A DNA stretch of 64,000 bases from Betaproteobacteria bacterium (GCA_023259135.1 JAHFQX010000004.1:645-64644); one strand, 5' to 3'; positions 1 to 64,000 are shown, counted from the stretch's first letter. Notes: generated from the letters alone by a model not told the origin. Program-made: numbers and translations.

Positions 1-146
1 TCGGGCACGCACAGGGTGCAGTCGATGCACTCGTCCGGATCGATCACCAGGCAGTTGGGGCCCTCGCGAAAGCAGTCCACCGGGCATACGTCGACGCAGT
101 CGGTGTATTTGCACTTGATGCAGCTTTCGGTCACCACATAAGTCAT
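1..146 (-). CDS. fdxA: 7Fe (dicluster) ferredoxin, 5' part; runs off window start
   Basis: Manual translation from ATG at 146: [48 protein letters not shown], the typical FdxA Cys pattern; absent from the ORF track. Confidence 0.92.
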
Positions 147-206
147 GATTTTTGTTCCTTAAGCAAACGGTACGGAAGGCCGGCATTCTACCAGAAACTC
201 GCTCCC

Positions 207-1193
207 TCATTGGTCCGGCGCGTAATCCAGGCCAGCCAGCTTGGACCGACAGGCAGCGAATTCTTGCCGCATCCGCGCCACCAGTTCCGCCGTGGTGGGA
301 ATATCTTGAATCGCCCCCACTCCCTGGCCGGCGCCCCAGATATCCTTCCACACCTTATGGCGCTCGCCGCCGGCGCTCTTGAATCCGGACTTGCCTTTCT
401 CGCTGGGAGGCAGGTTGTTGGGATCCAGACCCGCGTTGCGCACCGAGCGGGACAGATAATTGGCGTGGATGTTGCTGAAAAGATCGGTGTATACCACCTC
501 CTCGGCGGAGGATTCGACGATCATCCGCTTGTATTCGGGCACCGCATTGGCCTCTTGGGTGGCGATGAAGCGGGTGCCCATATAGGCCAGGTCCGCTCCC
601 ATGGCCAGGGCCGACAGCACGCCGCAGCCGTCGGAAATGGCTCCCGCCAGGATGATGACGCCGCCGAAAAATTCCCGCACTTCGGGAATCAGCGCGAAGG
701 GGCTCATGCGGCCGGCATGGCCGCCGCCGCCGGCGCACACCAGAATCAGGCCATCCACTCCCGCTTCCGCCGCCTTGCGGGCATGACGCACGTTGATCAC
801 GTCGTGGAACACCACCCCGCCGTAGCGATGCACCGAATCCAGCACCGCCCGCTCGGGAGCTTTCAGGCTGGTAATGATCACCGGAACTTCGTGGCGCACC
901 ACCATTTCCAAGTCCTGCTCCAGCCGCTCGTTGCTGGGATGGACGATGAGATTGACCCCAAAAGGAGCGACTTTGGCGGCCGGATGGGCGGCCTGGTAGG
1001 CGGCCAAATCGGTCTTGATGCGAGTCAGCCACACCTCCAGCTCCTCCACCGGACGGGCGTTCAGAGCCGGGAAAGTGCCGACGATGCCGGCCTGGCACTG
1101 GGCCAGCACCAGTTCCGGTCCGGAGACGATGAACATGGGGGAGCCGATGACCGGCAAGGTCAATTTTCCGGCCAGATTCGCGGAAATGGGCAT
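207..1193 (-). CDS. Nitronate monooxygenase / 2-nitropropane dioxygenase family flavoprotein
   Basis: LPVIGSPMF, AGGGGHAG, LAGAISDG and AYMGTRFIAT motifs. Confidence 0.88.
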   Translation of the reverse strand: MPISANLAGKLTLPVIGSPMFIVSGPELVLAQCQAGIVGTFPALNARPVEELEVWLTRIKTDLAAYQAAHPAAKVAPFGVNLIVHPSNERLEQDLEMVVRHEVPVIITSLKAPERAVLDSVHRYGGVVFHDVINVRHARKAAEAGVDGLILVCAGGGGHAGRMSPFALIPEVREFFGGVIILAGAISDGCGVLSALAMGADLAYMGTRFIATQEANAVPEYKRMIVESSAEEVVYTDLFSNIHANYLSRSVRNAGLDPNNLPPSEKGKSGFKSAGGERHKVWKDIWGAGQGVGAIQDIPTTAELVARMRQEFAACRSKLAGLDYAPDQ

Positions 1194-1342
1194 GAAAAAA
1201 CTCCTCTGAGTTTAAATTTGTCTGGACAAGCGGGTTTCGACTGCAAGGGTAGCAGCATCCTGCCTGCCTCGCCAAGCCGGCCCCTAAACAGGTTTAGAAT
1301 GACTAGCCTAAATCTGGCAGAGCGACTCGGGACACCCGGCTC

Positions 1343-2509
1343 ATGACTTCTTTGCCCTCACCCGGCCCCGCGGCCTTGGCCCACAGCCATCGGCTGGCCG
1401 CGGCCATTCAGGCCGAAATCGAAGCCAGCGGCGGCTGGTTGGATTTTGCCCGTTTCATGGAGCGGGCCCTTTACGCCCCCGGCCTGGGGTATTACAGCGC
1501 GGGCAGCCGAAAAATTGGCGCCGAGGGCGACTTCGTCACGGCCCCGGAAATTTCCCCGCTATTCGGCCGCGCCCTGGCCCGGCAGGTGGCGGAAATCCTG
1601 GGCCGATCGGGAGGGGACGTACTGGAGCTGGGGGCCGGCTCGGGTCGGCTGGCGGTGGACCTACTGCGGGGCTTGGAGGAATGCGGCTGTCCTCTCCGGC
1701 ATTACCTCATATTGGAAGTAAGCGCTGACCTGGCCGAGCGGCAGCGGAACCAAATTGCGCGGCAGGCCCCGGAGCATTTGCCCCGTTGCCGCTGGCTGGA
1801 GGCCTTGCCCGAAACCTTCGCCGGGGTGGTGCTGGCCAACGAGGTATTGGATGCGCTGCCGGTCCATTTGCTGGCCTGGCGAAAAGATGGCGTCTATGAG
1901 CGTGGAGCGGTCGTCGCCGGCGAGGGTTTTGGCTGGGAGGAGCGCCTCTTGGGTCCGGGCCCCTTGCGGGATAAAGCGCTGCGTTTGGGGCTGCCGACCG
2001 GTGCCGTGACCGAGATCGGGCTTGCCGCCCCGCGCTTGGTTCACACTTTGGGAAAAATCCTGAAGCAGGGTGTTCTGCTGCTGCTGGACTATGGGTTCCC
2101 CGAGCGAGAGTATTACCACCCGCAGCGATCCGGCGGCACCTTGATGTGCCATTACCGGCACCGGACTCACGACGATCCGCTCTGGCTGCCGGGACTCCAG
2201 GACATCACCAGCCACGTGAACTTTACCGCCATCGGCGAAGCCGGGACCGCAGCCGGGCTGGAGTTGCTGGGCTATACCTCGCAGGCTCGATTTCTCATCA
2301 ACTGCGGCATCGTCGATTTGCTGGCCCAGACCCCCGCGGAAGATATCCCGGCCTATCTGCCCCAAGCCGGCGCGGTGCAGCGGCTGCTGAGCCCGGCGGA
2401 AATGGGCGAGCTTTTCAAGGTGATGGCCCTGGGCAAGGGCCGCATGGCCCCTTTGTTGGGTTTCGGGCAAGGGGATCGCCGCCGCAGCCTGGCCCCGGAT
2501 GTGCGATAA
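1343..2509 (+). CDS. SAM-dependent methyltransferase, MidA/NDUFAF7 family
   Basis: ALYAPGLGYY, GDFVTAPEIS, LELGAGSG, ANEVLDALP, QDITSHVNF, EMGELFKV. Confidence 0.9.
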   Translation: MTSLPSPGPAALAHSHRLAAAIQAEIEASGGWLDFARFMERALYAPGLGYYSAGSRKIGAEGDFVTAPEISPLFGRALARQVAEILGRSGGDVLELGAGSGRLAVDLLRGLEECGCPLRHYLILEVSADLAERQRNQIARQAPEHLPRCRWLEALPETFAGVVLANEVLDALPVHLLAWRKDGVYERGAVVAGEGFGWEERLLGPGPLRDKALRLGLPTGAVTEIGLAAPRLVHTLGKILKQGVLLLLDYGFPEREYYHPQRSGGTLMCHYRHRTHDDPLWLPGLQDITSHVNFTAIGEAGTAAGLELLGYTSQARFLINCGIVDLLAQTPAEDIPAYLPQAGAVQRLLSPAEMGELFKVMALGKGRMAPLLGFGQGDRRRSLAPDVR

Positions 2510-2544
2510 TTTTCCGACGGCCTACCCTCTCGAAAAGACTCGCC

Positions 2545-5208
2545 ATGGCGGAGTACCCGGATCACGACCCCCAAGAAACCCAGGAGTGGCTGGAAGCTCT
2601 GGAGGCGGTGCTAAGCCGCGAAGGCCCGGAGCGCGCCCATTACCTGCTGGAAAAATTGGTGGACAAGGCCCGCCGTTCCGGGGCTTATCTGCCCTACAGC
2701 GCCAACACCGCTTACATCAACACCCTCCCCCCCCACTTGGAGGAGAAATCCCCGGGGGACTTCGAGTTGGAACACCAGATTCGCTCCCTGGTGCGCTGGA
2801 ACGCGGTGGCCATGGTGCTGCAAGCCAACAAGGACAGTTCGGAGCTGGGCGGACATATCGCCAGCTTCCAGTCCGCCGCCACTTTATATGATGTCGGCTT
2901 CGACCATTTCTTCCATGCGCCCAGCGAGGGCCACGGCGGCGATTTGGTTTACATCCAGGGCCATTCGGCCCCCGGGGTCTATGCTCGAGCCTATCTGGAA
3001 GGGCGCCTTACCGAGGAACAATTGAAAAATTTCCGCCGGGAGGTGGACGGCAAGGGGCTCCCATCCTATCCCCACCCCTGGCTGATGCCGGATTTCTGGC
3101 AATTTCCCACGGTGTCCATGGGGCTGGGGCCGCTGCTGGCGATTTATCAGGCTCGTTTCATGAAATATTTGCACGACCGGGGCTTGGCGGATACCGCCCC
3201 CCGCAAGGTGTGGGCTTTCATGGGGGACGGCGAGATGGACGAGCCCGAGGCCCTGGGGGCCATTTCCCTGGCGGGTCGGGAGCATCTGGACAATCTGATT
3301 TTCGTGGTCAACTGCAATTTGCAGCGCCTGGACGGCCCGGTGCGGGGCAACGGCAAAATCATTCAAGAATTGGAGTCGGATTTTCGCGGCGCCGGCTGGA
3401 ACGTGATCAAGGTAATCTGGGGCCGCTACTGGGACCCGTTGCTGGCCCGGGACGCCCAGGGCATTCTGCAAAAGCGCATGGAAGAAGCCCTGGACGGGGA
3501 TTATCAGAGCTATAAAGCCCACGACGGCGCCTTTGTCCGCAAGCACTTCTTCGGCAAGTATCCGGAATTGCTGGAGATGGTGTCCTCCATGAGCGACGAC
3601 GATATCTGGCGGCTGAACCGCGGCGGCCATGATCCCCACAAGGTCTACCCCGCCTACGCCGCGGCGGTGAAGCACCGGGGACAGCCCACGGTGATCCTGG
3701 CCAAGACTATCAAGGGCTACGGCATGGGGGCCGCCGGCGAGGGCCAGAACATCACCCATCAGCAGAAAAAGATGGGGGTGGAAGCCCTGAAGGCATTCCG
3801 CGACCGCTTCAAGATCCCCGTTCCCGACGAGGGTATTGCGGAGGCCCCCTTCTTCAAGCCCGCCGAGGACGATCCGGCGATGCGCTATCTCATGGAGCGC
3901 CGCAAGGCCCTGGGCGGTTTTTTGCCCGCCCGGCGGCGCACCGCGGAGCCCCTGCAAATCCCCGGCTTGTCGCAGTTCGAGACCCTGCTGGCCGGCACCG
4001 ACAATCGGGAAATGTCCACCACCATGGGCTTTGTGCGCATCCTCTCGGCCCTGGTGCGGGACCCGCACATCGGCAAGCGGGTGGTGCCCATCGTCCCCGA
4101 CGAATCCCGCACCTTCGGCATGGAAGGGATGTTCCGCCAATTGGGGATTTATTCATCGGTGGGCCAGCTCTACGAGCCCCAGGACAAGGACCAACTGATG
4201 TTCTACCGGGAGGACAAGCAAGGCCAGATCCTCCAGGAAGGCATTTGCGAAGCGGGGGCCACCAGCTCGTGGATCGCCGCGGCCACTGCCTACAGCACCC
4301 ACGGCCTCATCATGTTGCCCTTCTACATTTTCTACTCGATGTTCGGCTTCCAGCGGGTGGGAGATTTGCTCTGGGGGGCGGGAGATTGCCAGGCGCGGGG
4401 CTTCCTCATTGGCGGCACCTCGGGGCGCACCACCCTGGCGGGAGAGGGCTTGCAGCACCAGGATGGCCATAGCCACCTGCTGGCGTCGGTCATTCCCAAC
4501 TGCGTGGCTTACGACCCCACCTTCAATTACGAGTTGGCGGTAATCATCCAGGACGGTTTGCGGCGCATGGCCGGCGAGCAGGAAAACGTCTTCTATTACG
4601 TCACTGTCCTCAACGAAAACTATGCCCATCCCGCCATGCCGGAAGGCGTTCAGGAGGGCATTCTCCAGGGCATGTACCTGTTGCGGGAAACCCCCGCCTC
4701 CCGGACCGATGCGCCCACCGTGCAGTTGCTGGGCTGCGGCGCCATCCTGCGGGAAGTGCTGGCGGCGGCCGAATTGCTGCGGGAGGATTTCGGCATCGCC
4801 TCGGACGTCTGGAGCGTCACCAGTTTCACCCAACTGCGCCGCCAGGGCTTGGATGCCGAGCGCTGGAACACGCTGCATCCGGAGGTCCCGCCCCGCAAGA
4901 GCTACGTCGAGACCTGCCTGGCGCCCCGTGCCGGCCCGGTAGTGGCGGCCACCGATTACATGAGGCTGTTCGCCGACCAGATTCGCCCCTTTGTGCCCCG
5001 CCGCTACCGGGTGCTGGGAACCGACGGTTTCGGCCGCTCCGACACCCGCCGGCAGTTGCGGAAGTTCTTCGAGGTGGATCGTTATTGGGTAACGGTGGCG
5101 GCCTTGCGAACCCTGGCCGAGGAAGGCGCCATCACCGCCGCCCAAGTGGCCGAGGCGATTCGCAAGTACGGGATCGACCCGGATAAGCCCAACCCCACCA
5201 CCGTCTAA
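2545..5208 (+). CDS. aceE: Pyruvate dehydrogenase E1 component, homodimeric type
   Basis: Start trimmed to [15 protein letters not shown]; [28 protein letters not shown]...[10 protein letters not shown] thiamine-PP motif. Confidence 0.97.
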
Positions 5209-5222
5209 GGAAGGAGTGTTCT

Positions 5223-6488
5223 TTGGCCGCCGTCAAGGAAGTCCGGGTGCCGGATATCGGCAACTTCGTCAACGTGGATGTGATCGAGGTGTTCGTCAAG
5301 CCCGGCGACCGCGTGCATGCCGACCAATCCCTCATCACCCTGGAGTCCGACAAGGCCACAGTGGAAATCCCTGCCCCCGCAGACGGCGTGGTGCGGGAGC
5401 TGCTGGTCAAGGTGGGGGATAAAGTCTCCACCGGCTCCCCGGTGCTGACTTTGGAGGTGGAAGCAGACGCCGCCCGGACCGTCACCGCTTCACCCCCGCC
5501 GCCCGCCGCCCCGCAGCCGGCACCACCGGCAACTCCGCCGCCTGCGGCCGCGAGCGCCCCCGGGCCAATGCCGACAGCCCTATCCAGCTTTGCCCAGGTG
5601 CATGCCAGCCCCTCGGTGCGGCATTTCGCCCGGGAGCTGGGAGTGGATCTTTCCAAGGTGCGGGGGAGGGGGCCCAAGGAAAGAATCCTCAAGGAAGACG
5701 TCCAGGCTTACGTGAAAGGGGCGCTGGCTCAGCCGGCCGCGGCCGGGGGAGGGGCTTTCCCGCCGCCGCCCGAAGTGGATTTTTCCCGTTTCGGTCCCGT
5801 CGAAACGCAGGCATTGTCTCGGGTGAAAAAGCTGTCGGGGCCCCATCTGCACCGCAGTTGGGTCGGCATCCCCCACGTCACCCAGCATGATCTGGCGGAC
5901 ATCACCGAACTGGAAGCCTTCCGCAAAGCCATGGCCGAAGAAGCCCGGGCCCAAGGGGTGCGGCTCACTTTGCTGGCTTTCGTCATGAAGGCCAGCGTGG
6001 CCGCCCTCCAGCAGTTCCCGGAATTCAACGCTTCCCTGGCCGCGGATGGGCAGAGCCTGATCCTGAAGCGCTACTACCATCTGGGCTGCGCGGTGGATAC
6101 TCCCGAAGGACTGGTGGTTCCGGTGATCCGCAACGTGGACCAGAAAAGCGTTCTGCAACTGGCCGGCGAGCTGGCGGCGTTGAGCGCCAAGGCGCGGGAC
6201 CGCAAGCTGGCTCCCGACGACATTCAGGGCGGATGTTTTTCCATATCCAGCCTGGGGGGCATCGGCGGCACCGCCTTCACTCCCATCATCAACGCCCCGG
6301 AAGTGGCGATTCTCGGCATTTCCAAGTCCGCCATGCAGCCCATCTTCCGCGACGGGGCTTTCGTGCCGCGCCTGATGCTTCCCCTCTCCCTCTCCTACGA
6401 TCACCGGGTCATAGACGGCGCGGCGGCGGCCCGCTTCACCACCTTGCTGGGATCCCTGTTGGGCGATCTGCGCCGCCTGGTTCTTTGA
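5223..6488 (+). CDS. aceF: Dihydrolipoamide acetyltransferase (PDH E2), single lipoyl domain
   Basis: TTG start after AAGGAG; lipoyl ESDKA, HASPSVR E3-binding domain, catalytic YDHRVIDG. Confidence 0.95.
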
Positions 6489-6531
6489 ACCCGGATCCGG
6501 CGGTCGGCCGCTTATCGCTTCGGAATCCGGC

Positions 6532-7197
6532 ATGAGTCTGTTGCCCATCGGCCTGTTGGGAGGCGCCTTCGACCCGATTCATTTCGGCCATCTGCGGCTG
6601 GGCCTGGAAGCCGCCGAGCGCCTGGGCCTGGAGCAAGTGCGCTTTATCCCCACCGGGATACCCCCCCACCGGGCGGCGCCCCGCACCTCGGCCCCGCACC
6701 GTTTCGAGATGACCCGCATCGCGGTGGCCGGAAACCCGCTGTTTTCCCTCGATGACCGGGAAATCCGCCGCGCCGGCCCGTGCTATACGGTCGACACCCT
6801 GGAAGCGCTGCGCGCCGAACTGGGTTCCGCCCGGCCGCTGTGCCTACTGCTGGGCGGCGATGCCTTTCTCGGTTTGGCCACCTGGCATCGCTGGCGGGAA
6901 TTGTTCGGCCTGTGCCACATCGTGGTGGCGAACCGGCCCGGCATCACCCTGGCGACGCTGGAGCAAACCATGCCGGAAGCCTTGCGAAGCGAAACCCAAA
7001 CCCGCCGGGACGCCGCGGCGACGTTACGGGCCCCCGCCGGAACAATAGTGCCGCTGCCCATCCCGTCGCTGGATATTTCCTCCACGGCCATCCGCGGCTT
7101 GTTGGCGGCGGGCCGCAGCCCGCGTTATTTGCTCCCCCACGGCGTTCTCGAATATATTGGGCGTCATGGCTTATACCGGGAGAACAATGCAGTCTGA
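6532..7197 (+). CDS. nadD: Nicotinate-nucleotide adenylyltransferase
   Basis: GGAFDPIHFGH, PPHR, ISSTAIR; precedes rsfS-rlmH. Confidence 0.95.
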   Translation: MSLLPIGLLGGAFDPIHFGHLRLGLEAAERLGLEQVRFIPTGIPPHRAAPRTSAPHRFEMTRIAVAGNPLFSLDDREIRRAGPCYTVDTLEALRAELGSARPLCLLLGGDAFLGLATWHRWRELFGLCHIVVANRPGITLATLEQTMPEALRSETQTRRDAAATLRAPAGTIVPLPIPSLDISSTAIRGLLAAGRSPRYLLPHGVLEYIGRHGLYRENNAV

Positions 7198-7519
7198 CGC
7201 GCTGAAGCAAGCCGCCGTTGCGGCCCTGGAAGACATCAAGGCCCGCGATATCGCCGTTTTGGATACCCGCCGGCTCACTTCGCTGTTCGATTTCCTGATT
7301 GTCGCCACCGGCGATTCCAGCCGCCAGGTCAAGGCCTTGAGCACCCATCTCCAGGAACGGATCAAATCCCTCGGGGCGCCGATTCACGGCGCGGAGGGCG
7401 AAAAAACCGGCGAGTGGATTTTGGTGGATCTGGGAGACGTGGTAGTGAACATCATGCTGCCCGCCAGCCGGGAATACTATAACCTCGAGGAATTGTGGAC
7501 CGAGCCGGGGTCGGCTTAA
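7187..7519 (+). CDS. rsfS: Ribosome silencing factor
   Basis: ALEDIKARDI, WILVDLGDVVVNIM, REYYNLEELW; ATG at 7187 after GGAG. Confidence 0.95.
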   Translation: MQSDALKQAAVAALEDIKARDIAVLDTRRLTSLFDFLIVATGDSSRQVKALSTHLQERIKSLGAPIHGAEGEKTGEWILVDLGDVVVNIMLPASREYYNLEELWTEPGSA

Positions 7520-7540
7520 CCCCGGGAGCGGCGCCGAGAC

Positions 7541-8008
7541 ATGAAACTCTACGTGGCGGCGGTTTGCCACCGGACACCGTCTTGGGTGGAGGAGGGCTTC
7601 CGGGAATATGCCGGGAGAATGCCCCGGGAAGCCCGCATCGAACTCGTCGAAATCAAGGCGCGGCGCAGAGGGGGGGAAGACCTGGCGCGAATGCTGGATC
7701 TCGAGGCGCAACGGATCGACGCCGCCTTGCCGCGCAGCGCCTGGCGAGTAGCGCTGGATGAACGGGGCGCGGCGCTATCCAGCCCCGACTTGGCCGGCAA
7801 GCTCAGCGCTTGGCGGGAGACCGGCCGGGATGTGGGCTTGATCATCGGCGGCTCCGACGGACTGGCGCCGCGGATCCGGGAGTCAGCCCATTTCGTCTGG
7901 TCTTTATCCCCTTTGACCTTGCCCCATGGACTGGTCAGGATTCTAGTCGCCGAGCAGCTTTACCGGGCCCATACTATCCTGGCGGGTCATCCTTATCATC
8001 GAGATTGA
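7541..8008 (+). CDS. rlmH: 23S rRNA pseudouridine-1915 N3-methyltransferase
   Basis: IIGGSDG, LTLPHGLVR, EQLYRA, GHPYHR SPOUT motifs. Confidence 0.95.
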   Translation: MKLYVAAVCHRTPSWVEEGFREYAGRMPREARIELVEIKARRRGGEDLARMLDLEAQRIDAALPRSAWRVALDERGAALSSPDLAGKLSAWRETGRDVGLIIGGSDGLAPRIRESAHFVWSLSPLTLPHGLVRILVAEQLYRAHTILAGHPYHRD

Positions 8009-8025
8009 GGGCGAAGGAAGCTTTG

Positions 8026-8637
8026 TTGACGCAAAAAATTTATCTGGCCTCGCGCAGCCCGCGGCGGCGCGAGCTGTTGCAGCAGATCGGGGTGCGCTTT
8101 GAAACCTTGTTGTTGCGGGAGCGCCCGCCGCGGGGAGCGGACGTGAACGAAGCGCCGCTGGCGGGGGAGGATCGGGCAAGCTATGTGACCCGTCTCGCCC
8201 GGCAGAAAGCCAAGTCCGGCTGGACCCGGGTGGAACAGCGCGGCTTGCCGGCCCGTCCGGTGCTGGCGGCCGATACGGCGGTGGTGTTGGACGGGGAGAT
8301 TTTCGGCAAGCCGGACCATGCCGAGCATGCCGCGGCGATGCTGCGGCGTTTGTCCGGCCGGGAACATCAGGTGCTGACTGCCGTCGCCGTAGCCTTCGGA
8401 CGGCGGGTGGAGATGGCCATGTCCGCTACCCTGGTGGAGTTCGGCGTCATCGAGGAGCCGGCAATCGCCGAGTACGTATTCACCGGCGAGCCGCTGGATA
8501 AAGCCGGTGGCTACGCAATTCAAGGGCGGGGCGGCGTATTCGTTAAGCGCTTATCCGGCAGCTATTCCGGCGTGGTGGGTCTGCCCCTGCTGGAAACCAC
8601 CGTGCTGTTGCGCCGCTTTGAGGGGGGGCCGTCATGA
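8026..8637 (+). CDS. maf: Maf family nucleoside triphosphate pyrophosphatase (YhdE-like)
   Basis: IYLASRSPRRRELL, AADTAVVLDG.IFGKP, EPLDKAGGYAIQG; TTG start (8023 or 8026) inferred from RBS. Confidence 0.9.
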   Translation: MTQKIYLASRSPRRRELLQQIGVRFETLLLRERPPRGADVNEAPLAGEDRASYVTRLARQKAKSGWTRVEQRGLPARPVLAADTAVVLDGEIFGKPDHAEHAAAMLRRLSGREHQVLTAVAVAFGRRVEMAMSATLVEFGVIEEPAIAEYVFTGEPLDKAGGYAIQGRGGVFVKRLSGSYSGVVGLPLLETTVLLRRFEGGPS

Positions 8638-10079
8638 ACGAGCGCATCCTGATCAACGTCACCCCCCAGGAAACCCGGGTAGCCGTTTTTCAGCACGGCG
8701 TCGCTCAAGAACTGCATATCGAGCGGGCCCGCAACCGAGGGCGGGTGGGCAACGTCTATATGGGCAAGGTGTCTCGGGTTTTGCCCGGCATGCAATCGGC
8801 GTTCATCAACATCGGCCTGGAGCGGGCCGCTTTTCTGCATGTGGCGGATTTGTGGGCGCCCCCCGGCGAGGCCCCGGCCCCCATCGAGAAGCGGCTGCGG
8901 GAAGGGCAAATTCTCATGGTCCAGGTGGCCAAGGATCCCATCGGCAGCAAGGGGGCGCGGCTCACCACCCAAATCAGCATCGCCGGCCGGCTGCTGGTCC
9001 ATCTACCCCAGGAAAACCATATCGGGGTGTCGCAGAAGATCGAGGACGAGGCCGAGCGGCTGGCTCTGAAGGAGCGGTTGCAGCAGATCACGGCCTCAAG
9101 CAGCGGCGGATTTATCCTGCGCACCGTGGCGGAAGGGGCGAGCGACGCGGAATTGCGCACCGATGCCGAGTATTTGTGCAAGCTGTGGGGTGACCTGCTG
9201 GAGAGCTCCCGGACCGCCGAAGCCCCGGCGCTGCTCTATCAGGATCTGGATTTGGCCGTGCGGACCCTGCGGGATCTGGCCAGCGAGGAAACCGGCCGCA
9301 TCGTGGTGGATTCCCGGGAAACTTTTCAGCGGGTGCTCGCCTTCGCCCAGCAATACACCCGAATTTTCGCCGACCGGATCGAGCACTATACCGGGGAGCG
9401 GCCGCTGTTCGATCTTTACGGAGTGGAAGAGGAGATCCAGCGCAGCCTGGCAAAGCGGGTGGAGCTAAAATCCGGCGGCTATCTCGTCATCGACCAAACC
9501 GAGGCCCTGACCACGGTGGACGTCAACACCGGCGGGTTCGTCGGAGAGCGTAGCTTCACCGACACCGTCTTCAAGACCAATCTGGAAGCCGCTCAAGTCA
9601 TCGCCCGGCAATTGCGCCTGAGAAATCTGGGGGGGATGATCATCGTGGACTTCATCGACATGGACACCCCGGAACACCGGGAAGCGGTCCTGCAAGAATT
9701 CAAGAAAGCCCTGGCCCGCGATCGGACCCGGACCACCCTGAACGGATTCAGCCCCCTGGGCCTGGTGGAAATGACCCGCAAGCGCACCCGGGAGAGCCTG
9801 GCCCGCATCCTGTGCGAGCCGTGTCCCACCTGCCAAGGGCGAGGTGAAATCAAAACCGCCCGGACGGTGTGTTACGAAATCCTCCGGGACTTGCTGCGGG
9901 AAGCGCGCCAGTTCGATGCCCGGGAATTCCGCATCCTGGCCTCCCAGTCGGTGATCGATTTGCTGCTGGACGAGGAATCCCAGGGCTTGGCGCAACTCGA
10001 GTATTTCATCGGCAAGCCCATTTCTCTCCAAGTGGAAAGCCAATACACCCAGGAACTGTACGATGTCATCCTTATTTGA
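8634..10079 (+). CDS. rng: Ribonuclease G
   Basis: S1 domain VLPGMQSAF, DVNTGGFVG, RLRNLGGMIIVDFIDM, CPTCQGRG; follows maf. Confidence 0.95.
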   Translation: MNERILINVTPQETRVAVFQHGVAQELHIERARNRGRVGNVYMGKVSRVLPGMQSAFINIGLERAAFLHVADLWAPPGEAPAPIEKRLREGQILMVQVAKDPIGSKGARLTTQISIAGRLLVHLPQENHIGVSQKIEDEAERLALKERLQQITASSSGGFILRTVAEGASDAELRTDAEYLCKLWGDLLESSRTAEAPALLYQDLDLAVRTLRDLASEETGRIVVDSRETFQRVLAFAQQYTRIFADRIEHYTGERPLFDLYGVEEEIQRSLAKRVELKSGGYLVIDQTEALTTVDVNTGGFVGERSFTDTVFKTNLEAAQVIARQLRLRNLGGMIIVDFIDMDTPEHREAVLQEFKKALARDRTRTTLNGFSPLGLVEMTRKRTRESLARILCEPCPTCQGRGEIKTARTVCYEILRDLLREARQFDAREFRILASQSVIDLLLDEESQGLAQLEYFIGKPISLQVESQYTQELYDVILI

Positions 10080-10809
10080 GAAAACGCCGCATAAACCGGC
10101 GGGGGGCGCCGCGCAACGCGGCCATGGGCCCCGGGCGCTGCTCGCTTGCGTTACCCTCCTGGCGGCTGTCTCCGCTTGGGGGGAGTCGTGCCGGGTACTG
10201 GATCCGGAGCTTTCAGGGGTCTACGAAGGCGGCTGCAAGAACGGGCTGGCCCATGGATTCGGCCAGGCCAAGGGAAGCAACGCCACCTACCACGGCTACT
10301 TCCGCGCCGGGATGAAGCACGGCAAGGGAATCAAGGTCTGGTCCCATGGCGATCGCTATGAAGGCGAATTTCGCAACGACCGGCGTAACGGCCAGGGGGT
10401 CTATACTTGGGGCGCCGCCACCCCTTGGGCGGGAGAAAAATATACCGGCGAATTCAAGAACGATTTACGCCAGGGCCACGGGGTGTACCAGTGGCCCAGC
10501 GGCGACCGTTTCGAGGGCCGGTGGGAGCAGGGCAACCGCCTGGGGCTCACGCCCATGGAAAATCGCCAGCAGGCTGCCGCCAAAGCCCTGGCCGAAGCGT
10601 TCCGGCCGGGCACGGCGGTTTGCGCCGAAACGCCGTTGGGAATCGGCGGCGCCCGGCGCATCAAGGCCGCCGTGGAGGCCGTGCAGGATCGGAAAATCCG
10701 CGTGAAGGTGCTCGATCCCGGCGCAGGCGGGGAGCCTTATCAAGGGCAGCCGGTGGCCGGCGGGACGGTGTTGACGGACGATCTATATAATTGGACGCTT
10801 TGCCGATGA
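10063..10809 (+). CDS. Exported MORN-repeat protein
   Basis: Signal-like hydrophobic stretch then repeated YxGxFxxxxxxGxGxYxW units; start codon uncertain. Confidence 0.8.
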   Translation: MSSLFEKTPHKPAGGAAQRGHGPRALLACVTLLAAVSAWGESCRVLDPELSGVYEGGCKNGLAHGFGQAKGSNATYHGYFRAGMKHGKGIKVWSHGDRYEGEFRNDRRNGQGVYTWGAATPWAGEKYTGEFKNDLRQGHGVYQWPSGDRFEGRWEQGNRLGLTPMENRQQAAAKALAEAFRPGTAVCAETPLGIGGARRIKAAVEAVQDRKIRVKVLDPGAGGEPYQGQPVAGGTVLTDDLYNWTLCR

Positions 10810-10854
10810 TCGGCGGTTCCATTAACTTTTAACTTTTCGCGAAGAGGAAAAGCG

Positions 10855-11682
10855 ATGAAGCAGTTTTGGGTAGCATTGTTTTTGTTGACCCTCGGATCGG
10901 CGGCGAGCAGCGTCGAGGCCAAGCGGCTGGGCGGCGGCAAGAGCCTGGGCAAGCAACGGGAATCCATCACCCAGCAGCAGGCGACCCGGCCTCCCGCGGC
11001 CCCCGTCGCCCCCTCGGCTCCGGCCCAGGGCGGCGCTGGGCGCTGGCTCGGCCCCTTGGCGGGACTGGCGGCCGGCGGGTTGCTGGCCAGCTTGCTGATG
11101 GGACACGGTTTCGAAGGGATCCGCCTCATGGACGTGGCGTTGGCATTGCTGCTGGCCGCGGGGGTGTTCGCGTTGTGGCGGATGCTGGCTCGCCCCGCGC
11201 CGCGCCGCGAGACGCTCCAATATGCCGGCCTGGGGGCGGAGGCCATGCCTTCCGGAGATCCGCGCGTCCTGCACACGGCCCCGGACCCTTCCGGGGCGCC
11301 GCGCTATCCGGCGGGGTTCGAGCCGGGGCCGTTTCTTAAGCACGCCAAGCTCTCCTTTTTGCGGCTGCAGGAAGCCCATGACCGAAAACAGCTCGATGCC
11401 TTGCAGGATTTGATGACGCCCGGGCTATTCGCCGCCGTGCAGGCCGAAATCCAGGGGCGGGGCGGGCTGGCCCAGAAAACCGAGGTGGTGTCTCTGGATG
11501 CCGAGTTGCTGGAAGTGGTCACCGAAGGCGAGACGGCGGTGGCCAGCGTGCGCTTCTCCGGCTTGGTGCGCGAATCCCTCGGCGGGGTGGCCGAACCCTT
11601 CGACGAAATCTGGCACGTGGAGAAATCCCTGGCCGGCTCCCGAACCGGCTGGCTGCTGGCCGGCATTCAGCAAATCGCTTAA
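10855..11682 (+). CDS. Tim44-domain protein
   Basis: AEAKRLGGGKSLGKQ-like N-terminus, WLGPLAGLAAGG, ASVRFSG, FDEIWH, WLLAGIQQ. Confidence 0.9.
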   Translation: MKQFWVALFLLTLGSAASSVEAKRLGGGKSLGKQRESITQQQATRPPAAPVAPSAPAQGGAGRWLGPLAGLAAGGLLASLLMGHGFEGIRLMDVALALLLAAGVFALWRMLARPAPRRETLQYAGLGAEAMPSGDPRVLHTAPDPSGAPRYPAGFEPGPFLKHAKLSFLRLQEAHDRKQLDALQDLMTPGLFAAVQAEIQGRGGLAQKTEVVSLDAELLEVVTEGETAVASVRFSGLVRESLGGVAEPFDEIWHVEKSLAGSRTGWLLAGIQQIA

Positions 11683-11838
11683 CCGCCCGTTAACCCATGA
11701 TCCCGGATGGGGCCGCGCCAGGCTGATGGCCGGCAACGGCCGCCTGGCGCCGAGCAGCGCGGCACCCCGCGGCTAATCAAGCACAGGTAGGCGCGCTTCC
11801 CCATCCACAACTCCTGACCCAGCCGAGCGCCTTTTCTC

Positions 11839-13350
11839 ATGCTTACCCTGCTGCGGTTTTTCAGGATCGTTTGGATCAGCGTCCGGTTCGGGCTGGATGA
11901 AGCCGTTTTGAGTCACGCCCGGTTCCGCTGGCTGCGCTCCCTGGTGAGCGGGCTGCTGTTTTGGCGGCGCTTGACGATTCCCCGCGCGGTGCGCCTGCGC
12001 TTGGCCCTGGAGAGCCTGGGTCCCATCTTCGTGAAGTTCGGCCAAGTGCTGTCCACCCGCCGCGATTTGCTGCCTCCCGATATCGCCGACGAACTGGCGA
12101 AGCTGCAAGACCAGGTGCCCCCCTTTCCCAGCGCCCAGGTATTCGCCACCTTGGAGCGGGTCTACGGCCAGCCCCCCGGTGAAGTATTCCGCGGCTTCGA
12201 GGCGGAGCCGGTGGCCAGCGCTTCGGTGGCCCAAGTCCATTTCGCCGTGCTGCCCGACGGCAAGGAAGTGGCGGTGAAGGTGCTGCGGCCGGGCATCGCC
12301 CGGGTGATCGCCGAGGACGTGGCCTTGCTCTACATCGGCGCCGCCGTGCTGGAGGCCGTGTGGCCCGGGGGCCGGCGCCTCAAGACCCGGGAAGTGGTGG
12401 GGGAGTTCGAGCGGCATCTGAGCGACGAGTTGGACCTCATTCGGGAAGCGTCCAACGCCAGCCAGTTGCGGCGCAATTTTCTCGGTTCGCCGCTGCTGCG
12501 GATCCCGGAGATCCATTGGGATTACTGCACCCGCGACGTCATGGTGATGGAGCGCATGCACGGCATCCCCATCAGCCAAGTAGATGCGCTGCGCGCCCAA
12601 GGAGTGGATATTCCCCGTCTGGCCCGGGCCGGGGTGGAGATCTTCTTCACCCAGGTGTTCCGGGACGGATTCTTCCACGCCGACATGCATCCCGGCAACA
12701 TCTTCGTCGCCGCCGACGGCCGCTACATCGCCTTGGATTTCGGCATCATGGGGACCCTCAGCCGCGAGGACAAGAATTATCTGGCCCGCAATTTCCTGGC
12801 GTTCTTCCGCCGGGATTACCGGGGGGTGGCGGAGGCCCACGTGGAAGCCGGCTGGGTGCCCGCCGACACCCGGGTCGAGGAATTCGAGTCGGCCATCCGG
12901 GCGGTATGCGAGCCGATTTTCGACCGGCCCTTGAAGGAGATTTCCTTTGGCAAGGTACTGCTGCGCCTGTTTCAAACTTCCCGCCGCTTCAACATGGAGA
13001 TTCAACCGCAGCTGGTGCTGCTGCAAAAAACCCTGCTTAACGTGGAGGGGTTGGGGCGGCAACTGGATCCCGATTTGGATCTATGGAAAACCGCCAAGCC
13101 TTATCTGGAGCGCTGGATGTCCGAGCAACTGGGATGGCGCGGCTTGCTACGGGCCCTGAAAAACGAAGCGCCCCACTGGGCGGTGCTGCTGCCGCAATTG
13201 CCGCGCTTGGCCCACCAAGCCCTGACGCAACGCGCCGCCGCTCCCCAGGCCGACGATACGGCCTTGCCGCGGCTGCGGCGGCAGAACCGCTGGCTGGCCC
13301 TGGCGGTCGGATTGCTGGCGCTGGCCTTGCTCGGAACGCTGCTGTCATGA
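11839..13350 (+). CDS. ubiB: Ubiquinone biosynthesis protein kinase-like protein UbiB
   Basis: [41 protein letters not shown]. Confidence 0.95.
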
Positions 13351-13556
13351 TTCGGGAGAGAGGCCCGGACGCGGCGCCCAATTCTCGTTGCGACCGGTGC
13401 GGGAGCCCATTTCACTGCGGCGTCGCGGACCCGGGGCCGTGCTGGTGCAGCGAGGATTTCCCGCCGGCCCCGCCCCCGGACCCTTCAAGAGCCGCCTGTC
13501 TGTGCCGCCGCTGCTTGGCCGAATGCCTCGACGCTGGATCAGTTCAGCCCGAGTAG
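13347..13556 (+). CDS. Small cysteine-rich CWC family protein (69 aa)
   Basis: ATGA overlap with ubiB stop; [11 protein letters not shown]...CWC...CLCRRCL pattern. Confidence 0.75.
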
Positions 13557-14323
13557 GCGTGGAGCGCCAGCGTTCCCAGCATCCAGCCCGAATAGATGCG
13601 CCGCAGGCGGCCGGCGGCGCCCAGCACCACCAACAGGGGCAGGTAATGATCGGGAGTGGGAACCGCCCGTCGGCCGAAGGGCAAGGACCCGGGCTTCAGC
13701 AAGGGAGCGCTCTCCCCTTGCTCGATGGCGGCGTCCACCGCCTGCATGAAAGCCGCCGCCCAACCGGCGGGGACGTCCTCCGGAGCGCTCCATTCCACGT
13801 CCCCCAGGTTATGGGTGATGCCGCCGCTGCCCACCAGCAGAATGCCCCGCTGCGCCAGAGGCGCCAAGGCCCGGCCGAGGGCCCAGTGCCAGGCGGGGTC
13901 CCGCCTCGGGCAGATCGACAATTGCAAAATGGGAAAAGCCGGCTCGGGCCACAGGGTCCGCAGCGGTACCCAAACGCCGTGATCGAAGGACCAGTCCCGA
14001 TCCTCCTCCACCGCAATGCCGGCGTCCTCCAGAACGCTGACGACTTGCCCCGCCAGCTCCGCGCTGCCCGAAACCGGCCACGAAAGCCGGTACAGATCGG
14101 CAGGAAAGCCGTAGAAGTCGTGCTGAATGGCCGGCCGCGGATGGCCGCCCGCCAGCATCGGCCCTTCGGTCATCCAGTGGGCGGACACGCACACCACCCC
14201 CTTGATCCCGTCGCCCCAGCGGGCGGGCAGGCTTTTCCAGAAGCGGGTGACGCGGCAATCCTCCACCGCCAGGGTGGGCGCGCCGTGGGAAAGAAACAGG
14301 GGGGCCGGGGGGAAGCGTTCCAT
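13544..14323 (-). CDS. DODA-type extradiol dioxygenase (YgiD/LigB family)
   Basis: Start trimmed to MERFPP; LFLSHGAP, VSAHW, HDFYGFP, DHGVWVPL, GSGGITHN, PTPDHYLP. Confidence 0.88.
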   Translation of the reverse strand: MERFPPAPLFLSHGAPTLAVEDCRVTRFWKSLPARWGDGIKGVVCVSAHWMTEGPMLAGGHPRPAIQHDFYGFPADLYRLSWPVSGSAELAGQVVSVLEDAGIAVEEDRDWSFDHGVWVPLRTLWPEPAFPILQLSICPRRDPAWHWALGRALAPLAQRGILLVGSGGITHNLGDVEWSAPEDVPAGWAAAFMQAVDAAIEQGESAPLLKPGSLPFGRRAVPTPDHYLPLLVVLGAAGRLRRIYSGWMLGTLALHAYSG

Positions 14324-14467
14324 CGGGCTTTTCGGTAAAGTTGCTTGGCGGGAGCGACGTTCCTTAATGCGAATATGCCGAAACGAAACCCCGCCGGAGC
14401 AATATATTGAGTCGAGCCCAACCCGTCCAGCGGAATTTCTCGAACGGGTCATTCTAGGAAAACGAAC

Positions 14468-15379
14468 ATGCGCTTCAGTTTGGAGGATCTCGCGGTGCTG
14501 GATGCCATCGCCCGCCGGGGTAGTTTCGCCGCCGCCGCGGAGGAATTGCACCGGGTTCCTTCCAGCGTCACCTATGCGGTGAAAAACTTGGAGCAGAGCT
14601 TGGGTTTCCCGGTGTTCGTGCGCCAGGGGCGCCGCGCCCTGCTTACCCCCGCCGGGGAAACCCTGTTGGAGGAAGGCCGGGCCTTGCTGCACCAGGCCCA
14701 GGAAGTGGCGCGCCGGGTGGAACGGGTGGCCGGGGGCTGGGAGTCGGAGCTGTGCATCGCCGTCACCGACCTGATTCCCCAGCCTCGTCTGTTTCCCTTG
14801 ATCCGGGAGTTCGAGACCGTCTCGGCGCAAACCCGTTTGCGGCTTTCCACCGAAGTCTTCGGCGGCGTTTGGGATGCCCTGCTGGAAGGGAGGGCTGATC
14901 TGGGAGTGGGCGCTCCGGGAGATATCCCTCCCACCGCCGGATGCGCCGTCCAGCCGTTGGGGGAAGCGAGCTTCCTGTTCGTGGTGGCCTCCCGTCACCC
15001 CCTGGCAAGTCATCCGGAGCCGATTCCGGAGCGCGTCATCCGCCTTCACCAGGCCGTGGCCGCCGCCGACTCTTCCCGTCACCTGCCGGCCCGCACCACC
15101 CGACTGTTGCCCGGCCAGCAGGTGCTGACGGTGGGCGATCAAAGCGCCAAGCGGGCCGCCATCCTGGCCGGATTGGGGATCGGACATTTGCCCAGCCACA
15201 TGATCCAAGCCGATCTGGCCGCCGGCCGCTTGGTGGCGAAGGCGTTGGAGGGCAACGGCGTGGCCCTGCACAACTTGGTGGTGGCTTGGCGCAGCGGCCA
15301 CCGGGGCAAGGCGCTGGCCTGGTTCCGCGCCCGGCTGGCGGAGATGGGGCCGGAACTGCTGGCCGCGGGCCCGCCATAA
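14468..15379 (+). CDS. LysR family transcriptional regulator
   Basis: HTH GSFAAAAEELHRVPSSVTYAVKNLE; divergent from the dioxygenase. Confidence 0.92.
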   Translation: MRFSLEDLAVLDAIARRGSFAAAAEELHRVPSSVTYAVKNLEQSLGFPVFVRQGRRALLTPAGETLLEEGRALLHQAQEVARRVERVAGGWESELCIAVTDLIPQPRLFPLIREFETVSAQTRLRLSTEVFGGVWDALLEGRADLGVGAPGDIPPTAGCAVQPLGEASFLFVVASRHPLASHPEPIPERVIRLHQAVAAADSSRHLPARTTRLLPGQQVLTVGDQSAKRAAILAGLGIGHLPSHMIQADLAAGRLVAKALEGNGVALHNLVVAWRSGHRGKALAWFRARLAEMGPELLAAGPP

Positions 15380-15640
15380 AGGGGCCGCTATCCCATGGCA
15401 TTACCTTGGCAAGAATGACCGCATTGCCCTGACGCACAACCAACGGATACGCCACGCGCCCCAATGTCTCCCGGCTCGGCCTGCTCGATTACGTCGGATA
15501 GTTTACTTCCGAGGCTCTCAGGGTCGGCAGGGGAAGGATACGAGCCTTGACTGAAACCTGTTGGGTTGTGCAAGACGGTGCTTTGCCGGTAGCATGAGGC
15601 CGATTGCGGCTTTCGACAATGGCCGGTGGAGGTGATGGGG

Positions 15641-16864
15641 ATGGCGACGGCGGCAAAAAAAGGCACAAAAGGCACAAAGGAATACGCCTTCGTTTGGGAA
15701 GGCAAGGATCGATCCGGCAAGATCGTCAAAGGCGACATGCGGGCCGCCGGCCAGGCGGTGGTCAATGCCACGCTGCGCCGCCAAGGCATATCGGTTATCA
15801 AGGTGAAGCGCCAGCGCACCGGCGGCGGCAGCGTCTCCGACAAGGACATCACCCTGTTCACCCGGCAGTTGGCCACCATGATGAAATCCGGAGTGCCGTT
15901 GCTGCAAGCTTTCGATATCGTCGGCAAGGGCCACAGCAACCCGGCGGTGGGCCGGTTGCTGATGGACATCAAGACCGACGTGGAAACCGGCAACAGCCTC
16001 AACCAGGCTTTCCGCAAATATCCGCTCTATTTCGATGCGTTATTCTGCAATCTGGTGGGGGCCGGCGAGCAGGCCGGCATTCTGGACAGCTTGCTGGACC
16101 GGCTGGCGACCTACAAGGAAAAAATTCTCGCCATCAAGAGCAAGATCAAGTCGGCATTGTTCTACCCGATTTCCATCATCGTGGTGGCGTTTGTCATTAC
16201 CGCGGTCATCATGATTTTCGTTATTCCCGCCTTCAAGGAGGTGTTCAAGAGCTTCGGCGCCGATTTGCCGGCCCCGACCCTGGTCGTGATGGCCATCTCC
16301 GAATTCTTCGTGAATTATTGGTACCTGATTTTCGGATCGGTGGGCGGCGGAGTCTATGGATTCTTCTACGCCTGGAAGCGCTCGGTTCCGGTGCAGATCT
16401 TCATGGACCGGGTGCTGCTCAAGCTGCCCATCTTCGGCGACATCATCCGCAAGGCCACGGTGGCCCGCTGGACCCGCACCCTGTCCACCATGTTCGCCGC
16501 CGGGGTGCCGCTGGTGGAGGCGCTGGATTCGGTGGCCGGGGCGGCCGGCAACTACGTGTATTTCCAGGCCACCAAGAGGATCCAAAGCGAGGTCAGCACC
16601 GGCACCAACCTGACGGTGGCGATGCAAAACTCCGAGGTGTTTCCCAACATGGTGCTGCAAATGGTCTCCATCGGCGAGGAATCGGGGTCTTTGGACGCCA
16701 TGCTGAGCAAGGTCGCGGACTTCTACGAGGCGGAGGTGGACGACGCCGTGGAAGCGCTTTCCAGCCTGATGGAGCCGATCATCATGGTGGTGCTGGGAAC
16801 CCTGATCGGCGGCATGGTGATAGCCATGTACCTGCCTATCTTTAAAATGGGGTCGGTGGTTTAA
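15641..16864 (+). CDS. pilC: Type IV pilus inner-membrane platform protein PilC
   Basis: FTRQLATMMKSGVPL, AGEQAGILD, IGEESGSLD, AMYLPIF; ATG 15641 after GGAGGTG. Confidence 0.95.
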   Translation: MATAAKKGTKGTKEYAFVWEGKDRSGKIVKGDMRAAGQAVVNATLRRQGISVIKVKRQRTGGGSVSDKDITLFTRQLATMMKSGVPLLQAFDIVGKGHSNPAVGRLLMDIKTDVETGNSLNQAFRKYPLYFDALFCNLVGAGEQAGILDSLLDRLATYKEKILAIKSKIKSALFYPISIIVVAFVITAVIMIFVIPAFKEVFKSFGADLPAPTLVVMAISEFFVNYWYLIFGSVGGGVYGFFYAWKRSVPVQIFMDRVLLKLPIFGDIIRKATVARWTRTLSTMFAAGVPLVEALDSVAGAAGNYVYFQATKRIQSEVSTGTNLTVAMQNSEVFPNMVLQMVSIGEESGSLDAMLSKVADFYEAEVDDAVEALSSLMEPIIMVVLGTLIGGMVIAMYLPIFKMGSVV

Positions 16865-16872
16865 GCTGACCG

Positions 16873-17745
16873 ATGGCATCGCTTCCGCTGCTGGCGTCCG
16901 CGAATCCCCTGCCGTTTGTGATCCTGTGCCTGGTTTTGGGGCTGGTGGTGGGAAGTTTCCTGAATGTGGTGATTCATCGCCTGCCGAAGATGATGGAGCG
17001 GGACTGGCGGCGGCAATGCGTCGAACTAGAAGGCCGGGAAGCTCCCGCCGAACCCCGTTACAACCTCTGGACCCCGGCATCGGCCTGTCCGGCCTGTGGG
17101 GCGCCGGTCACCGCTTTGCGGAACATCCCGTTGATCAGCTATGTCTTGCTGGGAGGCCGGTGCGCTGCCTGCCGAGCCCCGATCTCCCTGCGCTATCCCG
17201 TGGTGGAACTGTTGAGCGGCATACTGGCGGCTTACGCGGGCTGGCGCTACGGCGCGACTTGGGCGACGCTGGGCGTCGCGTGTTTTGCCTTGGCCCTGGT
17301 GACCTTGACCTGCATCGACTTGGATACCCAATTGTTGCCGGATTCCATCACCTTGCCGCTGTTGTGGCTGGGGTTGCTGTTCAATGTCGGGGGGACCTTC
17401 GCCGATTTGCCCGCGGCGGTGTGGGGGGCCGCGGCCGGCTACCTGTCGCTGTGGGGCGTCTATTGGTTGTTCAAGCTGGCCACCGGCAAGGAGGGCATGG
17501 GTTATGGGGATTTCAAGCTACTGGCGGCCATCGGTGCGTGGCTGGGGTGGCAGATGCTGCCCCTGGTGATCCTGCTGTCTTCGGCGGCGGGAGCGGTGGT
17601 GGGGATAACGCTGATGATTTTCGGCGGCCGTCACCGGGACACGCCCCTGCCCTTCGGGCCTTACCTGGCGGCCGGGGGCGTGATCGGGATGTTCTGGGGG
17701 GCAAGCTGGATGGCGGCGTATTTACGGTGGGGGGTGGCAGGGTGA
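16873..17745 (+). CDS. pilD: Prepilin peptidase / N-methyltransferase
   Basis: GSFLNVVIHRLP, two CxxC motifs, IDLDTQLLPD, GMGYGDFKL, PFGPYLA. Confidence 0.96.
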   Translation: MASLPLLASANPLPFVILCLVLGLVVGSFLNVVIHRLPKMMERDWRRQCVELEGREAPAEPRYNLWTPASACPACGAPVTALRNIPLISYVLLGGRCAACRAPISLRYPVVELLSGILAAYAGWRYGATWATLGVACFALALVTLTCIDLDTQLLPDSITLPLLWLGLLFNVGGTFADLPAAVWGAAAGYLSLWGVYWLFKLATGKEGMGYGDFKLLAAIGAWLGWQMLPLVILLSSAAGAVVGITLMIFGGRHRDTPLPFGPYLAAGGVIGMFWGASWMAAYLRWGVAG

Positions 17746-18365
17746 GCTATATCGTGGGACTGACCGGGGGCATCGGCAGCGGTAAAAGCGCCGCCGCCGA
17801 TTTATTCGCCGAGAAGGGCATCGTCGTGGTGGATGCCGATGCCATCGCGCATAGCGTGACCGGCCCGGGACATCCCGCCCTGGAACAAATTCGCGCCGCC
17901 TTCGGAGCGGAGTATGTAATTCCCGGGGGGGGCATGGATCGCGTGCGGATGCGCCAGCGGGTGTTTTCCGATGCCGAGGCGAAGCGGCGGCTGGAGGGGA
18001 TTCTCCACCCCATCATCCGCCAGGAAGTGCGGACCCGGCTGGCCGAGGTTTCCTCCCCCTACGTCATTCTGATGGTGCCCTTGCTGTTAGAGACCGGGGC
18101 TTATCGGGACATCATCCGCCGGCTGGTGGTGGTGGACTGCTCCGAGGAAACTCAGGTGAGGCGCACCATCGCCCGCAGCAAGTTGACCCGGCAGGAAGTT
18201 TTGGCCATCATGGCGAATCAAATCGACCGCGCTTCCCGCCTGAGCCAGGCGGACGACGTGTTGTCCAACGACGACGGTCTGGAGGAATTGGGGCGCCGGG
18301 TGGAGGCTCTGCACCGGCGCTATTTGGTGCTGGCCGAAGAAATGCAGCCGCCGGCCGTCGGGTAA
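17742..18365 (+). CDS. coaE: Dephospho-CoA kinase
   Basis: GTG start overlapping pilD stop; GLTGGIGSGKS P-loop, VDADAIAH, ILHPII. Confidence 0.95.
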   Translation: MSYIVGLTGGIGSGKSAAADLFAEKGIVVVDADAIAHSVTGPGHPALEQIRAAFGAEYVIPGGGMDRVRMRQRVFSDAEAKRRLEGILHPIIRQEVRTRLAEVSSPYVILMVPLLLETGAYRDIIRRLVVVDCSEETQVRRTIARSKLTRQEVLAIMANQIDRASRLSQADDVLSNDDGLEELGRRVEALHRRYLVLAEEMQPPAVG

Positions 18366-18425
18366 AGGCGGTTACGCGCCCATTCGCAACCTTGTACCGT
18401 CATTGCCAGGGGTAGCCCCGCGGCC

Positions 18426-19193
18426 ATGTCTACGTCGATGATCAGCTACGAGCATCCCCTCAACGAGCGGATCCGGACCTTGCTGCGGCTGGAGGATCTG
18501 TACGACCGGGTGGCGAGGTTCGCCGGCCGGGAGGAGGCCGCGGATCATCACGTGGCCCTGCTTTCCTTGTTTGAGGTTCTAGAAGTGGCCAGCCGGGCGG
18601 ACCTAAAGTCCGATCTGCTCCAGGAATTGGAGCGGCAAAAGCAATCCCTGGAATCCCTGCGCTATAACCCGGCGATTTCGGAAACCGCGTTGGACGACGT
18701 GCTGGCCCAGATTGACCGGGCCACCACCCGGCTGCTGGCCCTTTCCGGCAAGATCGGCCAGCACCTGCGGGACAACGAGTGGCTCATGGCTATCAAGCAG
18801 CGCGCCGCGCTGCCCGGCGGGGTGTGCGAATTCGACCTGCCTTCCTATCACTATTGGCTGCATCTGCCGGCCGACGAACGCCGCCGGGACCTGCAAGGGT
18901 GGCTCACTCCTTTTCTGCCGATTCAGGAAGGGCTGGCCATCGTGCTCCACATTCTGCGGGACAGCGGCCGAGCGTCCCGTCAGGTGGCTCACGGCGGCTC
19001 GTTCCAGCAGATGCAGGGCGGCCGGTTGGCGCAGATGCTCTGCGTGCGGTTCGACCGGGAATCTCGCTGCATTCCGGAAATCAGCGCCAACAAATACGCC
19101 CTGAACATCCGCTTTACCCTGCAATCGCCGGGGCAGCGCCCCAAGGGGTGCGAAACGGATGTGGAATTCGATCTGATCTATTACAACCTGTGA
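18426..19193 (+). CDS. zapD: Cell division protein ZapD
   Basis: [33 protein letters not shown]; coaE-zapD-yacG synteny. Confidence 0.93.
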
Positions 19194-19396
19194 ATCGGGA
19201 ACCTGGGCAGCGCGCTCCTCAGCGCACCGTAAGCTGTCCCCGTTGCGGCAAGCTTGTCGTGTGGGATGGCGCCAACCGTTATCGTCCGTTTTGCTCGGAG
19301 CGCTGCAAGCTGATCGACCTGGGCCAGTGGGCCGAAGAGCGCTACCGCATCCCGGACGAAACCCCGAAAGATCCGCCACCCGATAGCCATGGGTAG
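19190..19396 (+). CDS. yacG: DNA gyrase inhibitor YacG
   Basis: GTG overlapping zapD stop; CPRCGK...[17 protein letters not shown]. Confidence 0.92.
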
Positions 19397-19427
19397 AGAT
19401 TAAGAGATCGGGCTCAGCTCTTGTCTA

Positions 19428-20369
19428 TCACCAGGCCCCGTGCTTCATGGCAATGCCGTGGGCGCCTTGCCGATAGGCGGTCGAAAGATCGGCCTCGGTC
19501 AGCCCCCCCAAGGCAAATATCGGCACAGGCGAGTCCTGCGCCAACGTGCGAAAGGCGTCCCACCCCAGGGGCCGGGCCGCGGGGTGGCTGAGGGTGGCCG
19601 TCACCGGCCCCAGCACGATAAAGTCCAGGCCCAGGGCGGCCGCATGATCCAACTCCGCGCGGTTATGACAAGAAGCCGCGCAGAGTCCCGCGTCCGGCCG
19701 GGTCGCGGCGGCCATGAGCCGGGCGGCGGTGAGATGGACGCCGTCGGCTTTGAGTTGCCGGGCCAATTCCGGGGCGCCGTTGACCAGGACCCGGGCTCCG
19801 TGCCGATGGGCCAAGGCAATGGCCTGCCGGGCCAGCCGTTGCGGCGGTTCCGCGAGCCGCGGCTCGCGTAGTTGCACGAGCCGTAGACCGCGCCGCAGCG
19901 CTGCTTCCAGGCGGGCCAGGAACAGGGCCTCGCCCAGCTCTTCGGCGGCGCTGATGGCATAGACCGAAGGCAGTTGCAGGGCCCGCAGAATGGGGCCGTT
20001 GGCGGGCAGCAACGGGGACACGCGGCAGGCGTGAAGCGCTTCCCAGGACAGGGCCTGGCCTTCCCGGCCTTTGGGCGCTCCACCCCATTCCATGACCCGG
20101 AAAAAACACAAGCGCACCGTGGCATGGGGATAAACGAACGTCTGGGTGAGCCAAGGATGGGCGCGATGCACCCGGATGCCCAATTCCTCTTCCAATTCCC
20201 GGACCAAGGCAACGGCGGCGGTTTCCCCGGCCTCTACCTTGCCTCCGGGAAACTCCCAGTAGCCGGCATAGGGCTTGCCCGCCGGGCGCCGGGTCAGCAG
20301 CACCCGGCCGTCGGGAGCCAGGACCACGGCGACCGCCACCTCGACAGGGGGTTCACCGAGATATTTCAT
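19428..20369 (-). CDS. Nudix (MutT-like) hydrolase fused to a thiamine-phosphate synthase-like domain
   Basis: Nudix box WEFPGGKVEAGET...RELEEELGI; C-terminal ThiE fold (VQLRE, ADGVHL, SCHN, ALGG). Confidence 0.9.
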   Translation of the reverse strand: MKYLGEPPVEVAVAVVLAPDGRVLLTRRPAGKPYAGYWEFPGGKVEAGETAAVALVRELEEELGIRVHRAHPWLTQTFVYPHATVRLCFFRVMEWGGAPKGREGQALSWEALHACRVSPLLPANGPILRALQLPSVYAISAAEELGEALFLARLEAALRRGLRLVQLREPRLAEPPQRLARQAIALAHRHGARVLVNGAPELARQLKADGVHLTAARLMAAATRPDAGLCAASCHNRAELDHAAALGLDFIVLGPVTATLSHPAARPLGWDAFRTLAQDSPVPIFALGGLTEADLSTAYRQGAHGIAMKHGAW

Positions 20370-20426
20370 GGGAAGAAGAACCCCGGCAGCGGGGGTCAAG
20401 CGATGTTCAACGCTTCGACGTGGGCA

Positions 20427-21593
20427 TCAATAGGAGCGGGGCAGCCCCATCACCTTCTCGCCGATGTAGTTGAGCACCAGTTCCCGGTTGAGAGGGGCGG
20501 TGCGCAGCAGCCGCACCACGGGATAGATGTCGAAAATGCCGTATTCCTTGGTGAAGCCGTTGCCGCCGAAACATTGCAGGGACGCGTCCACCGCGTGAAT
20601 CGCCGCCTCCGCCCCGGCGTACTTGGCCATGTTGGAAAATTCCCCGGCCGGCAGGCCGCGGTCGAAAGTGGACGCAGCCTTGTAGGTCATCAACCCGGCT
20701 TGCTCGATTTCGGTTTTGGCCACCGCCAGAGGATGCTGGAGCCCTTGGTAGGCGCCGATGGGGGTATTGCTGAACACGCGGCGCTGGTTGGCGTATTCCA
20801 CGGCCCTGCCTAACGCGTAGCGACCCAGGCCGACGCACATGGCGGAAAGAATGATGCGTTCCGGGTTGAGGGTGTCGAACAGGATTTCGAAGCCGCGGCC
20901 CACTCCCCCCAGGGCATCCGCTTCGGTCACCGGGACGTTGTCGAAAAACAACTGCCACTGGGATTCCGGCATGGGGAGGCTCATGGGAATGAGGTGTTTC
21001 TCCACCCCTTTGTCGCGCATATCGACGATGAACAGGGTAAAGCCATCGGTCTTGCGCTGCACCAGGGTGTGGGGCGTGGTGCGGGCCACGACCAGGGCGT
21101 AGTCGGCGGTATTGGCGTCGGTAATGAAGGTTTTTTGGCCGCTCAAGGAAAATGCGCCCGGGCCCTGGGGCTTGCCCAGGGTGGTGATCTCGATGGTGTT
21201 GGAGCCGGCATTGGGCTCGGTGATGGCAAAGCAGAATTTCGTCTTGCCGGCGCAGGCCGACGGCAGGTATTTTTTCTTCTGCTCCTCGGTGCCGTGCTTG
21301 GCGATGAGTCCCAGCGACATGGTGGAATTCACCACCAAGCTCAGCAGCGGAATGCCGTTGTTGGCCAGGCCCTCCATGAACAGAGCCATCTCCAGCATGC
21401 CTTGGCCGGCGCCGCCGTAAGCCTCGGGGACCATCATTCCCAGGAAACCGTCGTCGGCCACCTGCCGGAATAACTCCTTGGGAGTTTCGTGCCGTTCGGC
21501 GTAATCCATCCAATACTTGCGGTCGTACTTGTTGGCGACGTTGTCGCCGTATTGGTAAATCATGCGCTGTTCTTGGCTAAGCTCGAAATCCAC
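20427..21593 (-). CDS. Acyl-CoA dehydrogenase
   Basis: GTG start (VDFELSQEQ) after AGGAG; FAITEPNAGSN, GQKTFIT, QCFGGNGF. Confidence 0.9.
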   Translation of the reverse strand: MDFELSQEQRMIYQYGDNVANKYDRKYWMDYAERHETPKELFRQVADDGFLGMMVPEAYGGAGQGMLEMALFMEGLANNGIPLLSLVVNSTMSLGLIAKHGTEEQKKKYLPSACAGKTKFCFAITEPNAGSNTIEITTLGKPQGPGAFSLSGQKTFITDANTADYALVVARTTPHTLVQRKTDGFTLFIVDMRDKGVEKHLIPMSLPMPESQWQLFFDNVPVTEADALGGVGRGFEILFDTLNPERIILSAMCVGLGRYALGRAVEYANQRRVFSNTPIGAYQGLQHPLAVAKTEIEQAGLMTYKAASTFDRGLPAGEFSNMAKYAGAEAAIHAVDASLQCFGGNGFTKEYGIFDIYPVVRLLRTAPLNRELVLNYIGEKVMGLPRSY

Positions 21594-21744
21594 GATGGGC
21601 TCTCCTGCTGGTTGAACGATGGGCGGCGGAACGGGCTGGCGTCCCCGTTTCCGGACTTCGATCATACCATCATGGCGGGCCCAGGCACGCCGCCTTTCCC
21701 GTTATGATATCGTTGTGCAAGACGGTCGCGGTTTCGGAACGGGC

Positions 21745-23040
21745 ATGGATAAAGTCGGTAAATACAAAATACTCAAGGAGCTCGGCAGGGGGGCCACCAG
21801 CGTGGTCTACCTTGCCTTGGACGCCTTCGGCCAGCGGGAAGTGGCGCTGAAGGTGCTGTTTCCCGACGCCCTGGACAACCCCGATTACGGCAAGCGCTAC
21901 AAGAAACTGTTCGTTACCGAAGCCTCCTTGGCCGGCAAGTTGTCCCATCCCCATATCGTGGCCATCTACGATGCCGGGGAGAGCGAGGGGGTCAGCTACA
22001 TCGTCATGGAGTATGTGCCCGGGGAAACCCTGGAGGCCTATTGCCGCGCCGAGCGCCTGCTGCCGATCCATCAGGTGCTAGAGATCGCCTTCAAGTGCTG
22101 CAAAGCCTTGGATTATGCCCATAGGATGGGGGTCATCCATCGCGACATCAAACCCGCCAACATCCTGATGAACCGCCAGGGCGACATCAAGATTTCCGAT
22201 TTCGGCGCGGCCCTCACGGCCAGCGCCGAAAGTACCCAAGTGAGCGGCATCGGCTCCCCGGCCTATATGTCGCCGGAGCAGATTCAGGAACGCTCCCTGA
22301 CCCACCAGACGGACATCTACTCGCTGGGGGTGGTGGTGTACCAGTTGCTGACCGGCACCTTGCCGTTCAAGGCCACCAATAATTACAGCATGATCTACCA
22401 GATCCTCAACGTGGATCCACAGCCCTCCAGCGTGTTTCGGCCCGAAATCCCTGCCGCCGTGGATGTGATCGTCAAGCAGGCTCTGCAAAAAGATTCGGCG
22501 GCCCGCTACCGGACCTGGGATGAGTTTGCCCAGGCGCTCTCCAGCGTATTTCAGAATTTGGCGGCGCCGGCCGAAGTCGTTCCGGATGCGGAAAAATTCA
22601 ATGTCTTGCGCGGCTTGTCGTTCTTTCGCCAGTTCGGCGATGTGGAACTATGGGAGGTGCTGCGGATCGCGATCTGGAATAAATATTCCTCGGCCGCTCC
22701 CATCGTCCGGGAGGGCGAGGTTGGGCGAGTGTTCTATGTGCTGGCGGCCGGCGACGTGAAAGTCACCAAGGAAGGCAAGTTGCTCAATATCCTGAAACCC
22801 GGCGAGTGCTTCGGAGAAATGGCCTATCTGGGAAAACGCAAATTTCAGCGCACCGCCAGCGTGGCCACCGCCGGGCCGGCGACGGTCATCGAGATCGACC
22901 CTGAAGCCCTGGCGGCGGCCTCGGAAGGCTGCCGGCATCGCTTTACCGAAGCGTTTCTGGAAATTCTGGTGGACCGGCTGGCCATGGCCAACACGCGGCT
23001 TTCCCAACTGCTGCTGGACCGCAATATCAGCTTTTTTTGA
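21745..23040 (+). CDS. Hanks-type Ser/Thr protein kinase with C-terminal cyclic-nucleotide-binding domain
   Basis: GRGATSVVY, VALK, HRDIKPAN, DFG, GSPAYMSPE; cNMP cassette GECFGEMAY...RTASV. Confidence 0.9.
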   Translation: MDKVGKYKILKELGRGATSVVYLALDAFGQREVALKVLFPDALDNPDYGKRYKKLFVTEASLAGKLSHPHIVAIYDAGESEGVSYIVMEYVPGETLEAYCRAERLLPIHQVLEIAFKCCKALDYAHRMGVIHRDIKPANILMNRQGDIKISDFGAALTASAESTQVSGIGSPAYMSPEQIQERSLTHQTDIYSLGVVVYQLLTGTLPFKATNNYSMIYQILNVDPQPSSVFRPEIPAAVDVIVKQALQKDSAARYRTWDEFAQALSSVFQNLAAPAEVVPDAEKFNVLRGLSFFRQFGDVELWEVLRIAIWNKYSSAAPIVREGEVGRVFYVLAAGDVKVTKEGKLLNILKPGECFGEMAYLGKRKFQRTASVATAGPATVIEIDPEALAAASEGCRHRFTEAFLEILVDRLAMANTRLSQLLLDRNISFF

Positions 23041-24211
23041 TCTCCCGCAAGCGCAGCAGCAGGATCGCGCAACCGGCCACCGGCAGCGCTATTAGGGCAA
23101 ATCCGGCGCCGTAGCTGCCGGTGGCGGTGACGATTCCGCCGAACAGCAGCGGATTCACCACCATGCCCAAGTAGGTGAAGAACAAGGTTCCCCCGGTGGC
23201 GGCGCTGACTTCCTGCCGGGGCACCAGCCGCGCCACTTCGGCCAGGTACACGCCGTTCCAGCCGATGGCGGTGGCGCCGAACAACGCCGCCACCCCCGCG
23301 ATCAAAGCGGTGGGCCATTGGGACGTCATCGCTGCCGTGAGCAGCGCCGATGCCGCCATTCCCAGTCCTAGCAAGCCCAGCAGCAGCCGAGAGCGAATCC
23401 AGCGCTCCGCCGCCACGCCCCATACCAGGCGGGAAATAATTCCGCCCAGTTGCGCCAGGGTCAGCATGCCTCCGGCAGCGGCCAGGCTCATGCCGAAATC
23501 CGCGGTGAGATAGCTGACGATATAAGTCACGAAGCAATGCTGCATTCCGGCGAAGAAAAACGATCCCACCGCCATGCCGGCCAGCAGCCGGCTGGACGCC
23601 ACGATCCGCAGCCCATCCCAGATTCGGCCCGGCGGGCCCGGCTGCTTGGAACCTTGATCCAAGCGGGCTCTCAGAGGCTGGATGGCGGCCGCCAGCACCG
23701 TGCAATACGCCGAGACCGCCAGCAACGCGCCACGCCAGCCGAAGCCCGCCACCAGCAGAGGGACGAAGATTCCCGCCAGGGCCACGCCGATGGGCACTCC
23801 GGTTTGCCGCACCGAGAAGGTAAAAGACATGAGCTGGGCCGGAGCCGTCCGGATCAGCACATGGGCGCTGGCGGGGGTGGTCGGCCCTAGGCCGGCGCCC
23901 ACCACCACCGCGGATAACGCCAGTGCGGCGAAATTTCCCGCGGTGCCGATGGCCAGCCCGGCAGCGCATAAGCCGAGGCAGATTTGGCTCATCCGGATGG
24001 GGCCGAAGCGCTCCACCAGCCGTCCCCCCGGCAGGGTGGTCATGGTGGCGGTGGCGTAGGCCAGGGCGGCGTAGTAACCCACCAGGATGGCTGGCCCCCC
24101 CAATTCCTCGCCGATCTTCGGAGCCAGCACCGGCACGGTGGCCATGGCCATGGTGACCAGGGCCTGGATGCCGGTGGTGACCAGCAGATAGAAGATATGG
24201 GCCGGCATCAA
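23027..24211 (-). CDS. MFS transporter
   Basis: About 12 hydrophobic segments; motif-A-like GRLVERFGPIR and GVAAERW. Confidence 0.85.
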   Translation of the reverse strand: MMPAHIFYLLVTTGIQALVTMAMATVPVLAPKIGEELGGPAILVGYYAALAYATATMTTLPGGRLVERFGPIRMSQICLGLCAAGLAIGTAGNFAALALSAVVVGAGLGPTTPASAHVLIRTAPAQLMSFTFSVRQTGVPIGVALAGIFVPLLVAGFGWRGALLAVSAYCTVLAAAIQPLRARLDQGSKQPGPPGRIWDGLRIVASSRLLAGMAVGSFFFAGMQHCFVTYIVSYLTADFGMSLAAAGGMLTLAQLGGIISRLVWGVAAERWIRSRLLLGLLGLGMAASALLTAAMTSQWPTALIAGVAALFGATAIGWNGVYLAEVARLVPRQEVSAATGGTLFFTYLGMVVNPLLFGGIVTATGSYGAGFALIALPVAGCAILLLRLREIKKS

Positions 24212-24217
24212 CTGAAA

Positions 24218-24916
24218 CTAGCGCCGCACGGTATCGGCGCTTTGTCCGAACAGGACGCTGCTGGATTCCGGGGTGACGGTGGGCCCGGCGGCAATGGCCT
24301 TGCCCTTGGCGTAGGCGCGCTGGGTGGCCGGCCGGGCTTGGATGGTTGAGAACCAGCATTGGAGGTGAGGAAAATCCTCGAGTTTTTGCCCCTGGCGCTG
24401 GTGGGGCACGATCCACGGATAGCAGGCCATGTCGGCGATGGAGTAGCTTCCGGCGATGAACTCCCGGTCCGCCAGCCGCTTGTCCAGCACGGCATAGAGC
24501 CGGGAGGTTTCCTTGACGTAGCGCTCGATGGCGTAGGGAATTTTTTCCGGGGCGTACTGGCTGAAGTGATGGTTCTGCCCGGCCATGGGCCCCAGCCCCC
24601 CCATCTGCCAGAACAACCATTGCAGCGCGTCGTGGCGGCCGCGCAACTCGGCGGGCAGGAATTGCCCGGTCTTTTCCGCCAGATACAGCAATATCGCGCC
24701 GGATTCGAACACCGACAGCGGCGCCCCGCCATCCGCCGGAGCGCGGTCGACGATGGCGGGAATGCGGTTGTTGGGAGCGATGGCGAGAAACTCCGGACGG
24801 AATTGCTCTCCCTGGGAGATGTTCACCGGAATCAGGGCATAAGGCAGTCCCGCTTCCTCCAGAAACAGGGCTACTTTGTGGCCGTTGGGGGTGGGCCAGT
24901 AGTAAAGCTCGATCAT
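24218..24916 (-). CDS. yfcG: Glutathione S-transferase, YfcG-like disulfide oxidoreductase
   Basis: LYYWPTPNGHK, PNNRIPAI, FESGAIL, WQMGGLGPMAGQ, YSIADMA. Confidence 0.85.
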   Translation of the reverse strand: MIELYYWPTPNGHKVALFLEEAGLPYALIPVNISQGEQFRPEFLAIAPNNRIPAIVDRAPADGGAPLSVFESGAILLYLAEKTGQFLPAELRGRHDALQWLFWQMGGLGPMAGQNHHFSQYAPEKIPYAIERYVKETSRLYAVLDKRLADREFIAGSYSIADMACYPWIVPHQRQGQKLEDFPHLQCWFSTIQARPATQRAYAKGKAIAAGPTVTPESSSVLFGQSADTVRR

Positions 24917-24934
24917 GCATCCCTCCGTAAAATT

Positions 24935-25621
24935 TTATGTAGTCAGGCTAAAGGGCGTGAAATGGGTTTTCCGGTCGTAGTAATCCTCGTGCTCGGCCCG
25001 CTTGAGCCAGCCGACGAGCCGATAGGTGAGCGGTGTCGCCGCCGCTTCCCAGCCGACTTTCAGAAAATAGTTGGTGACGGTGACCGAGACCAGCAAGTCC
25101 ATTCCCCATACGCCGTAAAACGCCAGCGGATAGAAGATCAGGGAATCCACCGCTTCCCCGCAAATCGTCGAGCCGATGGTGCGCATCCAGAGAAACCGCC
25201 CCTCGGTGCGGACCTTGAGCTTGGCCAGCACGTAGGAATTGACGAACTCCCCCGCCAGGAAAGCGATCAGGGACGCCGCGACGATCCGCGGCGTCTGGCC
25301 GAACACGGTTGCGTAGGCGGGCTGATGGGGCCAGCCCGCCGCCGGGGGCAGGGCCACCACCACCGTAGCCATGAAGGAGGCGAAAGCCAGGGCCGCGAAG
25401 CCGCTCCACACCACCCTGCGGGCCCGGGCATAGCCGTAGACTTCGGTAAGAATGTCGCCGAACAGGTAAGAAATGGGAAAGAACAAGACCCCGGCGCCGA
25501 AAGTGAATCCGGCCATGCCCACCACCTTGCCCGGCCCGATGAGATTGGCGCACAGAATCACCATGACGAAGGCCGCCATGACGAAATCGTAATACCGGTA
25601 GCTCTGGCGGTGGCGCGGCAC
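24935..25621 (-). CDS. Queuosine precursor transporter (YhhQ/VUT family)
   Basis: FFPISYLFGDILTEVYG, RIVAASLIAF, RTIGST, DSLIF; start (GTG 25621) uncertain. Confidence 0.85.
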   Translation of the reverse strand: MPRHRQSYRYYDFVMAAFVMVILCANLIGPGKVVGMAGFTFGAGVLFFPISYLFGDILTEVYGYARARRVVWSGFAALAFASFMATVVVALPPAAGWPHQPAYATVFGQTPRIVAASLIAFLAGEFVNSYVLAKLKVRTEGRFLWMRTIGSTICGEAVDSLIFYPLAFYGVWGMDLLVSVTVTNYFLKVGWEAAATPLTYRLVGWLKRAEHEDYYDRKTHFTPFSLTT

Positions 25622-25661
25622 GGTTCTAGCGGCCCGGTTTATAGCGTTGCGAAACCAGCCT

Positions 25662-26432
25662 TCAGTCTTCCCGGTCCGGCATCTGCCACTCCCGGCGCAG
25701 CCGCATCGCATAGCTGAAGCGGTCAGCCGGGTGGATGCTCATCGACACCTCCAGCATTTTGTCGTCTTCTCCCAGGTAGTGCCGGGTGATGCGCAGGCCC
25801 GGAGCGCCGGGCTCGGTTTGCAGCATGGCGGCGAGGGATTCGGGGATCGTCACGGCGCTGATGTCCTGTTTCACTTCCGCGATGTGCTCGCCGTATTGCT
25901 GCTCCACCAGGGCGTAGACCGGCAGTTGGGCGCCGATGAGCTTGCGGATGCCCTTATAGGCCTTGCTGACATAGAGCTCGGTATAAGAAATCGGCACGCT
26001 TTCTCCCACCACGTAGCGCAGGGCTTCGGCCTTGAGCCAGCGTTGCCCCGGCTTGCACCAGAGGAGTTGCGCCAGATCCTCGTCGGCGGTCAGCTCCCGG
26101 GTTTTTTGCACCTCCAGCCGGGTGTTCTTGGCATATTGAAACATATCGGCGATGGAGCCGATGCTTTGCACGTACCGGGTCGTTGCCGCCTTGGCCTTGA
26201 CCCGGGTGCCGATGCCCTGGTGGCGCGTCACCAACCCCATTTCCCGCAGCCGCCGCACCGCTTCCCGCACCGTATGGCGGCTGACCCCGAACTGTTCGCA
26301 CAGCTCCAGTTCGGTGGGCAGCAGGCTGCCCACTGGATAGCGCCCGGTGTCGATATCCTGGATCAAGTCCTGGGCCAGCAGCAGATAGCGGGGCTGACCC
26401 CGGCCCAACCGGGAACGGTCGTTTTTTTTCAT
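25662..26432 (-). CDS. GntR family regulator (HutC/UTRA type)
   Basis: LPTELELCEQFGVSRHTVREA, QGIGTRV, UTRA-like C-terminus. Confidence 0.9.
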   Translation of the reverse strand: MKKNDRSRLGRGQPRYLLLAQDLIQDIDTGRYPVGSLLPTELELCEQFGVSRHTVREAVRRLREMGLVTRHQGIGTRVKAKAATTRYVQSIGSIADMFQYAKNTRLEVQKTRELTADEDLAQLLWCKPGQRWLKAEALRYVVGESVPISYTELYVSKAYKGIRKLIGAQLPVYALVEQQYGEHIAEVKQDISAVTIPESLAAMLQTEPGAPGLRITRHYLGEDDKMLEVSMSIHPADRFSYAMRLRREWQMPDRED

Positions 26433-27619
26433 ATCACCCCCTGATGCTTGAGCGCGAGAATGCGGGGATCATCGTAGCCTAAACTCTTGAGCAGCGCCTC
26501 GGTATCGGCTCCCATGGCGGGGGCGGCGCGACTCGGCAGCGGGACTCCGGGGCAGCGCACGGGGTTGCCGACCAGCCGCACCGGAGCGCCGTCGGGGCGG
26601 TGGAACGGGATAACTCGCCCTGCCTCCGCCACAAACGGATTATCCAGGGCCTGGGCCACGTCGTAAACGGGGGCCGCGGGCACTTGGCCGGTAAAATGCC
26701 CTAGCCACTCGTCGGTGGACCGCTGCTGCAACACCGCATCCAGCATTTCGGTGAGACGCTCTCGATGCGCGAGCCGCGCCTTGAAATCGCGGAAATCCGG
26801 ATCCTCGGCCCATTCGGGATGGCCCATGCGTTCCGCCAGCACCGGCCAGAATTTTTCCTTGTTGCACATGATGAAAATCCAGCCGTCCCGAGTGCGGAAC
26901 AATTGGCTGGGGGTCAGGGAAGGATGGGCGCCCCGGGGCTCCCGGCCCTGCATGACCCCGCCGTTGAGATACCAGGTGGCCAGGTAGCTCAGGTTGTGCA
27001 GCGCGACGTCGAACAGGCTGACGTCCAAGTCCCTTCCCATGCCGCTGGCCCGGGCGCCGACGATGCCGGACACCAGGGCGTAGGCGGCGGTGAGCCCGGT
27101 CATGAAATCTACGATGGAGATGCCGTAGCGGGTGGGGGGGCCGTCGGGCTCCCCGGTCAAGGACAGATGGCCGGCTTCCGCTTGCATCAGGTAATCGTAG
27201 CCCGGCCACGCCGCCCGGGAGTTGTCCCGGCCGTAGGCCGACAGATGCACGCAGACCAGGGCGGGATGGAGGTGCTTGAGGCGCTCGTAGGTGAGTCCCA
27301 GCTTCTCCGGCAAATCGCCCCGCAGATTGTCCAGCACGGCATCGGCGGTGCGCGCCAGGTCGTGGAATATCCGCAATCCTTCGGGATGCTTGAGATCCAG
27401 GGTCAGGCTTTTCTTATTGCGGTTGAAGGTTTGAAAGAAGTGGCTGTCGCCGGGAGAAAAGAAATGCGGTCCCACATGGCGGCCCACGTCGCCGCCGTCC
27501 CGCGGATTTTCGATCTTGATGATCTCGGCGCCCAAGTCGGCCAGATGCAGGGTGCCGAAGGGCCCGGCGCCGTACTGCTCCACCGCCAGCACCCGCACCC
27601 CGGACAGCGGCAGGCTCAT
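26429..27619 (-). CDS. Class III CoA-transferase (CaiB/BaiF)
   Basis: PLSGVRVL, LADLGAEIIKIE, NRNKKSLTLDLK, GYDYLMQA; start MSLPLSG overlaps upstream stop. Confidence 0.92.
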   Translation of the reverse strand: MSLPLSGVRVLAVEQYGAGPFGTLHLADLGAEIIKIENPRDGGDVGRHVGPHFFSPGDSHFFQTFNRNKKSLTLDLKHPEGLRIFHDLARTADAVLDNLRGDLPEKLGLTYERLKHLHPALVCVHLSAYGRDNSRAAWPGYDYLMQAEAGHLSLTGEPDGPPTRYGISIVDFMTGLTAAYALVSGIVGARASGMGRDLDVSLFDVALHNLSYLATWYLNGGVMQGREPRGAHPSLTPSQLFRTRDGWIFIMCNKEKFWPVLAERMGHPEWAEDPDFRDFKARLAHRERLTEMLDAVLQQRSTDEWLGHFTGQVPAAPVYDVAQALDNPFVAEAGRVIPFHRPDGAPVRLVGNPVRCPGVPLPSRAAPAMGADTEALLKSLGYDDPRILALKHQGVI

Positions 27620-28758
27620 GCCGGAAACCTCGCCAGCAGTTGCCGGGCGATGATGATGCGCTGCATCTCGTTGGTGCCTTCGCCGATGACCATCAGGGGG
27701 GCGTCCCGATAATAGCGCTCGATGTCGAGCTCCTTGGAATAGCCGTAGGCGCCATGGATGCGCATGGCCTCGGTGGCGTTGGCCAGCGCCGCCTCGCTGG
27801 CGAACAGCTTGGCCATGCCGGCCTCCAGATCGCAGCGCTCGCCGCTGTCGTAGGCCCGCGCCGCGGCCTCCACCAGCAGCCGGGACGCCTCCACCCGGGT
27901 GGCCATGTCGGCGAGTTTCAATTGAATCGCCTGGTGCTGGGCGATGGGCTGGCCGAAGGTCTTGCGCAGTTGAGCGTAGCGCAGGGCATCTTGCAACGCC
28001 GCCCGGGCCACGCCCACGCCCCGGGCGGCGACGTTGATGCGTCCCAGGGCCAAGCCGGAAAGAATCTGCTGCAAGCCCTTGCCTTCCACGCCGCCGATCA
28101 GCCGATCCCGGGGCACCCGGTAATTCTCCAGGGCAAATTCGGCGGTATCCACCCCCCGATAGCCCAGCTTTTCCAGCTTGCGAGGCGCCGCGAAGCCGGG
28201 GCCCTTCTCGGCGATCAACAGGCTCATGCCCTTGTGGGCAGGCCGGGCATTGGGGTCGGTCTTTACCAGCAGGGCCACGCAGTTGCCGTAGTAGGCATTG
28301 GTGATCCAAGTCTTGGCGCCGTTCACCACGTAGCCGTCCCCGTCCGGCCGCGCCGTGGTGCGGATGGCTTGCAGATCGGTGCCGCAATCGGGCTCGGTGA
28401 GGGCGATGCCGCCCCGCAGTTCGCCGCTGGCGAAGCGGGGCAGGAAGCGTTGCTTTTGTTCCTCGGTGCCGTCCCGCTGCACGGTGGCGGCCATGATGAG
28501 GTGGGAATTGACGATGCCCGACAAGGACATCCACACCGCGGAAATCCGCTCGATGACCTTGGTGTAGGTCGAAGCCGACAGCCCCAGCCCGCCGTACTCC
28601 TCGGCGATGATGGCGCCGAACAGCCCCATGGCCTTCATCTTCTCGACGATCTCGGCGGGGTAGACGTCCTGTTGCTCCATGGCTCGCGCCACCGGCCGCA
28701 CCTCTTTTTCCATGAAGCGTTCCACGGCTTCCAGGATCAGGCTGTCTTTTTCTTCCAT
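27616..28758 (-). CDS. Acyl-CoA dehydrogenase
   Basis: Start MEEKDSL; LTEPDCGTD, GAKTWITN, IHGAYGY, IGEGTNEMQR with catalytic-position Glu. Confidence 0.92.
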   Translation of the reverse strand: MEEKDSLILEAVERFMEKEVRPVARAMEQQDVYPAEIVEKMKAMGLFGAIIAEEYGGLGLSASTYTKVIERISAVWMSLSGIVNSHLIMAATVQRDGTEEQKQRFLPRFASGELRGGIALTEPDCGTDLQAIRTTARPDGDGYVVNGAKTWITNAYYGNCVALLVKTDPNARPAHKGMSLLIAEKGPGFAAPRKLEKLGYRGVDTAEFALENYRVPRDRLIGGVEGKGLQQILSGLALGRINVAARGVGVARAALQDALRYAQLRKTFGQPIAQHQAIQLKLADMATRVEASRLLVEAAARAYDSGERCDLEAGMAKLFASEAALANATEAMRIHGAYGYSKELDIERYYRDAPLMVIGEGTNEMQRIIIARQLLARFPA

Positions 28759-28828
28759 GGGCGCACTCAACTCCAACGATGATCGGCAAAGCACCACCGG
28801 CAGCCCCCGCTGCCGGCGCCGCAAAGAG

Positions 28829-28993
28829 TCAATCGGTGCCGGCGAGAATCTGAGCCAGGGCCGGCCCGGTGCGGCCGTCCAAATCGAGGATCGCGTCCCG
28901 TAGGGCCTGGGCCCGGGATGCGGATACCGTCAGTCGGGCATTGTCCAGGAATCTGGCTTCGATTTCCGCCTCGCCGATCGGCAGAGCAGGCAT
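28829..28993 (-). pseudogene. 54-aa fragment resembling the C-terminus of MmgE/PrpD family proteins
   Basis: Manual translation MPALPIGEAEIEARFLDNARLTVSASRAQALRDAILDLDGRTGPALAQILAGTD*; below the ORF-track cutoff; similarity judged by eye. Confidence 0.5.
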
Positions 28994-29030
28994 GACCGGG
29001 CTTCCCTTGCTTGTTTTTTGGGTTTGGGCT

Positions 29031-30233
29031 TCAGGCGCCGTAACGGCCGATAACCGAGATGCCGCACACGTTCTGGTGGGGAAAGCCGCCGATATTCTGG
29101 GTCAGCCCAAAACGCGGGTTCGGCAATTGGCGCGGTCCGGCACGGCCCAGCAATTGCAGGTAAATCTCGTAGATCATGCGGATGCCCGAGGCGCCGATGG
29201 GATGACCGAAGCACTTGAGGCCGCCGTCGATCTGGCAAGGCACGGGGCCGTCGGAATTGTAGAAGCCGTCCATGACGTCCTTGACCGCATGGCCCGGCGG
29301 GGAAATGTGCAGATCCTCCATGGTCACCAGCTCCGTGATGGAGAAGCAATCGTGGACCTCGATCATGGACAGCTCTTCCCGCGGATTCTTGATTCCGGCT
29401 TCTTCGTAGGCGCGCTGGGCGGCCAGCCGAGTGGTGGCGAAGTAAGAGCCGTCCCAGGAGTTGTGGCCGGCTTCGGTGCCGTCGCTCACGGCGATTTGCA
29501 GCGCCTTCACCGCCACCAAATCCTTCTTCCCGAGGGAGCGGGCAAGCTCGGGAGTGGTGACGATGGCGCAGGCCGCCCCGTCACTGACCCCGCAGCAATC
29601 GAACAGCCCCAAGGGCTCGGCGATCATCGGCGAGGCCAGGATCTGCTCCACGGAAACGGGCTTTTGCAAATGGGCCTTGGGATTCTTGGCGCCGTTGTCG
29701 TGGCTCTTGGCGGAGATCTGGGCCATGGCCCGCTTCACGTCCTGAGCGCTCTTGCCATATTTGGCCACGTAGGCGCTGGCCAACTGGGCGAAGGCGCCAG
29801 GGGCCGACACGTTGGCCCACCACAGCGGCGGCATGGTGCCGATGTCCAGTCCCGGCAGGCCGCCGTAGCCGGTGTCCTTGAGTTTCTCGGCGCCCAGTGC
29901 CAGGGCGAAGTCGCAGGCTCCGGAAGCCACCGCGTAGACCGCTCCGCGGAACGCCTCCGAGCCGCTGGCGCAGTAGTTTTCCACCCGGGTCACCGGAATG
30001 TTGCTGAGCCGCAGCGTCATGGCCAGCGGCAGGGCGGATTTGCCCACGTTGATCTCGTCCAGGCAACTAGCGAGCCAAGCGGCCTGGATTTCGCCCGGCG
30101 GGATGCCGGCATCGGCGATGCATTCCCGGAAGGCTTCCAGCATCAGCTCTTCCTCGCCCACATCCCAACGCTCCCCGAAGCGGGAGCACCCCATCCCCAG
30201 CACGACGACTTTATCCCGGATTCCCGTGGCCAT
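29031..30233 (-). CDS. SCP-x/PhlC-type thiolase-fold acyltransferase
   Basis: VENYCASG with catalytic Cys, EVHDCFSITE, GHPIGASG. Confidence 0.88.
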   Translation of the reverse strand: MATGIRDKVVVLGMGCSRFGERWDVGEEELMLEAFRECIADAGIPPGEIQAAWLASCLDEINVGKSALPLAMTLRLSNIPVTRVENYCASGSEAFRGAVYAVASGACDFALALGAEKLKDTGYGGLPGLDIGTMPPLWWANVSAPGAFAQLASAYVAKYGKSAQDVKRAMAQISAKSHDNGAKNPKAHLQKPVSVEQILASPMIAEPLGLFDCCGVSDGAACAIVTTPELARSLGKKDLVAVKALQIAVSDGTEAGHNSWDGSYFATTRLAAQRAYEEAGIKNPREELSMIEVHDCFSITELVTMEDLHISPPGHAVKDVMDGFYNSDGPVPCQIDGGLKCFGHPIGASGIRMIYEIYLQLLGRAGPRQLPNPRFGLTQNIGGFPHQNVCGISVIGRYGA

Positions 30234-30236
30234 GGC

Positions 30237-31700
30237 TCAATCCTCCTTGTCCGCGGCGATGGGCGCCGCCTTCCAAAAATAACGGGTCATGCCCCGCTCC
30301 TCGTCCTTGCCGCGAATGCGGAACACCATCCGCACCGGCATGCCGACCTGCACCTGACCCACGTCATAGTCGGTGAAATCCGCCATGAACTGCCCGCCGC
30401 CGTCGAACCGCACCATGCCGTAATGGGCCGGCGGGTCGACGGTGTAGGTCAGGTTGTCGGCGGACCAGGAATTGACGCGGGCCGGCCGGTCGGCGAACAG
30501 ATAATCTTCCTGGGGGCCCAAGGCCCGGCATTGCGGATTGACGCAAACCTCGGCCTTGGGGAATTGGGGAGTGCGGCACTTCGGGCAGCAGCCTCCCACC
30601 AGGCCCAGGAGCATTCCGCGCTTGCGGTACAGCACGCTCAAGGCGGTCTGGGGATTGCGCTCGGCCCGCAGCCCGCGTTCCTGAAGCACCAATTGGTTGA
30701 AGGTGAGAAACTTCATGTAGTTGGTTTCTTCCTTGCGGCGGGCCAGATAGCCCTTGACCCCCAGGGGCGGGACGCAGTGGGCGACGCGGTCGGTGGCGCG
30801 GAACACCAGCACGTCGGCGCCCTGGCCGAAGCCGGCCGCCACCAGAATCTGACCGGGGACCGCCTCCTGCAAGGCTTGGGCCAGCATCACCAGGACATGG
30901 GCGGCGCCGGTCTCGCCGCAGACCGCCGCCAGATTGTCCCGCACCGCCTCCGGCCGGATGCCGGCTTTTTTCGCCACGCCGGCGGCCACTCCGCCGTAGA
31001 CGCAGGGCAATGCGAAGTGGGCCACCTGCTCGGGCTTGACGCCGGTTTTTTCCAGGGCGCGGATCACCGCCGGGGGAACGATCTTGCCGTAGCCCTCGTC
31101 GCGAATCCAGCGTTCTTCCCAGGTGTAATCGAAGGCGCGGTTCTGGCCCCGGTAATGATCCACGAAGTCCACGGAAACCGAATGCCCGCCGAGGAATTCC
31201 GCCGCCACTGCTCCGGATCCCAGCAACAGCGCCGCGGCGCCGTCGCCGAATTGCATTTCCTGGGCGCAGGCCGCCTTGGTGCGGCGCTTGTCGGCGGCCG
31301 CCAGCAGCACGGTCTGAACGGCGCCGGCCTTGACGGCGTTGAGGGCCGCCAGCAGGCCCGAAGTGGCGGCTTTCTGCGAGGCGCCGAGGTCCAGGGTGGC
31401 GATTTGCTCGGAAAGATTCAGCGCCCCCGCCACGATGCCGGCGTTTTGCCGATCGGCGAAGGGCGGCGAGGTGGACGCCAGATACAGCGCCCCTACCCGG
31501 CCGCGATCCTGGCCGGCCAAGCAATCCCGGGCGGCTTCCACCGCCATGGTGACGCTGTCCTCATCCCAGTTGGCCATGGCCCGCTCGCCTTTGGCATGGG
31601 CCAGCAGGGCCGGATCCATCCAGGCGTTGGCCATGGCGATGGCTTTTTTGTTGAGCCGCAGCCGGGGCAAGTAGGCTCCGTAGGAGACGATGCCGATCAT
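30237..31700 (-). CDS. HMG-CoA-synthase-like domain fused to DUF35 Zn-ribbon/OB-fold
   Basis: GIVSYGAYLPRLRL, WDEDSVTMAVEAA, GDGAAALL; C-terminal CPKC...C-x4-C and GMPVRMVFR. Confidence 0.85.
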   Translation of the reverse strand: MIGIVSYGAYLPRLRLNKKAIAMANAWMDPALLAHAKGERAMANWDEDSVTMAVEAARDCLAGQDRGRVGALYLASTSPPFADRQNAGIVAGALNLSEQIATLDLGASQKAATSGLLAALNAVKAGAVQTVLLAAADKRRTKAACAQEMQFGDGAAALLLGSGAVAAEFLGGHSVSVDFVDHYRGQNRAFDYTWEERWIRDEGYGKIVPPAVIRALEKTGVKPEQVAHFALPCVYGGVAAGVAKKAGIRPEAVRDNLAAVCGETGAAHVLVMLAQALQEAVPGQILVAAGFGQGADVLVFRATDRVAHCVPPLGVKGYLARRKEETNYMKFLTFNQLVLQERGLRAERNPQTALSVLYRKRGMLLGLVGGCCPKCRTPQFPKAEVCVNPQCRALGPQEDYLFADRPARVNSWSADNLTYTVDPPAHYGMVRFDGGGQFMADFTDYDVGQVQVGMPVRMVFRIRGKDEERGMTRYFWKAAPIAADKED

Positions 31701-31830
31701 TTTGGGGGTCCTCCTCTGGAAATTACCGGGTCATGAGTCGTCCGCTCCATCATAGCATGGGCCATGGACGCGGCCCAAAGCCCGGCGGGTGATAAACGCT
31801 GACTCCGGAGCCGGTTTAAATCGGCACGCT

Positions 31831-32691
31831 TCAGCGAGGTTCGGCGGCGAGCGGCGGGAGCGAGCGCAGGTAGGCCATCAATGCCGCGAGGTCTGCGGCC
31901 GTGAGCCGGCTGGTGGTGTTGCGGATTACCTCGCCCATGGTTTCAGCGGCGACGTCGCCATCCGGAGTGAGGCCGGTTTGCAGGAAATCCCCCAATTCGC
32001 GATCATCCCATTTCTTGAGCCGCGCCGGCGTCAGATTGGGTATGCTCTTGCCGTCGGGTCCTTTTCCCCCGGCGAGAAACCGGTCCCGCTTCGGGCCGCC
32101 GAGGAAGTTGCGCGGCGTGTGGCATTCGCCGCAATGGCCGAGGGCCTGGACCAGGTAAGCGCCGCGATTGATCTGCTGGGAGAGCCGTGGGTCGCTCACG
32201 AAGGGGCCTGGGGTGAAGAATAGCGTCTTCCAGATGGCGACCAGGAAGCGCCAGCCGTAGGGAAACTTCAGGTCATGCGCCTGGCTTGCCCGGCTGCTCG
32301 GCGCAAGCGTGCGCAGGTAGGCCCAGAGGTCGCGCAAGTCCCCGTCGGAAATCCGCGTGAACGACGAGTAGGGGAACGCGGGGAAGTAATCGGCGCCATC
32401 AGGACGTTCGCCATGGCGCATGGCGCGGATGAAATCGGCCTCGGTCCAGCGCCCGATTCCCGCTTGCGGATCCGGCGTGATATTCGGCCCGTAGAAGGTT
32501 CCGAAAGGCGTCTTGAGCGGGCGTCCGCCCGCAAAGGGCGCGGCGCCCTTCTTGTCTTCCGTGTGGCAAGCGAGGCAGCCCCCGGCCTGCGCCAGGTATT
32601 GCCCCCGCTTGGCGTCACCCTGCGCCCCGGCGTTGCCGCTTGCCGCGCCGAGCAGCAGGATAAACAGGACTGCCGGCAGCGCCGATCGCAT
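31831..32691 (-). CDS. Periplasmic diheme cytochrome c (dehydrogenase cytochrome-subunit-like)
   Basis: Signal peptide; CLACH and CGECH; TPFGTFYGPNITPD; alternative TTG start at 32718. Confidence 0.88.
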   Translation of the reverse strand: MRSALPAVLFILLLGAASGNAGAQGDAKRGQYLAQAGGCLACHTEDKKGAAPFAGGRPLKTPFGTFYGPNITPDPQAGIGRWTEADFIRAMRHGERPDGADYFPAFPYSSFTRISDGDLRDLWAYLRTLAPSSRASQAHDLKFPYGWRFLVAIWKTLFFTPGPFVSDPRLSQQINRGAYLVQALGHCGECHTPRNFLGGPKRDRFLAGGKGPDGKSIPNLTPARLKKWDDRELGDFLQTGLTPDGDVAAETMGEVIRNTTSRLTAADLAALMAYLRSLPPLAAEPR

Positions 32692-32767
32692 CCGCGCCAA
32701 CGCGATTTCAGCGTCCAAGAAAAGCTAACAACCCCGCTGCCGCAGGGTTGTTAGGAACCCCGGCCTA

Positions 32768-33226
32768 TTACTGTTTCTCGCGGAATGTCTCGTGGCAGCC
32801 GCCGCAAGTCTTTCCGGTCGCGACGAGTTGCGCTTTCACGGCCGCCTCGGCGCCGCCCTTGCTTACGGCAACAAGCTTGGAGACCTCGCTTTGCAGCCGG
32901 TCCTGAGCCTCCTTGAACTTGGCGGTATCCGTAAAGACTGCCGGCAGGGCTGCGCTTTTCACGTCTTTCGTGCTGGGCGCGAAGCCATCCCAAGGCATCT
33001 TGCTCAGCGCTTCGAGAAAACCCGCATTGCGGGCCACCACGGTCGCGTCATAAGGAACCTTGCCTTGGGCCATGCCGCCCAGAGGACCCCAGTACTTGCC
33101 CTGCAAGATCATCGCCGCCTGGCGCTGTTTGACCAAGGTTTCGGGCTTCACCTGCGAGAACGCCGTGAGCGAATAAGCCGCGCCCAGCATCAGGGCAAGA
33201 CCGATCGAAAAAATCCTTTTGTTCAT
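32768..33226 (-). CDS. Cytochrome c' / c556 (class II)
   Basis: Signal peptide MNKRIF, RQAAM, C-terminal CGGCHETFR; AAGGAG RBS. Confidence 0.92.
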   Translation of the reverse strand: MNKRIFSIGLALMLGAAYSLTAFSQVKPETLVKQRQAAMILQGKYWGPLGGMAQGKVPYDATVVARNAGFLEALSKMPWDGFAPSTKDVKSAALPAVFTDTAKFKEAQDRLQSEVSKLVAVSKGGAEAAVKAQLVATGKTCGGCHETFREKQ

Positions 33227-33506
33227 TTGCTTCTCCTTAAAATTTAGGATCGACATACCTGTAACATGCAGCATGTCTGCGCCGCAAGCTGGATGCTATA
33301 ACAGGCGCCGACGGCAGTCTATTCCATGAGTCCGGCAGCGATTATCCTCGCCGCGTGGTGTGCAGGAGATTTATTTGCGATTGACAGGGCCAACAAGCCC
33401 GGCGGGCGACGCCTGAAAGGCCTGAATAAGCGAGCGAGGCCGGTGCCGCGCATGCCAGGGACCGGCCAGGTTTTTCGACAGGCCGGTTGCTGATACACTG
33501 GAATTC

Positions 33507-33743
33507 ATGAAATTCACCAGGTGCTTCCTCGCAATGCGGGAGCGGCCGGACCGCGCCGCGATTGAGATGGCTTGGATTCAGCGGGTGATCGAGCATCGCG
33601 TAAAGGAGACGGTTCAACGGGGCGGCCGCGTTCGACGCTGGGCGCCCATTTCGCAAGCGGGTGGCAAAGCCCCGCGGGCTGTACTATTAGCCGACGGGCA
33701 AACGGGTCACAACGCGTTTTTCGACCGAGGGTTCGCGCCATGA
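33507..33743 (+). CDS. Putative DUF4258/BrnT-like small toxin, possibly degenerate
   Basis: RPDR...WI...GRVRRW...HNAFFDR pattern; ATGA-coupled to DUF2283-like gene. Confidence 0.6.
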   Translation: MKFTRCFLAMRERPDRAAIEMAWIQRVIEHRVKETVQRGGRVRRWAPISQAGGKAPRAVLLADGQTGHNAFFDRGFAP

Positions 33744-33925
33744 AGATCAGGTATTTCCAGGATGCGGATACTCTATACATCGAGTTCCGAAGCGCAGAGG
33801 TCGCCGAGACTGGCAATCTGGACGAGAACAGGCTGCTTGACCTGGATGCGCATGGAGAGATTTGCGGCATGACCAGCGAGCGCGCCGACCTTCCGCACTT
33901 TTCCTTTGAGCAGATTGCGGCCTGA
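33740..33925 (+). CDS. DUF2283-like protein (putative antitoxin), possibly with internal deletion
   Basis: MKIRYFQDADTLYIEF...LDLDAHGEICGM. Confidence 0.7.
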   Translation: MKIRYFQDADTLYIEFRSAEVAETGNLDENRLLDLDAHGEICGMTSERADLPHFSFEQIAA

Positions 33926-33987
33926 TGAACGGGCCTCGAATAGTCGGGGACAGCCTCCCCTGACTGATCGAGCGCCCACCGCTCGCC

Positions 33988-35112
33988 ATGGAATTCATCA
34001 ATCCGGCCCGTTTGAGCCTGACCGTCGCGTTGCTGGGACTCGCTCTGGGGGCGGTGTTCGGGGCGGTGGGCCGCCGCACTCATTTCTGCGCTCTGGGGGC
34101 GGTCTCCGACATCGTCGCCATGGGGGACTGGAACCGCATGCGCATGTGGCTGCTGGCCATCGCCGTGGCGATGCTGGGGGCCAATGGGCTGGAGCTGGCG
34201 GGGGTTGTGGATCTTTTCAAATCCATCTACCGTAATCCATCGTTGCCGTGGCTGTCGCATATCGTGGGCGGCGGGATGTTCGGGGCGGGGATGGTTCTGG
34301 GATCGGGGTGCGGCAGCAAATCCTTGATCCGGGCGGGGGCCGGAAATCTAAAATCCTGGGTGGTATTGGCGTTTCTGGCCATTTCGGCCTATGCCACCCT
34401 GAAGGGGTGGCCGGCGGTTTGGCGAGCGGCCTACTTGGATCCTCTGGCCTTGCCGCTGGCGGCCCATGGCATTGCCGGGCAGGACGTGCCGAGCCTATTG
34501 GCCCATTTCACCGGGGTGGAGCGGTTCGGATTGCAGGCGGGAGTCAGCCTTGCGATAGCCGGCGGGTTGCTGTTTTTAGTGCTGCATCGGCGGAAATTTC
34601 GCAGCTTCGGGGTTCTGCTGGGCGGGACGACGGTGGGGTTGCTGGTGGCCGCCGGCTGGTGGGTGACCGGCTATTGGGGTTATGGGGAAAATCCTGAAAC
34701 CCTGGAGATGGTTTTCTTCGGCACCAATAGCCGCGGTCCGGAGTCTCTGACCCTCGTGGCGCCGGTGGCCTATACCCTGGAATGGTGGATGCTGGGGTCG
34801 GACAAATCCCTACACCTGACTTTCGGCATCGGGGTCACGCTGGGCATTGTCCTGGGGTCGTTTTGCGATGCGATGGCCAGCCGCTCCTTCCGCTGGGAGG
34901 GATTCGCTTCTCCCGCGGATACGGCGCGGCATATCATTGGCGGTATATTGATGGGGGTAGGCGGAGTGCTGGCGCTGGGCTGCACCATCGGGCAAGGCAT
35001 CACCGGCCTGTCCACTCTGGCGCTGGGCTCGTTCATCGCTTTTTTTGCTATCGTGGCGGGGGCGGTGGCCACCTTGAAGATCGAGTATTGGAAAATTAGC
35101 CGAGCGGCTTAA
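33988..35112 (+). CDS. YeeE/YedE family sulfur-compound (thiosulfate) transporter
   Basis: Polytopic membrane protein with three Cys motifs: HFCALG, SGCGSK, LGCTIGQG. Confidence 0.88.
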   Translation: MEFINPARLSLTVALLGLALGAVFGAVGRRTHFCALGAVSDIVAMGDWNRMRMWLLAIAVAMLGANGLELAGVVDLFKSIYRNPSLPWLSHIVGGGMFGAGMVLGSGCGSKSLIRAGAGNLKSWVVLAFLAISAYATLKGWPAVWRAAYLDPLALPLAAHGIAGQDVPSLLAHFTGVERFGLQAGVSLAIAGGLLFLVLHRRKFRSFGVLLGGTTVGLLVAAGWWVTGYWGYGENPETLEMVFFGTNSRGPESLTLVAPVAYTLEWWMLGSDKSLHLTFGIGVTLGIVLGSFCDAMASRSFRWEGFASPADTARHIIGGILMGVGGVLALGCTIGQGITGLSTLALGSFIAFFAIVAGAVATLKIEYWKISRAA

Positions 35113-35162
35113 GCGGTTGGGGCTCATCCGCCGGTTGCCGCAAGATTCGAGGAGGACGCGAT

Positions 35163-36869
35163 ATGGATCGACGAGAATTTTTGCGGGCGCTGGCGGTGGG
35201 GGCGGCATCCGGCTTGGCCCTGGATAGCAAGGAAGCGCTGTCCGCCAAGGGCGGGATTTATGATTTGCTGAATTTCGGCAACAACGTCACCTTGCTGCAC
35301 CTCACCGATTGCCACGCCCAGTTGCAACCCCTCTATTACCGGGAGCCCAGCGTCAACCTCGGCATGGGCAAGGATGCCGGCAAGCTCCCTCACCTGGTGG
35401 GGGAGGCCTTGCTGAAAAGCTTCAACATGCAGCGCGGCAACCGCCTCAGCCATGCCTTCAGCCATCTGGATTTCGAACACGCCGCCCGCACCTTCGGCAA
35501 GATGGGAGGCTTCGCCCATTTGGCCGCCTTGGTGAAAAAAGTTCGCGAGCAGCGCCCCGGCGCCTTGCTGCTGGACGGCGGGGATAGCTGGCAAGGATCG
35601 GCCACCGCCTTGTGGACCCGCGGAGCGGACATGGCCTCGGCCAGCAAACTGTTGGGAGTGGACGTGATGACCGGCCACTGGGAGTTCACCTTGGGGGCCG
35701 AGCGGGTGCAGGAGCTGGTCACCCAGGAACTCAAGGGCCGCATCGATTTCGTCGCCCACAACGTCAAGACCGGCGATTTCGGCGATCCGGTATTTCCGCC
35801 CTACGTCATCAAGGAGATGAACGGCGTGGCGATAGCCATTATCGGCCAGGCCTATCCTTACACTCCTGTCGCCCATCCGCGCCGCCTGGCGCCGGATTGG
35901 ACTTTCGGAATACAGGAAATCGAACTGCAGAAAGTGGTGAACGAGGTCGAGATCAAGGGCGTGGATCTCATCGTGCTGCTATCCCATAATGGCATGGACG
36001 TGGATTTGAAGCTCGCTTCCCGGATTTTGGGGATCGACGTGATCCTGGGGGGGCATACCCACGACGCCGTTCCCAATCCGGTGCTGGTGAAGAACCACCG
36101 GGGCCATACCCTCGTCACCAATGCCGGCAGCCACGGCAAGTTCCTGGGCGTGCTGGACTTGCAGGTGAAGAACCGGAGCGTGGCCGGATACCAGTATTCC
36201 TTGCTGCCGGTATTTTCCAATCTGCTGCCGCCGGACAAGCCCATGGACGAGGCGATCCGGCGCATCCGGGCGCCTTTCGAAAAGAAGCTGGGAGAGCGGC
36301 TCGCCACCACCGAGGGGCTGCTGTACCGGCGGGGCAATTTCACCGGTACTTTCGATCAGGTCATCCTCGACGCCTTGATGGAAGTGAAAGATGCCGAGAT
36401 CGCTTTTTCTCCCGGCTTTCGCTGGGGGGCCACGTTGCTGCCCCAGCAGGCCATCACCTTGGAAGACGTGATGAATCAGACCGCCATCAGCTACCCCGAA
36501 ACGGTGGTGACGGAAATGACCGGGGAGGCCATCAAGAATTTTCTCGAAGACGTGGCCGACAACCTGTTTAACCCCGATCCGTATTATCGGCAAGGCGGGG
36601 ATATGGTTCGCGTCGGCGGACTGCGTTATGTCTTCGATCCCGGCGCCGCCATGGGGCGCCGGGTGAGCGGCCTGAGTTTGCGCGGCCAGCCCCTGGAGGC
36701 CGGCAAGCGCTATAAAGTCGCCAGTTGGGCGCCGCTGGCGGAGGGGACGAAGGGCGAGCCGGTCTGGGACGTGGTGGCCAGTTACCTCAAGGCCAAGAAA
36801 GTGATTCGCGCCCCGCAACCGAACCAACCGCGGCTGGCGGGAGTGGAGGGGAACCCCGGCTTGGCTTAA
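35163..36869 (+). CDS. soxB: Thiosulfohydrolase SoxB
   Basis: Tat signal DRREFL; TDCHAQL, REPSVNLG, DGGDSWQG, GHWEF, SHNG, GGHTHD, QGGDMVRVGG. Confidence 0.93.
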   Translation: MDRREFLRALAVGAASGLALDSKEALSAKGGIYDLLNFGNNVTLLHLTDCHAQLQPLYYREPSVNLGMGKDAGKLPHLVGEALLKSFNMQRGNRLSHAFSHLDFEHAARTFGKMGGFAHLAALVKKVREQRPGALLLDGGDSWQGSATALWTRGADMASASKLLGVDVMTGHWEFTLGAERVQELVTQELKGRIDFVAHNVKTGDFGDPVFPPYVIKEMNGVAIAIIGQAYPYTPVAHPRRLAPDWTFGIQEIELQKVVNEVEIKGVDLIVLLSHNGMDVDLKLASRILGIDVILGGHTHDAVPNPVLVKNHRGHTLVTNAGSHGKFLGVLDLQVKNRSVAGYQYSLLPVFSNLLPPDKPMDEAIRRIRAPFEKKLGERLATTEGLLYRRGNFTGTFDQVILDALMEVKDAEIAFSPGFRWGATLLPQQAITLEDVMNQTAISYPETVVTEMTGEAIKNFLEDVADNLFNPDPYYRQGGDMVRVGGLRYVFDPGAAMGRRVSGLSLRGQPLEAGKRYKVASWAPLAEGTKGEPVWDVVASYLKAKKVIRAPQPNQPRLAGVEGNPGLA

Positions 36870-36920
36870 GAGGCCGCTACGGATTGACCGCGCTGCCGGA
36901 AAATTTGGGAGGAGGATGGC

Positions 36921-38063
36921 ATGATCGGTTTGGGCCGACGAGGGATGGGGCTGGCCGCGGTGGCGCTGATCGCGGTGGCGGGGGTTTATGGCCTGCTGCG
37001 CTGGCGCGCCGCTCAGGAGGCGATTCCGCGCTTTCAGACCCAGGAGGTCGGACGGGGCGACATCGTCCGCACGGTCACCGCCAACGGCACTCTCAACCCG
37101 GTGGTGTTGGTGAACGTGGGGACCCAGATTTCCGGAACGATCCTCAAGCTCTATGTCGACTTCAATCAGCGGGTACGAGCCGGGGAGGTGTTGGCCGAAC
37201 TGGATCCCGCGCTCATCCTTGCCCAAGTCCGCGTGCAGGAGAGCGGGCTGCAAAATGCCCAGGCCACTTTGAAGCTGGCGCGCCTGAAGGAACAGCGGAG
37301 CCGGGTGCTGGTGGAGCGGAAATTCGTGACCGAATCCCAATTGGAGGAGGCGGTTCAGGCTCGCGAAGCCGCCGAGGCGCAAGTCGCCTCGGCATCGGCC
37401 CAGTTGGAGCGGGAGCGCGCCAATTTGCGCTATACCGTGATCCGCTCTCCGGTTTCCGGAGTGGTGGTGTCCCGCAGCGTGGATTTGGGGCAGACGGTGG
37501 CGGCCAGTTTCCAGACCCCCACGCTGTTTCAGATCGCCCAGGATCTACGGCAAATGCAGATCGACACCAGCGTGGCGGAAGCCGATATCGGCGGCATCGT
37601 GGTGGGCTCGCCGGTGCGTTTTAATGTCGATGCCTACCCCGAGCGGCAGTTTCAGGGGCAGGTGCGGCAGATTCGCTTGAACCCCACCATTCAGCAGAAC
37701 GTGGTGACCTACAACGTGGTGGTGGCGGTGGACAATGCCGAGAGCCTGCTGATTCCCGGCATGACCGCCCACGCCCGCTTCAACGCCGGCTCCCGGCGGG
37801 ATGCGCTGCGGATCCCCAATACCGCGCTGCGTTACCGACCCGCCCGGAAGGATGTTGCGCGGCCGCGCCCGCCTAATGGCGCGATCGTCTACCGGCTGGC
37901 CGGCGACCGGCCCGAGGGGGTGGCGGTGAAGACCGGGCTGTCCGATGCCCAATACACCGAGGTGCTGGAAGGCCCGTTGCGAATCGGCGACCGTTTGATC
38001 GTTGAAGAGACCGGGCCAAAGGGCGAAAAACCGGGCGGCAGATTTGGCTTGAGGCTGTTCTGA
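36921..38063 (+). CDS. MacA-like periplasmic adaptor (membrane fusion protein)
   Basis: VNVGTQISG, IRSPVSGVV, GQTVAASFQTPTLF, QNVVTY. Confidence 0.9.
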   Translation: MIGLGRRGMGLAAVALIAVAGVYGLLRWRAAQEAIPRFQTQEVGRGDIVRTVTANGTLNPVVLVNVGTQISGTILKLYVDFNQRVRAGEVLAELDPALILAQVRVQESGLQNAQATLKLARLKEQRSRVLVERKFVTESQLEEAVQAREAAEAQVASASAQLERERANLRYTVIRSPVSGVVVSRSVDLGQTVAASFQTPTLFQIAQDLRQMQIDTSVAEADIGGIVVGSPVRFNVDAYPERQFQGQVRQIRLNPTIQQNVVTYNVVVAVDNAESLLIPGMTAHARFNAGSRRDALRIPNTALRYRPARKDVARPRPPNGAIVYRLAGDRPEGVAVKTGLSDAQYTEVLEGPLRIGDRLIVEETGPKGEKPGGRFGLRLF

Positions 38064-38761
38064 TGGCGGAACTGCTCAAGGCGGCGCGGGTTTGCAAACG
38101 CTATCCCGGCGGCATGGCGGAAACCCCGCCGGCGGTGGAAGAAGTCAGCCTGGAGGTGGCCGAAGGGGAGTTCATCGCCATCGTGGGGGCCTCCGGCTCG
38201 GGCAAATCCACTTTCCTGAACTTGCTGGGATGCCTCGATGTTCCCAGCTCCGGCGCCTATTTCGTCGGCGGCGAGGACACCGGCAAACTCCCCGAGCCGG
38301 AACTGGCCCGGTTGCGCAACCGGACTTTCGGTTTCGTATTCCAAGGGTTCCATTTACTCAGCCGGGTCAGCGCCGTGGACAACGTGGCGCTGCCTTTGCT
38401 GTATTGCCGGGTGCCCCGCCGCCGGCGGCGGGAAAAGGCTCAGGCGCTGCTGGAGCAATTGGGCTTGGGGGCCTTGGGGCACCGTTTCCCCAATCAATTG
38501 TCCGGCGGCCAGCAACAGCGAGTGGCCATCGCCCGGGCAATGGTCAACGATCCCCGGGTGATTCTGGCCGACGAGCCCACCGGCAGCCTGGACAGCAAAA
38601 CCGGCCGCGAGGTGATGGACATTCTGCGGGACATGAACCAGCGCCTGGGGATGACCGTGGTGCTGGTGACCCATGCCCCGGAAGTCGCGGAATACGCCCG
38701 GCGCCTGGTGCGTTTCGTCGACGGGCGGGTGCTGGAAGATCGGCGGGTGGGCGCCCCATGA
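38063..38761 (+). CDS. ABC transporter ATP-binding protein (MacB/LolD-like)
   Basis: GASGSGKST, LSGGQQQR, ILADEPTG, VTH. Confidence 0.93.
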   Translation: MAELLKAARVCKRYPGGMAETPPAVEEVSLEVAEGEFIAIVGASGSGKSTFLNLLGCLDVPSSGAYFVGGEDTGKLPEPELARLRNRTFGFVFQGFHLLSRVSAVDNVALPLLYCRVPRRRRREKAQALLEQLGLGALGHRFPNQLSGGQQQRVAIARAMVNDPRVILADEPTGSLDSKTGREVMDILRDMNQRLGMTVVLVTHAPEVAEYARRLVRFVDGRVLEDRRVGAP

Positions 38762-39978
38762 AGCCCCTGGAATTGTTTTTCGAGGCATTGCGGGCCATGG
38801 CCATCAACCCCTTGCGCACCGGGCTGGCCATGCTGGGGATGATCATCGGGGTGGGCGCGGTGGTCCTGATGCTGGCCATCGGCCAGGGCGCCCAAGTGAC
38901 GGTGCGGGAGGCCATCGCCACCATGGGCGGCGATTTGTTCATCGTGCTGTCCGGCGCCACCACCACGGGGGGGCTGCGCACCGGCTCCGGGAGCGCTCCC
39001 ACCCTGACCCTCGGGGATGCCGAGGCCCTGGGAACCTTGCCCAGCATCGAGGCATCGGCGCCGGTGCAGACCGGCATCGCCCAGATGACCCATGCTTCGT
39101 CGAACTGGAGCACGGTGGTCAACGGCGTAACCCCCGCCTATTTCTCGGCGCGCAGTTGGCCCGTGGAAATCGGCCAGCCCCTGGATGAATCCGATGTCCG
39201 CAACGCCTCTCGGACCGCGGTGCTGGGACAAACCGTGGTGGAAAACCTGTTCGCCGGGGAAAATCCGGTGGGCCAGATCATCAACATCAAGGGCAAGCCC
39301 TTCGTGGTGGCCGGGGTGCTGGCCCGCAAGGGCCAAAGCCTGGACGGACGGGATCAGGACGACACGGTGTTGGTGCCCATCAGTACCGCTCAGCGCCAAT
39401 TGTTCGCCAACCCGTTTCCCGGCACGGTGCGGTTCATCATGGTGCGGGCCCGCTCCGAATTCAAGGACCGGGCGGATGCCGACATGGGTCAATTGCTGCG
39501 CCAGCGGCACCGCATCCAGGAAGGCCAGGAGGCCGATTTCGGGATCCGGGACTTGAGCGCCGCGGCCCAAAGCGCCGCCGCCAGCGCCCAGGCCATGTCG
39601 CTGATGCTGGGGGCCATCGCCTCCATATCCCTGGTGGTAGGGGGGATCGGCATCATGAACGTGATGCTGATGTCGGTGACCGAGCGCACCCGCGAGATCG
39701 GCCTGCGCATGGCCATAGGGGCGCGCCGCCGGGACATCCTGGCCCAGTTTCTGGTGGAGGCGCTGCTGGTCTGCCTGCTGGGAGGGGCGGTGGGGACGGG
39801 GCTGGGGGTCGGAATCGCTTGGGGGGTGTCCCGCGTCGCGGAAATGGTCGTCGTGGTGACCGGATCCGCGCTGCTGTTGGCTTTCGGTTTCGCCGCCGCC
39901 ACCGGCCTGTTTTTCGGCTATGCCCCGGCCCGCCGGGCGGCGCGCTTGCATCCGGTGGAAGCGCTCCGGCACGAGTAA
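38758..39978 (+). CDS. ABC transporter permease (MacB/FtsX family)
   Basis: LGMIIGVGAVV, GGIGIMNVMLMSVTERTREIG, PARRAARLHPVEALRHE; ATG 38758 overlaps upstream stop. Confidence 0.92.
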   Translation: MKPLELFFEALRAMAINPLRTGLAMLGMIIGVGAVVLMLAIGQGAQVTVREAIATMGGDLFIVLSGATTTGGLRTGSGSAPTLTLGDAEALGTLPSIEASAPVQTGIAQMTHASSNWSTVVNGVTPAYFSARSWPVEIGQPLDESDVRNASRTAVLGQTVVENLFAGENPVGQIINIKGKPFVVAGVLARKGQSLDGRDQDDTVLVPISTAQRQLFANPFPGTVRFIMVRARSEFKDRADADMGQLLRQRHRIQEGQEADFGIRDLSAAAQSAAASAQAMSLMLGAIASISLVVGGIGIMNVMLMSVTERTREIGLRMAIGARRRDILAQFLVEALLVCLLGGAVGTGLGVGIAWGVSRVAEMVVVVTGSALLLAFGFAAATGLFFGYAPARRAARLHPVEALRHE

Positions 39979-40039
39979 TTCCAATGGGAATTTTTCGTGG
40001 GTTGGATTGGGCGAAGCCGTAACACAACGCGGAGCGGGG

Positions 40040-41695
40040 CTACTGCCCCCCAAGCTCCCGGTAACGGTCGCAGGCGGTGGGCATTTCCAGTTGGCAGGCT
40101 GTTCGGAAGTCTTGCCGGGCCCCCGGCCGGTCTCCCAGCGCCAGCCGGCTGATGCCGCGGCCCAGGTAGCTCTTGCGGTTGTCGGGCAGTAGGCCCAGGG
40201 CCGCGTCGAACTCCGCCAAGGCTTCCGGATGCCGCCCCAGCTCCGCCAGCACCACCGCCCGGTTGTGATGAATGTGGCCGTCCTTGGAATTGATTTTAAA
40301 GGCCGCATCGTAGTCCGCCAGGGCCTCGTCGAAGCGGCGCAGGCGCTGGTATTCGACTCCCCGGTTGTAAAGGATGCGCTCGGTTCCCGGCGGGTTGGCG
40401 CGGCGCTGGGCCAGAATCGCGGCGTCGTCCCAGAGCAGCAGCGGATGGGAGAAGGTCCGCAGCCGGTCCGCCGCCGCCAGGGCCAGCAGCGCCGCCGCGA
40501 TGCCGACCACCCAGCGGCTACGGACGGCCCCCAACGGGGCCAGGATCCAGGGCAACGCGGCCAGCGCTCCGCCCATCCACAGATAACCGCGATACAGCAC
40601 GAAGGGTTCCTGAATCCTGACGGCGGCCAGCTCGGTGGCGAACAGCAGCCAAGGGAACAGCAGGGCGAAACCCAGCAGCCGGAGTTTCTCGGTGCGCAGC
40701 AGCAGCCCCATCGCCGTTACGCCGAACGCGACGAAGCCCGCCAGCCCCGCCACATAAGGCCAAGCCAGCAGGCTGGGAGCGAGGGGCTCCCGCATGTCCA
40801 CCGACATCCAGTAGGGATAGGGAAACATCCACAGCCCGAGATACTTGAAGAACAAGGTGGCCTGGGTGGCGATGCTGGCGGCATAGGGGTTTCCGGAAGG
40901 AGCGCCCGGCATGGCCTCCAGCATACCTTGGGCGAAGGGTTCGTAGGATGCGCCCAACAGGCCCTTGATTTTGAGCACCATGAATCCGGCGATGATGCCG
41001 TAAGCAAGGAATGCTCCCCAAGGGATGCGCCGCGCCGCGCCGGCGGGCAGCAAGGCGGTCAGAGCCAAGGCTACGGCGGGAACCATGATGGCGTGCTCTT
41101 TGGAGAACAGCGCGAAAAAATACCCGGCCACGGCGGCGGCGAACCATTTTGTTTTGCCGGTAGTCAGTCCCCGCCAGTGGAACAGCAAGGTCAGCCAGGC
41201 TCCCAAGGTGGCCATGACGGTGCTGCGCTGGGTCAGATAGGCCACCGCGTAGACCGAAACCGGATGCAGCAGGAACAGCAAGGCGCAGCAAAAAGCCCAA
41301 GCGTCGGGGGACAGCGTCGAATCGGAGCGGAATCCGAAGGAGGGAAGCGGCGCCGCGGCGAACAATTGCCGCAGCAGGGCGAATAAAGCGATTCCCACCC
41401 CGCCGTGCAGCAGCAGATTCCCCAGCCGGAACCAGATGAGGTCCTGGCCCAGCCCGTTCCAGGTCCAGCCGAAGCTGGCATAGGCAAACCAGCGCCGGCC
41501 GAAATCGAACAGCGCGCCGGCGGCCGCCGGGGCCTTGCCGTCGAAGAAATACATGTCGTCGAAGACCAGCGGGCTCCATAGAAAAGGCCCATAGAGCAAG
41601 GCCGCGGCCAGCAGAAGCAGTCCCGCCCAGCGGAAAAAGGGGCGGCGTGACGGGCCGGAAGCGGGCAGCGGTGTTGCGGCGGGTTGGAAGGGCAT
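40040..41695 (-). CDS. TMTC-like polytopic membrane glycosyltransferase (GT-C) with C-terminal TPRs
   Basis: PLVFDD first-loop acidic pair, FRLGNLLLH, LFLLHPVSVYAVAYLTQRS, SKEHA, YRGYL, TPR tail. Confidence 0.75.
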   Translation of the reverse strand: MPFQPAATPLPASGPSRRPFFRWAGLLLLAAALLYGPFLWSPLVFDDMYFFDGKAPAAAGALFDFGRRWFAYASFGWTWNGLGQDLIWFRLGNLLLHGGVGIALFALLRQLFAAAPLPSFGFRSDSTLSPDAWAFCCALLFLLHPVSVYAVAYLTQRSTVMATLGAWLTLLFHWRGLTTGKTKWFAAAVAGYFFALFSKEHAIMVPAVALALTALLPAGAARRIPWGAFLAYGIIAGFMVLKIKGLLGASYEPFAQGMLEAMPGAPSGNPYAASIATQATLFFKYLGLWMFPYPYWMSVDMREPLAPSLLAWPYVAGLAGFVAFGVTAMGLLLRTEKLRLLGFALLFPWLLFATELAAVRIQEPFVLYRGYLWMGGALAALPWILAPLGAVRSRWVVGIAAALLALAAADRLRTFSHPLLLWDDAAILAQRRANPPGTERILYNRGVEYQRLRRFDEALADYDAAFKINSKDGHIHHNRAVVLAELGRHPEALAEFDAALGLLPDNRKSYLGRGISRLALGDRPGARQDFRTACQLEMPTACDRYRELGGQ

Positions 41696-41754
41696 GGGAG
41701 GATCTCTAAAAATTCTCCGCTTTTACGGGCGCGAACGGTGTCTTGGTATTCAAG

Positions 41755-42060
41755 CTACTGTTTCTGGGCCAATCGCAGCACCAGTTCCCGGGTGCGGGTT
41801 TCCACGAACGCTTCCGTGTAACCCCGCTCCTTCAAGCCCCATTTGAAGGCGTTGCCCAGCCGAGCCTTGCCTAGCAGGCCGAGCCGGCGTTCGCGCCGGA
41901 ACTTGGCGGCCCGCAGATAGGTTTCCTCCAGGGCGGCGGCGAGCCGCTTGGATTGCCGCGCCTGGCCGTCGGGGGGCGGGCAGCGCTTGGCCAGATCGGC
42001 CACCAACACTTGGGCGAATGCCTCGATGTCCTGGCGGAAAAGCTTGGCGAAAATGTTCAT
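41755..42060 (-). CDS. Hypothetical 101-aa basic protein, pilin-associated
   Basis: Clean ORF filling the gap between pilA and the TMTC-like gene; no recognised domain. Confidence 0.7.
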   Translation of the reverse strand: MNIFAKLFRQDIEAFAQVLVADLAKRCPPPDGQARQSKRLAAALEETYLRAAKFRRERRLGLLGKARLGNAFKWGLKERGYTEAFVETRTRELVLRLAQKQ

Positions 42061-42137
42061 GGCCGCTACGCAAAAGAACCGATCATAGCAATTTTCCCGG
42101 TCTCGGCGGGCAGGCCGGAGCTGTGAAACCCGCCCAT

Positions 42138-42162
42138 AAAAAACCCCTCCGAAGAGGGGCTC
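42138..42162 (-). terminator. Rho-independent terminator after pilA
   Basis: Minus strand GAGCCCCTC-TTCG-GAGGGG-TTTTTT, about 20 nt past the pilA stop. Confidence 0.85.
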
Positions 42163-42180
42163 TGCGAGGCATGGGGCTAT

Positions 42181-42609
42181 TTAGCACTTGATGCCGCGAG
42201 AGGCATCGCATGCGCTGCCGGTCAGGGACCAAGCGATGGCCGGGGTGCCCAGGGTGGGGGTCATGGTCAGGGCCATGTTGGTGCCGGCGGCGGTGGTGGC
42301 TTCCAGGGTGGGGGCGGAAATCACTCCGTCGGTCACCGTGACGCCGCCAGTGATGTATTTGATGCTGCCCGCCGCGGAAGAAGCCGGCACGCCGTTGGAG
42401 CCGTTGGTGCAGCCGGTCAGGGTTCCCAGTTCCTGGGCGCACATGGCCACCGCGGTCTTCAGGGATCCCAGGCCGGTCAGAGCGCCCGCCGCCTTGGTGC
42501 GCTGGGTGTAGTCCTGGTAAGCCGGGATGGCCACCGCCGCCAGAATGCCGATGATCGCCACTACGATCATCAATTCGATCAAGGTAAAGCCTTTTTGCAG
42601 TTGTTTCAT
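42181..42609 (-). CDS. pilA: Type IVa major pilin
   Basis: MKQLQKG|[27 protein letters not shown] class III signal; four Cys; own sigma54 promoter and terminator. Confidence 0.95.
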
Positions 42610-42668
42610 GATGAAGCTCCCGTGAAAGTTGGAAAAGCATCCGGAAAGACCCGGACTGAGGCCGGCGC

Positions 42669-42684
42669 TGCAATTATTGTGCCA
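42669..42684 (-). promoter_or_regulatory. Sigma54 (RpoN) -24/-12 promoter of pilA
   Basis: Minus strand TGGCAC-AATAA-TTGCA, exact consensus, about 60 nt upstream of the pilA ATG. Confidence 0.9.
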
Positions 42685-42818
42685 TTACTGCCGAAGCTCC
42701 CGAGGGCCCGGCCGCTAAGGTCCCCCAGAAGGGGCAAGCCGGGCTACGCCGGAGGGGGTTGGCGGGCCCTGTGCGGCGTAGCCGCTTGCTGGGGGGATGG
42801 GCAAGAGATGGCATAAAG

Positions 42819-42833
42819 TGACGAACTGCGTCA
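42819..42833. promoter_or_regulatory. Candidate upstream activator (PilR-type) site
   Basis: Inverted repeat TGACG-N5-CGTCA about 135-150 nt upstream of the sigma54 site; function inferred from position only. Confidence 0.35.
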
Positions 42834-44885
42834 GTTTATGGTTTCCTGGACGGGAGTCGCGGTTCGTTCCGCCACCCAGCGTTCCAGTTCTTGGCGCAAG
42901 CGGGCAATGACCGGCTCCCACTGGCCCGGCGCCTCCTGGCGGAAAATCCGCAGGGTCGGATACCAGGGGCTGTCTTCCCGGTCCAGCAGCCAGCGCCAGC
43001 AGCCGTCGAAGCGGGACAGCATCCAGGTGGGCTTGCCCAGGGCTCCCGCCAGGTGGGCCATCGAGGTATCCACGGTGATGACGAGGTCCAGGTGGGCGGC
43101 CAGCGCCGCGGTATCGGCGAAATCCGTCACTTCGTCCATCCAATCGAGCATGGCGCGGGCCTCCGCAACCTCGGGCCGCTGTTGGGCCGGGGTGCCTTTT
43201 TGCAGGCTGACCCAGGAAATGCCGGGGATGGAAAAAAGCGGGACGAGCTGGTCCAGCCGCAGGCTGCGCCGGCGGTCCACCCGGTGGGCGTCCGGCAGGT
43301 TCTTGCGGGCTTCCCCGGCCCACACCAGCCCGACCCGCGGGCCCCCGGAGGGGGGCAAGCGCTTACCCCATTGGGCGGTCCGTTCCGGGGCCGGGAACAG
43401 ATACGGCACGGCGGCGGGAATAGTTTCCAGGGTGGTGCCCAGAACCAGGGGCAAGCTCAGCAGGGGGCACTGGAGGTCGAATTTCGGCAGCGGCTCCCCT
43501 TCCGCGAGTACCGCGGCCGGCCCTGGCACGGTGGCCAGCAGGCGCTTCAAGGGCGGCTGGCATTCCAGCAGAACCCGCCCGCCCTGCTTCGCCACCAAGG
43601 CGGCGTAGCGCACGAATTGCAGGGTGTCGCCAAATCCTTGCTCGGCCCAGAGCAGCAGGGTTTTTCCCTGCAAGGGGCCCCCGTCCCAGCGGGGCTCGCG
43701 GAACTCGCGGGGATAGACGCGCAGCCGCCGGGTTTCCTGCCAGCGGGCTTCGTATTCCGGCCACCCTTCCCGATAACGTCCTTGTAACAACAAGGCCGTG
43801 GCGTAGTTGAAGCGGGCCAGATGGAAATCCGGGTCCAGTTTCAAGGCCCGGCTGTAGCAGGCGATGGCTTCGTCTACCCGCCGCTGGGATTGAAAAGCGA
43901 TTCCCAGGTTATTGTGGGGGGCTGCATTATTAGGCTGGAGGGTGATCGCTTTTTGAAAGTATTCGATTGCGACGTGGTATTGACCTTCGTCCCAAAGCGC
44001 GCTTCCCAGGTTGTTATAAACGTCCCACATCTTCGGATTGAGGGCCAGGGCTTTCCGGTAATGGGCAATAGCGTCAGCCGAAGCGCCTTGGTCCCGCAAG
44101 GCGTTGCCCAGGTTGTTGTGGACGGCATCCAGTTCGGGGTTGCCTTGTAGCGCCAGGCGATAGCAGGCGATGGCGTCGGCCGTCTTGCCTTGATCCCGCA
44201 GGGCGTTGCCCAGATTGTTGTGGGCAGCGTAAAGGTCCGGCTTGATTTCCAGGGCCCGCCGGAAACAGGCCACCGCCTCGTCGAGCCTATCCAGTTCGGA
44301 AAGCACCAAGCCCAAATTATTGTGGGCCTCGAAAAGCCGGGGCTCCAGTTCGAGGGCCTGCCGGAAGCAGGCTTCGGCGGCGGCCCATTGACGCTGATCC
44401 ATGAGGATATCGCCCAGCCGGCGGTGGGCTGGGGCAAAATCGGGGGCGTGGATCAAGGCCCGCCGATAGCAAGCCGCGGCTTTTTCTTGCTCCCCTTGAT
44501 CGGCATGAAGATTTCCTAGATTGAAATAGGCTTGGTACAGATCGGGCTTGAGCGCCAGGGCGGCCTCGAAACACGCCTTGGCTTCATCGGGCCGTCCCAG
44601 GTCGACCAGCGCCAGCCCCAGATTGTTGTGGGCCCGATAAGCCGTCGGCTTGAGGGCCAGCGCCTTGCGGAAGCCGGCGGCCGCGGCTTCCAGTTGTCCC
44701 AGATCCTGTTGGGTGTCGGCGAGCCGGTACCAGGCTTCCCACCAGCCCGGAGCCCGGGCCACTGCCCGCCGGAAACGCCGGAGGGCTTCTTCCGGATTGG
44801 CGATCCGCTGCGCCCCCCCCTGCCGTATTTGCCAGCGGGCCGCCAGCTTGGCCATGCCGGGAATCTTTTCTAAAAAGCCGATCAT
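42831..44885 (-). CDS. Multi-TPR protein with C-terminal GT-B (GT9-like) glycosyltransferase domain
   Basis: About 10 TPRs (AHNNLG), GWPEYEARW, EQGFGDTLQFVRY, DLVITVDTSMAHLAGALGKP, DSPWYP. Confidence 0.85.
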   Translation of the reverse strand: MIGFLEKIPGMAKLAARWQIRQGGAQRIANPEEALRRFRRAVARAPGWWEAWYRLADTQQDLGQLEAAAAGFRKALALKPTAYRAHNNLGLALVDLGRPDEAKACFEAALALKPDLYQAYFNLGNLHADQGEQEKAAACYRRALIHAPDFAPAHRRLGDILMDQRQWAAAEACFRQALELEPRLFEAHNNLGLVLSELDRLDEAVACFRRALEIKPDLYAAHNNLGNALRDQGKTADAIACYRLALQGNPELDAVHNNLGNALRDQGASADAIAHYRKALALNPKMWDVYNNLGSALWDEGQYHVAIEYFQKAITLQPNNAAPHNNLGIAFQSQRRVDEAIACYSRALKLDPDFHLARFNYATALLLQGRYREGWPEYEARWQETRRLRVYPREFREPRWDGGPLQGKTLLLWAEQGFGDTLQFVRYAALVAKQGGRVLLECQPPLKRLLATVPGPAAVLAEGEPLPKFDLQCPLLSLPLVLGTTLETIPAAVPYLFPAPERTAQWGKRLPPSGGPRVGLVWAGEARKNLPDAHRVDRRRSLRLDQLVPLFSIPGISWVSLQKGTPAQQRPEVAEARAMLDWMDEVTDFADTAALAAHLDLVITVDTSMAHLAGALGKPTWMLSRFDGCWRWLLDREDSPWYPTLRIFRQEAPGQWEPVIARLRQELERWVAERTATPVQETIN

Positions 44886-46912
44886 CGGGTTTTTTCCCCG
44901 GTATTGGATTCATTCGTCAGCCATGAGCGGTAAAGATTTTCCAGGCCGCCGACGAACCGGGTCCCATCCAGCAAGGGGGAAGCTGCCAAGCGGGGGCGCA
45001 AGGCGCGGCGCCATTCCGCCAGGGTCGGGAGGTCGGCGGCGAGGGTCTGGCCGATCCGCGCGTAGCCGTCGGCATCCTCGGCGATCCAGGCTTCGAGACC
45101 GGCGGCGCGGAGGAGGGAGGCCCCCATCCGGGAAGCATGCCGCCGCCCCGGCCAGGTGATCACCGGCACCCCCATCCACAGGGCTTCGCAGGTGGTGGCG
45201 GCGCCGCCGTAGGGGTGGGTGTCCAGGGCGATGTCCACTTCCCGGTAGGCCGACAGGTGGGCGTGCCGGGTCGAGACCCAGGCCGACAAGCCGATCCGCT
45301 CCGGAGCGACGCCCTCGGCCTCGAACAAATCGAGGACGGCTTTCCGCAAGGCCGGATCCGCCAGGCTCTGAGCTTTCAGAATCAGGCGGGAGCGGGGCAC
45401 GCCCCGCAAAATCCTGGCCCACAGCCGCAGCAACTCCGGGTGGATCTTGGCGAAGTTGCCGAAGCAGCCGAAGCTCACGAAGCCTTGAGCCAGGGCCGGA
45501 CTGGGTCCCGGCTGCGGCGCGTCTGCCGCGGGCCGATAGCAGAAATAACTGCCGGGCAGCCGGGCCAGGGTTTCGGTGCCGAGACGATCCGCTTCGCCTG
45601 CCGGATCGGCGACGCCGTCGGTGATGCGGTAATCCATGTTGAAAAGCCCGGTGGTGTTGGGGTAACCCAGGTAGCTGGCCTGGATGGGCGCCGCCCGCCG
45701 AGCGAAAACCCGCAGCCGGTTGCCGGCGGTATGGCCCGCCAAATCCACCAGAATCCCCACTCCGTCCCGGCGGATGCGATCCCATAGCGCATCGTCGCTC
45801 ATCCCGGCGCAGGCCACCCATTGATGGCCGGTGCTCATCAAGCGCCGGCTGACGGCATCGGGGGCGCCGTGTACATCATAGCAATAGATCTCGAATTGGC
45901 GGCGGTCGTGATGCCGCAGAATGGGCTCGATGAAATAAGCGACGCTGTGCTCCCGAAAATCCGCCGAGACATAGCCTACCCGTACCGGGATTGCGGAGGC
46001 TGGGGGCGCGGCTTTGGATGGGGCAGTTTCTTGCTCCAGCCAAGCGCCAAATTCCCGATGGGCGGCGAAAATTTGCTCCTCGCTCCATCGAGGGGCGTAG
46101 TTGGCCGCCAGCAACCGGTTGCTGCGGGGCTCCGCCCAGTCGGGGCGCAGTGCCGCAGCCTGTTCGAAGGCGGCAATGGCCGCTTCCACCCGTCCTTGCG
46201 GGAGCAAGGCGTTGCCCAGGTTGTAGTGGAACACCGCGTTGTCGGGCCGGTGCGCCAGCAATTCCCGGTAGCAGGCTTCGGCCCCGCCATAGTTTCCCTG
46301 GGCGCCCAGCGCCATCCCCAGGTTGCTGCGGGCCTCCAGAAAGTCCGGTTGAATTTCCGCCGCCCGCCGGAAATGATGTTCGGCTTCGGCTAGGCGCTCG
46401 GCATCGTGGAGCAGATTGCCCAGCAAAAAATGCAGCCGGGAGTTTTGCGGGTCCTCTTGCAGGGCTTGCCGGTAAAGGGGCTCGGCCTCGTCGGCGCGCC
46501 CCAGGTCGGCCAGGGCCCGGGCCAGACCCTCCCGCGCCGGGGCGAGCGCCGGCTCCGCCTCCAGGGCTTGCCGGAAACAGGCCGCCGCTTCCTCAAGCCG
46601 GCCCTGAGCCCGCACTACGTTGCCCAGGTTGTAGTGGAGTGGGGCGATGGCCGGAGCCAGGGCCACCGCCCGGCGAAACGCCGCTTCCGCCTCCGCCGTC
46701 CGGCCCGCCGCCTGACAGGCCAAGCCCATGCCGTTGTGGGCCTCGAAGCCGCCGGGGAAAAGCGCCGCCGCTTCCCGGAAGCGGGCCTGGGCTTCGGCGT
46801 GCCGGCCGGCGCCGCGCAGCGCTTCCCCTGCGGCGCAGAGATTTTCATAGAGGGACGGGGGCGCCTGTTTGACCCCCAAGACTTCCCGGATGATTTTGAG
46901 CAATAAGCTCAT
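44882..46912 (-). CDS. TPR + GT41 glycosyltransferase (SPINDLY/OGT-like)
   Basis: Start MSLLLK overlaps upstream stop; RVGYVSADFREHSV, DLAGHT, YLGYPNTTG, DIALDTHPY, EALWMGVPV. Confidence 0.88.
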   Translation of the reverse strand: MSLLLKIIREVLGVKQAPPSLYENLCAAGEALRGAGRHAEAQARFREAAALFPGGFEAHNGMGLACQAAGRTAEAEAAFRRAVALAPAIAPLHYNLGNVVRAQGRLEEAAACFRQALEAEPALAPAREGLARALADLGRADEAEPLYRQALQEDPQNSRLHFLLGNLLHDAERLAEAEHHFRRAAEIQPDFLEARSNLGMALGAQGNYGGAEACYRELLAHRPDNAVFHYNLGNALLPQGRVEAAIAAFEQAAALRPDWAEPRSNRLLAANYAPRWSEEQIFAAHREFGAWLEQETAPSKAAPPASAIPVRVGYVSADFREHSVAYFIEPILRHHDRRQFEIYCYDVHGAPDAVSRRLMSTGHQWVACAGMSDDALWDRIRRDGVGILVDLAGHTAGNRLRVFARRAAPIQASYLGYPNTTGLFNMDYRITDGVADPAGEADRLGTETLARLPGSYFCYRPAADAPQPGPSPALAQGFVSFGCFGNFAKIHPELLRLWARILRGVPRSRLILKAQSLADPALRKAVLDLFEAEGVAPERIGLSAWVSTRHAHLSAYREVDIALDTHPYGGAATTCEALWMGVPVITWPGRRHASRMGASLLRAAGLEAWIAEDADGYARIGQTLAADLPTLAEWRRALRPRLAASPLLDGTRFVGGLENLYRSWLTNESNTGEKTR

Positions 46913-49026
46913 GGCAGCCGCGAGATCATGGCTTCCAGCTCGCGCCGCAAGGCCCGGGCGAAGCGGGGCCCGTCGCATAGCGGCGAAGCCGCCATGCGCT
47001 GGCGCAGGCCGGCCCGCAATTTTGCCAGCGCCGCTGGATCGGCGGCCCGTTGCGCCGCCCGTTCGACGTAATCGGCGGGATTCCGGGCGACCCATTCATG
47101 CAGTCCCAGGTTGGCGAGGGTGCTGAGGGAGTGGCGAGCGGGAAAAGTCTGCCCCGGCCAAGTCAGCACCGGAACGCCCATCCACAGAGCTTCCAGGGTG
47201 GTGGTGCTGCCGGTGAAGGGGAAGGGGTCCAGGGCGATGTCCACCGCCTCGTAACGCGCCAAATGGGCCGCGTGGGGGGAGCGGCCTTCGATGAGCAGCC
47301 GGTCTTCGCCGATGCCGTGCTGCCGGAACTGGTCCGTATAGCGCTGCCGGGTCGCGGAACATTCCAGCGCCGGGGTCTTGAGAAGCAGCCGGGAGCCCGA
47401 TACCCGATGGAGAACCTCGCTCCACACGGCGACCACCTGGGGAGTGATTTTGCTCAGGATGTTGAAGCTGCCGAAGGTGATGCAGCCCGTTGCCAGGCAA
47501 GGCGGCGGCGCCACAGCCGGGGCATAGGCGGGGGGATCGTAGCAGATGAAGGCGTCGGGCATGCGCACCAGCCGCTCCGCGTAGTCGGCACAGGCCGAGG
47601 CCGGGGTTTCGTGGTCGTCGGTAATCAGGTAATCCATCGCGTCTAGCCCGGTGGTGGCCATGTAGCCCGCCCAACTGATCTGAATGGGGGCGGGTTTGCG
47701 GGCGAAGGCCGGCAGCCGGTTGCGGGCATTGTGGCCGGTCAGATCGAACAGAATGTCCACCCGGTCTTCTCGGATCAACTCCGCCAGGGCCGCATCGTCC
47801 ATGCCCAGGACATTGCGCCAGGCGTCGGCGGCAGCCATGAAACGGCGGGTGAGATCGTCTTCCTCCCACTGATTGGCGTAGCAAATGATTTCGCACCAGG
47901 GCAGTCCCAGGGCTTCCTTGATGCGTCCCCGCAAGGAGGGTGCCGGACCGGCGCGGCGCAAGGCTTCCAGGGGGCGGATAACCAAGTGGCCCACCGGATG
48001 GGTGCGGAAATCTCCCGAAACGAAACCGATGCGCGGTCGGCGGCGACGGCGGTTGAGAAAGGGGGGCGGCGCGATATCCCCGCATTCCCCGTGGCGTTCG
48101 TTCCATTCCCGATGCTGGCGCAGCACCGTTGCCGGGGTGGTTTCCGGCAAGAACAAGGCCGAGTAGATCAGATTGCTGTGGGCCATGGAGAAATCCGGGC
48201 GCACGGCCAGGGCGTGACGGAAAGCCTCCAGAGCCTCGCCCATTCTGCCTTGGGTTTTGAGGGTGCTGCCGAGGTTGTTCCAGGCTTCCGCGTACTCGGG
48301 ACGCAATGCTATCGCCCGGCGGTAGCAAGCCGTCGCCGCTTCCAGCCGGTGGGTCTCGCGCAGGGCGTTGCCCAGGTTGTAGTGGGCCTCCGGATAGTTC
48401 TCGTCGAAGCCGATGGCGGCCCGGTAGCTTTGAATCGCGCGGGCATAATCGCCATCCTGCTGATGGGCGTGGCCCAAACTGTTGTGAGCCGCGGCCCAAT
48501 CGGGCCGTAGCCCCAGGCAGCGTTGCCAATGGGCGGCCGCCTCTTGCCAATCGCCGCCGTCGGCCAGCGTCAAGCCCAGGTTGTAATAGGCTTCGGCGAA
48601 ACTCGGGCGCAGCGCCACGGCGTCCCGGTAGCAAGCGATGGCTCCGTGGCTGTCGCCTTGTTCCCGCAGCAGGTTCCCAAGCTTGTAACGGGCATCCGCA
48701 TCCTCGGGAGCCGCGGCGATGAGCCGACGGTAGCAATTTTCCAAGGTTGGCGCGGGACCGGCCCGACTCAGGATCAGGGCGTAGTTGCTGAGCATGTCCG
48801 GAACTTCTCCGGACCCCGCCAAGGCTTGTTCCAGGAGTTGTCGGGCGGTGGCGAGGTCGCCCTGCTGATAAGCGATCACGCCCAGCATGTGCAGGGCATC
48901 GAAGCAATGCGGGTTTTGCGCCAGCGCTTCTCGATAGACGGCCGCGGCCTGTTCCAGTTGCCCGGCTTGGTGATACCGGGTGGCAATGACAAGAAGATTC
49001 TCGGTGGACGGAGGAGCGACGCTCAT
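46909..49026 (-). CDS. TPR + GT41 glycosyltransferase (SPINDLY/OGT-like), second copy
   Basis: TPRs; RIGFVSGDFRTHPVG, DLTGHN, WAGYMATTG, FGSFNILSKI, DIALDPFPF, EALWMGVPV. Confidence 0.88.
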   Translation of the reverse strand: MSVAPPSTENLLVIATRYHQAGQLEQAAAVYREALAQNPHCFDALHMLGVIAYQQGDLATARQLLEQALAGSGEVPDMLSNYALILSRAGPAPTLENCYRRLIAAAPEDADARYKLGNLLREQGDSHGAIACYRDAVALRPSFAEAYYNLGLTLADGGDWQEAAAHWQRCLGLRPDWAAAHNSLGHAHQQDGDYARAIQSYRAAIGFDENYPEAHYNLGNALRETHRLEAATACYRRAIALRPEYAEAWNNLGSTLKTQGRMGEALEAFRHALAVRPDFSMAHSNLIYSALFLPETTPATVLRQHREWNERHGECGDIAPPPFLNRRRRRPRIGFVSGDFRTHPVGHLVIRPLEALRRAGPAPSLRGRIKEALGLPWCEIICYANQWEEDDLTRRFMAAADAWRNVLGMDDAALAELIREDRVDILFDLTGHNARNRLPAFARKPAPIQISWAGYMATTGLDAMDYLITDDHETPASACADYAERLVRMPDAFICYDPPAYAPAVAPPPCLATGCITFGSFNILSKITPQVVAVWSEVLHRVSGSRLLLKTPALECSATRQRYTDQFRQHGIGEDRLLIEGRSPHAAHLARYEAVDIALDPFPFTGSTTTLEALWMGVPVLTWPGQTFPARHSLSTLANLGLHEWVARNPADYVERAAQRAADPAALAKLRAGLRQRMAASPLCDGPRFARALRRELEAMISRLP

Positions 49027-49056
49027 GGGCGTGGGGCTGCGGGGTAGCCACCGATG

Positions 49057-50682
49057 CTACGGCCGGTAGCCGGGAATGGCCGTAACGTCCACCGCGTCGA
49101 TTTGGTGAGGATCGAGGAACTGTTCGGCGTATCGGAGGTAGACCTGGTCGCGGACGAAGATGTCGAAGAGGTCCGGATCGATGTGGCCGTTGAGCTTGAA
49201 TTTGCCCAGGATGGCGAGGGCCTCGGTCAGGGATTTGCCTTTTTTATAGGGCCGGTCCTTGGCGGTGAGGGCCTCGAAGATGTCGGCGATGGCCATGATC
49301 CGCGCCTGCACCGACATCTGCTCCCGAGTGAGGCCTCGGGGATAGCCTTTTCCGTCCATGCGCTCGTGGTGGCCGCCGGCGTATTCGGGAACGTTGCGCA
49401 GATGGTTGGGCCAAGGCAGCGATTCGAGCATGGTGATGGTGACTTCGATGTGATGGTTGATCACCTGGCGCTCCTCGGCGGTCAGGGTTCCGGAGCGGAT
49501 GGCAAGATTGGCGACCTCCTCCTCGGTAAGGAAGGGGGCGTCCTTTCCGTGGGGATCTTTCCATCGATAGCGCTGGGCGAGGGTGCGGATGCGCTCGACA
49601 TCCTCGTCGCGCATGGCTTCGGAGCCGATATTGCAATGCCGGAGGAACTCCCGGTCCAAATCGTACTGCCGCAGCCGTTCCTTGAAATCTTGCTCCAGCC
49701 GGGACAAGGTATCGACGTCGCCCTGGGCGGCGGCGCCGGCCCGCAGCCACTCGATCTCGGCGTCCCGCTTGAGCACCTCGAAGCGGGTGTCGATCAGGTG
49801 GATGCGGTCGAACAGGGTTTGCAGCTTGGTGGCTTTGTCCACCACATGCACCGGAGTGGTGACCTTGCCGCAATCGTGGAGCAGGCTGGCGATTTTAAGC
49901 TCATGCCGGTCCAGGTCGCTCATCCTGAAATCCTTGAAGGCGCCGATGGATGCGTCGTTGACGGCCTCCGCCAGCAGCATGGTGAGCTCCGGCACCCGCT
50001 GGCAATGGCCCCCGGTGTAGGGGGACTTGTCGTCGATGGCGGCGTTGATCAATTGGATAAACGCCTCGAACAGCTCTTCCAGTTGATTGATGAGCAGCCG
50101 GTTGGTCAGCGCGACGGCGGCCTGGGAGGCGAGGGATTCGGCCAGATGCTGATCGGCCTCGGAGAACGGCGCGATCTCGCCGGAGGCCGGATGGCGGGCG
50201 TTGATGAGCTGCAACACGCCGATCACCTGATTCTCGTGATTCTTCATCGGCACCGTCAGGAAGGATTTCGACCGGTAGCCGGTATTTTGGTCGAAGCGCT
50301 GGGTGCCGCTGAAATCGAAGCCTGCCTCGGTGTAGGCGTCGGCGATGTTGACGGTTTTCTCGTTCAGGGCGGAGTAGGCCGCCACCATGCTGTTGTTGGG
50401 ACGCCCTTCGGCGTCGTAAAGCGGCAGCGGGGGAAAGGGAATGGGCCGGCCCGAGGTTCCCCCCATGGCGATTCCCAGGCTGTCGGTGCGCATGATTTCG
50501 AAGCGCAGTTGTCCATTCACTGCCCGGTACAGGGTGCCGCCGTCGGCGTGGGTGATGGTCTTGGCGGCCACCAGAATGTTCTCCAGCAGCCGGTCGATAT
50601 TCCTTTCCTGGGAAAGAGCAGTGCCGATGCGGGTGAGCTGCTCCAGGCGATAGAACAGGTCGGCGAAGGGGGGGCGGTCCAT
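49057..50682 (-). CDS. GAF + HD-GYP cyclic dinucleotide phosphodiesterase
   Basis: GAF (TGYRSKSFLTVPM, IGVLQLIN); YTGGHCQRV, LLHDCGK, HHERMDGKGYP, ADIFEALT. Confidence 0.9.
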   Translation of the reverse strand: MDRPPFADLFYRLEQLTRIGTALSQERNIDRLLENILVAAKTITHADGGTLYRAVNGQLRFEIMRTDSLGIAMGGTSGRPIPFPPLPLYDAEGRPNNSMVAAYSALNEKTVNIADAYTEAGFDFSGTQRFDQNTGYRSKSFLTVPMKNHENQVIGVLQLINARHPASGEIAPFSEADQHLAESLASQAAVALTNRLLINQLEELFEAFIQLINAAIDDKSPYTGGHCQRVPELTMLLAEAVNDASIGAFKDFRMSDLDRHELKIASLLHDCGKVTTPVHVVDKATKLQTLFDRIHLIDTRFEVLKRDAEIEWLRAGAAAQGDVDTLSRLEQDFKERLRQYDLDREFLRHCNIGSEAMRDEDVERIRTLAQRYRWKDPHGKDAPFLTEEEVANLAIRSGTLTAEERQVINHHIEVTITMLESLPWPNHLRNVPEYAGGHHERMDGKGYPRGLTREQMSVQARIMAIADIFEALTAKDRPYKKGKSLTEALAILGKFKLNGHIDPDLFDIFVRDQVYLRYAEQFLDPHQIDAVDVTAIPGYRP

Positions 50683-50738
50683 GGTCGAGCGCTGGCCAGT
50701 GAAAGAGGCTTCGAGTCCCGGGGTGGCCGACCGGCAAA

Positions 50739-53111
50739 CTATTTGATGCAGACCGCCCGCACCTGGAGCATGTCGGTGATGCCCTGCAGCACCTTCTCGA
50801 CCCCGTCCTGCTTCAAGGTGTGCAATCCTTCTTCCAGGGCGGTCACCAGCATTTCCGCCACCCGGGCGTGCTCCTGGATGTTTTTCTTGATGGCGTCGGT
50901 GCCGATCAAGAGCTCGTGGAGCCCCACCCGGCCCTTGTAGCCGCTGCCGTTACAGGTCTCGCAGCCCACCGGGGCGTAGAGGGTGAATTGGCCTTGTTCG
51001 TTGGCGAACAAGCGAACCCAGTCTTTATAAATGCGCTCATAAGCGGCTTTGGGATCTTGTTGCCAGCTCGGAAGATTTTTCAGTTCCTGGCAGTACTCCT
51101 CCAGCAACAGATGAATTTCCTCCTCGCTGGCGACATGAGGTTGCTTGCACTTGGCGCAGAGCCGCTTGGCCAGGCGCTGGGCCAATATGCCGAGCAGCGC
51201 GTCGGCGAAGTTGAAGGGGTCCATGCCCATGTCCAACAGCCGGATAATGCTTTCCGTGGCGCTGTTGGTGTGCAGAGTGGCGAACACCAAGTGTCCGGTG
51301 AGGGAGGCTTCGATGCCGATGGAGGTGGTTTCCTTGTCGCGCATCTCGCCGACCATGATGATGTCGGGATCGGCCCGCAGGAATGCCTTCATGGCGGTGG
51401 CGAAGTTGAGACCCGCCTTGGGGTTCATCTGCACTTGGCGCAGGCCTTTTTGGGTGATCTCCACCGGGTCTTCGGCGGTCCAGATTTTGTTCTCCGGGGT
51501 GTTGAGATAGCCCAGCACCGAGTGCAGCGTGGTGGTCTTGCCGGAGCCGGTGGGGCCGCACACGAAGAACAGCCCGTAGGGCTTGTCGACGGTTTCCTTG
51601 ACCAGCTTGGCGTTGCGCTCGCTCAAACCCAGCTTGTCCAGGGGGATGGGCTCGCCGGCGGCCAGGATCCGCATCACGATGTCCTCCACCCCGCCCTGGG
51701 ACGGAATGGTGGCCACCCGCAGCTCGATGTCCAGCGGGCCGAATTTCTTGAATTTGATCTTGCCGTCCTGGGGCTTGCGCTTCTCCGAAATATCCAGATC
51801 GCACATGATCTTGATGCGGGCGACGATGGCGTTGCGGTAGCTGGCCGGCACCGAAATGTAGGGAGCCAGGGAGCCGTCCTTGCGGAAGCGGATTTCGGTC
51901 TTGGCTTTGCCGGGGTAGGGCTCGATGTGGATGTCCGAAGCCCCTTGATGGTAGGCATCGACGACGATCTTGTTGACCAGCTTGACCAGTTCGTTGTCGG
52001 CCGCGGCGGAAGCTTCGTCGGCGGCGCCGGGGCCCTCCTCGGATTCGTCGTCCATGTTCGACAGCAGATCGCCGATGGAGGTGGTGTCCATGGAATCGGC
52101 GCCGCCGAAGAGCAAATCCAGGGTGGCGATGAACTCGCGATGGGAGCAAACCCGGTATAGCAGTTTGTTTTTCGGAAAGACGTTGTTGACCACCTTGGAA
52201 CTTTTCGCCCGCTCCGGATCGGTGGTCAGGATCACCAAGCCGTCCTTGGTATCATCCACCGGCACCCACTGGCTGCTTTCGGCGTAATCGCGCTTGAGGT
52301 TTTTCAGCAGATCCACGGGCTTGACGCGGTCGGCCCGAAAGGGCTCGTAGGGCACCTGGAAAAACTTGCCGAGCGCCTCGCCCAGGGCTTGGGGTTTGAT
52401 TTGGAATTCGTCCAACAGGACGTCTTCCACCGTCAGCCCTTTTCTCCGGGCGGAACGGGTGGCCAGCTCCAGCTCGTCGGCGGACAGCACGGCATCGGCA
52501 ACCAGGTAATCATATTTGCCCCTGATAACGTCCTGGGCCTTCTGGCGCTGGCGGAAAGCGATGGCCAGGGTTTCCGCCAATTGAACAATGCCTTCTTCGC
52601 ACAACGGCGAGAAAGGGGCGCCCGATTTGCTGTTGATGAGCTGCACCACCCCGATCAGATCCTGATTGCCGGCATCCACCACGGGAGCCACCAGCATCTG
52701 CTTGGTGCGATATCCGGTGCGCCGGTCCACTTCCTTGAGGAATCTTAGATGGGGGCTGAGCCGGGCTAGCTCTTGGTCGTCGTAGACATCCCGAATATGG
52801 ATGGTCTTTTTGTTGACGGCGACGAATCCGGCGACGCTCTGTTCGTTGATGGGCAGGCGCAGATCCTTGAAGGAATTCAGGCCGGTCTTGACCTTGGAGA
52901 CGATGGATTGATTGTCTTCGCCCACTACGTATATGGTGAGCCGGTCGGCATCGAAGAGGGCGCAGACATCCTGGCTCACCTCCAACATGATTTCGTCGAT
53001 GTTGTTGGTGGCGTGGATTTTGTTGGCGACCGCCTGCAATCTCCGGGAAAACTCCAGCTTCTCGGTCAGATTATCGGCAGGGGCGGGACGGGTTTCCAGT
53101 ACGCTACTCAT
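50739..53111 (-). CDS. GAF-domain PilB/GspE family secretion ATPase
   Basis: N-terminal GAF; ASDIHIEP, Walker A GPTGSGKTT, EDPVE, Walker B IIMVGEMRD, His box GHLVFATLH, CAKC...CETC. Confidence 0.92.
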   Translation of the reverse strand: MSSVLETRPAPADNLTEKLEFSRRLQAVANKIHATNNIDEIMLEVSQDVCALFDADRLTIYVVGEDNQSIVSKVKTGLNSFKDLRLPINEQSVAGFVAVNKKTIHIRDVYDDQELARLSPHLRFLKEVDRRTGYRTKQMLVAPVVDAGNQDLIGVVQLINSKSGAPFSPLCEEGIVQLAETLAIAFRQRQKAQDVIRGKYDYLVADAVLSADELELATRSARRKGLTVEDVLLDEFQIKPQALGEALGKFFQVPYEPFRADRVKPVDLLKNLKRDYAESSQWVPVDDTKDGLVILTTDPERAKSSKVVNNVFPKNKLLYRVCSHREFIATLDLLFGGADSMDTTSIGDLLSNMDDESEEGPGAADEASAAADNELVKLVNKIVVDAYHQGASDIHIEPYPGKAKTEIRFRKDGSLAPYISVPASYRNAIVARIKIMCDLDISEKRKPQDGKIKFKKFGPLDIELRVATIPSQGGVEDIVMRILAAGEPIPLDKLGLSERNAKLVKETVDKPYGLFFVCGPTGSGKTTTLHSVLGYLNTPENKIWTAEDPVEITQKGLRQVQMNPKAGLNFATAMKAFLRADPDIIMVGEMRDKETTSIGIEASLTGHLVFATLHTNSATESIIRLLDMGMDPFNFADALLGILAQRLAKRLCAKCKQPHVASEEEIHLLLEEYCQELKNLPSWQQDPKAAYERIYKDWVRLFANEQGQFTLYAPVGCETCNGSGYKGRVGLHELLIGTDAIKKNIQEHARVAEMLVTALEEGLHTLKQDGVEKVLQGITDMLQVRAVCIK

Positions 53112-53210
53112 GGCCGTCTACCTCCTTTGCTCGGACAAATTCGCCCCATCCGCGAGCCGGGAACAAGTCTTGCCCGACTTGGCGAGCCTAGGGGCGGGAT
53201 CCATCGTTCA

Positions 53211-53975
53211 TCAGAACTCGAAAATGTCCCCATTGCGGAGCATTCTGGGGTGGTGGGCGCCGGCGTCACGCTCTACCTCGCTCATGGTGAGCTCTATCTC
53301 GCTGGGCTTCAAGTGGGTAATGTAGATTTCGGCCGGACGCCGGAGCTTGGCCAACTCCTCGGCCAGCATGCTCGGACAAAGATGCATGGAGTCTATCGCC
53401 AGGCCTTTTTCCCTATTGCAGAAAGCCGTTTCGATGATCAAGTAGCGCAGATTGTCGATCCGGTTCACTTCGTCCCACAAGGCATCGTTGGTGGTGGTGT
53501 CCCCGCTAAACACCAGGCTGGCAGCCCCGCTGTCGATACGGTATCCGACCGCGGGAACGACGTGCTTGGCGGGGAGCGGCGTGATTTTCCGCTTGCCGAG
53601 GCGCACCGTTTGCCCCAGCGCCACCGCGCTGTAGCGCATGAAGGGATTTTCGGGATTGGGGATGCGGGTGAAATCCGGCCATAGCTTCCAATTGAACAGA
53701 TGCTCCCGAAGAATCTCCAGGGTCGGATCTATGGCATGCACCGTAATGGGCCGGTTCCGCATGCAGCCGACGGTATCCACCAGGAAGGGAATGCAAGCGA
53801 CGTGGTCCAAATGGGAATGGGTGACGAAGACATGACCGATCCGGGCCAAGGCATCGAGGGGCAAATTCCCCACCCCCGTTCCGGCATCGATCAGGATGTC
53901 ATCGTCCAGCAGCATGGACGTCGTCCGAAGCTCTCCGCCGATGCCGCCGCTGCAACCCAGTATGCGCAGTTTCAT
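53211..53975 (-). CDS. 3',5'-cyclic nucleotide phosphodiesterase, class II (MBL fold)
   Basis: LGCSGG, IDAGTG, THSHLDH, HLFNWKLWPDF, ITHLKP. Confidence 0.85.
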   Translation of the reverse strand: MKLRILGCSGGIGGELRTTSMLLDDDILIDAGTGVGNLPLDALARIGHVFVTHSHLDHVACIPFLVDTVGCMRNRPITVHAIDPTLEILREHLFNWKLWPDFTRIPNPENPFMRYSAVALGQTVRLGKRKITPLPAKHVVPAVGYRIDSGAASLVFSGDTTTNDALWDEVNRIDNLRYLIIETAFCNREKGLAIDSMHLCPSMLAEELAKLRRPAEIYITHLKPSEIELTMSEVERDAGAHHPRMLRNGDIFEF

Positions 53976-53981
53976 GAATGG

Positions 53982-56204
53982 TTATTTGGTTTCGAATGTG
54001 AAAACCCCATCCCAGTCCGCCCCCGGGGGGGCGGCGCGGAAATGGGCGATACGCTCAAGGTAAAGGGCGTACAGCGTTGCCTGGGGGGCTGCCTTTTGCA
54101 GGTTCAGGAGTTGCAGTTCGGCCATGTCCCACTCTTGACGCCGATAATGCCGCAGCGCCTTGGCGAAAAGCTCCAGCTCATCCAGCCGGCCTTGCTCCAC
54201 TTCGCCGATCAAGCCGATGGGCTCGAAGATGGCCACCGGCTCTTCCTTGCCCTTGACCTTGACCCGGTCGATCTCCCGGAACGCCATGTCGGGCACCCAG
54301 GCGCGGGTCTGTTCGCCGACTATCATACCCACCCCGTACTGTTTTGTGATCCCCTCCAGCCGGGAAGCCAGGTTCACGGCATCTCCCATCACCGTGTAGG
54401 CCAGGCGGATTTCCGAGCCCATGTTGCCCACGCTCATGCGGCCGCTGTTGACCCCGACGCCGACGCGGATTTCCGGCCAGCCTTCGGCCTTGAAATGGGG
54501 CTGCAGCGCGTCCAGCGTGGCTTGCAGCTCCATGCCCGCCAGCACGGCGTTGCGGGCATGATCGGGATCGGCCAGCGGCGCTCCCCAGAATGCCATGATG
54601 CAATCCCCCATGTATTTGTCGATGGTGCCCCGATGCTTATAGATGACCCGGGTCAGGGGAGTCAGGAACTCGTTCATCAAACGACTCAGTTCCTTCGGGT
54701 CCAGGCCCTCCGAAATGGTGGTGAAGCCCCGGACATCGGAGAACAGCACCGACATCTCCCGGCTTTCCCCTTCCATGGAGAAGCTTTCCGGATTCTGGCT
54801 CATCTCGTCCACCAATTCGGGGGGCACGTACTGGCCGAACAGCCCGGTGATTTGCCGCTTGGCCCGGGTTTCGACGAAGAACCCGTAGGACATGTTGAAA
54901 GCGAACAACAGAAAAATCATCAGGATTCCCGAGGCGATGGGCAGCACGATATTGCCGTAGTGCCAAGCCGCGACGTTGACGACCAGGGCGCCCCCGAGCA
55001 CGATGCAAGTGACCAGCGATCCCTTGAAGGGGCTCAGAACCGGCAGCAACAAGGCGAGCAGCAGGCCAGAAACGAACAGCGACGCTACTTCGGCGCCGAT
55101 GACGTAGGGGGGTTTTTGGGGAATCTTCTGATCCAGCATCCCGGCGATGAGATTAGCGTGAATTTCCACTCCCGGATAGACCGGCGCCACCGGGGTAGAA
55201 CGCAGGTCCAGCAGCCCCGGCGCGGTGGTGCCGATCAAGGCGATCTTGCCTTTCAAGGCCGCTACCGGGACCCGCTCCCGCAGCACATCGGAGACGGAGA
55301 TGTACGGAAAGCTTCCTTGGGGACCCCGGTAAGGAACCAGGGTGGAAACGATTTCGTCAACGGGAATCCGTATCGGGCCGACTTCCAGCCACTCTAGCCC
55401 GGTGTAGTCCTGGGAAGCGGCTTCCTCGGTGAACCCCGGCACCACCGGAGGGGAACCCAGCAAGGCGCGGATCACGGCCAGCGACAAGGATTCGTAATAG
55501 GCGCCTTGATATTCCGCCAGCATGGGAACCCGCCGGGAAACCCCGTCTTCGTCCACCCACGGATTGAAGTGCCCGGCTCCGGCCGCGTTCTTGACGAACT
55601 CGGGAAGATTTGAGCCATAGCCCGACCAAGTGGTGAAACCGACGGGGCGGCCGGCGAAAGCATCGGGCCCTAAAACGGGCGGGGGCAGCAGGCCGGATTT
55701 GGTGCCCTGGCCGGGAGCGTCGCCACTGCTAAAATAATAGCCCAGCACCACTTTGCGCCCCCGCATTTTTCTGGCGAACACCTCGTCATGCTGGAGACCG
55801 GGGCGCACCGCGCTCAAGGCCGACTGGAATTCCTTCACCCCCTTGAGCTGCTTGCGTCCCAGGTCTTCCAGGACTTTCAGGCCAGAACTTTCGTCTCGCT
55901 CGGCGAAAACCACGTCAAAACCGACGACGGCGATGCCGTAGTGGTCGAACAGCTTGTCCAGCAGTAATCCGAGGCGGTCCCGGCGCCAAGGCCAGCGGCC
56001 CTCCTCGGCCAGGCTTTTTTCGTCGATATCTAGAACGACTACGCGCTGATCCACGGTGCGCGGCATGGTCAGGCGAACCCGCGCGTCGTAGGCGATAGCC
56101 TCCAGCCGGCGGATCAATGGAGCGTCGTAGATTTTCGCGGCGTAGCCGACGAATAGGGCGACGATGATCAGCCCCCCGACAATGCGGATCAGATGCTTCT
56201 TCAT
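53982..56204 (-). CDS. CHASE2-domain class III adenylate cyclase
   Basis: CHASE2 (DIDEKS..GRWPW, GVEIHAN) plus 3 TM; LFSDVRGFT, DKYMGD, YTVMGDAVNLASRLE with ATP-specifying Lys and Thr. Confidence 0.92.
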   Translation of the reverse strand: MKKHLIRIVGGLIIVALFVGYAAKIYDAPLIRRLEAIAYDARVRLTMPRTVDQRVVVLDIDEKSLAEEGRWPWRRDRLGLLLDKLFDHYGIAVVGFDVVFAERDESSGLKVLEDLGRKQLKGVKEFQSALSAVRPGLQHDEVFARKMRGRKVVLGYYFSSGDAPGQGTKSGLLPPPVLGPDAFAGRPVGFTTWSGYGSNLPEFVKNAAGAGHFNPWVDEDGVSRRVPMLAEYQGAYYESLSLAVIRALLGSPPVVPGFTEEAASQDYTGLEWLEVGPIRIPVDEIVSTLVPYRGPQGSFPYISVSDVLRERVPVAALKGKIALIGTTAPGLLDLRSTPVAPVYPGVEIHANLIAGMLDQKIPQKPPYVIGAEVASLFVSGLLLALLLPVLSPFKGSLVTCIVLGGALVVNVAAWHYGNIVLPIASGILMIFLLFAFNMSYGFFVETRAKRQITGLFGQYVPPELVDEMSQNPESFSMEGESREMSVLFSDVRGFTTISEGLDPKELSRLMNEFLTPLTRVIYKHRGTIDKYMGDCIMAFWGAPLADPDHARNAVLAGMELQATLDALQPHFKAEGWPEIRVGVGVNSGRMSVGNMGSEIRLAYTVMGDAVNLASRLEGITKQYGVGMIVGEQTRAWVPDMAFREIDRVKVKGKEEPVAIFEPIGLIGEVEQGRLDELELFAKALRHYRRQEWDMAELQLLNLQKAAPQATLYALYLERIAHFRAAPPGADWDGVFTFETK

Positions 56205-56323
56205 TCGCTAAGGCAACCGCGGCGTTGCGTGTTTTGCCAAGGCGGCGGTCATTGGCAGGCGGCGCGCGCCCGGCATCCGATGCTTGGGGCCGCAACGCAT
56301 CTCACGGAGATGGCTTCTGGACA

Positions 56324-56992
56324 CTATGAGTTCTTGAGGAAGAATTCCATCTTGACCCCGGCCAGTTCGATGACGTCATGGTCGTTCAAGGGATGGGCCT
56401 GGGCGTCCAGATTCTGGCCGTTGACGATGGGGAAGTGAGTTCCTTCCACGTGGGTGATGAAATAACCATGGGGCCGGCGGGCGATCACCGCCACCTGCAC
56501 GCCGGGTTTCCCGAGGGTGGTCAAGTTCTTGGTGAGGACCAGTTCCTTGCCCACTCCCGGCCCGCTGATAATCTGGATGGCGGCCAACGGGGGTTCGGCA
56601 GCCTGGGCGGCGGGGGTTGCCGTGCTGGAAGGCGTGGCATGGGCCGCGGCGGGGGGGCGCAGTATCATGGTCTTCTCGAAATCCTCCGCCGCCGGCTTGA
56701 CGGCAGTGTCGCCGATGTACTTGAGCTTGTATTTGCCGATTTCGATGACGTCGTTGTTTTGCAGAAAGTGTTTCTTGATGGGGTTGCCGTTGACCAGGGT
56801 GCCGTTGGTGCTGTTGAGATCCTCCAAAAACGAATCGTGCAGGATCGTCGTCACCGCCGCATGGTCGCCGCTGACCGCCAGGTTGTCGATGATCACATCG
56901 CTGGTGGGTTTCCGGCCGATGACGACCCGCTCCTTGTCGAGAGGTACTTCCCGGATCACCATGTCGTCAATGCTGAGAATCAGTTTTGCCAT
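56324..56992 (-). CDS. Twin FHA domain protein
   Basis: Start MAKLIL; IGRK..D...SGDHA...DLNSTNGT canonical FHA, Ala/Pro/Thr linker, second degenerate FHA. Confidence 0.88.
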   Translation of the reverse strand: MAKLILSIDDMVIREVPLDKERVVIGRKPTSDVIIDNLAVSGDHAAVTTILHDSFLEDLNSTNGTLVNGNPIKKHFLQNNDVIEIGKYKLKYIGDTAVKPAAEDFEKTMILRPPAAAHATPSSTATPAAQAAEPPLAAIQIISGPGVGKELVLTKNLTTLGKPGVQVAVIARRPHGYFITHVEGTHFPIVNGQNLDAQAHPLNDHDVIELAGVKMEFFLKNS

Positions 56993-57008
56993 GAGGGAAC
57001 CTCGTTCG

Positions 57009-57833
57009 CTACTTGAGCCAGGATAAAAAGCGGCGCAACCAACCATCGTCCGCGGGGAAAGGGTGAAGAATCTTGACCAGCACGGCGGACACGTTGTCCT
57101 TGCCGCCATTATCGTTGGCGGCCTGTATGAGCCGATTCGCCGCCAATTGCGGGTCGGCGCCGAAATGCCGCAGGGTTTCGCCCATGCGCTCATCCTCCAC
57201 CATGTCATTCAGTCCGTCGGAGCACAGCAAGTAAATATCTTCCGGCCTGGTGTCATGGGTGTGAATTTCCGGCTCCACTGCGGGATCCACGCCCAGGGCG
57301 CGCGTGACCAGATTTTTGTTCCGGGACAGCCGGGCGTCCTCCTGGGTGATAAGCCCGCTGTCGATTTGCTCCTGAAGCAAGGAGTGATCCCGCGTCAATT
57401 GCCGCAGTTCCCCCGCGCGCAGCCGGTAAAGCCGGGAGTCCCCGATGTGGGCGACGCTCAACTGATTATCGTAGAACAAGGCGGCCACCAGGGTGGTCCC
57501 CATCCCGGCGTATTGAGGGCGGCTTTGGGCCGCTCGGTAGATGTAATCGTTGGCTTGGACGACTTTGTCCCGCAACAGATGTTCGATGTCTTTTTGCTCG
57601 GCATGGCGCGGAATGTGGCCATTCCACTCGTCGAATTGTCGATTCATTTCTTCCCGCAGCACCGCCACCGCCATGCCGCTGGCCACTTCTCCGGCATTGT
57701 AGCCCCCCATGCCGTCGGCCAGCACCACGAAGCCGATTTCCGCGTTCCAGCCTATGGCGTCCTCGTTGTGGGCGCGGACCAGCCCGGTATGGGTGGCGCT
57801 GGCGATGCGCAAAGCGTGTCCGACGCCGGCCAT
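57009..57833 (-). CDS. PP2C-type (Stp1/PppA) Ser/Thr phosphatase
   Basis: RAHNED, LADGMGG, GMGTT, HIGDSR, LCSDGL, GGKDNV. Confidence 0.93.
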   Translation of the reverse strand: MAGVGHALRIASATHTGLVRAHNEDAIGWNAEIGFVVLADGMGGYNAGEVASGMAVAVLREEMNRQFDEWNGHIPRHAEQKDIEHLLRDKVVQANDYIYRAAQSRPQYAGMGTTLVAALFYDNQLSVAHIGDSRLYRLRAGELRQLTRDHSLLQEQIDSGLITQEDARLSRNKNLVTRALGVDPAVEPEIHTHDTRPEDIYLLCSDGLNDMVEDERMGETLRHFGADPQLAANRLIQAANDNGGKDNVSAVLVKILHPFPADDGWLRRFLSWLK

Positions 57834-57839
57834 GGGCCT

Positions 57840-60371
57840 TTATCCTTGGCCTTGGGGGGGGAGCGTGGCGGCGCAGTGCCGCAACGCTTGGGCCAATTCG
57901 CCGCCGGTCTGGTAGCGCTGCCCGGGATCCTTGGCCAGCGCTTTGTCGATGATCTGGGCCACGCAAGGAGGCGTATCGGGATGCAACTGGCGAATGTCGG
58001 GATGGGGTTCGTTGGCGATCTTGAACATCAATTGCGCCATGGAATCTCCCTGGAACGGGAGTTGCCCGCAGGTCAATTGATATAAAGTCACCCCCAGAGA
58101 GAACAGGTCGGAACTCCCCCCCACCTTCTTGCCGGAAAGCTGTTCGGGAGACATGTAGGAGGGGGTGCCCAGCACCATGCCGGTCTTGGTTTTGCTGGAA
58201 TCGGTGATGCGGGCGATGCCGAAGTCGGTGACCTTGACGGCGTCGCCGGCGGCTTCATACATGATGTTGGCTGGCTTGATATCCCGATGCACGACGTTCA
58301 AACCATGGGCATAATCCAGGGCATCGGCGACCCGGGCGACGATGCTCAGCACCACGGGCAGCGACAGCAGTTGGCCCGGCTTGGTATGGGGCGCCAAATC
58401 GTGGCCTTTGAGGAACTCCATGGCGATGTAGGCGAGATCGTGCTCCTCGCCGGCATCGAAGATCGTCACGATATTGGGATGGTTAAGACGGCCGGCGGTT
58501 TCGGCTTCGCGGAAAAAGCGGCTTTTCGCTTCTTCCAATTCGTCGGCCTCGAATTCCTGGGATAGGGCCATGGTTTTGATGGCCACCACCCGCCCGATTT
58601 TCGGGTCCTTGCCGAGATACACCACTCCCATGGCCCCCTTGCCCAATTCCTTCTCCACTTGATAGCGCCCCAGCATGGGTTTTTCCACCGCGCCGCTTTC
58701 AGGGGTCAGGATGCTGGCGTTGGAGCGGGGGTTGCTGCCTCCCAGAATCACCGTTTCGGCCATGGCCTTGGCGCGGGACAGGCGTTGCTCCAAATCCCGG
58801 AATTTGGGGTTGTGGTCCGACATGTAGCGGAATACCGCCTCGGCTTTGTTGAATTGCCGCTTGCGCTCGAAGTCCAAGGCCAGATTGTAGAGGCTGTCCA
58901 GTAGCGTGTCGTCCACCGGGCATTTGCGGAATTTGTCGAAGGCCATGTCCAACTGGCCCTGCCCCTGAAAAGCGAGACCCAGCATCCGGTTGCTTTCCGC
59001 CGAGTCTGCGTCGGACTTGAGCTTGCCGCGCTCGGTCACCAAGAAGCGCTTGGTGGTCAGCACCAGGTGGCCGACGACCAGTAAGGTGGCGGGAACCATC
59101 AGTTGCAGCCACATGAGCTGGGTCGCCAGCAAGGAGAACTGGGCCGCCAACACGGCGATCAACAATGCCGCGGTGAGGGCCGCGCCGGCGCCGGCCTGCA
59201 AGCGGGGCAGCAGCAGGATGATGTAGAGCGCCACCAGTAGAAAGGCGGCTTTCTCCGCCCAAACCGCCCACGCCGGAGCGGTGACGAAATCGCCCTTGAG
59301 AATGCTGGAGACCGCGTGGGCCAGAGTCAGTACCGGGGCCATCGCCGGAGAGACGGGGGTGACCATGTGGGTACCGATGCCGGTGGCGGTGGCGCCGACG
59401 AGGACGATTTTATCCCGGTATTTTTCGGGGGCGATTTTTCCCGTATAGACGTCGTAAAAAGAATCCACCTGGAACGCGGGCCGTCCTTCCGAGCCGCGGT
59501 AATAATAGGTATACATCTGGGAGTAGGGGTCGGTGGCGATCTTGATCTGGCCCAAGGCCACTTCTTCTCCCAGCCGCACCCGCAGGTCTTGCGTGTCCAG
59601 GTTGGCGGCTTTGGCCGCCAGCATGAGGGACAGGGAGGGAAAATACTGGTTGTAGTACCGGACCAACAGGGGTTCGCTGCGCACCGCGCCGTCCACGTCG
59701 GGAATCGCGTTGACGTGGCCCAGCCCGGCGGCCTGCTGTCCCAATGCTTCCAAGGGATAGAGGATGGACGTGGCCGGCGGGGGAAGCAAGCCGTTGGCGA
59801 TGGCCCCCCCGGGGTCGGCAACCTGGGTCGCGGCGCGGCTTGCCACCCAGCCGGGCAAGGGGCGGTCCGGGTTGCCCGCGGGCTCTCCCAGGCGAAATTG
59901 CATTGCCATCAAAACGCGCCCGGAACGGCTCAGGGATTCGGCCAGTTTGCGGTCAGTGTTGAGAGTCTGCTCCGCTTCCTGAAGGGTGCTGCCGAATTCG
60001 CCGTTGGGGTGCGGGGCGGCCTCTTGCAGGGCCATCAGCCGATTGATGTAGGCCAATCCCCGGTCGACTTCCGGTTCGGAATAGAGCACCGTCAACCCGA
60101 TCGCCTTGGCTTGAGCGGCGGACAGCAGATCCACCATTTTGGCCTGGATGTCCCGGGGCCAGGGCCACCGGCCGAGGTTGGCGATGCTGGGGTCGTCGAT
60201 GGCGATGACCGCCACCTGGGGGCTGGGCTGCCGTTGGGACAGGCCAATGCCGATATCGTAGGCTTTGCGTTCCAGGCTCTGCAGCAGATCGGTTCCCGAG
60301 GTCAGCAGCAACACCAGGGAAAGGATCACTCCCGCGAACCAGTCGGTTTTCCAAAAGCCGGTCTTGCCCAT
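57840..60371 (-). CDS. CHASE2-domain membrane Ser/Thr protein kinase
   Basis: CHASE2 (IDDPS..GRWPWPR), 3 TM, TPR-like linker, GKGAMGVVY, VAIK, HRDIKPAN, DFG, GTPSYMSPE. Confidence 0.92.
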   Translation of the reverse strand: MGKTGFWKTDWFAGVILSLVLLLTSGTDLLQSLERKAYDIGIGLSQRQPSPQVAVIAIDDPSIANLGRWPWPRDIQAKMVDLLSAAQAKAIGLTVLYSEPEVDRGLAYINRLMALQEAAPHPNGEFGSTLQEAEQTLNTDRKLAESLSRSGRVLMAMQFRLGEPAGNPDRPLPGWVASRAATQVADPGGAIANGLLPPPATSILYPLEALGQQAAGLGHVNAIPDVDGAVRSEPLLVRYYNQYFPSLSLMLAAKAANLDTQDLRVRLGEEVALGQIKIATDPYSQMYTYYYRGSEGRPAFQVDSFYDVYTGKIAPEKYRDKIVLVGATATGIGTHMVTPVSPAMAPVLTLAHAVSSILKGDFVTAPAWAVWAEKAAFLLVALYIILLLPRLQAGAGAALTAALLIAVLAAQFSLLATQLMWLQLMVPATLLVVGHLVLTTKRFLVTERGKLKSDADSAESNRMLGLAFQGQGQLDMAFDKFRKCPVDDTLLDSLYNLALDFERKRQFNKAEAVFRYMSDHNPKFRDLEQRLSRAKAMAETVILGGSNPRSNASILTPESGAVEKPMLGRYQVEKELGKGAMGVVYLGKDPKIGRVVAIKTMALSQEFEADELEEAKSRFFREAETAGRLNHPNIVTIFDAGEEHDLAYIAMEFLKGHDLAPHTKPGQLLSLPVVLSIVARVADALDYAHGLNVVHRDIKPANIMYEAAGDAVKVTDFGIARITDSSKTKTGMVLGTPSYMSPEQLSGKKVGGSSDLFSLGVTLYQLTCGQLPFQGDSMAQLMFKIANEPHPDIRQLHPDTPPCVAQIIDKALAKDPGQRYQTGGELAQALRHCAATLPPQGQG

Positions 60372-60510
60372 TTTCCTCGTCCGTTCCCCGCTACCGACCG
60401 ATCCGCGCCGGTTGCCGCTTATTCTAAAACATTACCGAAAAAGCTGTTGATTTTTTTAAGAAAGCGCTATGACGTCCAGGTTCCGGATGTGTTGGGATGG
60501 AAAAGCGGGG

Positions 60511-60939
60511 TTATTTCACCAAAAGCACCGGGACGTCGGAGAAATGGATGACCTTGGTCGCGACCGAGCCCAAGACCGCGTTCGCCACGGCACCCATGCC
60601 CCGGGTGCCTATGACGATCTGTTGGCATTGCTGGTCCTTGGCGTACCGGGCGATGGTTTCCGGCACCTCGCCCACGCCGATGTGGAAAACGTAAGATACT
60701 CCGGCGGCGTCCAGTAAATCCCGCGCCGATTTCAGTCCGGCGAGCCCTTCGTCATGGTAGTAGCGCTGAATTTCCTCGTGGCCGATGAATTTTTTCACCG
60801 CTCCGGAGGCGATGGGCCACTGCACGTTGAGCAGATGGATTTCCAAGGGTTCCTTGTAGAGGCCCGTTTTCCGTATCAGAAACTCCACCGCCCGGTCGGA
60901 ATTGGCGGAACCGTCCACCGGCACCAAGACTTTCAGCAT
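60511..60939 (-). CDS. Universal stress protein
   Basis: VLVPVDGS, IVIGTRGMG, LGSVATKVI, PVLLVK. Confidence 0.92.
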   Translation of the reverse strand: MLKVLVPVDGSANSDRAVEFLIRKTGLYKEPLEIHLLNVQWPIASGAVKKFIGHEEIQRYYHDEGLAGLKSARDLLDAAGVSYVFHIGVGEVPETIARYAKDQQCQQIVIGTRGMGAVANAVLGSVATKVIHFSDVPVLLVK

Positions 60940-60960
60940 GGCATGCTCCTTATGGGTGAG

Positions 60961-61713
60961 CTAGACGGACGCCTGATTCTTGCGGGGAGCGCCGGGCTGC
61001 TCTTCCGCCGTGGCCAGATCCGCCGGATGTTCCTTTGCCGTTGGGGATGCGGCCCGGGAGGCCAGCCACTTGCCCATCGCCACCACCGCCAACGCGCCGG
61101 CGATGGGTACCGCCGTGTGCAGGAACGGTCCTTGGGCGGACACCCACGCGGCGATGGCCGGGTCCGTGATCAGCATCTCTCCGGCCACGTAGCCCAGCAG
61201 CGCGGCCCCCAAGGTGATGATGATGGGGAAGCGATCCATCAGCCGCAAGATAACGGTGCTGCCGAAGATTATGAGGGGAATGCTGATGGCCAGCCCGATC
61301 ACCAGCAGCAGCAAACTACCCTTGGCGGCGGCGGCGACTCCCAGTACGTTGTCGAGACTCATCACCAGGTCGGCGATCAGAATGGTGCGGATGGCGGCCA
61401 GCATATTTCCGCTGGCCGACATGTGGCCGTCCTCGCTCTCCGGCAGCAACAGTTGAATGCCGATCCACAGCAGCAGCACGCTGCCGACGATCTTGAGGTA
61501 GGGCAGGGAGAGCAAGCTCACCGCCACCACGGTGAGCACGATCCGCATCACGATGGCGGCGGCGCTGCCCCACAACACGGCTTGGCGGCGCTGGGCGGGG
61601 GGCAGGGAGTGGGCGGCCAGGGCGATGACGACGGCGTTGTCACCGCTCAATATGATGTTGATCCCGATGATTTGCATGAGCCCAATCCAGAATTCGGGAG
61701 ATACGGGATTCAC
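60961..61713 (-). CDS. TerC family (YjbE-like) membrane protein
   Basis: GTG after AGGAGG; LSGDNAVVIALA and ADLVMSLDNV. Confidence 0.9.
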   Translation of the reverse strand: MNPVSPEFWIGLMQIIGINIILSGDNAVVIALAAHSLPPAQRRQAVLWGSAAAIVMRIVLTVVAVSLLSLPYLKIVGSVLLLWIGIQLLLPESEDGHMSASGNMLAAIRTILIADLVMSLDNVLGVAAAAKGSLLLLVIGLAISIPLIIFGSTVILRLMDRFPIIITLGAALLGYVAGEMLITDPAIAAWVSAQGPFLHTAVPIAGALAVVAMGKWLASRAASPTAKEHPADLATAEEQPGAPRKNQASV

Positions 61714-61791
61714 TTGAGTCCTCCTAACGGCTGATTCGAGATTCTTGTCAAAAGACGGCCACCCGCCTCGGGGCCCGGAAATCTGGGGTGC

Positions 61792-61820
61792 ATCATAGGG
61801 GCACCCGGCGGACGCCGCAA
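61792..61820 (-). promoter_or_regulatory. Candidate sigma70 promoter for terC-usp
   Basis: Minus strand TTGCGG-N17-TATGAT in the hemJ-terC gap. Confidence 0.4.
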
Positions 61821-61838
61821 GGGTTCGGTATCCAGACA

Positions 61839-62252
61839 TCAAAACGGCTTCACCACCGCCAGTATCACGATGCCGATCAGCATGAGCACCGGAAACTCGT
61901 TGAGCCAGCGATAATACCCCTGCCCGTGACGATTGCGATCCCGCTTGAAATCCAGCAGCAATTTGCCGCAATAGCCGTGATAGGCCAGCAAAATTCCCAC
62001 CAGCGCCAGCTTGGCATACAGCCAGCCGCCCGCCATGCCGTATCCCAGCCAGAGCCACAAACCGAAAGCGAGGGTGAGGACCGCCCCCGGCGTCATGATG
62101 CCGAGGAACAGCTTGCGCTCCATGATCTTGAAGCGCTCGATCCCCGCCGCATCCTCGGTCATGGCGTGGTAGACGAACAAGCGGGGCAGATAAAACAGCC
62201 CGGCGAACCAGGTGACCATGAACACGATATGCAACGCTTTGACCCACGGCAT
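61839..62252 (-). CDS. hemJ: Protoporphyrinogen oxidase HemJ
   Basis: KALHIVFMVTWFAGLFYLPRLFVYH, MERKL, RWLNEFP, VVKPF. Confidence 0.92.
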   Translation of the reverse strand: MPWVKALHIVFMVTWFAGLFYLPRLFVYHAMTEDAAGIERFKIMERKLFLGIMTPGAVLTLAFGLWLWLGYGMAGGWLYAKLALVGILLAYHGYCGKLLLDFKRDRNRHGQGYYRWLNEFPVLMLIGIVILAVVKPF

Positions 62253-62294
62253 GGCGGCTATTCCCTCATCCTGGGGCGGCGCGGGCGGGAAAAT

Positions 62295-62900
62295 TCAACG
62301 GCACGCATCGCCCACGATCCGCTTGAGTTCCACCAGATAGCCATGGAAGAAATGCCCGGCTCCGGGCAGCACCACCACCGGCAGCTTTTGCGGCCGGGCC
62401 CAGTCCAGCACATCCGCCAAGGGCACCACGTCGTCCTGCTCGCCGTGGATCACCAAAGTCCCCGCGGGGACGGTCCCCACCTGGAAGCGATTGACCGCCG
62501 CTCCCACCAGCACCAGTTTTTTGGCCCCGGTGCGCTCGGCCACCCGGGTCTGGACAAAGGAGCCGAAGGAAAAGCCGGCCAGCGTTACCGGAATGTCTCC
62601 CAGTTCCCGGCGGCAGAATTCCAGCACCGCCACGGCATCGTCGGTTTCGCCGCGACCTTCGTCATGGCTACCCTCGCTGCGGCCGACGCCGCGAAAATTG
62701 AAGCGGATGGCGGCGTAGCCCAATCCGACAAAAGCCTTCGCCAGGGTTTGCACCACCTTGTTGTCCATGGCGCCGCCATACAGCGGGTGGGGATGGGCGA
62801 CCAGGGCGATGCCCCGGGGCGGCTCGCCGGGCAGGCTCCAGGCGGTTTCGATTTGCCCGGCGGGGCCGGGCACCAGGCGCTCGATGGTTCGCGGATTCAA
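62295..62900 (-). CDS. Alpha/beta hydrolase
   Basis: HPHPLYGG, RFNFRGVG, GFSFG nucleophile, HGEQDD, GHFFHG. Confidence 0.9.
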   Translation of the reverse strand: MNPRTIERLVPGPAGQIETAWSLPGEPPRGIALVAHPHPLYGGAMDNKVVQTLAKAFVGLGYAAIRFNFRGVGRSEGSHDEGRGETDDAVAVLEFCRRELGDIPVTLAGFSFGSFVQTRVAERTGAKKLVLVGAAVNRFQVGTVPAGTLVIHGEQDDVVPLADVLDWARPQKLPVVVLPGAGHFFHGYLVELKRIVGDACR

Positions 62901-63205
62901 ATTCGCAACCGCTCCACCACGCGGCCATGAACCAGATGCTCGTCGATGATCTCGTCAATGTCTTCTTGATCGATGTAGGTGTACCAGACCGCCTCCGGAT
63001 ACACCACCAGCAGGGGGCCCTCGGCGCAGCGGTCCAGGCACCCGGCGGAATTGATGCGGACCTTGCCGGCCCCGTTCAAGTCCAGCGCTTTGAGGCGTTG
63101 CTTGGCGCGCTCCCGCATGGCCTCGGCATTGTGTTGGCCGCAGCACTGCACTCCCGGCTCGCGCTGGTTGAGGCAAAAAAAGACGTGCCGCTGATAGTGG
63201 CTCAT
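62897..63205 (-). CDS. Thioredoxin-like [2Fe-2S] ferredoxin
   Basis: HVFFCLNQR...CC...GCLDRCAEGP..VVYPEAVWY. Confidence 0.92.
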   Translation of the reverse strand: MSHYQRHVFFCLNQREPGVQCCGQHNAEAMRERAKQRLKALDLNGAGKVRINSAGCLDRCAEGPLLVVYPEAVWYTYIDQEDIDEIIDEHLVHGRVVERLRI

Positions 63206-63274
63206 AAGACTCTCCCAAAGACTGCTTGGATTATCCTAAATTCGACGATTGGATGGGAAAAATCCGTCCAGGCT

Positions 63275-64000
63275 TCAGAGCGCCATCCCCAACCGGGTGC
63301 CTTCGCGAATGGCATAAAGGGCATCCAGTTCCGCGGCTTTCTCGGCGCCGCCGATGAGAGCGGGCTTCGCTCCCAGGCCCACCAGCTCGTCGTAAAGCTC
63401 CCGGCTGGACTCCTGGCCGGCGCAAACCACCACCGTGTCCACCGCCAGCATTTTGCGCTCGCCGTTGACAGTGTAGTGCAAGCCCTCGTCGTCGATTTTG
63501 TCGTAGCTCGCGCCGCCGATCATCTCCACCTGATGCCGCTGCAGGCGGGTCTTGAGCACCCAGCCGGTGGTCAGTCCCAGGGTGCCGCCGGGGCGGCCGG
63601 TTTTCCGTTGCAGCATGGTGATCTTGCGGGGGGAGGGCAGCGGAGTGTGCAATATTCCCGGCAGCAGGCCGCCCTGGGTGCGATTTTCGGTATCCACGCC
63701 CCATTCCCGCAGGAAAGCGGCGATGCGCCGCCCTTCCGGAACGGGCTCGATGCACAACATTTCGGCCACGTCGTAGCCGATGCCGCCCATGCCGATGATG
63801 GCCACCCGCTTTCCGACCGGCTTGGCTCCGGTGATGGCTTCGGCGTAGGAGATCACCTTGGGGTGGCGGATGCCGGGAATGTCCGGAATCCGGGGAACGA
63901 CCCCGGTGGCGACCACCACTTGATCGTAACCGCCGGAGGCCAGCTCGGCGGCGCCGGGCCGGGTGTTAAGCTTGATGTTGACCCCCAAGCGCGGCAGCCG
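63275..64000 (-). CDS. fadH: NADPH-dependent 2,4-dienoyl-CoA reductase, 3' part; runs off window end
   Basis: ATGVVPR, VAIIGMGGIGYDVAE, LQRK..LGLTTGW, CAGQES, ELDALYAI. Confidence 0.88.
   Translation of the reverse strand, partial: RLPRLGVNIKLNTRPGAAELASGGYDQVVVATGVVPRIPDIPGIRHPKVISYAEAITGAKPVGKRVAIIGMGGIGYDVAEMLCIEPVPEGRRIAAFLREWGVDTENRTQGGLLPGILHTPLPSPRKITMLQRKTGRPGGTLGLTTGWVLKTRLQRHQVEMIGGASYDKIDDEGLHYTVNGERKMLAVDTVVVCAGQESSRELYDELVGLGAKPALIGGAEKAAELDALYAIREGTRLGMAL

Follow-up and report, generated by a model that had tools for sequence, protein, structure and literature searches.

A conserved seven-gene signalling core around a GAF-bearing PilB in betaproteobacteria, putatively linking cAMP and phospho-signals to type IV pilus extension

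The window analysed here, a stretch of 64,000 nucleotides from a betaproteobacterium, contains a seven-gene core that encodes, in fixed order and on a single strand, a CHASE2 Ser/Thr kinase (STK), a PP2C phosphatase, a twin-FHA protein, a CHASE2 adenylate cyclase (AC), a class II phosphodiesterase (PDE), a PilB-type ATPase with a GAF domain (GAF-PilB) and a GAF-HD-GYP protein. The cluster is conserved in hundreds of environmental betaproteobacteria. On balance, we think it probable that the core is a conserved regulatory module around GAF-PilB that gates type IV pilus (T4P) extension by cAMP and phospho-signals; we infer this function, every signalling step included, from domains, residues and gene neighbourhoods.

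The core lies in a run of 13 consecutive minus-strand genes (40040-60371) that extends from the CHASE2 kinase to a TMTC-like gene. From the kinase to the first GT41 glycosyltransferase gene the intergenic gaps are 6, 16, 119, 6, 99, 56 and 30 bp, and two 4-bp overlaps follow, one between the GT41 genes (46909-49026 and 44882-46912) and one between the latter and a TPR-GT9-like gene (42831-44885). ORF coordinates and Pfam agree with the genes, gaps and domains given in an initial annotation of this DNA, to which we add a 221-bp gap 5' of pilA that was absent from its list. The interpretation offered there is partly supported: the linkage of the signalling genes, GAF-PilB, GAF-HD-GYP and pilA is seen across many families by neighbourhood comparison, but the proposal of a single 13-gene unit does not stand, as the glycosyltransferase genes form a variable island and pilA is apparently transcribed separately. 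A minus-strand gene for a universal stress protein (60511..60939; Pfam Usp 6e-26) is located 139 bp upstream of the kinase, and 16 of 62 loci have an ortholog before the kinase.

Conservation of the core was followed in two samples. The first, unbiased sample covers 40 different families of the order and contains 19 orthologous loci, where the full core was found 10 times, PDE 17, PP2C and FHA 16, HD-GYP 15 and AC 12 times. The second takes, out of at least 580 species genomes, the 80 best by closeness to the query; these 80 loci are the query's closest relatives, from related genomes, so that the counts are not independent (PP2C 62/62, FHA 62/62, AC 57/62, STK 56/62, PDE 56/62, HD-GYP 58/58). 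The full core is present in 39 of the 48 loci with both flanks available, and pilA lies within 11 kb of the core, usually 3' of it, in 32 of 44. Since the same order and strand recur across at least 50 genomes of many families, the arrangement is far beyond chance. Near-identical contigs from one RNA library (X1) span the PDE/AC and PP2C/STK junctions, a weak indication, as the library may contain DNA and its contigs cannot prove one single transcript.

The core begins with the kinase, PP2C and FHA genes; these and the other core genes are all on the minus strand. The kinase (57840..60371) is a membrane protein with a periplasmic CHASE2 domain (Pfam CHASE2 1.7e-56, Pkinase 1.7e-55), for which a topology scan gives a TM segment, CHASE2, three TM segments, a linker and the Hanks kinase, with the VAIK, HRDIKPAN, DFG and SPE motifs intact. 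The PP2C Ser/Thr phosphatase (57009..57833; Pfam 1e-15) scores 254 bits against NCBIfam Stp1_PP2C, above the cut-off of 230. The twin-FHA protein (56324..56992; Pfam FHA 8e-20) consists of a canonical FHA1, a disordered linker and a divergent FHA2. In FHA1, the canonical phospho-Thr-binding residues G26 R27, S41..H44 and N63 G64 are invariant (alignment A2). FHA2 is sub-threshold by sequence (Pfam E 0.068), but its model has an FHA fold that best matches GarA (6i2q_B, Z 13.6, 85 residues aligned, rmsd 1.9), and the second FHA domain claimed before is thus confirmed from predicted structure. Thr108 of the linker lies within E-K-T-M-I-L-R, and the Thr of [ED][KR]T-x-x-[LIM] is found in 65 of 66 and in 16 of 16 orthologs.

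A trio of Hanks kinase, PP2C and FHA protein also makes up the Thr-phosphorylation pathway of type VI secretion systems (T6SS), PpkA/PppA/Fha1. As in that pathway, the trio here adjoins genes of a secretion-type machine; unlike it, the FHA protein of the window has two FHA domains and reaches only 35.8 against the NCBIfam T6SS FHA model (cut-off 120.25). The absence of T6SS genes, noted earlier, is borne out among the window ORFs scanned. The pairing of an FHA domain with a Thr acceptor, putative in our case, in an unstructured segment is shared with mycobacterial GarA/OdhI and Rv1747. Phosphorylation of the ETTS motif turns GarA off (PMC5448819, in part), and the linker joining the two FHA domains of Rv1747 bears phospho-Thr sites (PMC8339232, in part). 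In contrast to GarA/OdhI, the acceptor here follows FHA1 rather than preceding it, and the NCBIfam OdhI score of 55.7 is below the cut-off of 200; in contrast to Rv1747, there is no fusion to an ABC transporter.

Three enzymes of the core are predicted to handle cyclic nucleotides. The membrane class III cyclase (53982..56204; Pfam CHASE2 9.6e-56, Guanylate_cyc 2.3e-20) has a periplasmic CHASE2 domain, and its catalytic domain resembles Pseudomonas aeruginosa CyaB (3r5g, E 2e-34). PDB alignments place a Lys at the position of the Glu of Cya2 and a Thr within 'YTVMG', like CyaB and CyaC, and by its sequence this Lys/Thr pair is adenine-specifying. The adjacent class II PDE (53211..53975) has a metallo-beta-lactamase fold (Pfam Lactamase_B_2; PDEase_II 43 bits, cut-off 23.7) and an HSHLDH motif of the HxHxDH type, and its nearest Atlas clusters are PDEase_II in 30 of 30. 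The GAF-HD-GYP protein (49057..50682; Pfam HD_5 2e-43, GAF 8e-15) is a predicted c-di-GMP or cGAMP phosphodiesterase with HD and GYP motifs present; it matches V-cGAP3 (5z7c) and, best in the PDB, PmGH of Persephonella marina (4mcw, E 4e-28), with which it shares the GAF and HD-GYP combination. It differs from PmGH in an insertion of ~100 residues between the HD and GYP halves and in a GAF domain nearest to PDE5-type cNMP GAFs.

At the centre of the core, the gene at 50739..53111 encodes an extension-type T4P ATPase with an N-terminal cNMP-type GAF and an MshEN-like domain (Pfam T2SSE 8e-116, GAF 1e-10, MshEN 5e-9, 36 bits). The ATPase core is nearest to PilB (Myxococcus xanthus PilB, E 2e-107) and scores 488 bits with NCBIfam PilB against 439 with GspE, the former being below its cut-off of 675.65. 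PDB matches of its GAF domain are to cNMP-binding GAFs only (CyaB2, E 3e-28; PDE10A, PDE2A, PDE5). Residues V128 D129 .. T132 G133 Y134 R135 T136 are invariant in 26 sequences (alignment A1), and the NKFDE motif, which we take to be the signature of cNMP GAFs, is partly kept (N160, F167, E172, E173). The sequence of this GAF thus resembles those of cAMP- and cGMP-binding GAFs.

Regulation of extension ATPases by a second messenger has precedents. In Vibrio cholerae MshE, M. xanthus PilB and Clostridium perfringens PilB2, c-di-GMP is read by an N-terminal MshEN domain (PMC11656802, in part). GAF-PilB likewise has a predicted sensor at the N-terminus of the motor and retains a domain of MshEN-like fold, but adds the cNMP-type GAF, and the NCBIfam c-di-GMP motif model, which gives 68 bits with each of the genome's two MshE-like ATPases, gave no match to GAF-PilB at E up to 0.01. 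A further difference is that the predicted synthase and hydrolase of the messenger are encoded beside the motor. In P. aeruginosa, Pil-Chp/CyaB/Vfr controls T4P by cAMP through a transcription factor (PMC11656802, in part). A class III cyclase is common to both, but here the predicted cAMP receptor is the motor and the sensor is CHASE2; Pil-Chp genes were not found in the cluster.

The pilin gene downstream has signals of its own. pilA (42181..42609; Pfam N_methyl and Pilin) encodes a type IVa major pilin of 142 residues. A sigma-54-type promoter consensus (42669..42684) in the 221-bp gap, 60 nt upstream of the gene, is the sole match without mismatch in the window, and a terminator-like hairpin with a T-run directly follows the gene (42144..42157), all on the minus strand, while the promoter and terminator scans overall were at chance level. 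With these sites of its own, pilA is not expected to share a transcript with the signalling genes and looks separately transcribed.

Around pilA lie minus-strand glycosyltransferase genes that constitute a variable pilin island: such genes occur in 29 of 44 loci and vary in number, order and strand. Two encode TPR-GT41 enzymes (46909..49026 and 44882..46912; Glyco_transf_41 at 4e-47 and 3e-52), predicted to be cytoplasmic, with no TM segment in a crude scan. A TPR protein with weak GT9 similarity at its C-terminus (42831..44885; Glyco_transf_9 25.2 bits, cut-off 22) has homologs in 16 of the 44 loci. A 101-residue protein (41755..42060), which matches neither Pfam nor NCBIfam families, travels with the TPR-GT genes and has homologs in 18. 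Directly downstream of pilA, the TMTC-like gene (40040..41695; 8 of 44 loci have a gene of this type within 11 kb downstream) encodes a membrane protein for which Pfam gives C-terminal TPRs only; its annotation as a glycosyltransferase gains from the predicted structure (pLDDT 80), in which the membrane part has a GT-C fold matching Pmt4 (VIA-align Z 18.5), AglB (18.1), Pmt1/2 (18.1), ArnT (16.4) and PglB (16.0). With invariant D46 D47, TPRs and a place directly 3' of pilA, also seen for homologs in six loci, it is like TfpW by architecture. TfpW, the arabinosyl/oligosaccharyl-transferase of P. aeruginosa group IV pilins, is encoded directly 3' of pilA and is polytopic, with a DDx motif in its first periplasmic loop and a C-terminal TPR (bioRxiv 10.1101/2020.04.19.049825, in part). 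The exact TfpW motif YX6PFX7P is absent from the window protein, and no D-Araf synthesis genes were seen.

The cassette had been described as a self-contained circuit, which the rest of the genome contradicts. On the plus strand of the window, 24 kb from the cluster, pilC and pilD (15626..17745) are followed by coaE and zapD with no pilB upstream, and pilMNOPQ, pilT and the minor pilins are on other contigs. As the genome encodes a second cyclase and about nine proteins with cNMP-binding domains, cAMP is not exclusive to the cassette. A Ser/Thr kinase fused to a cNMP-binding domain (21745..23040, plus strand; Pfam), a predicted accessory reader, is found in 14 of 19 genomes with GAF-PilB versus 4 of 21 without it (phyletic profile), and in 12 further loci an ortholog lies close to the cassette.

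We propose that two paralogous CHASE2 sensors would read an extracytoplasmic cue. One would drive the adenylate cyclase, and the adjacent PDE would remove its cAMP. The cNMP-type GAFs on PilB and HD-GYP would read cAMP, as would the linked kinase-cNMP fusion or a cNMP-rhodanese protein in many genomes, so that cAMP could gate pilus extension allosterically and, via the HD-GYP enzyme, also lower c-di-GMP (or cGAMP). The other sensor would drive the Hanks kinase, opposed by PP2C. Its likely substrate is Thr108 of the twin-FHA protein, which may be a GarA-like or Rv1747-like phospho-switch or a clustering adaptor on the motor or its partners. GAF-PilB would serve the standard T4a apparatus (pilC/D, pilMNOPQ, minor pilins, pilT) and polymerise the adjacent, putatively sigma-54-driven pilin; the TfpW-like enzyme encoded after pilA probably O-glycosylates this pilin in the periplasm. 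The writer, eraser and reader logic of the initial annotation fits the residues of the cyclase (Lys/Thr), PDE (HxHxDH), cNMP-type GAFs, FHA1 and kinase.

Coincidence, or a local insertion that brought functionally unrelated genes together, is contradicted by the recurrence of the arrangement across families and seems to us extremely improbable. GAF-PilB could instead be a second, conditional extension motor, like TfpB beside PilB, or could drive a specialised filament, such as a pilus for adhesion, secretion or DNA uptake; the role of the cassette would then be to decide when this activity replaces or supplements that of the housekeeping motor. This account, which overlaps with ours and differs only in the motor's role, is possible, if on the unlikely side. 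Acinetobacter baylyi offers a precedent, with the two extension motors PilB and TfpB on one T4a machine (PMC11656802, PMC8213720, both in part), neither described with a GAF; the term GAF does not appear in the available text of PMC11656802. The window genome similarly has an orphan TfpB-type motor (TfpB equivalog, 908 bits, cut-off 850) as well as GAF-PilB, and in our tree GAF-PilB stands as a separate clade (100% support), its placement relative to canonical PilB being not supported. All 18 relatives that lack GAF-PilB have pilB next to pilC, versus only 8 of the 20 genomes that encode GAF-PilB. Because canonical pilB is kept in these eight and the TfpB-type motor is present, the T4a motor role of GAF-PilB is only putative. 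Against a second motor, pilB is missing beside pilC in the other 12 genomes, the window genome has none there, and the only major-pilin-like gene found near any of these motors adjoins GAF-PilB, none being found beside canonical pilB in the control genomes G037 and G033.

The trio might regulate the cyclase or HD-GYP, that is, second-messenger levels rather than the pilus motor, which we judge improbable. Its genes precede that of the cyclase; nucleotide cyclases under FHA control are known, and the FHA of Bdellovibrio DgcB is a fold match (Z 13.3). It is also separable from PilB, being found near none of 14 distant GAF-PilBs from other orders (~41-43% identity), of which 4 adjoin CHASE2-cyclase, PDE or GAF-HD-GYP and 10 have no cassette gene nearby. 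However, PP2C and FHA are kept where both CHASE2 proteins are absent (e.g. G014, G034, G024, L068, L086, L104), and in G024 they directly precede PilB with neither cyclase nor PDE. Slightly more doubtful again is a reading in which the cassette serves chiefly to convert cAMP into c-di-GMP signals for the control of biofilms in general, while PilB is a passenger whose GAF binds another ligand, such as cGMP or a metabolite. GAF domains bind many ligands, cGMP-binding PDE5-type and PDE2-type GAFs are among the matches, the NKFDE signature is incomplete, and HD-GYP is as conserved as PilB (58/58). Set against this, the best GAF match is the cAMP-binding CyaB2, the cyclase carries adenine-type residues, and where the cassette is reduced, as in G018 and G038, PDE and GAF-PilB are the pair that persists most. 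Other cNMP readers are moreover inserted directly beside PilB, a cNMP-rhodanese gene being directly upstream in 15 of 80 and 4 of 19 loci.

In agreement with the earlier statement that no characterised equivalent was known, we found none in the literature searched, and no description of the cassette in the available text of the 2024 review on PilB regulation (PMC11656802). As a module that probably gates pilus extension through GAF-PilB, the cassette suggests a form of on-off control of pili that has not been described so far.

The 13 consecutive minus-strand genes at 40040-60371, which the initial annotation read as a single signalling and glycosylated-pilus system, were confirmed as open reading frames, and the gaps listed between them are exact. 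Its domain calls were all upheld by Pfam and NCBIfam, with predicted structures needed for two of them (the second FHA domain and the GT-C part of the last protein). The seven core genes encode, in order, a CHASE2-Hanks kinase (STK; Pfam and NCBIfam), a PP2C phosphatase scoring above the NCBIfam Stp1 cut-off, a FHA protein (Pfam, with the second FHA domain from the model), a CHASE2-class III cyclase (AC; Pfam), a metallo-beta-lactamase-fold phosphodiesterase scoring above the class II PDE cut-off (PDE), a GAF-MshEN-T2SSE ATPase (GAF-PilB, 50739-53111; Pfam and NCBIfam) and a GAF-HD-GYP protein (49057-50682; Pfam and NCBIfam). On the 3' side of this core are two TPR-GT41 proteins and a TPR protein that matches GT9 weakly (all by Pfam), followed by a type IVa pilin of 142 aa (pilA; Pfam), a 101-aa protein matching no Pfam or NCBIfam family and, as the last of the 13, a polytopic protein whose C-terminal part carries TPRs. 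Beyond the 13, at 139 bp upstream of the kinase gene, lies a gene for a universal stress protein (Pfam). In a crude hydropathy scan, both CHASE2 proteins share the topology TM-CHASE2-3TM-output, and TM segments were found in none of the remaining cluster proteins except the GT-C enzyme. The 64-kb window holds no tRNA genes or Rfam families. Divergent from the Usp/kinase end is a 326-aa ORF on the plus strand (60754-61734) with no Pfam family, homologs of which are found at this position in at least 13 further loci. The flank at 33988-39978 encodes a sulphur-transport protein, a 5'-nucleotidase/SoxB-like protein and a MacAB-type ABC exporter, and is consistent with a sulphur-oxidising lifestyle.

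GAF-PilB carries a T2SSE core (Pfam 8e-116) that reads GPTGSGKT, DIIMVGEMRD and TGHLVFATLHTN, which we take to be the Walker A, Walker B and His box motifs. Four cysteines (C652, C655, C717 and C720) are invariant in the alignment of the family; the spacer within this tetracysteine site (residues 652-720) is unusually long, at ∼61 residues, and is kept across the family. The protein scores 488.3 bits against the PilB equivalog TIGR02538, below the cut-off of 675.65, with profile positions 5-470 of 564 aligned. Its core shares 40-42% identity with canonical PilB and 33-37% with the other paralogs, and its closest PDB match is M. xanthus PilB. A T2SSE tree contains five PilB-like lineages; since their branching order is not settled and the branches are long, we do not claim GAF-PilB as the sister of canonical PilB. 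The MshEN fold domain of GAF-PilB scores 36 bits in Pfam and the NCBIfam c-di-GMP_motif model is not among the matches listed for GAF-PilB at E ≤0.01, whereas the same model scores 68 bits in each of two MshE-like ATPases encoded on contigs C31 and C39 of the same genome.

The N-terminal GAF domain resembles those that bind cyclic nucleotides. Among ligand-bound PDB structures it matches CyaB2 GAF-A/B (1ykd, E 2.7e-28), PDE10A (1.4e-10) and PDE2A (2.7e-10), and a PDB sequence search also returns PDE5 and PDE6. An alignment of 26 GAF-PilBs shows V128 D129 .. T132 G133 Y134 R135 T136 to be invariant, and this 128-136 stretch aligns with 'VD..TGFRT' of PDE2A GAF-B, presumably a ligand-contacting segment. 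NKFDE is the signature of cNMP-binding GAF domains. In the PilB GAF the corresponding stretch is 'NSK..F....CEE', where N160, F167, E172 and E173 are invariant and the K and D positions are non-canonical. By its similarity to the ligand-bound structures, the PilB GAF is predicted to belong with the cNMP-binding GAFs. One ortholog in a relative (G028:C14:174309-176678) sits within a 1042-aa open frame. Relatives also encode long PilB variants of ∼800 aa (G003:C35, G017:C3, G011:C50, G011:C85 and G024:C1:472535); as these match only from residue 170-360 onward, they may carry other N-terminal sensor domains.

The enzymes encoded beside GAF-PilB fit a cyclic-nucleotide signal. The catalytic domain of the cyclase matches Guanylate_cyc in Pfam (2.3e-20), and its best-aligned structures are Cya2-derived, CyaB and CyaC. 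The Lys in 'GTIDKYMGD' corresponds to a Lys in CyaB, CyaC and the engineered adenylate cyclase 6fht but to a Glu in the guanylate cyclase Cya2 (2w01), and the Thr in 'YTVMGDAVN' is the same as in CyaB and CyaC; we take these two positions to be the adenine-specifying residues. With this Lys/Thr pair and its catalytic domain, the cyclase is predicted to be an adenine-type class III enzyme. The PDE scores 43 bits against the class II family PF02112 (cut-off 23.7), with only profile positions 82-143 of 340 aligned. It keeps the metal-site motif HxHxDH as HSHLDH, has a weak similarity to yeast PDE1 (4ojv, E 5e-5), and its 30 nearest Atlas clusters all carry PF02112 (PDEase_II). In the HD-GYP protein, the catalytic domain matches HD_5 (2.1e-43), both motifs are present, with 'LHDCGK' and 'HHERMDGKGYPRG' aligning to PmGH, and the GAF domain matches PDE5 in a PDB search (E 2e-17). 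Compared with PmGH, there is an insertion of ∼100 residues between the HD and GYP halves, at residues about 289-394; the available text of a 2026 paper ties a similar insertion in REC-GAF-HD-GYP proteins to the preceding GAF domain (PMC12943098). The catalytic and binding residues expected of the proposed cyclase, PDE and GAF set thus appear to be in place.

Two further genes strengthen the reading that the cassette uses cAMP. At 21745-23040 on the plus strand (ORF from 21619), the window encodes a Hanks Ser/Thr kinase joined to a cNMP-binding domain, in which the 'FGE..RTAS' cassette is intact, an arrangement of kinase and cNMP-binding domain analogous to PKA. Twelve other loci encode a full-length ortholog of this fusion a few kb downstream of pilA, and among 40 relatives it is found in 14 of the 19 genomes with GAF-PilB compared with 4 of the 21 without. 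Through this fusion, cAMP could be linked to phospho-Thr. The other gene, encoding a cNMP-binding-rhodanese protein, is absent from the window genome and immediately precedes GAF-PilB in 15 of the best 80 loci from a scan of one genome per species (L098 8876-9970, L043 8937-9959 and 13 more) and in 4 of the 19 loci sampled one per family (G028, G013, G037 and G015). In L098, the interval that separates the cyclase from the cNMP-rhodanese gene showed no PDE.

The kinase, PP2C and FHA genes would form a phospho-threonine branch. The kinase motifs VAIK, HRDIKPAN, DFG and SPE are all present. The C-terminal half of the FHA protein falls below threshold by sequence; its predicted model has the FHA fold, matching GarA (chain 6i2q_B, Z 13.6), EmbR (13.4) and the DgcB FHA domain (13.3), so that the label 'twin FHA' given in the initial annotation is right. 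The canonical G-R, S-x-x-H and N-G residues are kept in FHA1 and not in FHA2. FHA1 is followed immediately by the motif F-E-K-T108-M-(I/V)-L-R, which lies in a segment that is disordered in the model (pLDDT <50). The strict pattern occurs in 60/66 and 12/16 FHA orthologs, and a Thr with a hydrophobic residue at +3 in 65/66 and 16/16. STK would phosphorylate Thr108, and the twin-FHA protein would serve as a switch or a clustering adaptor. A complex prediction of GAF-PilB (14-790) with the twin-FHA protein scored 0.00, which counts neither for nor against binding.

Known FHA systems offer partial parallels. The Thr108 motif resembles the 'ETTS' acceptor of GarA, phosphorylation of which turns GarA off according to the available part of one report (PMC5448819); here the Thr motif comes after FHA1, and the architecture is only analogous. 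The score against the OdhI equivalog is 55.7 bits, below the cut-off of 200. The layout is like that of Rv1747, which has two FHA domains and a linker in the accessible account (PMC8339232). The PpkA/PppA/Fha1 pathway of T6SS uses a TagH-type FHA protein and has T6SS gene neighbours, whereas the cassette matches neither in the ORFs scanned: the twin-FHA protein scores 35.8 bits against VI_FHA, the T6SS model (cut-off 120.25), and no T6SS family was found among the window ORFs scanned, a subset of the total, in agreement with the initial view that T6SS genes are not present here.

How tightly is the core held together in relatives? Of 40 genomes sampled from the same order, one per family, 19 encode a full-length GAF-PilB ortholog (63-78% identity), and ∼19 kb on each side of GAF-PilB in these 19 loci was searched by tblastn with 14 window proteins. 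The signalling genes and GAF-PilB proved to be linked: the full order STK-PP2C-FHA-AC-PDE-PilB-HD-GYP is present in 10 of the 19 loci, with the kinase fragmented in one (genome G013). The PDE was found in 17, PP2C with FHA in 16, HD-GYP in 15, AC in 12 and pilA within range in 9. Gene coordinates are based on family searches, as greedy ORF calling gave wrong-strand ORFs in this GC-rich DNA. In the scan of one genome per species, at least 580 genomes encode a relative of the N-terminal 370 residues of GAF-PilB. The best 80 of these belong to Burkholderiales or Betaproteobacteria MAGs, Gallionella, Sideroxydans, Sideroxyarcus, Nitrosomonadales and Candidatus Ferrigenium straubiae KS. Within the best 80, taking assessable loci as denominators, PP2C and FHA are each present in 62/62, AC in 57/62, STK and PDE each in 56/62, all five upstream genes in 50/62, HD-GYP in 58/58 and the full core in 39/48. 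As the best 80 represent the closest relatives and lack independence, fairer figures come from the sample of 19 loci. Both CHASE2 proteins are absent in four loci (L068, L082, L086 and L104) and only one in three (L094, L096 and L106); this joint absence hints that the two may work as a pair.

Beyond the order, a class-wide sample of 400 other genomes contained a distant GAF-PilB in 14, of which 4 adjoin a CHASE2-cyclase, PDE or GAF-HD-GYP gene and 0 the kinase/PP2C/FHA trio. The association of GAF-PilB with the cAMP module therefore reaches further than that with the phospho-Thr module. The protein family is a large one: of 8000 candidates scored, 5753 protein clusters (90% identity) match at E ≤1e-10, under generic names only.

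The pilin and glycosyltransferase genes behave differently from the core, and here the reading of all 13 genes as a single unit did not hold. Linkage to pilA itself usually held, pilA lying within 11 kb in 32/44 of the assessable loci among the best 80 of at least 580. Any GT gene is found in 29/44 of these, the 101-aa gene in 18/44 and the GT-C gene in 8/44, and the GT genes vary between loci in number, kind, order and strand. The gap before pilA is 221 bp and holds the only perfect TGGCAC-N5-TTGCA in the window, 60 nt before the ATG; the sigma-54 evidence is limited to this single perfect match, since allowing ≤2 mismatches gave 32 matches against 33.9 expected, which is chance level. A hairpin with a T-run lies directly 3' of pilA. 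Given the variable GT genes and these pilA-flanking elements, we interpret the region as three parts: one or more operons for signalling and the motor, a variable island of pilin-modification genes, and pilA, which would be driven separately. Over 41500-61000, scans for sigma-70 promoters (6 sites against 3.4 +/- 1.9) and for terminators (25 against 20.4 +/- 5.2) were also at chance level, and the promoter-like site before the kinase gene and the hairpin after pilA are leads only.

RNA libraries bear on the same question. In the best runs, 0.05 of the sampled words were present; all four runs are in the form of contigs. Near-identical contigs bridge the PDE/AC and PP2C/STK junctions; they come from one library that may hold DNA and cannot prove one transcript across these junctions. 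Most aligned RNA pieces are 85-95% alike and so derive from relatives. The high RNA depth at 42328-42991 stems from the pilin N-terminus, which is conserved in many organisms, and is not taken as a level of expression.

The membrane part of the last protein has a GT-C fold in its predicted model, which matches Pmt4 (Z 18.5, 316 residues aligned, rmsd 3.9), Pmt1/2 (18.1), AglB (18.1), ArnT (16.4) and PglB (16.0). This was settled by a VIA-align wide search, a Foldseek search against PDB being swamped by TPR matches. D46 and D47 in the first loop are invariant in eight sequences (model residues 46-63, pLDDT <50). The gene directly follows pilA in six loci among the best 80 of at least 580, several of them labelled Gallionella or Gallionellaceae. 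Its place downstream of pilA, the DDx in loop 1 and the C-terminal TPR liken it to TfpW as described in the available portion of a preprint (bioRxiv 10.1101/2020.04.19.049825), but the exact YX6PFX7P pattern of TfpW is absent from the window protein, which reads 'YLGLWMFPYPYWMSVDMREP'.

Which pilus machine would GAF-PilB drive? In the window, pilC and pilD (15626-17745) lie 33 kb from GAF-PilB with no T2SSE gene upstream of pilC; they begin a pilC-pilD-coaE-zapD run (15626-19193), and the expected place of pilB is taken by a LysR gene (14468-15379) and an ORF for an unknown 316-aa protein within 13388-19193. The pilM..pilQ genes are on another contig of the window genome, and two PilT-like ATPase genes and four prepilin-motif (minor-pilin-like) genes are together on a third. 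A T2SSE gene is directly upstream of pilC in 18/18 relatives that have pilC and no GAF-PilB, against only 8/20 genomes with GAF-PilB, the window genome included. The 12 genomes without pilB by pilC were checked by tblastn over the 4.2 kb that precede pilC, and two genomes served as positive controls; beside the canonical pilB of these two controls no pilin gene was found. The unpublished genome G025 counts within the 21 relatives without GAF-PilB, the 18/18 with pilB by pilC and the 4/21 with the kinase-cNMP fusion. We infer that GAF-PilB is an extension motor of the T4a pilus and has replaced pilB at the pilC locus in most carriers.

The window genome encodes four PilB-like ATPases: GAF-PilB, an orphan TfpB equivalog, and the two on C31 and C39, each of which comes with a platform protein, pseudopilins and a secretin of its own. 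The latter two are PilB/GspE-like with intact MshE-type c-di-GMP motifs, and are possible targets of a c-di-GMP change made by the GAF-HD-GYP enzyme. The TfpB-type ATPase (contig C70, 31549-33471; locus L041, 5550-7472) scores 908 bits against a cut-off of 850 and has unrelated neighbours (an ammonium transporter, a BamC-like lipoprotein and a transglutaminase). In A. baylyi, PilB and TfpB are two extension motors of one machine, according to the accessible parts of two papers (PMC8213720, PMC11656802).

We tentatively propose, as a reading that may well prove wrong, that cAMP is a direct allosteric ligand of the T4P extension ATPase through a eukaryote-type cNMP GAF, within a dedicated local circuit of four parts. 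A CHASE2 cyclase and class II PDE would set the signal, a cAMP-gated HD-GYP enzyme would couple cAMP to c-di-GMP, a PKA-like Ser/Thr kinase would bind cAMP, and the CHASE2 kinase, PP2C and twin-FHA protein would act as a phospho-switch. The parts are all of known kinds. For their combination, a cNMP-GAF PilB-type motor with cyclase, PDE, GAF-HD-GYP and kinase/PP2C/twin-FHA, full-text searching found no description, in line with the earlier impression that there is no characterised equivalent; subscription-only papers and supplements were outside its reach. A Ramlibacter genome paper and a Leptospira c-di-GMP paper were set aside, as neither describes the cassette. In its available text, a 2024 review of PilB regulation covers c-di-GMP/MshEN, PilZ/FimX and inhibitory peptides, has cAMP acting only via Vfr transcription, and does not use the words GAF and FHA (PMC11656802).

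We rate the cassette as a putative case of second-messenger and phospho-control of a secretion-superfamily ATPase. If the proposal is true, GAF-PilB would be the first such ATPase gated by cAMP and phospho-threonine, and such gating would be widespread in Burkholderiales, including the iron-oxidising Gallionellaceae. The question touched is how bacteria decide, at the motor, when T4P extends, and for this the cassette provides a case that is widespread, defined by sequence and open to testing: a motor with a predicted sensor for a different second messenger is encoded beside the synthase and hydrolase of that messenger. It also gathers eukaryote-like modules, namely a Hanks kinase with PP2C and FHA, PDE-type GAFs and a PKA-like kinase, around one bacterial nanomachine. 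Carriers include Gallionella, Sideroxydans and Candidatus Ferrigenium, in which surface attachment matters for iron cycling.
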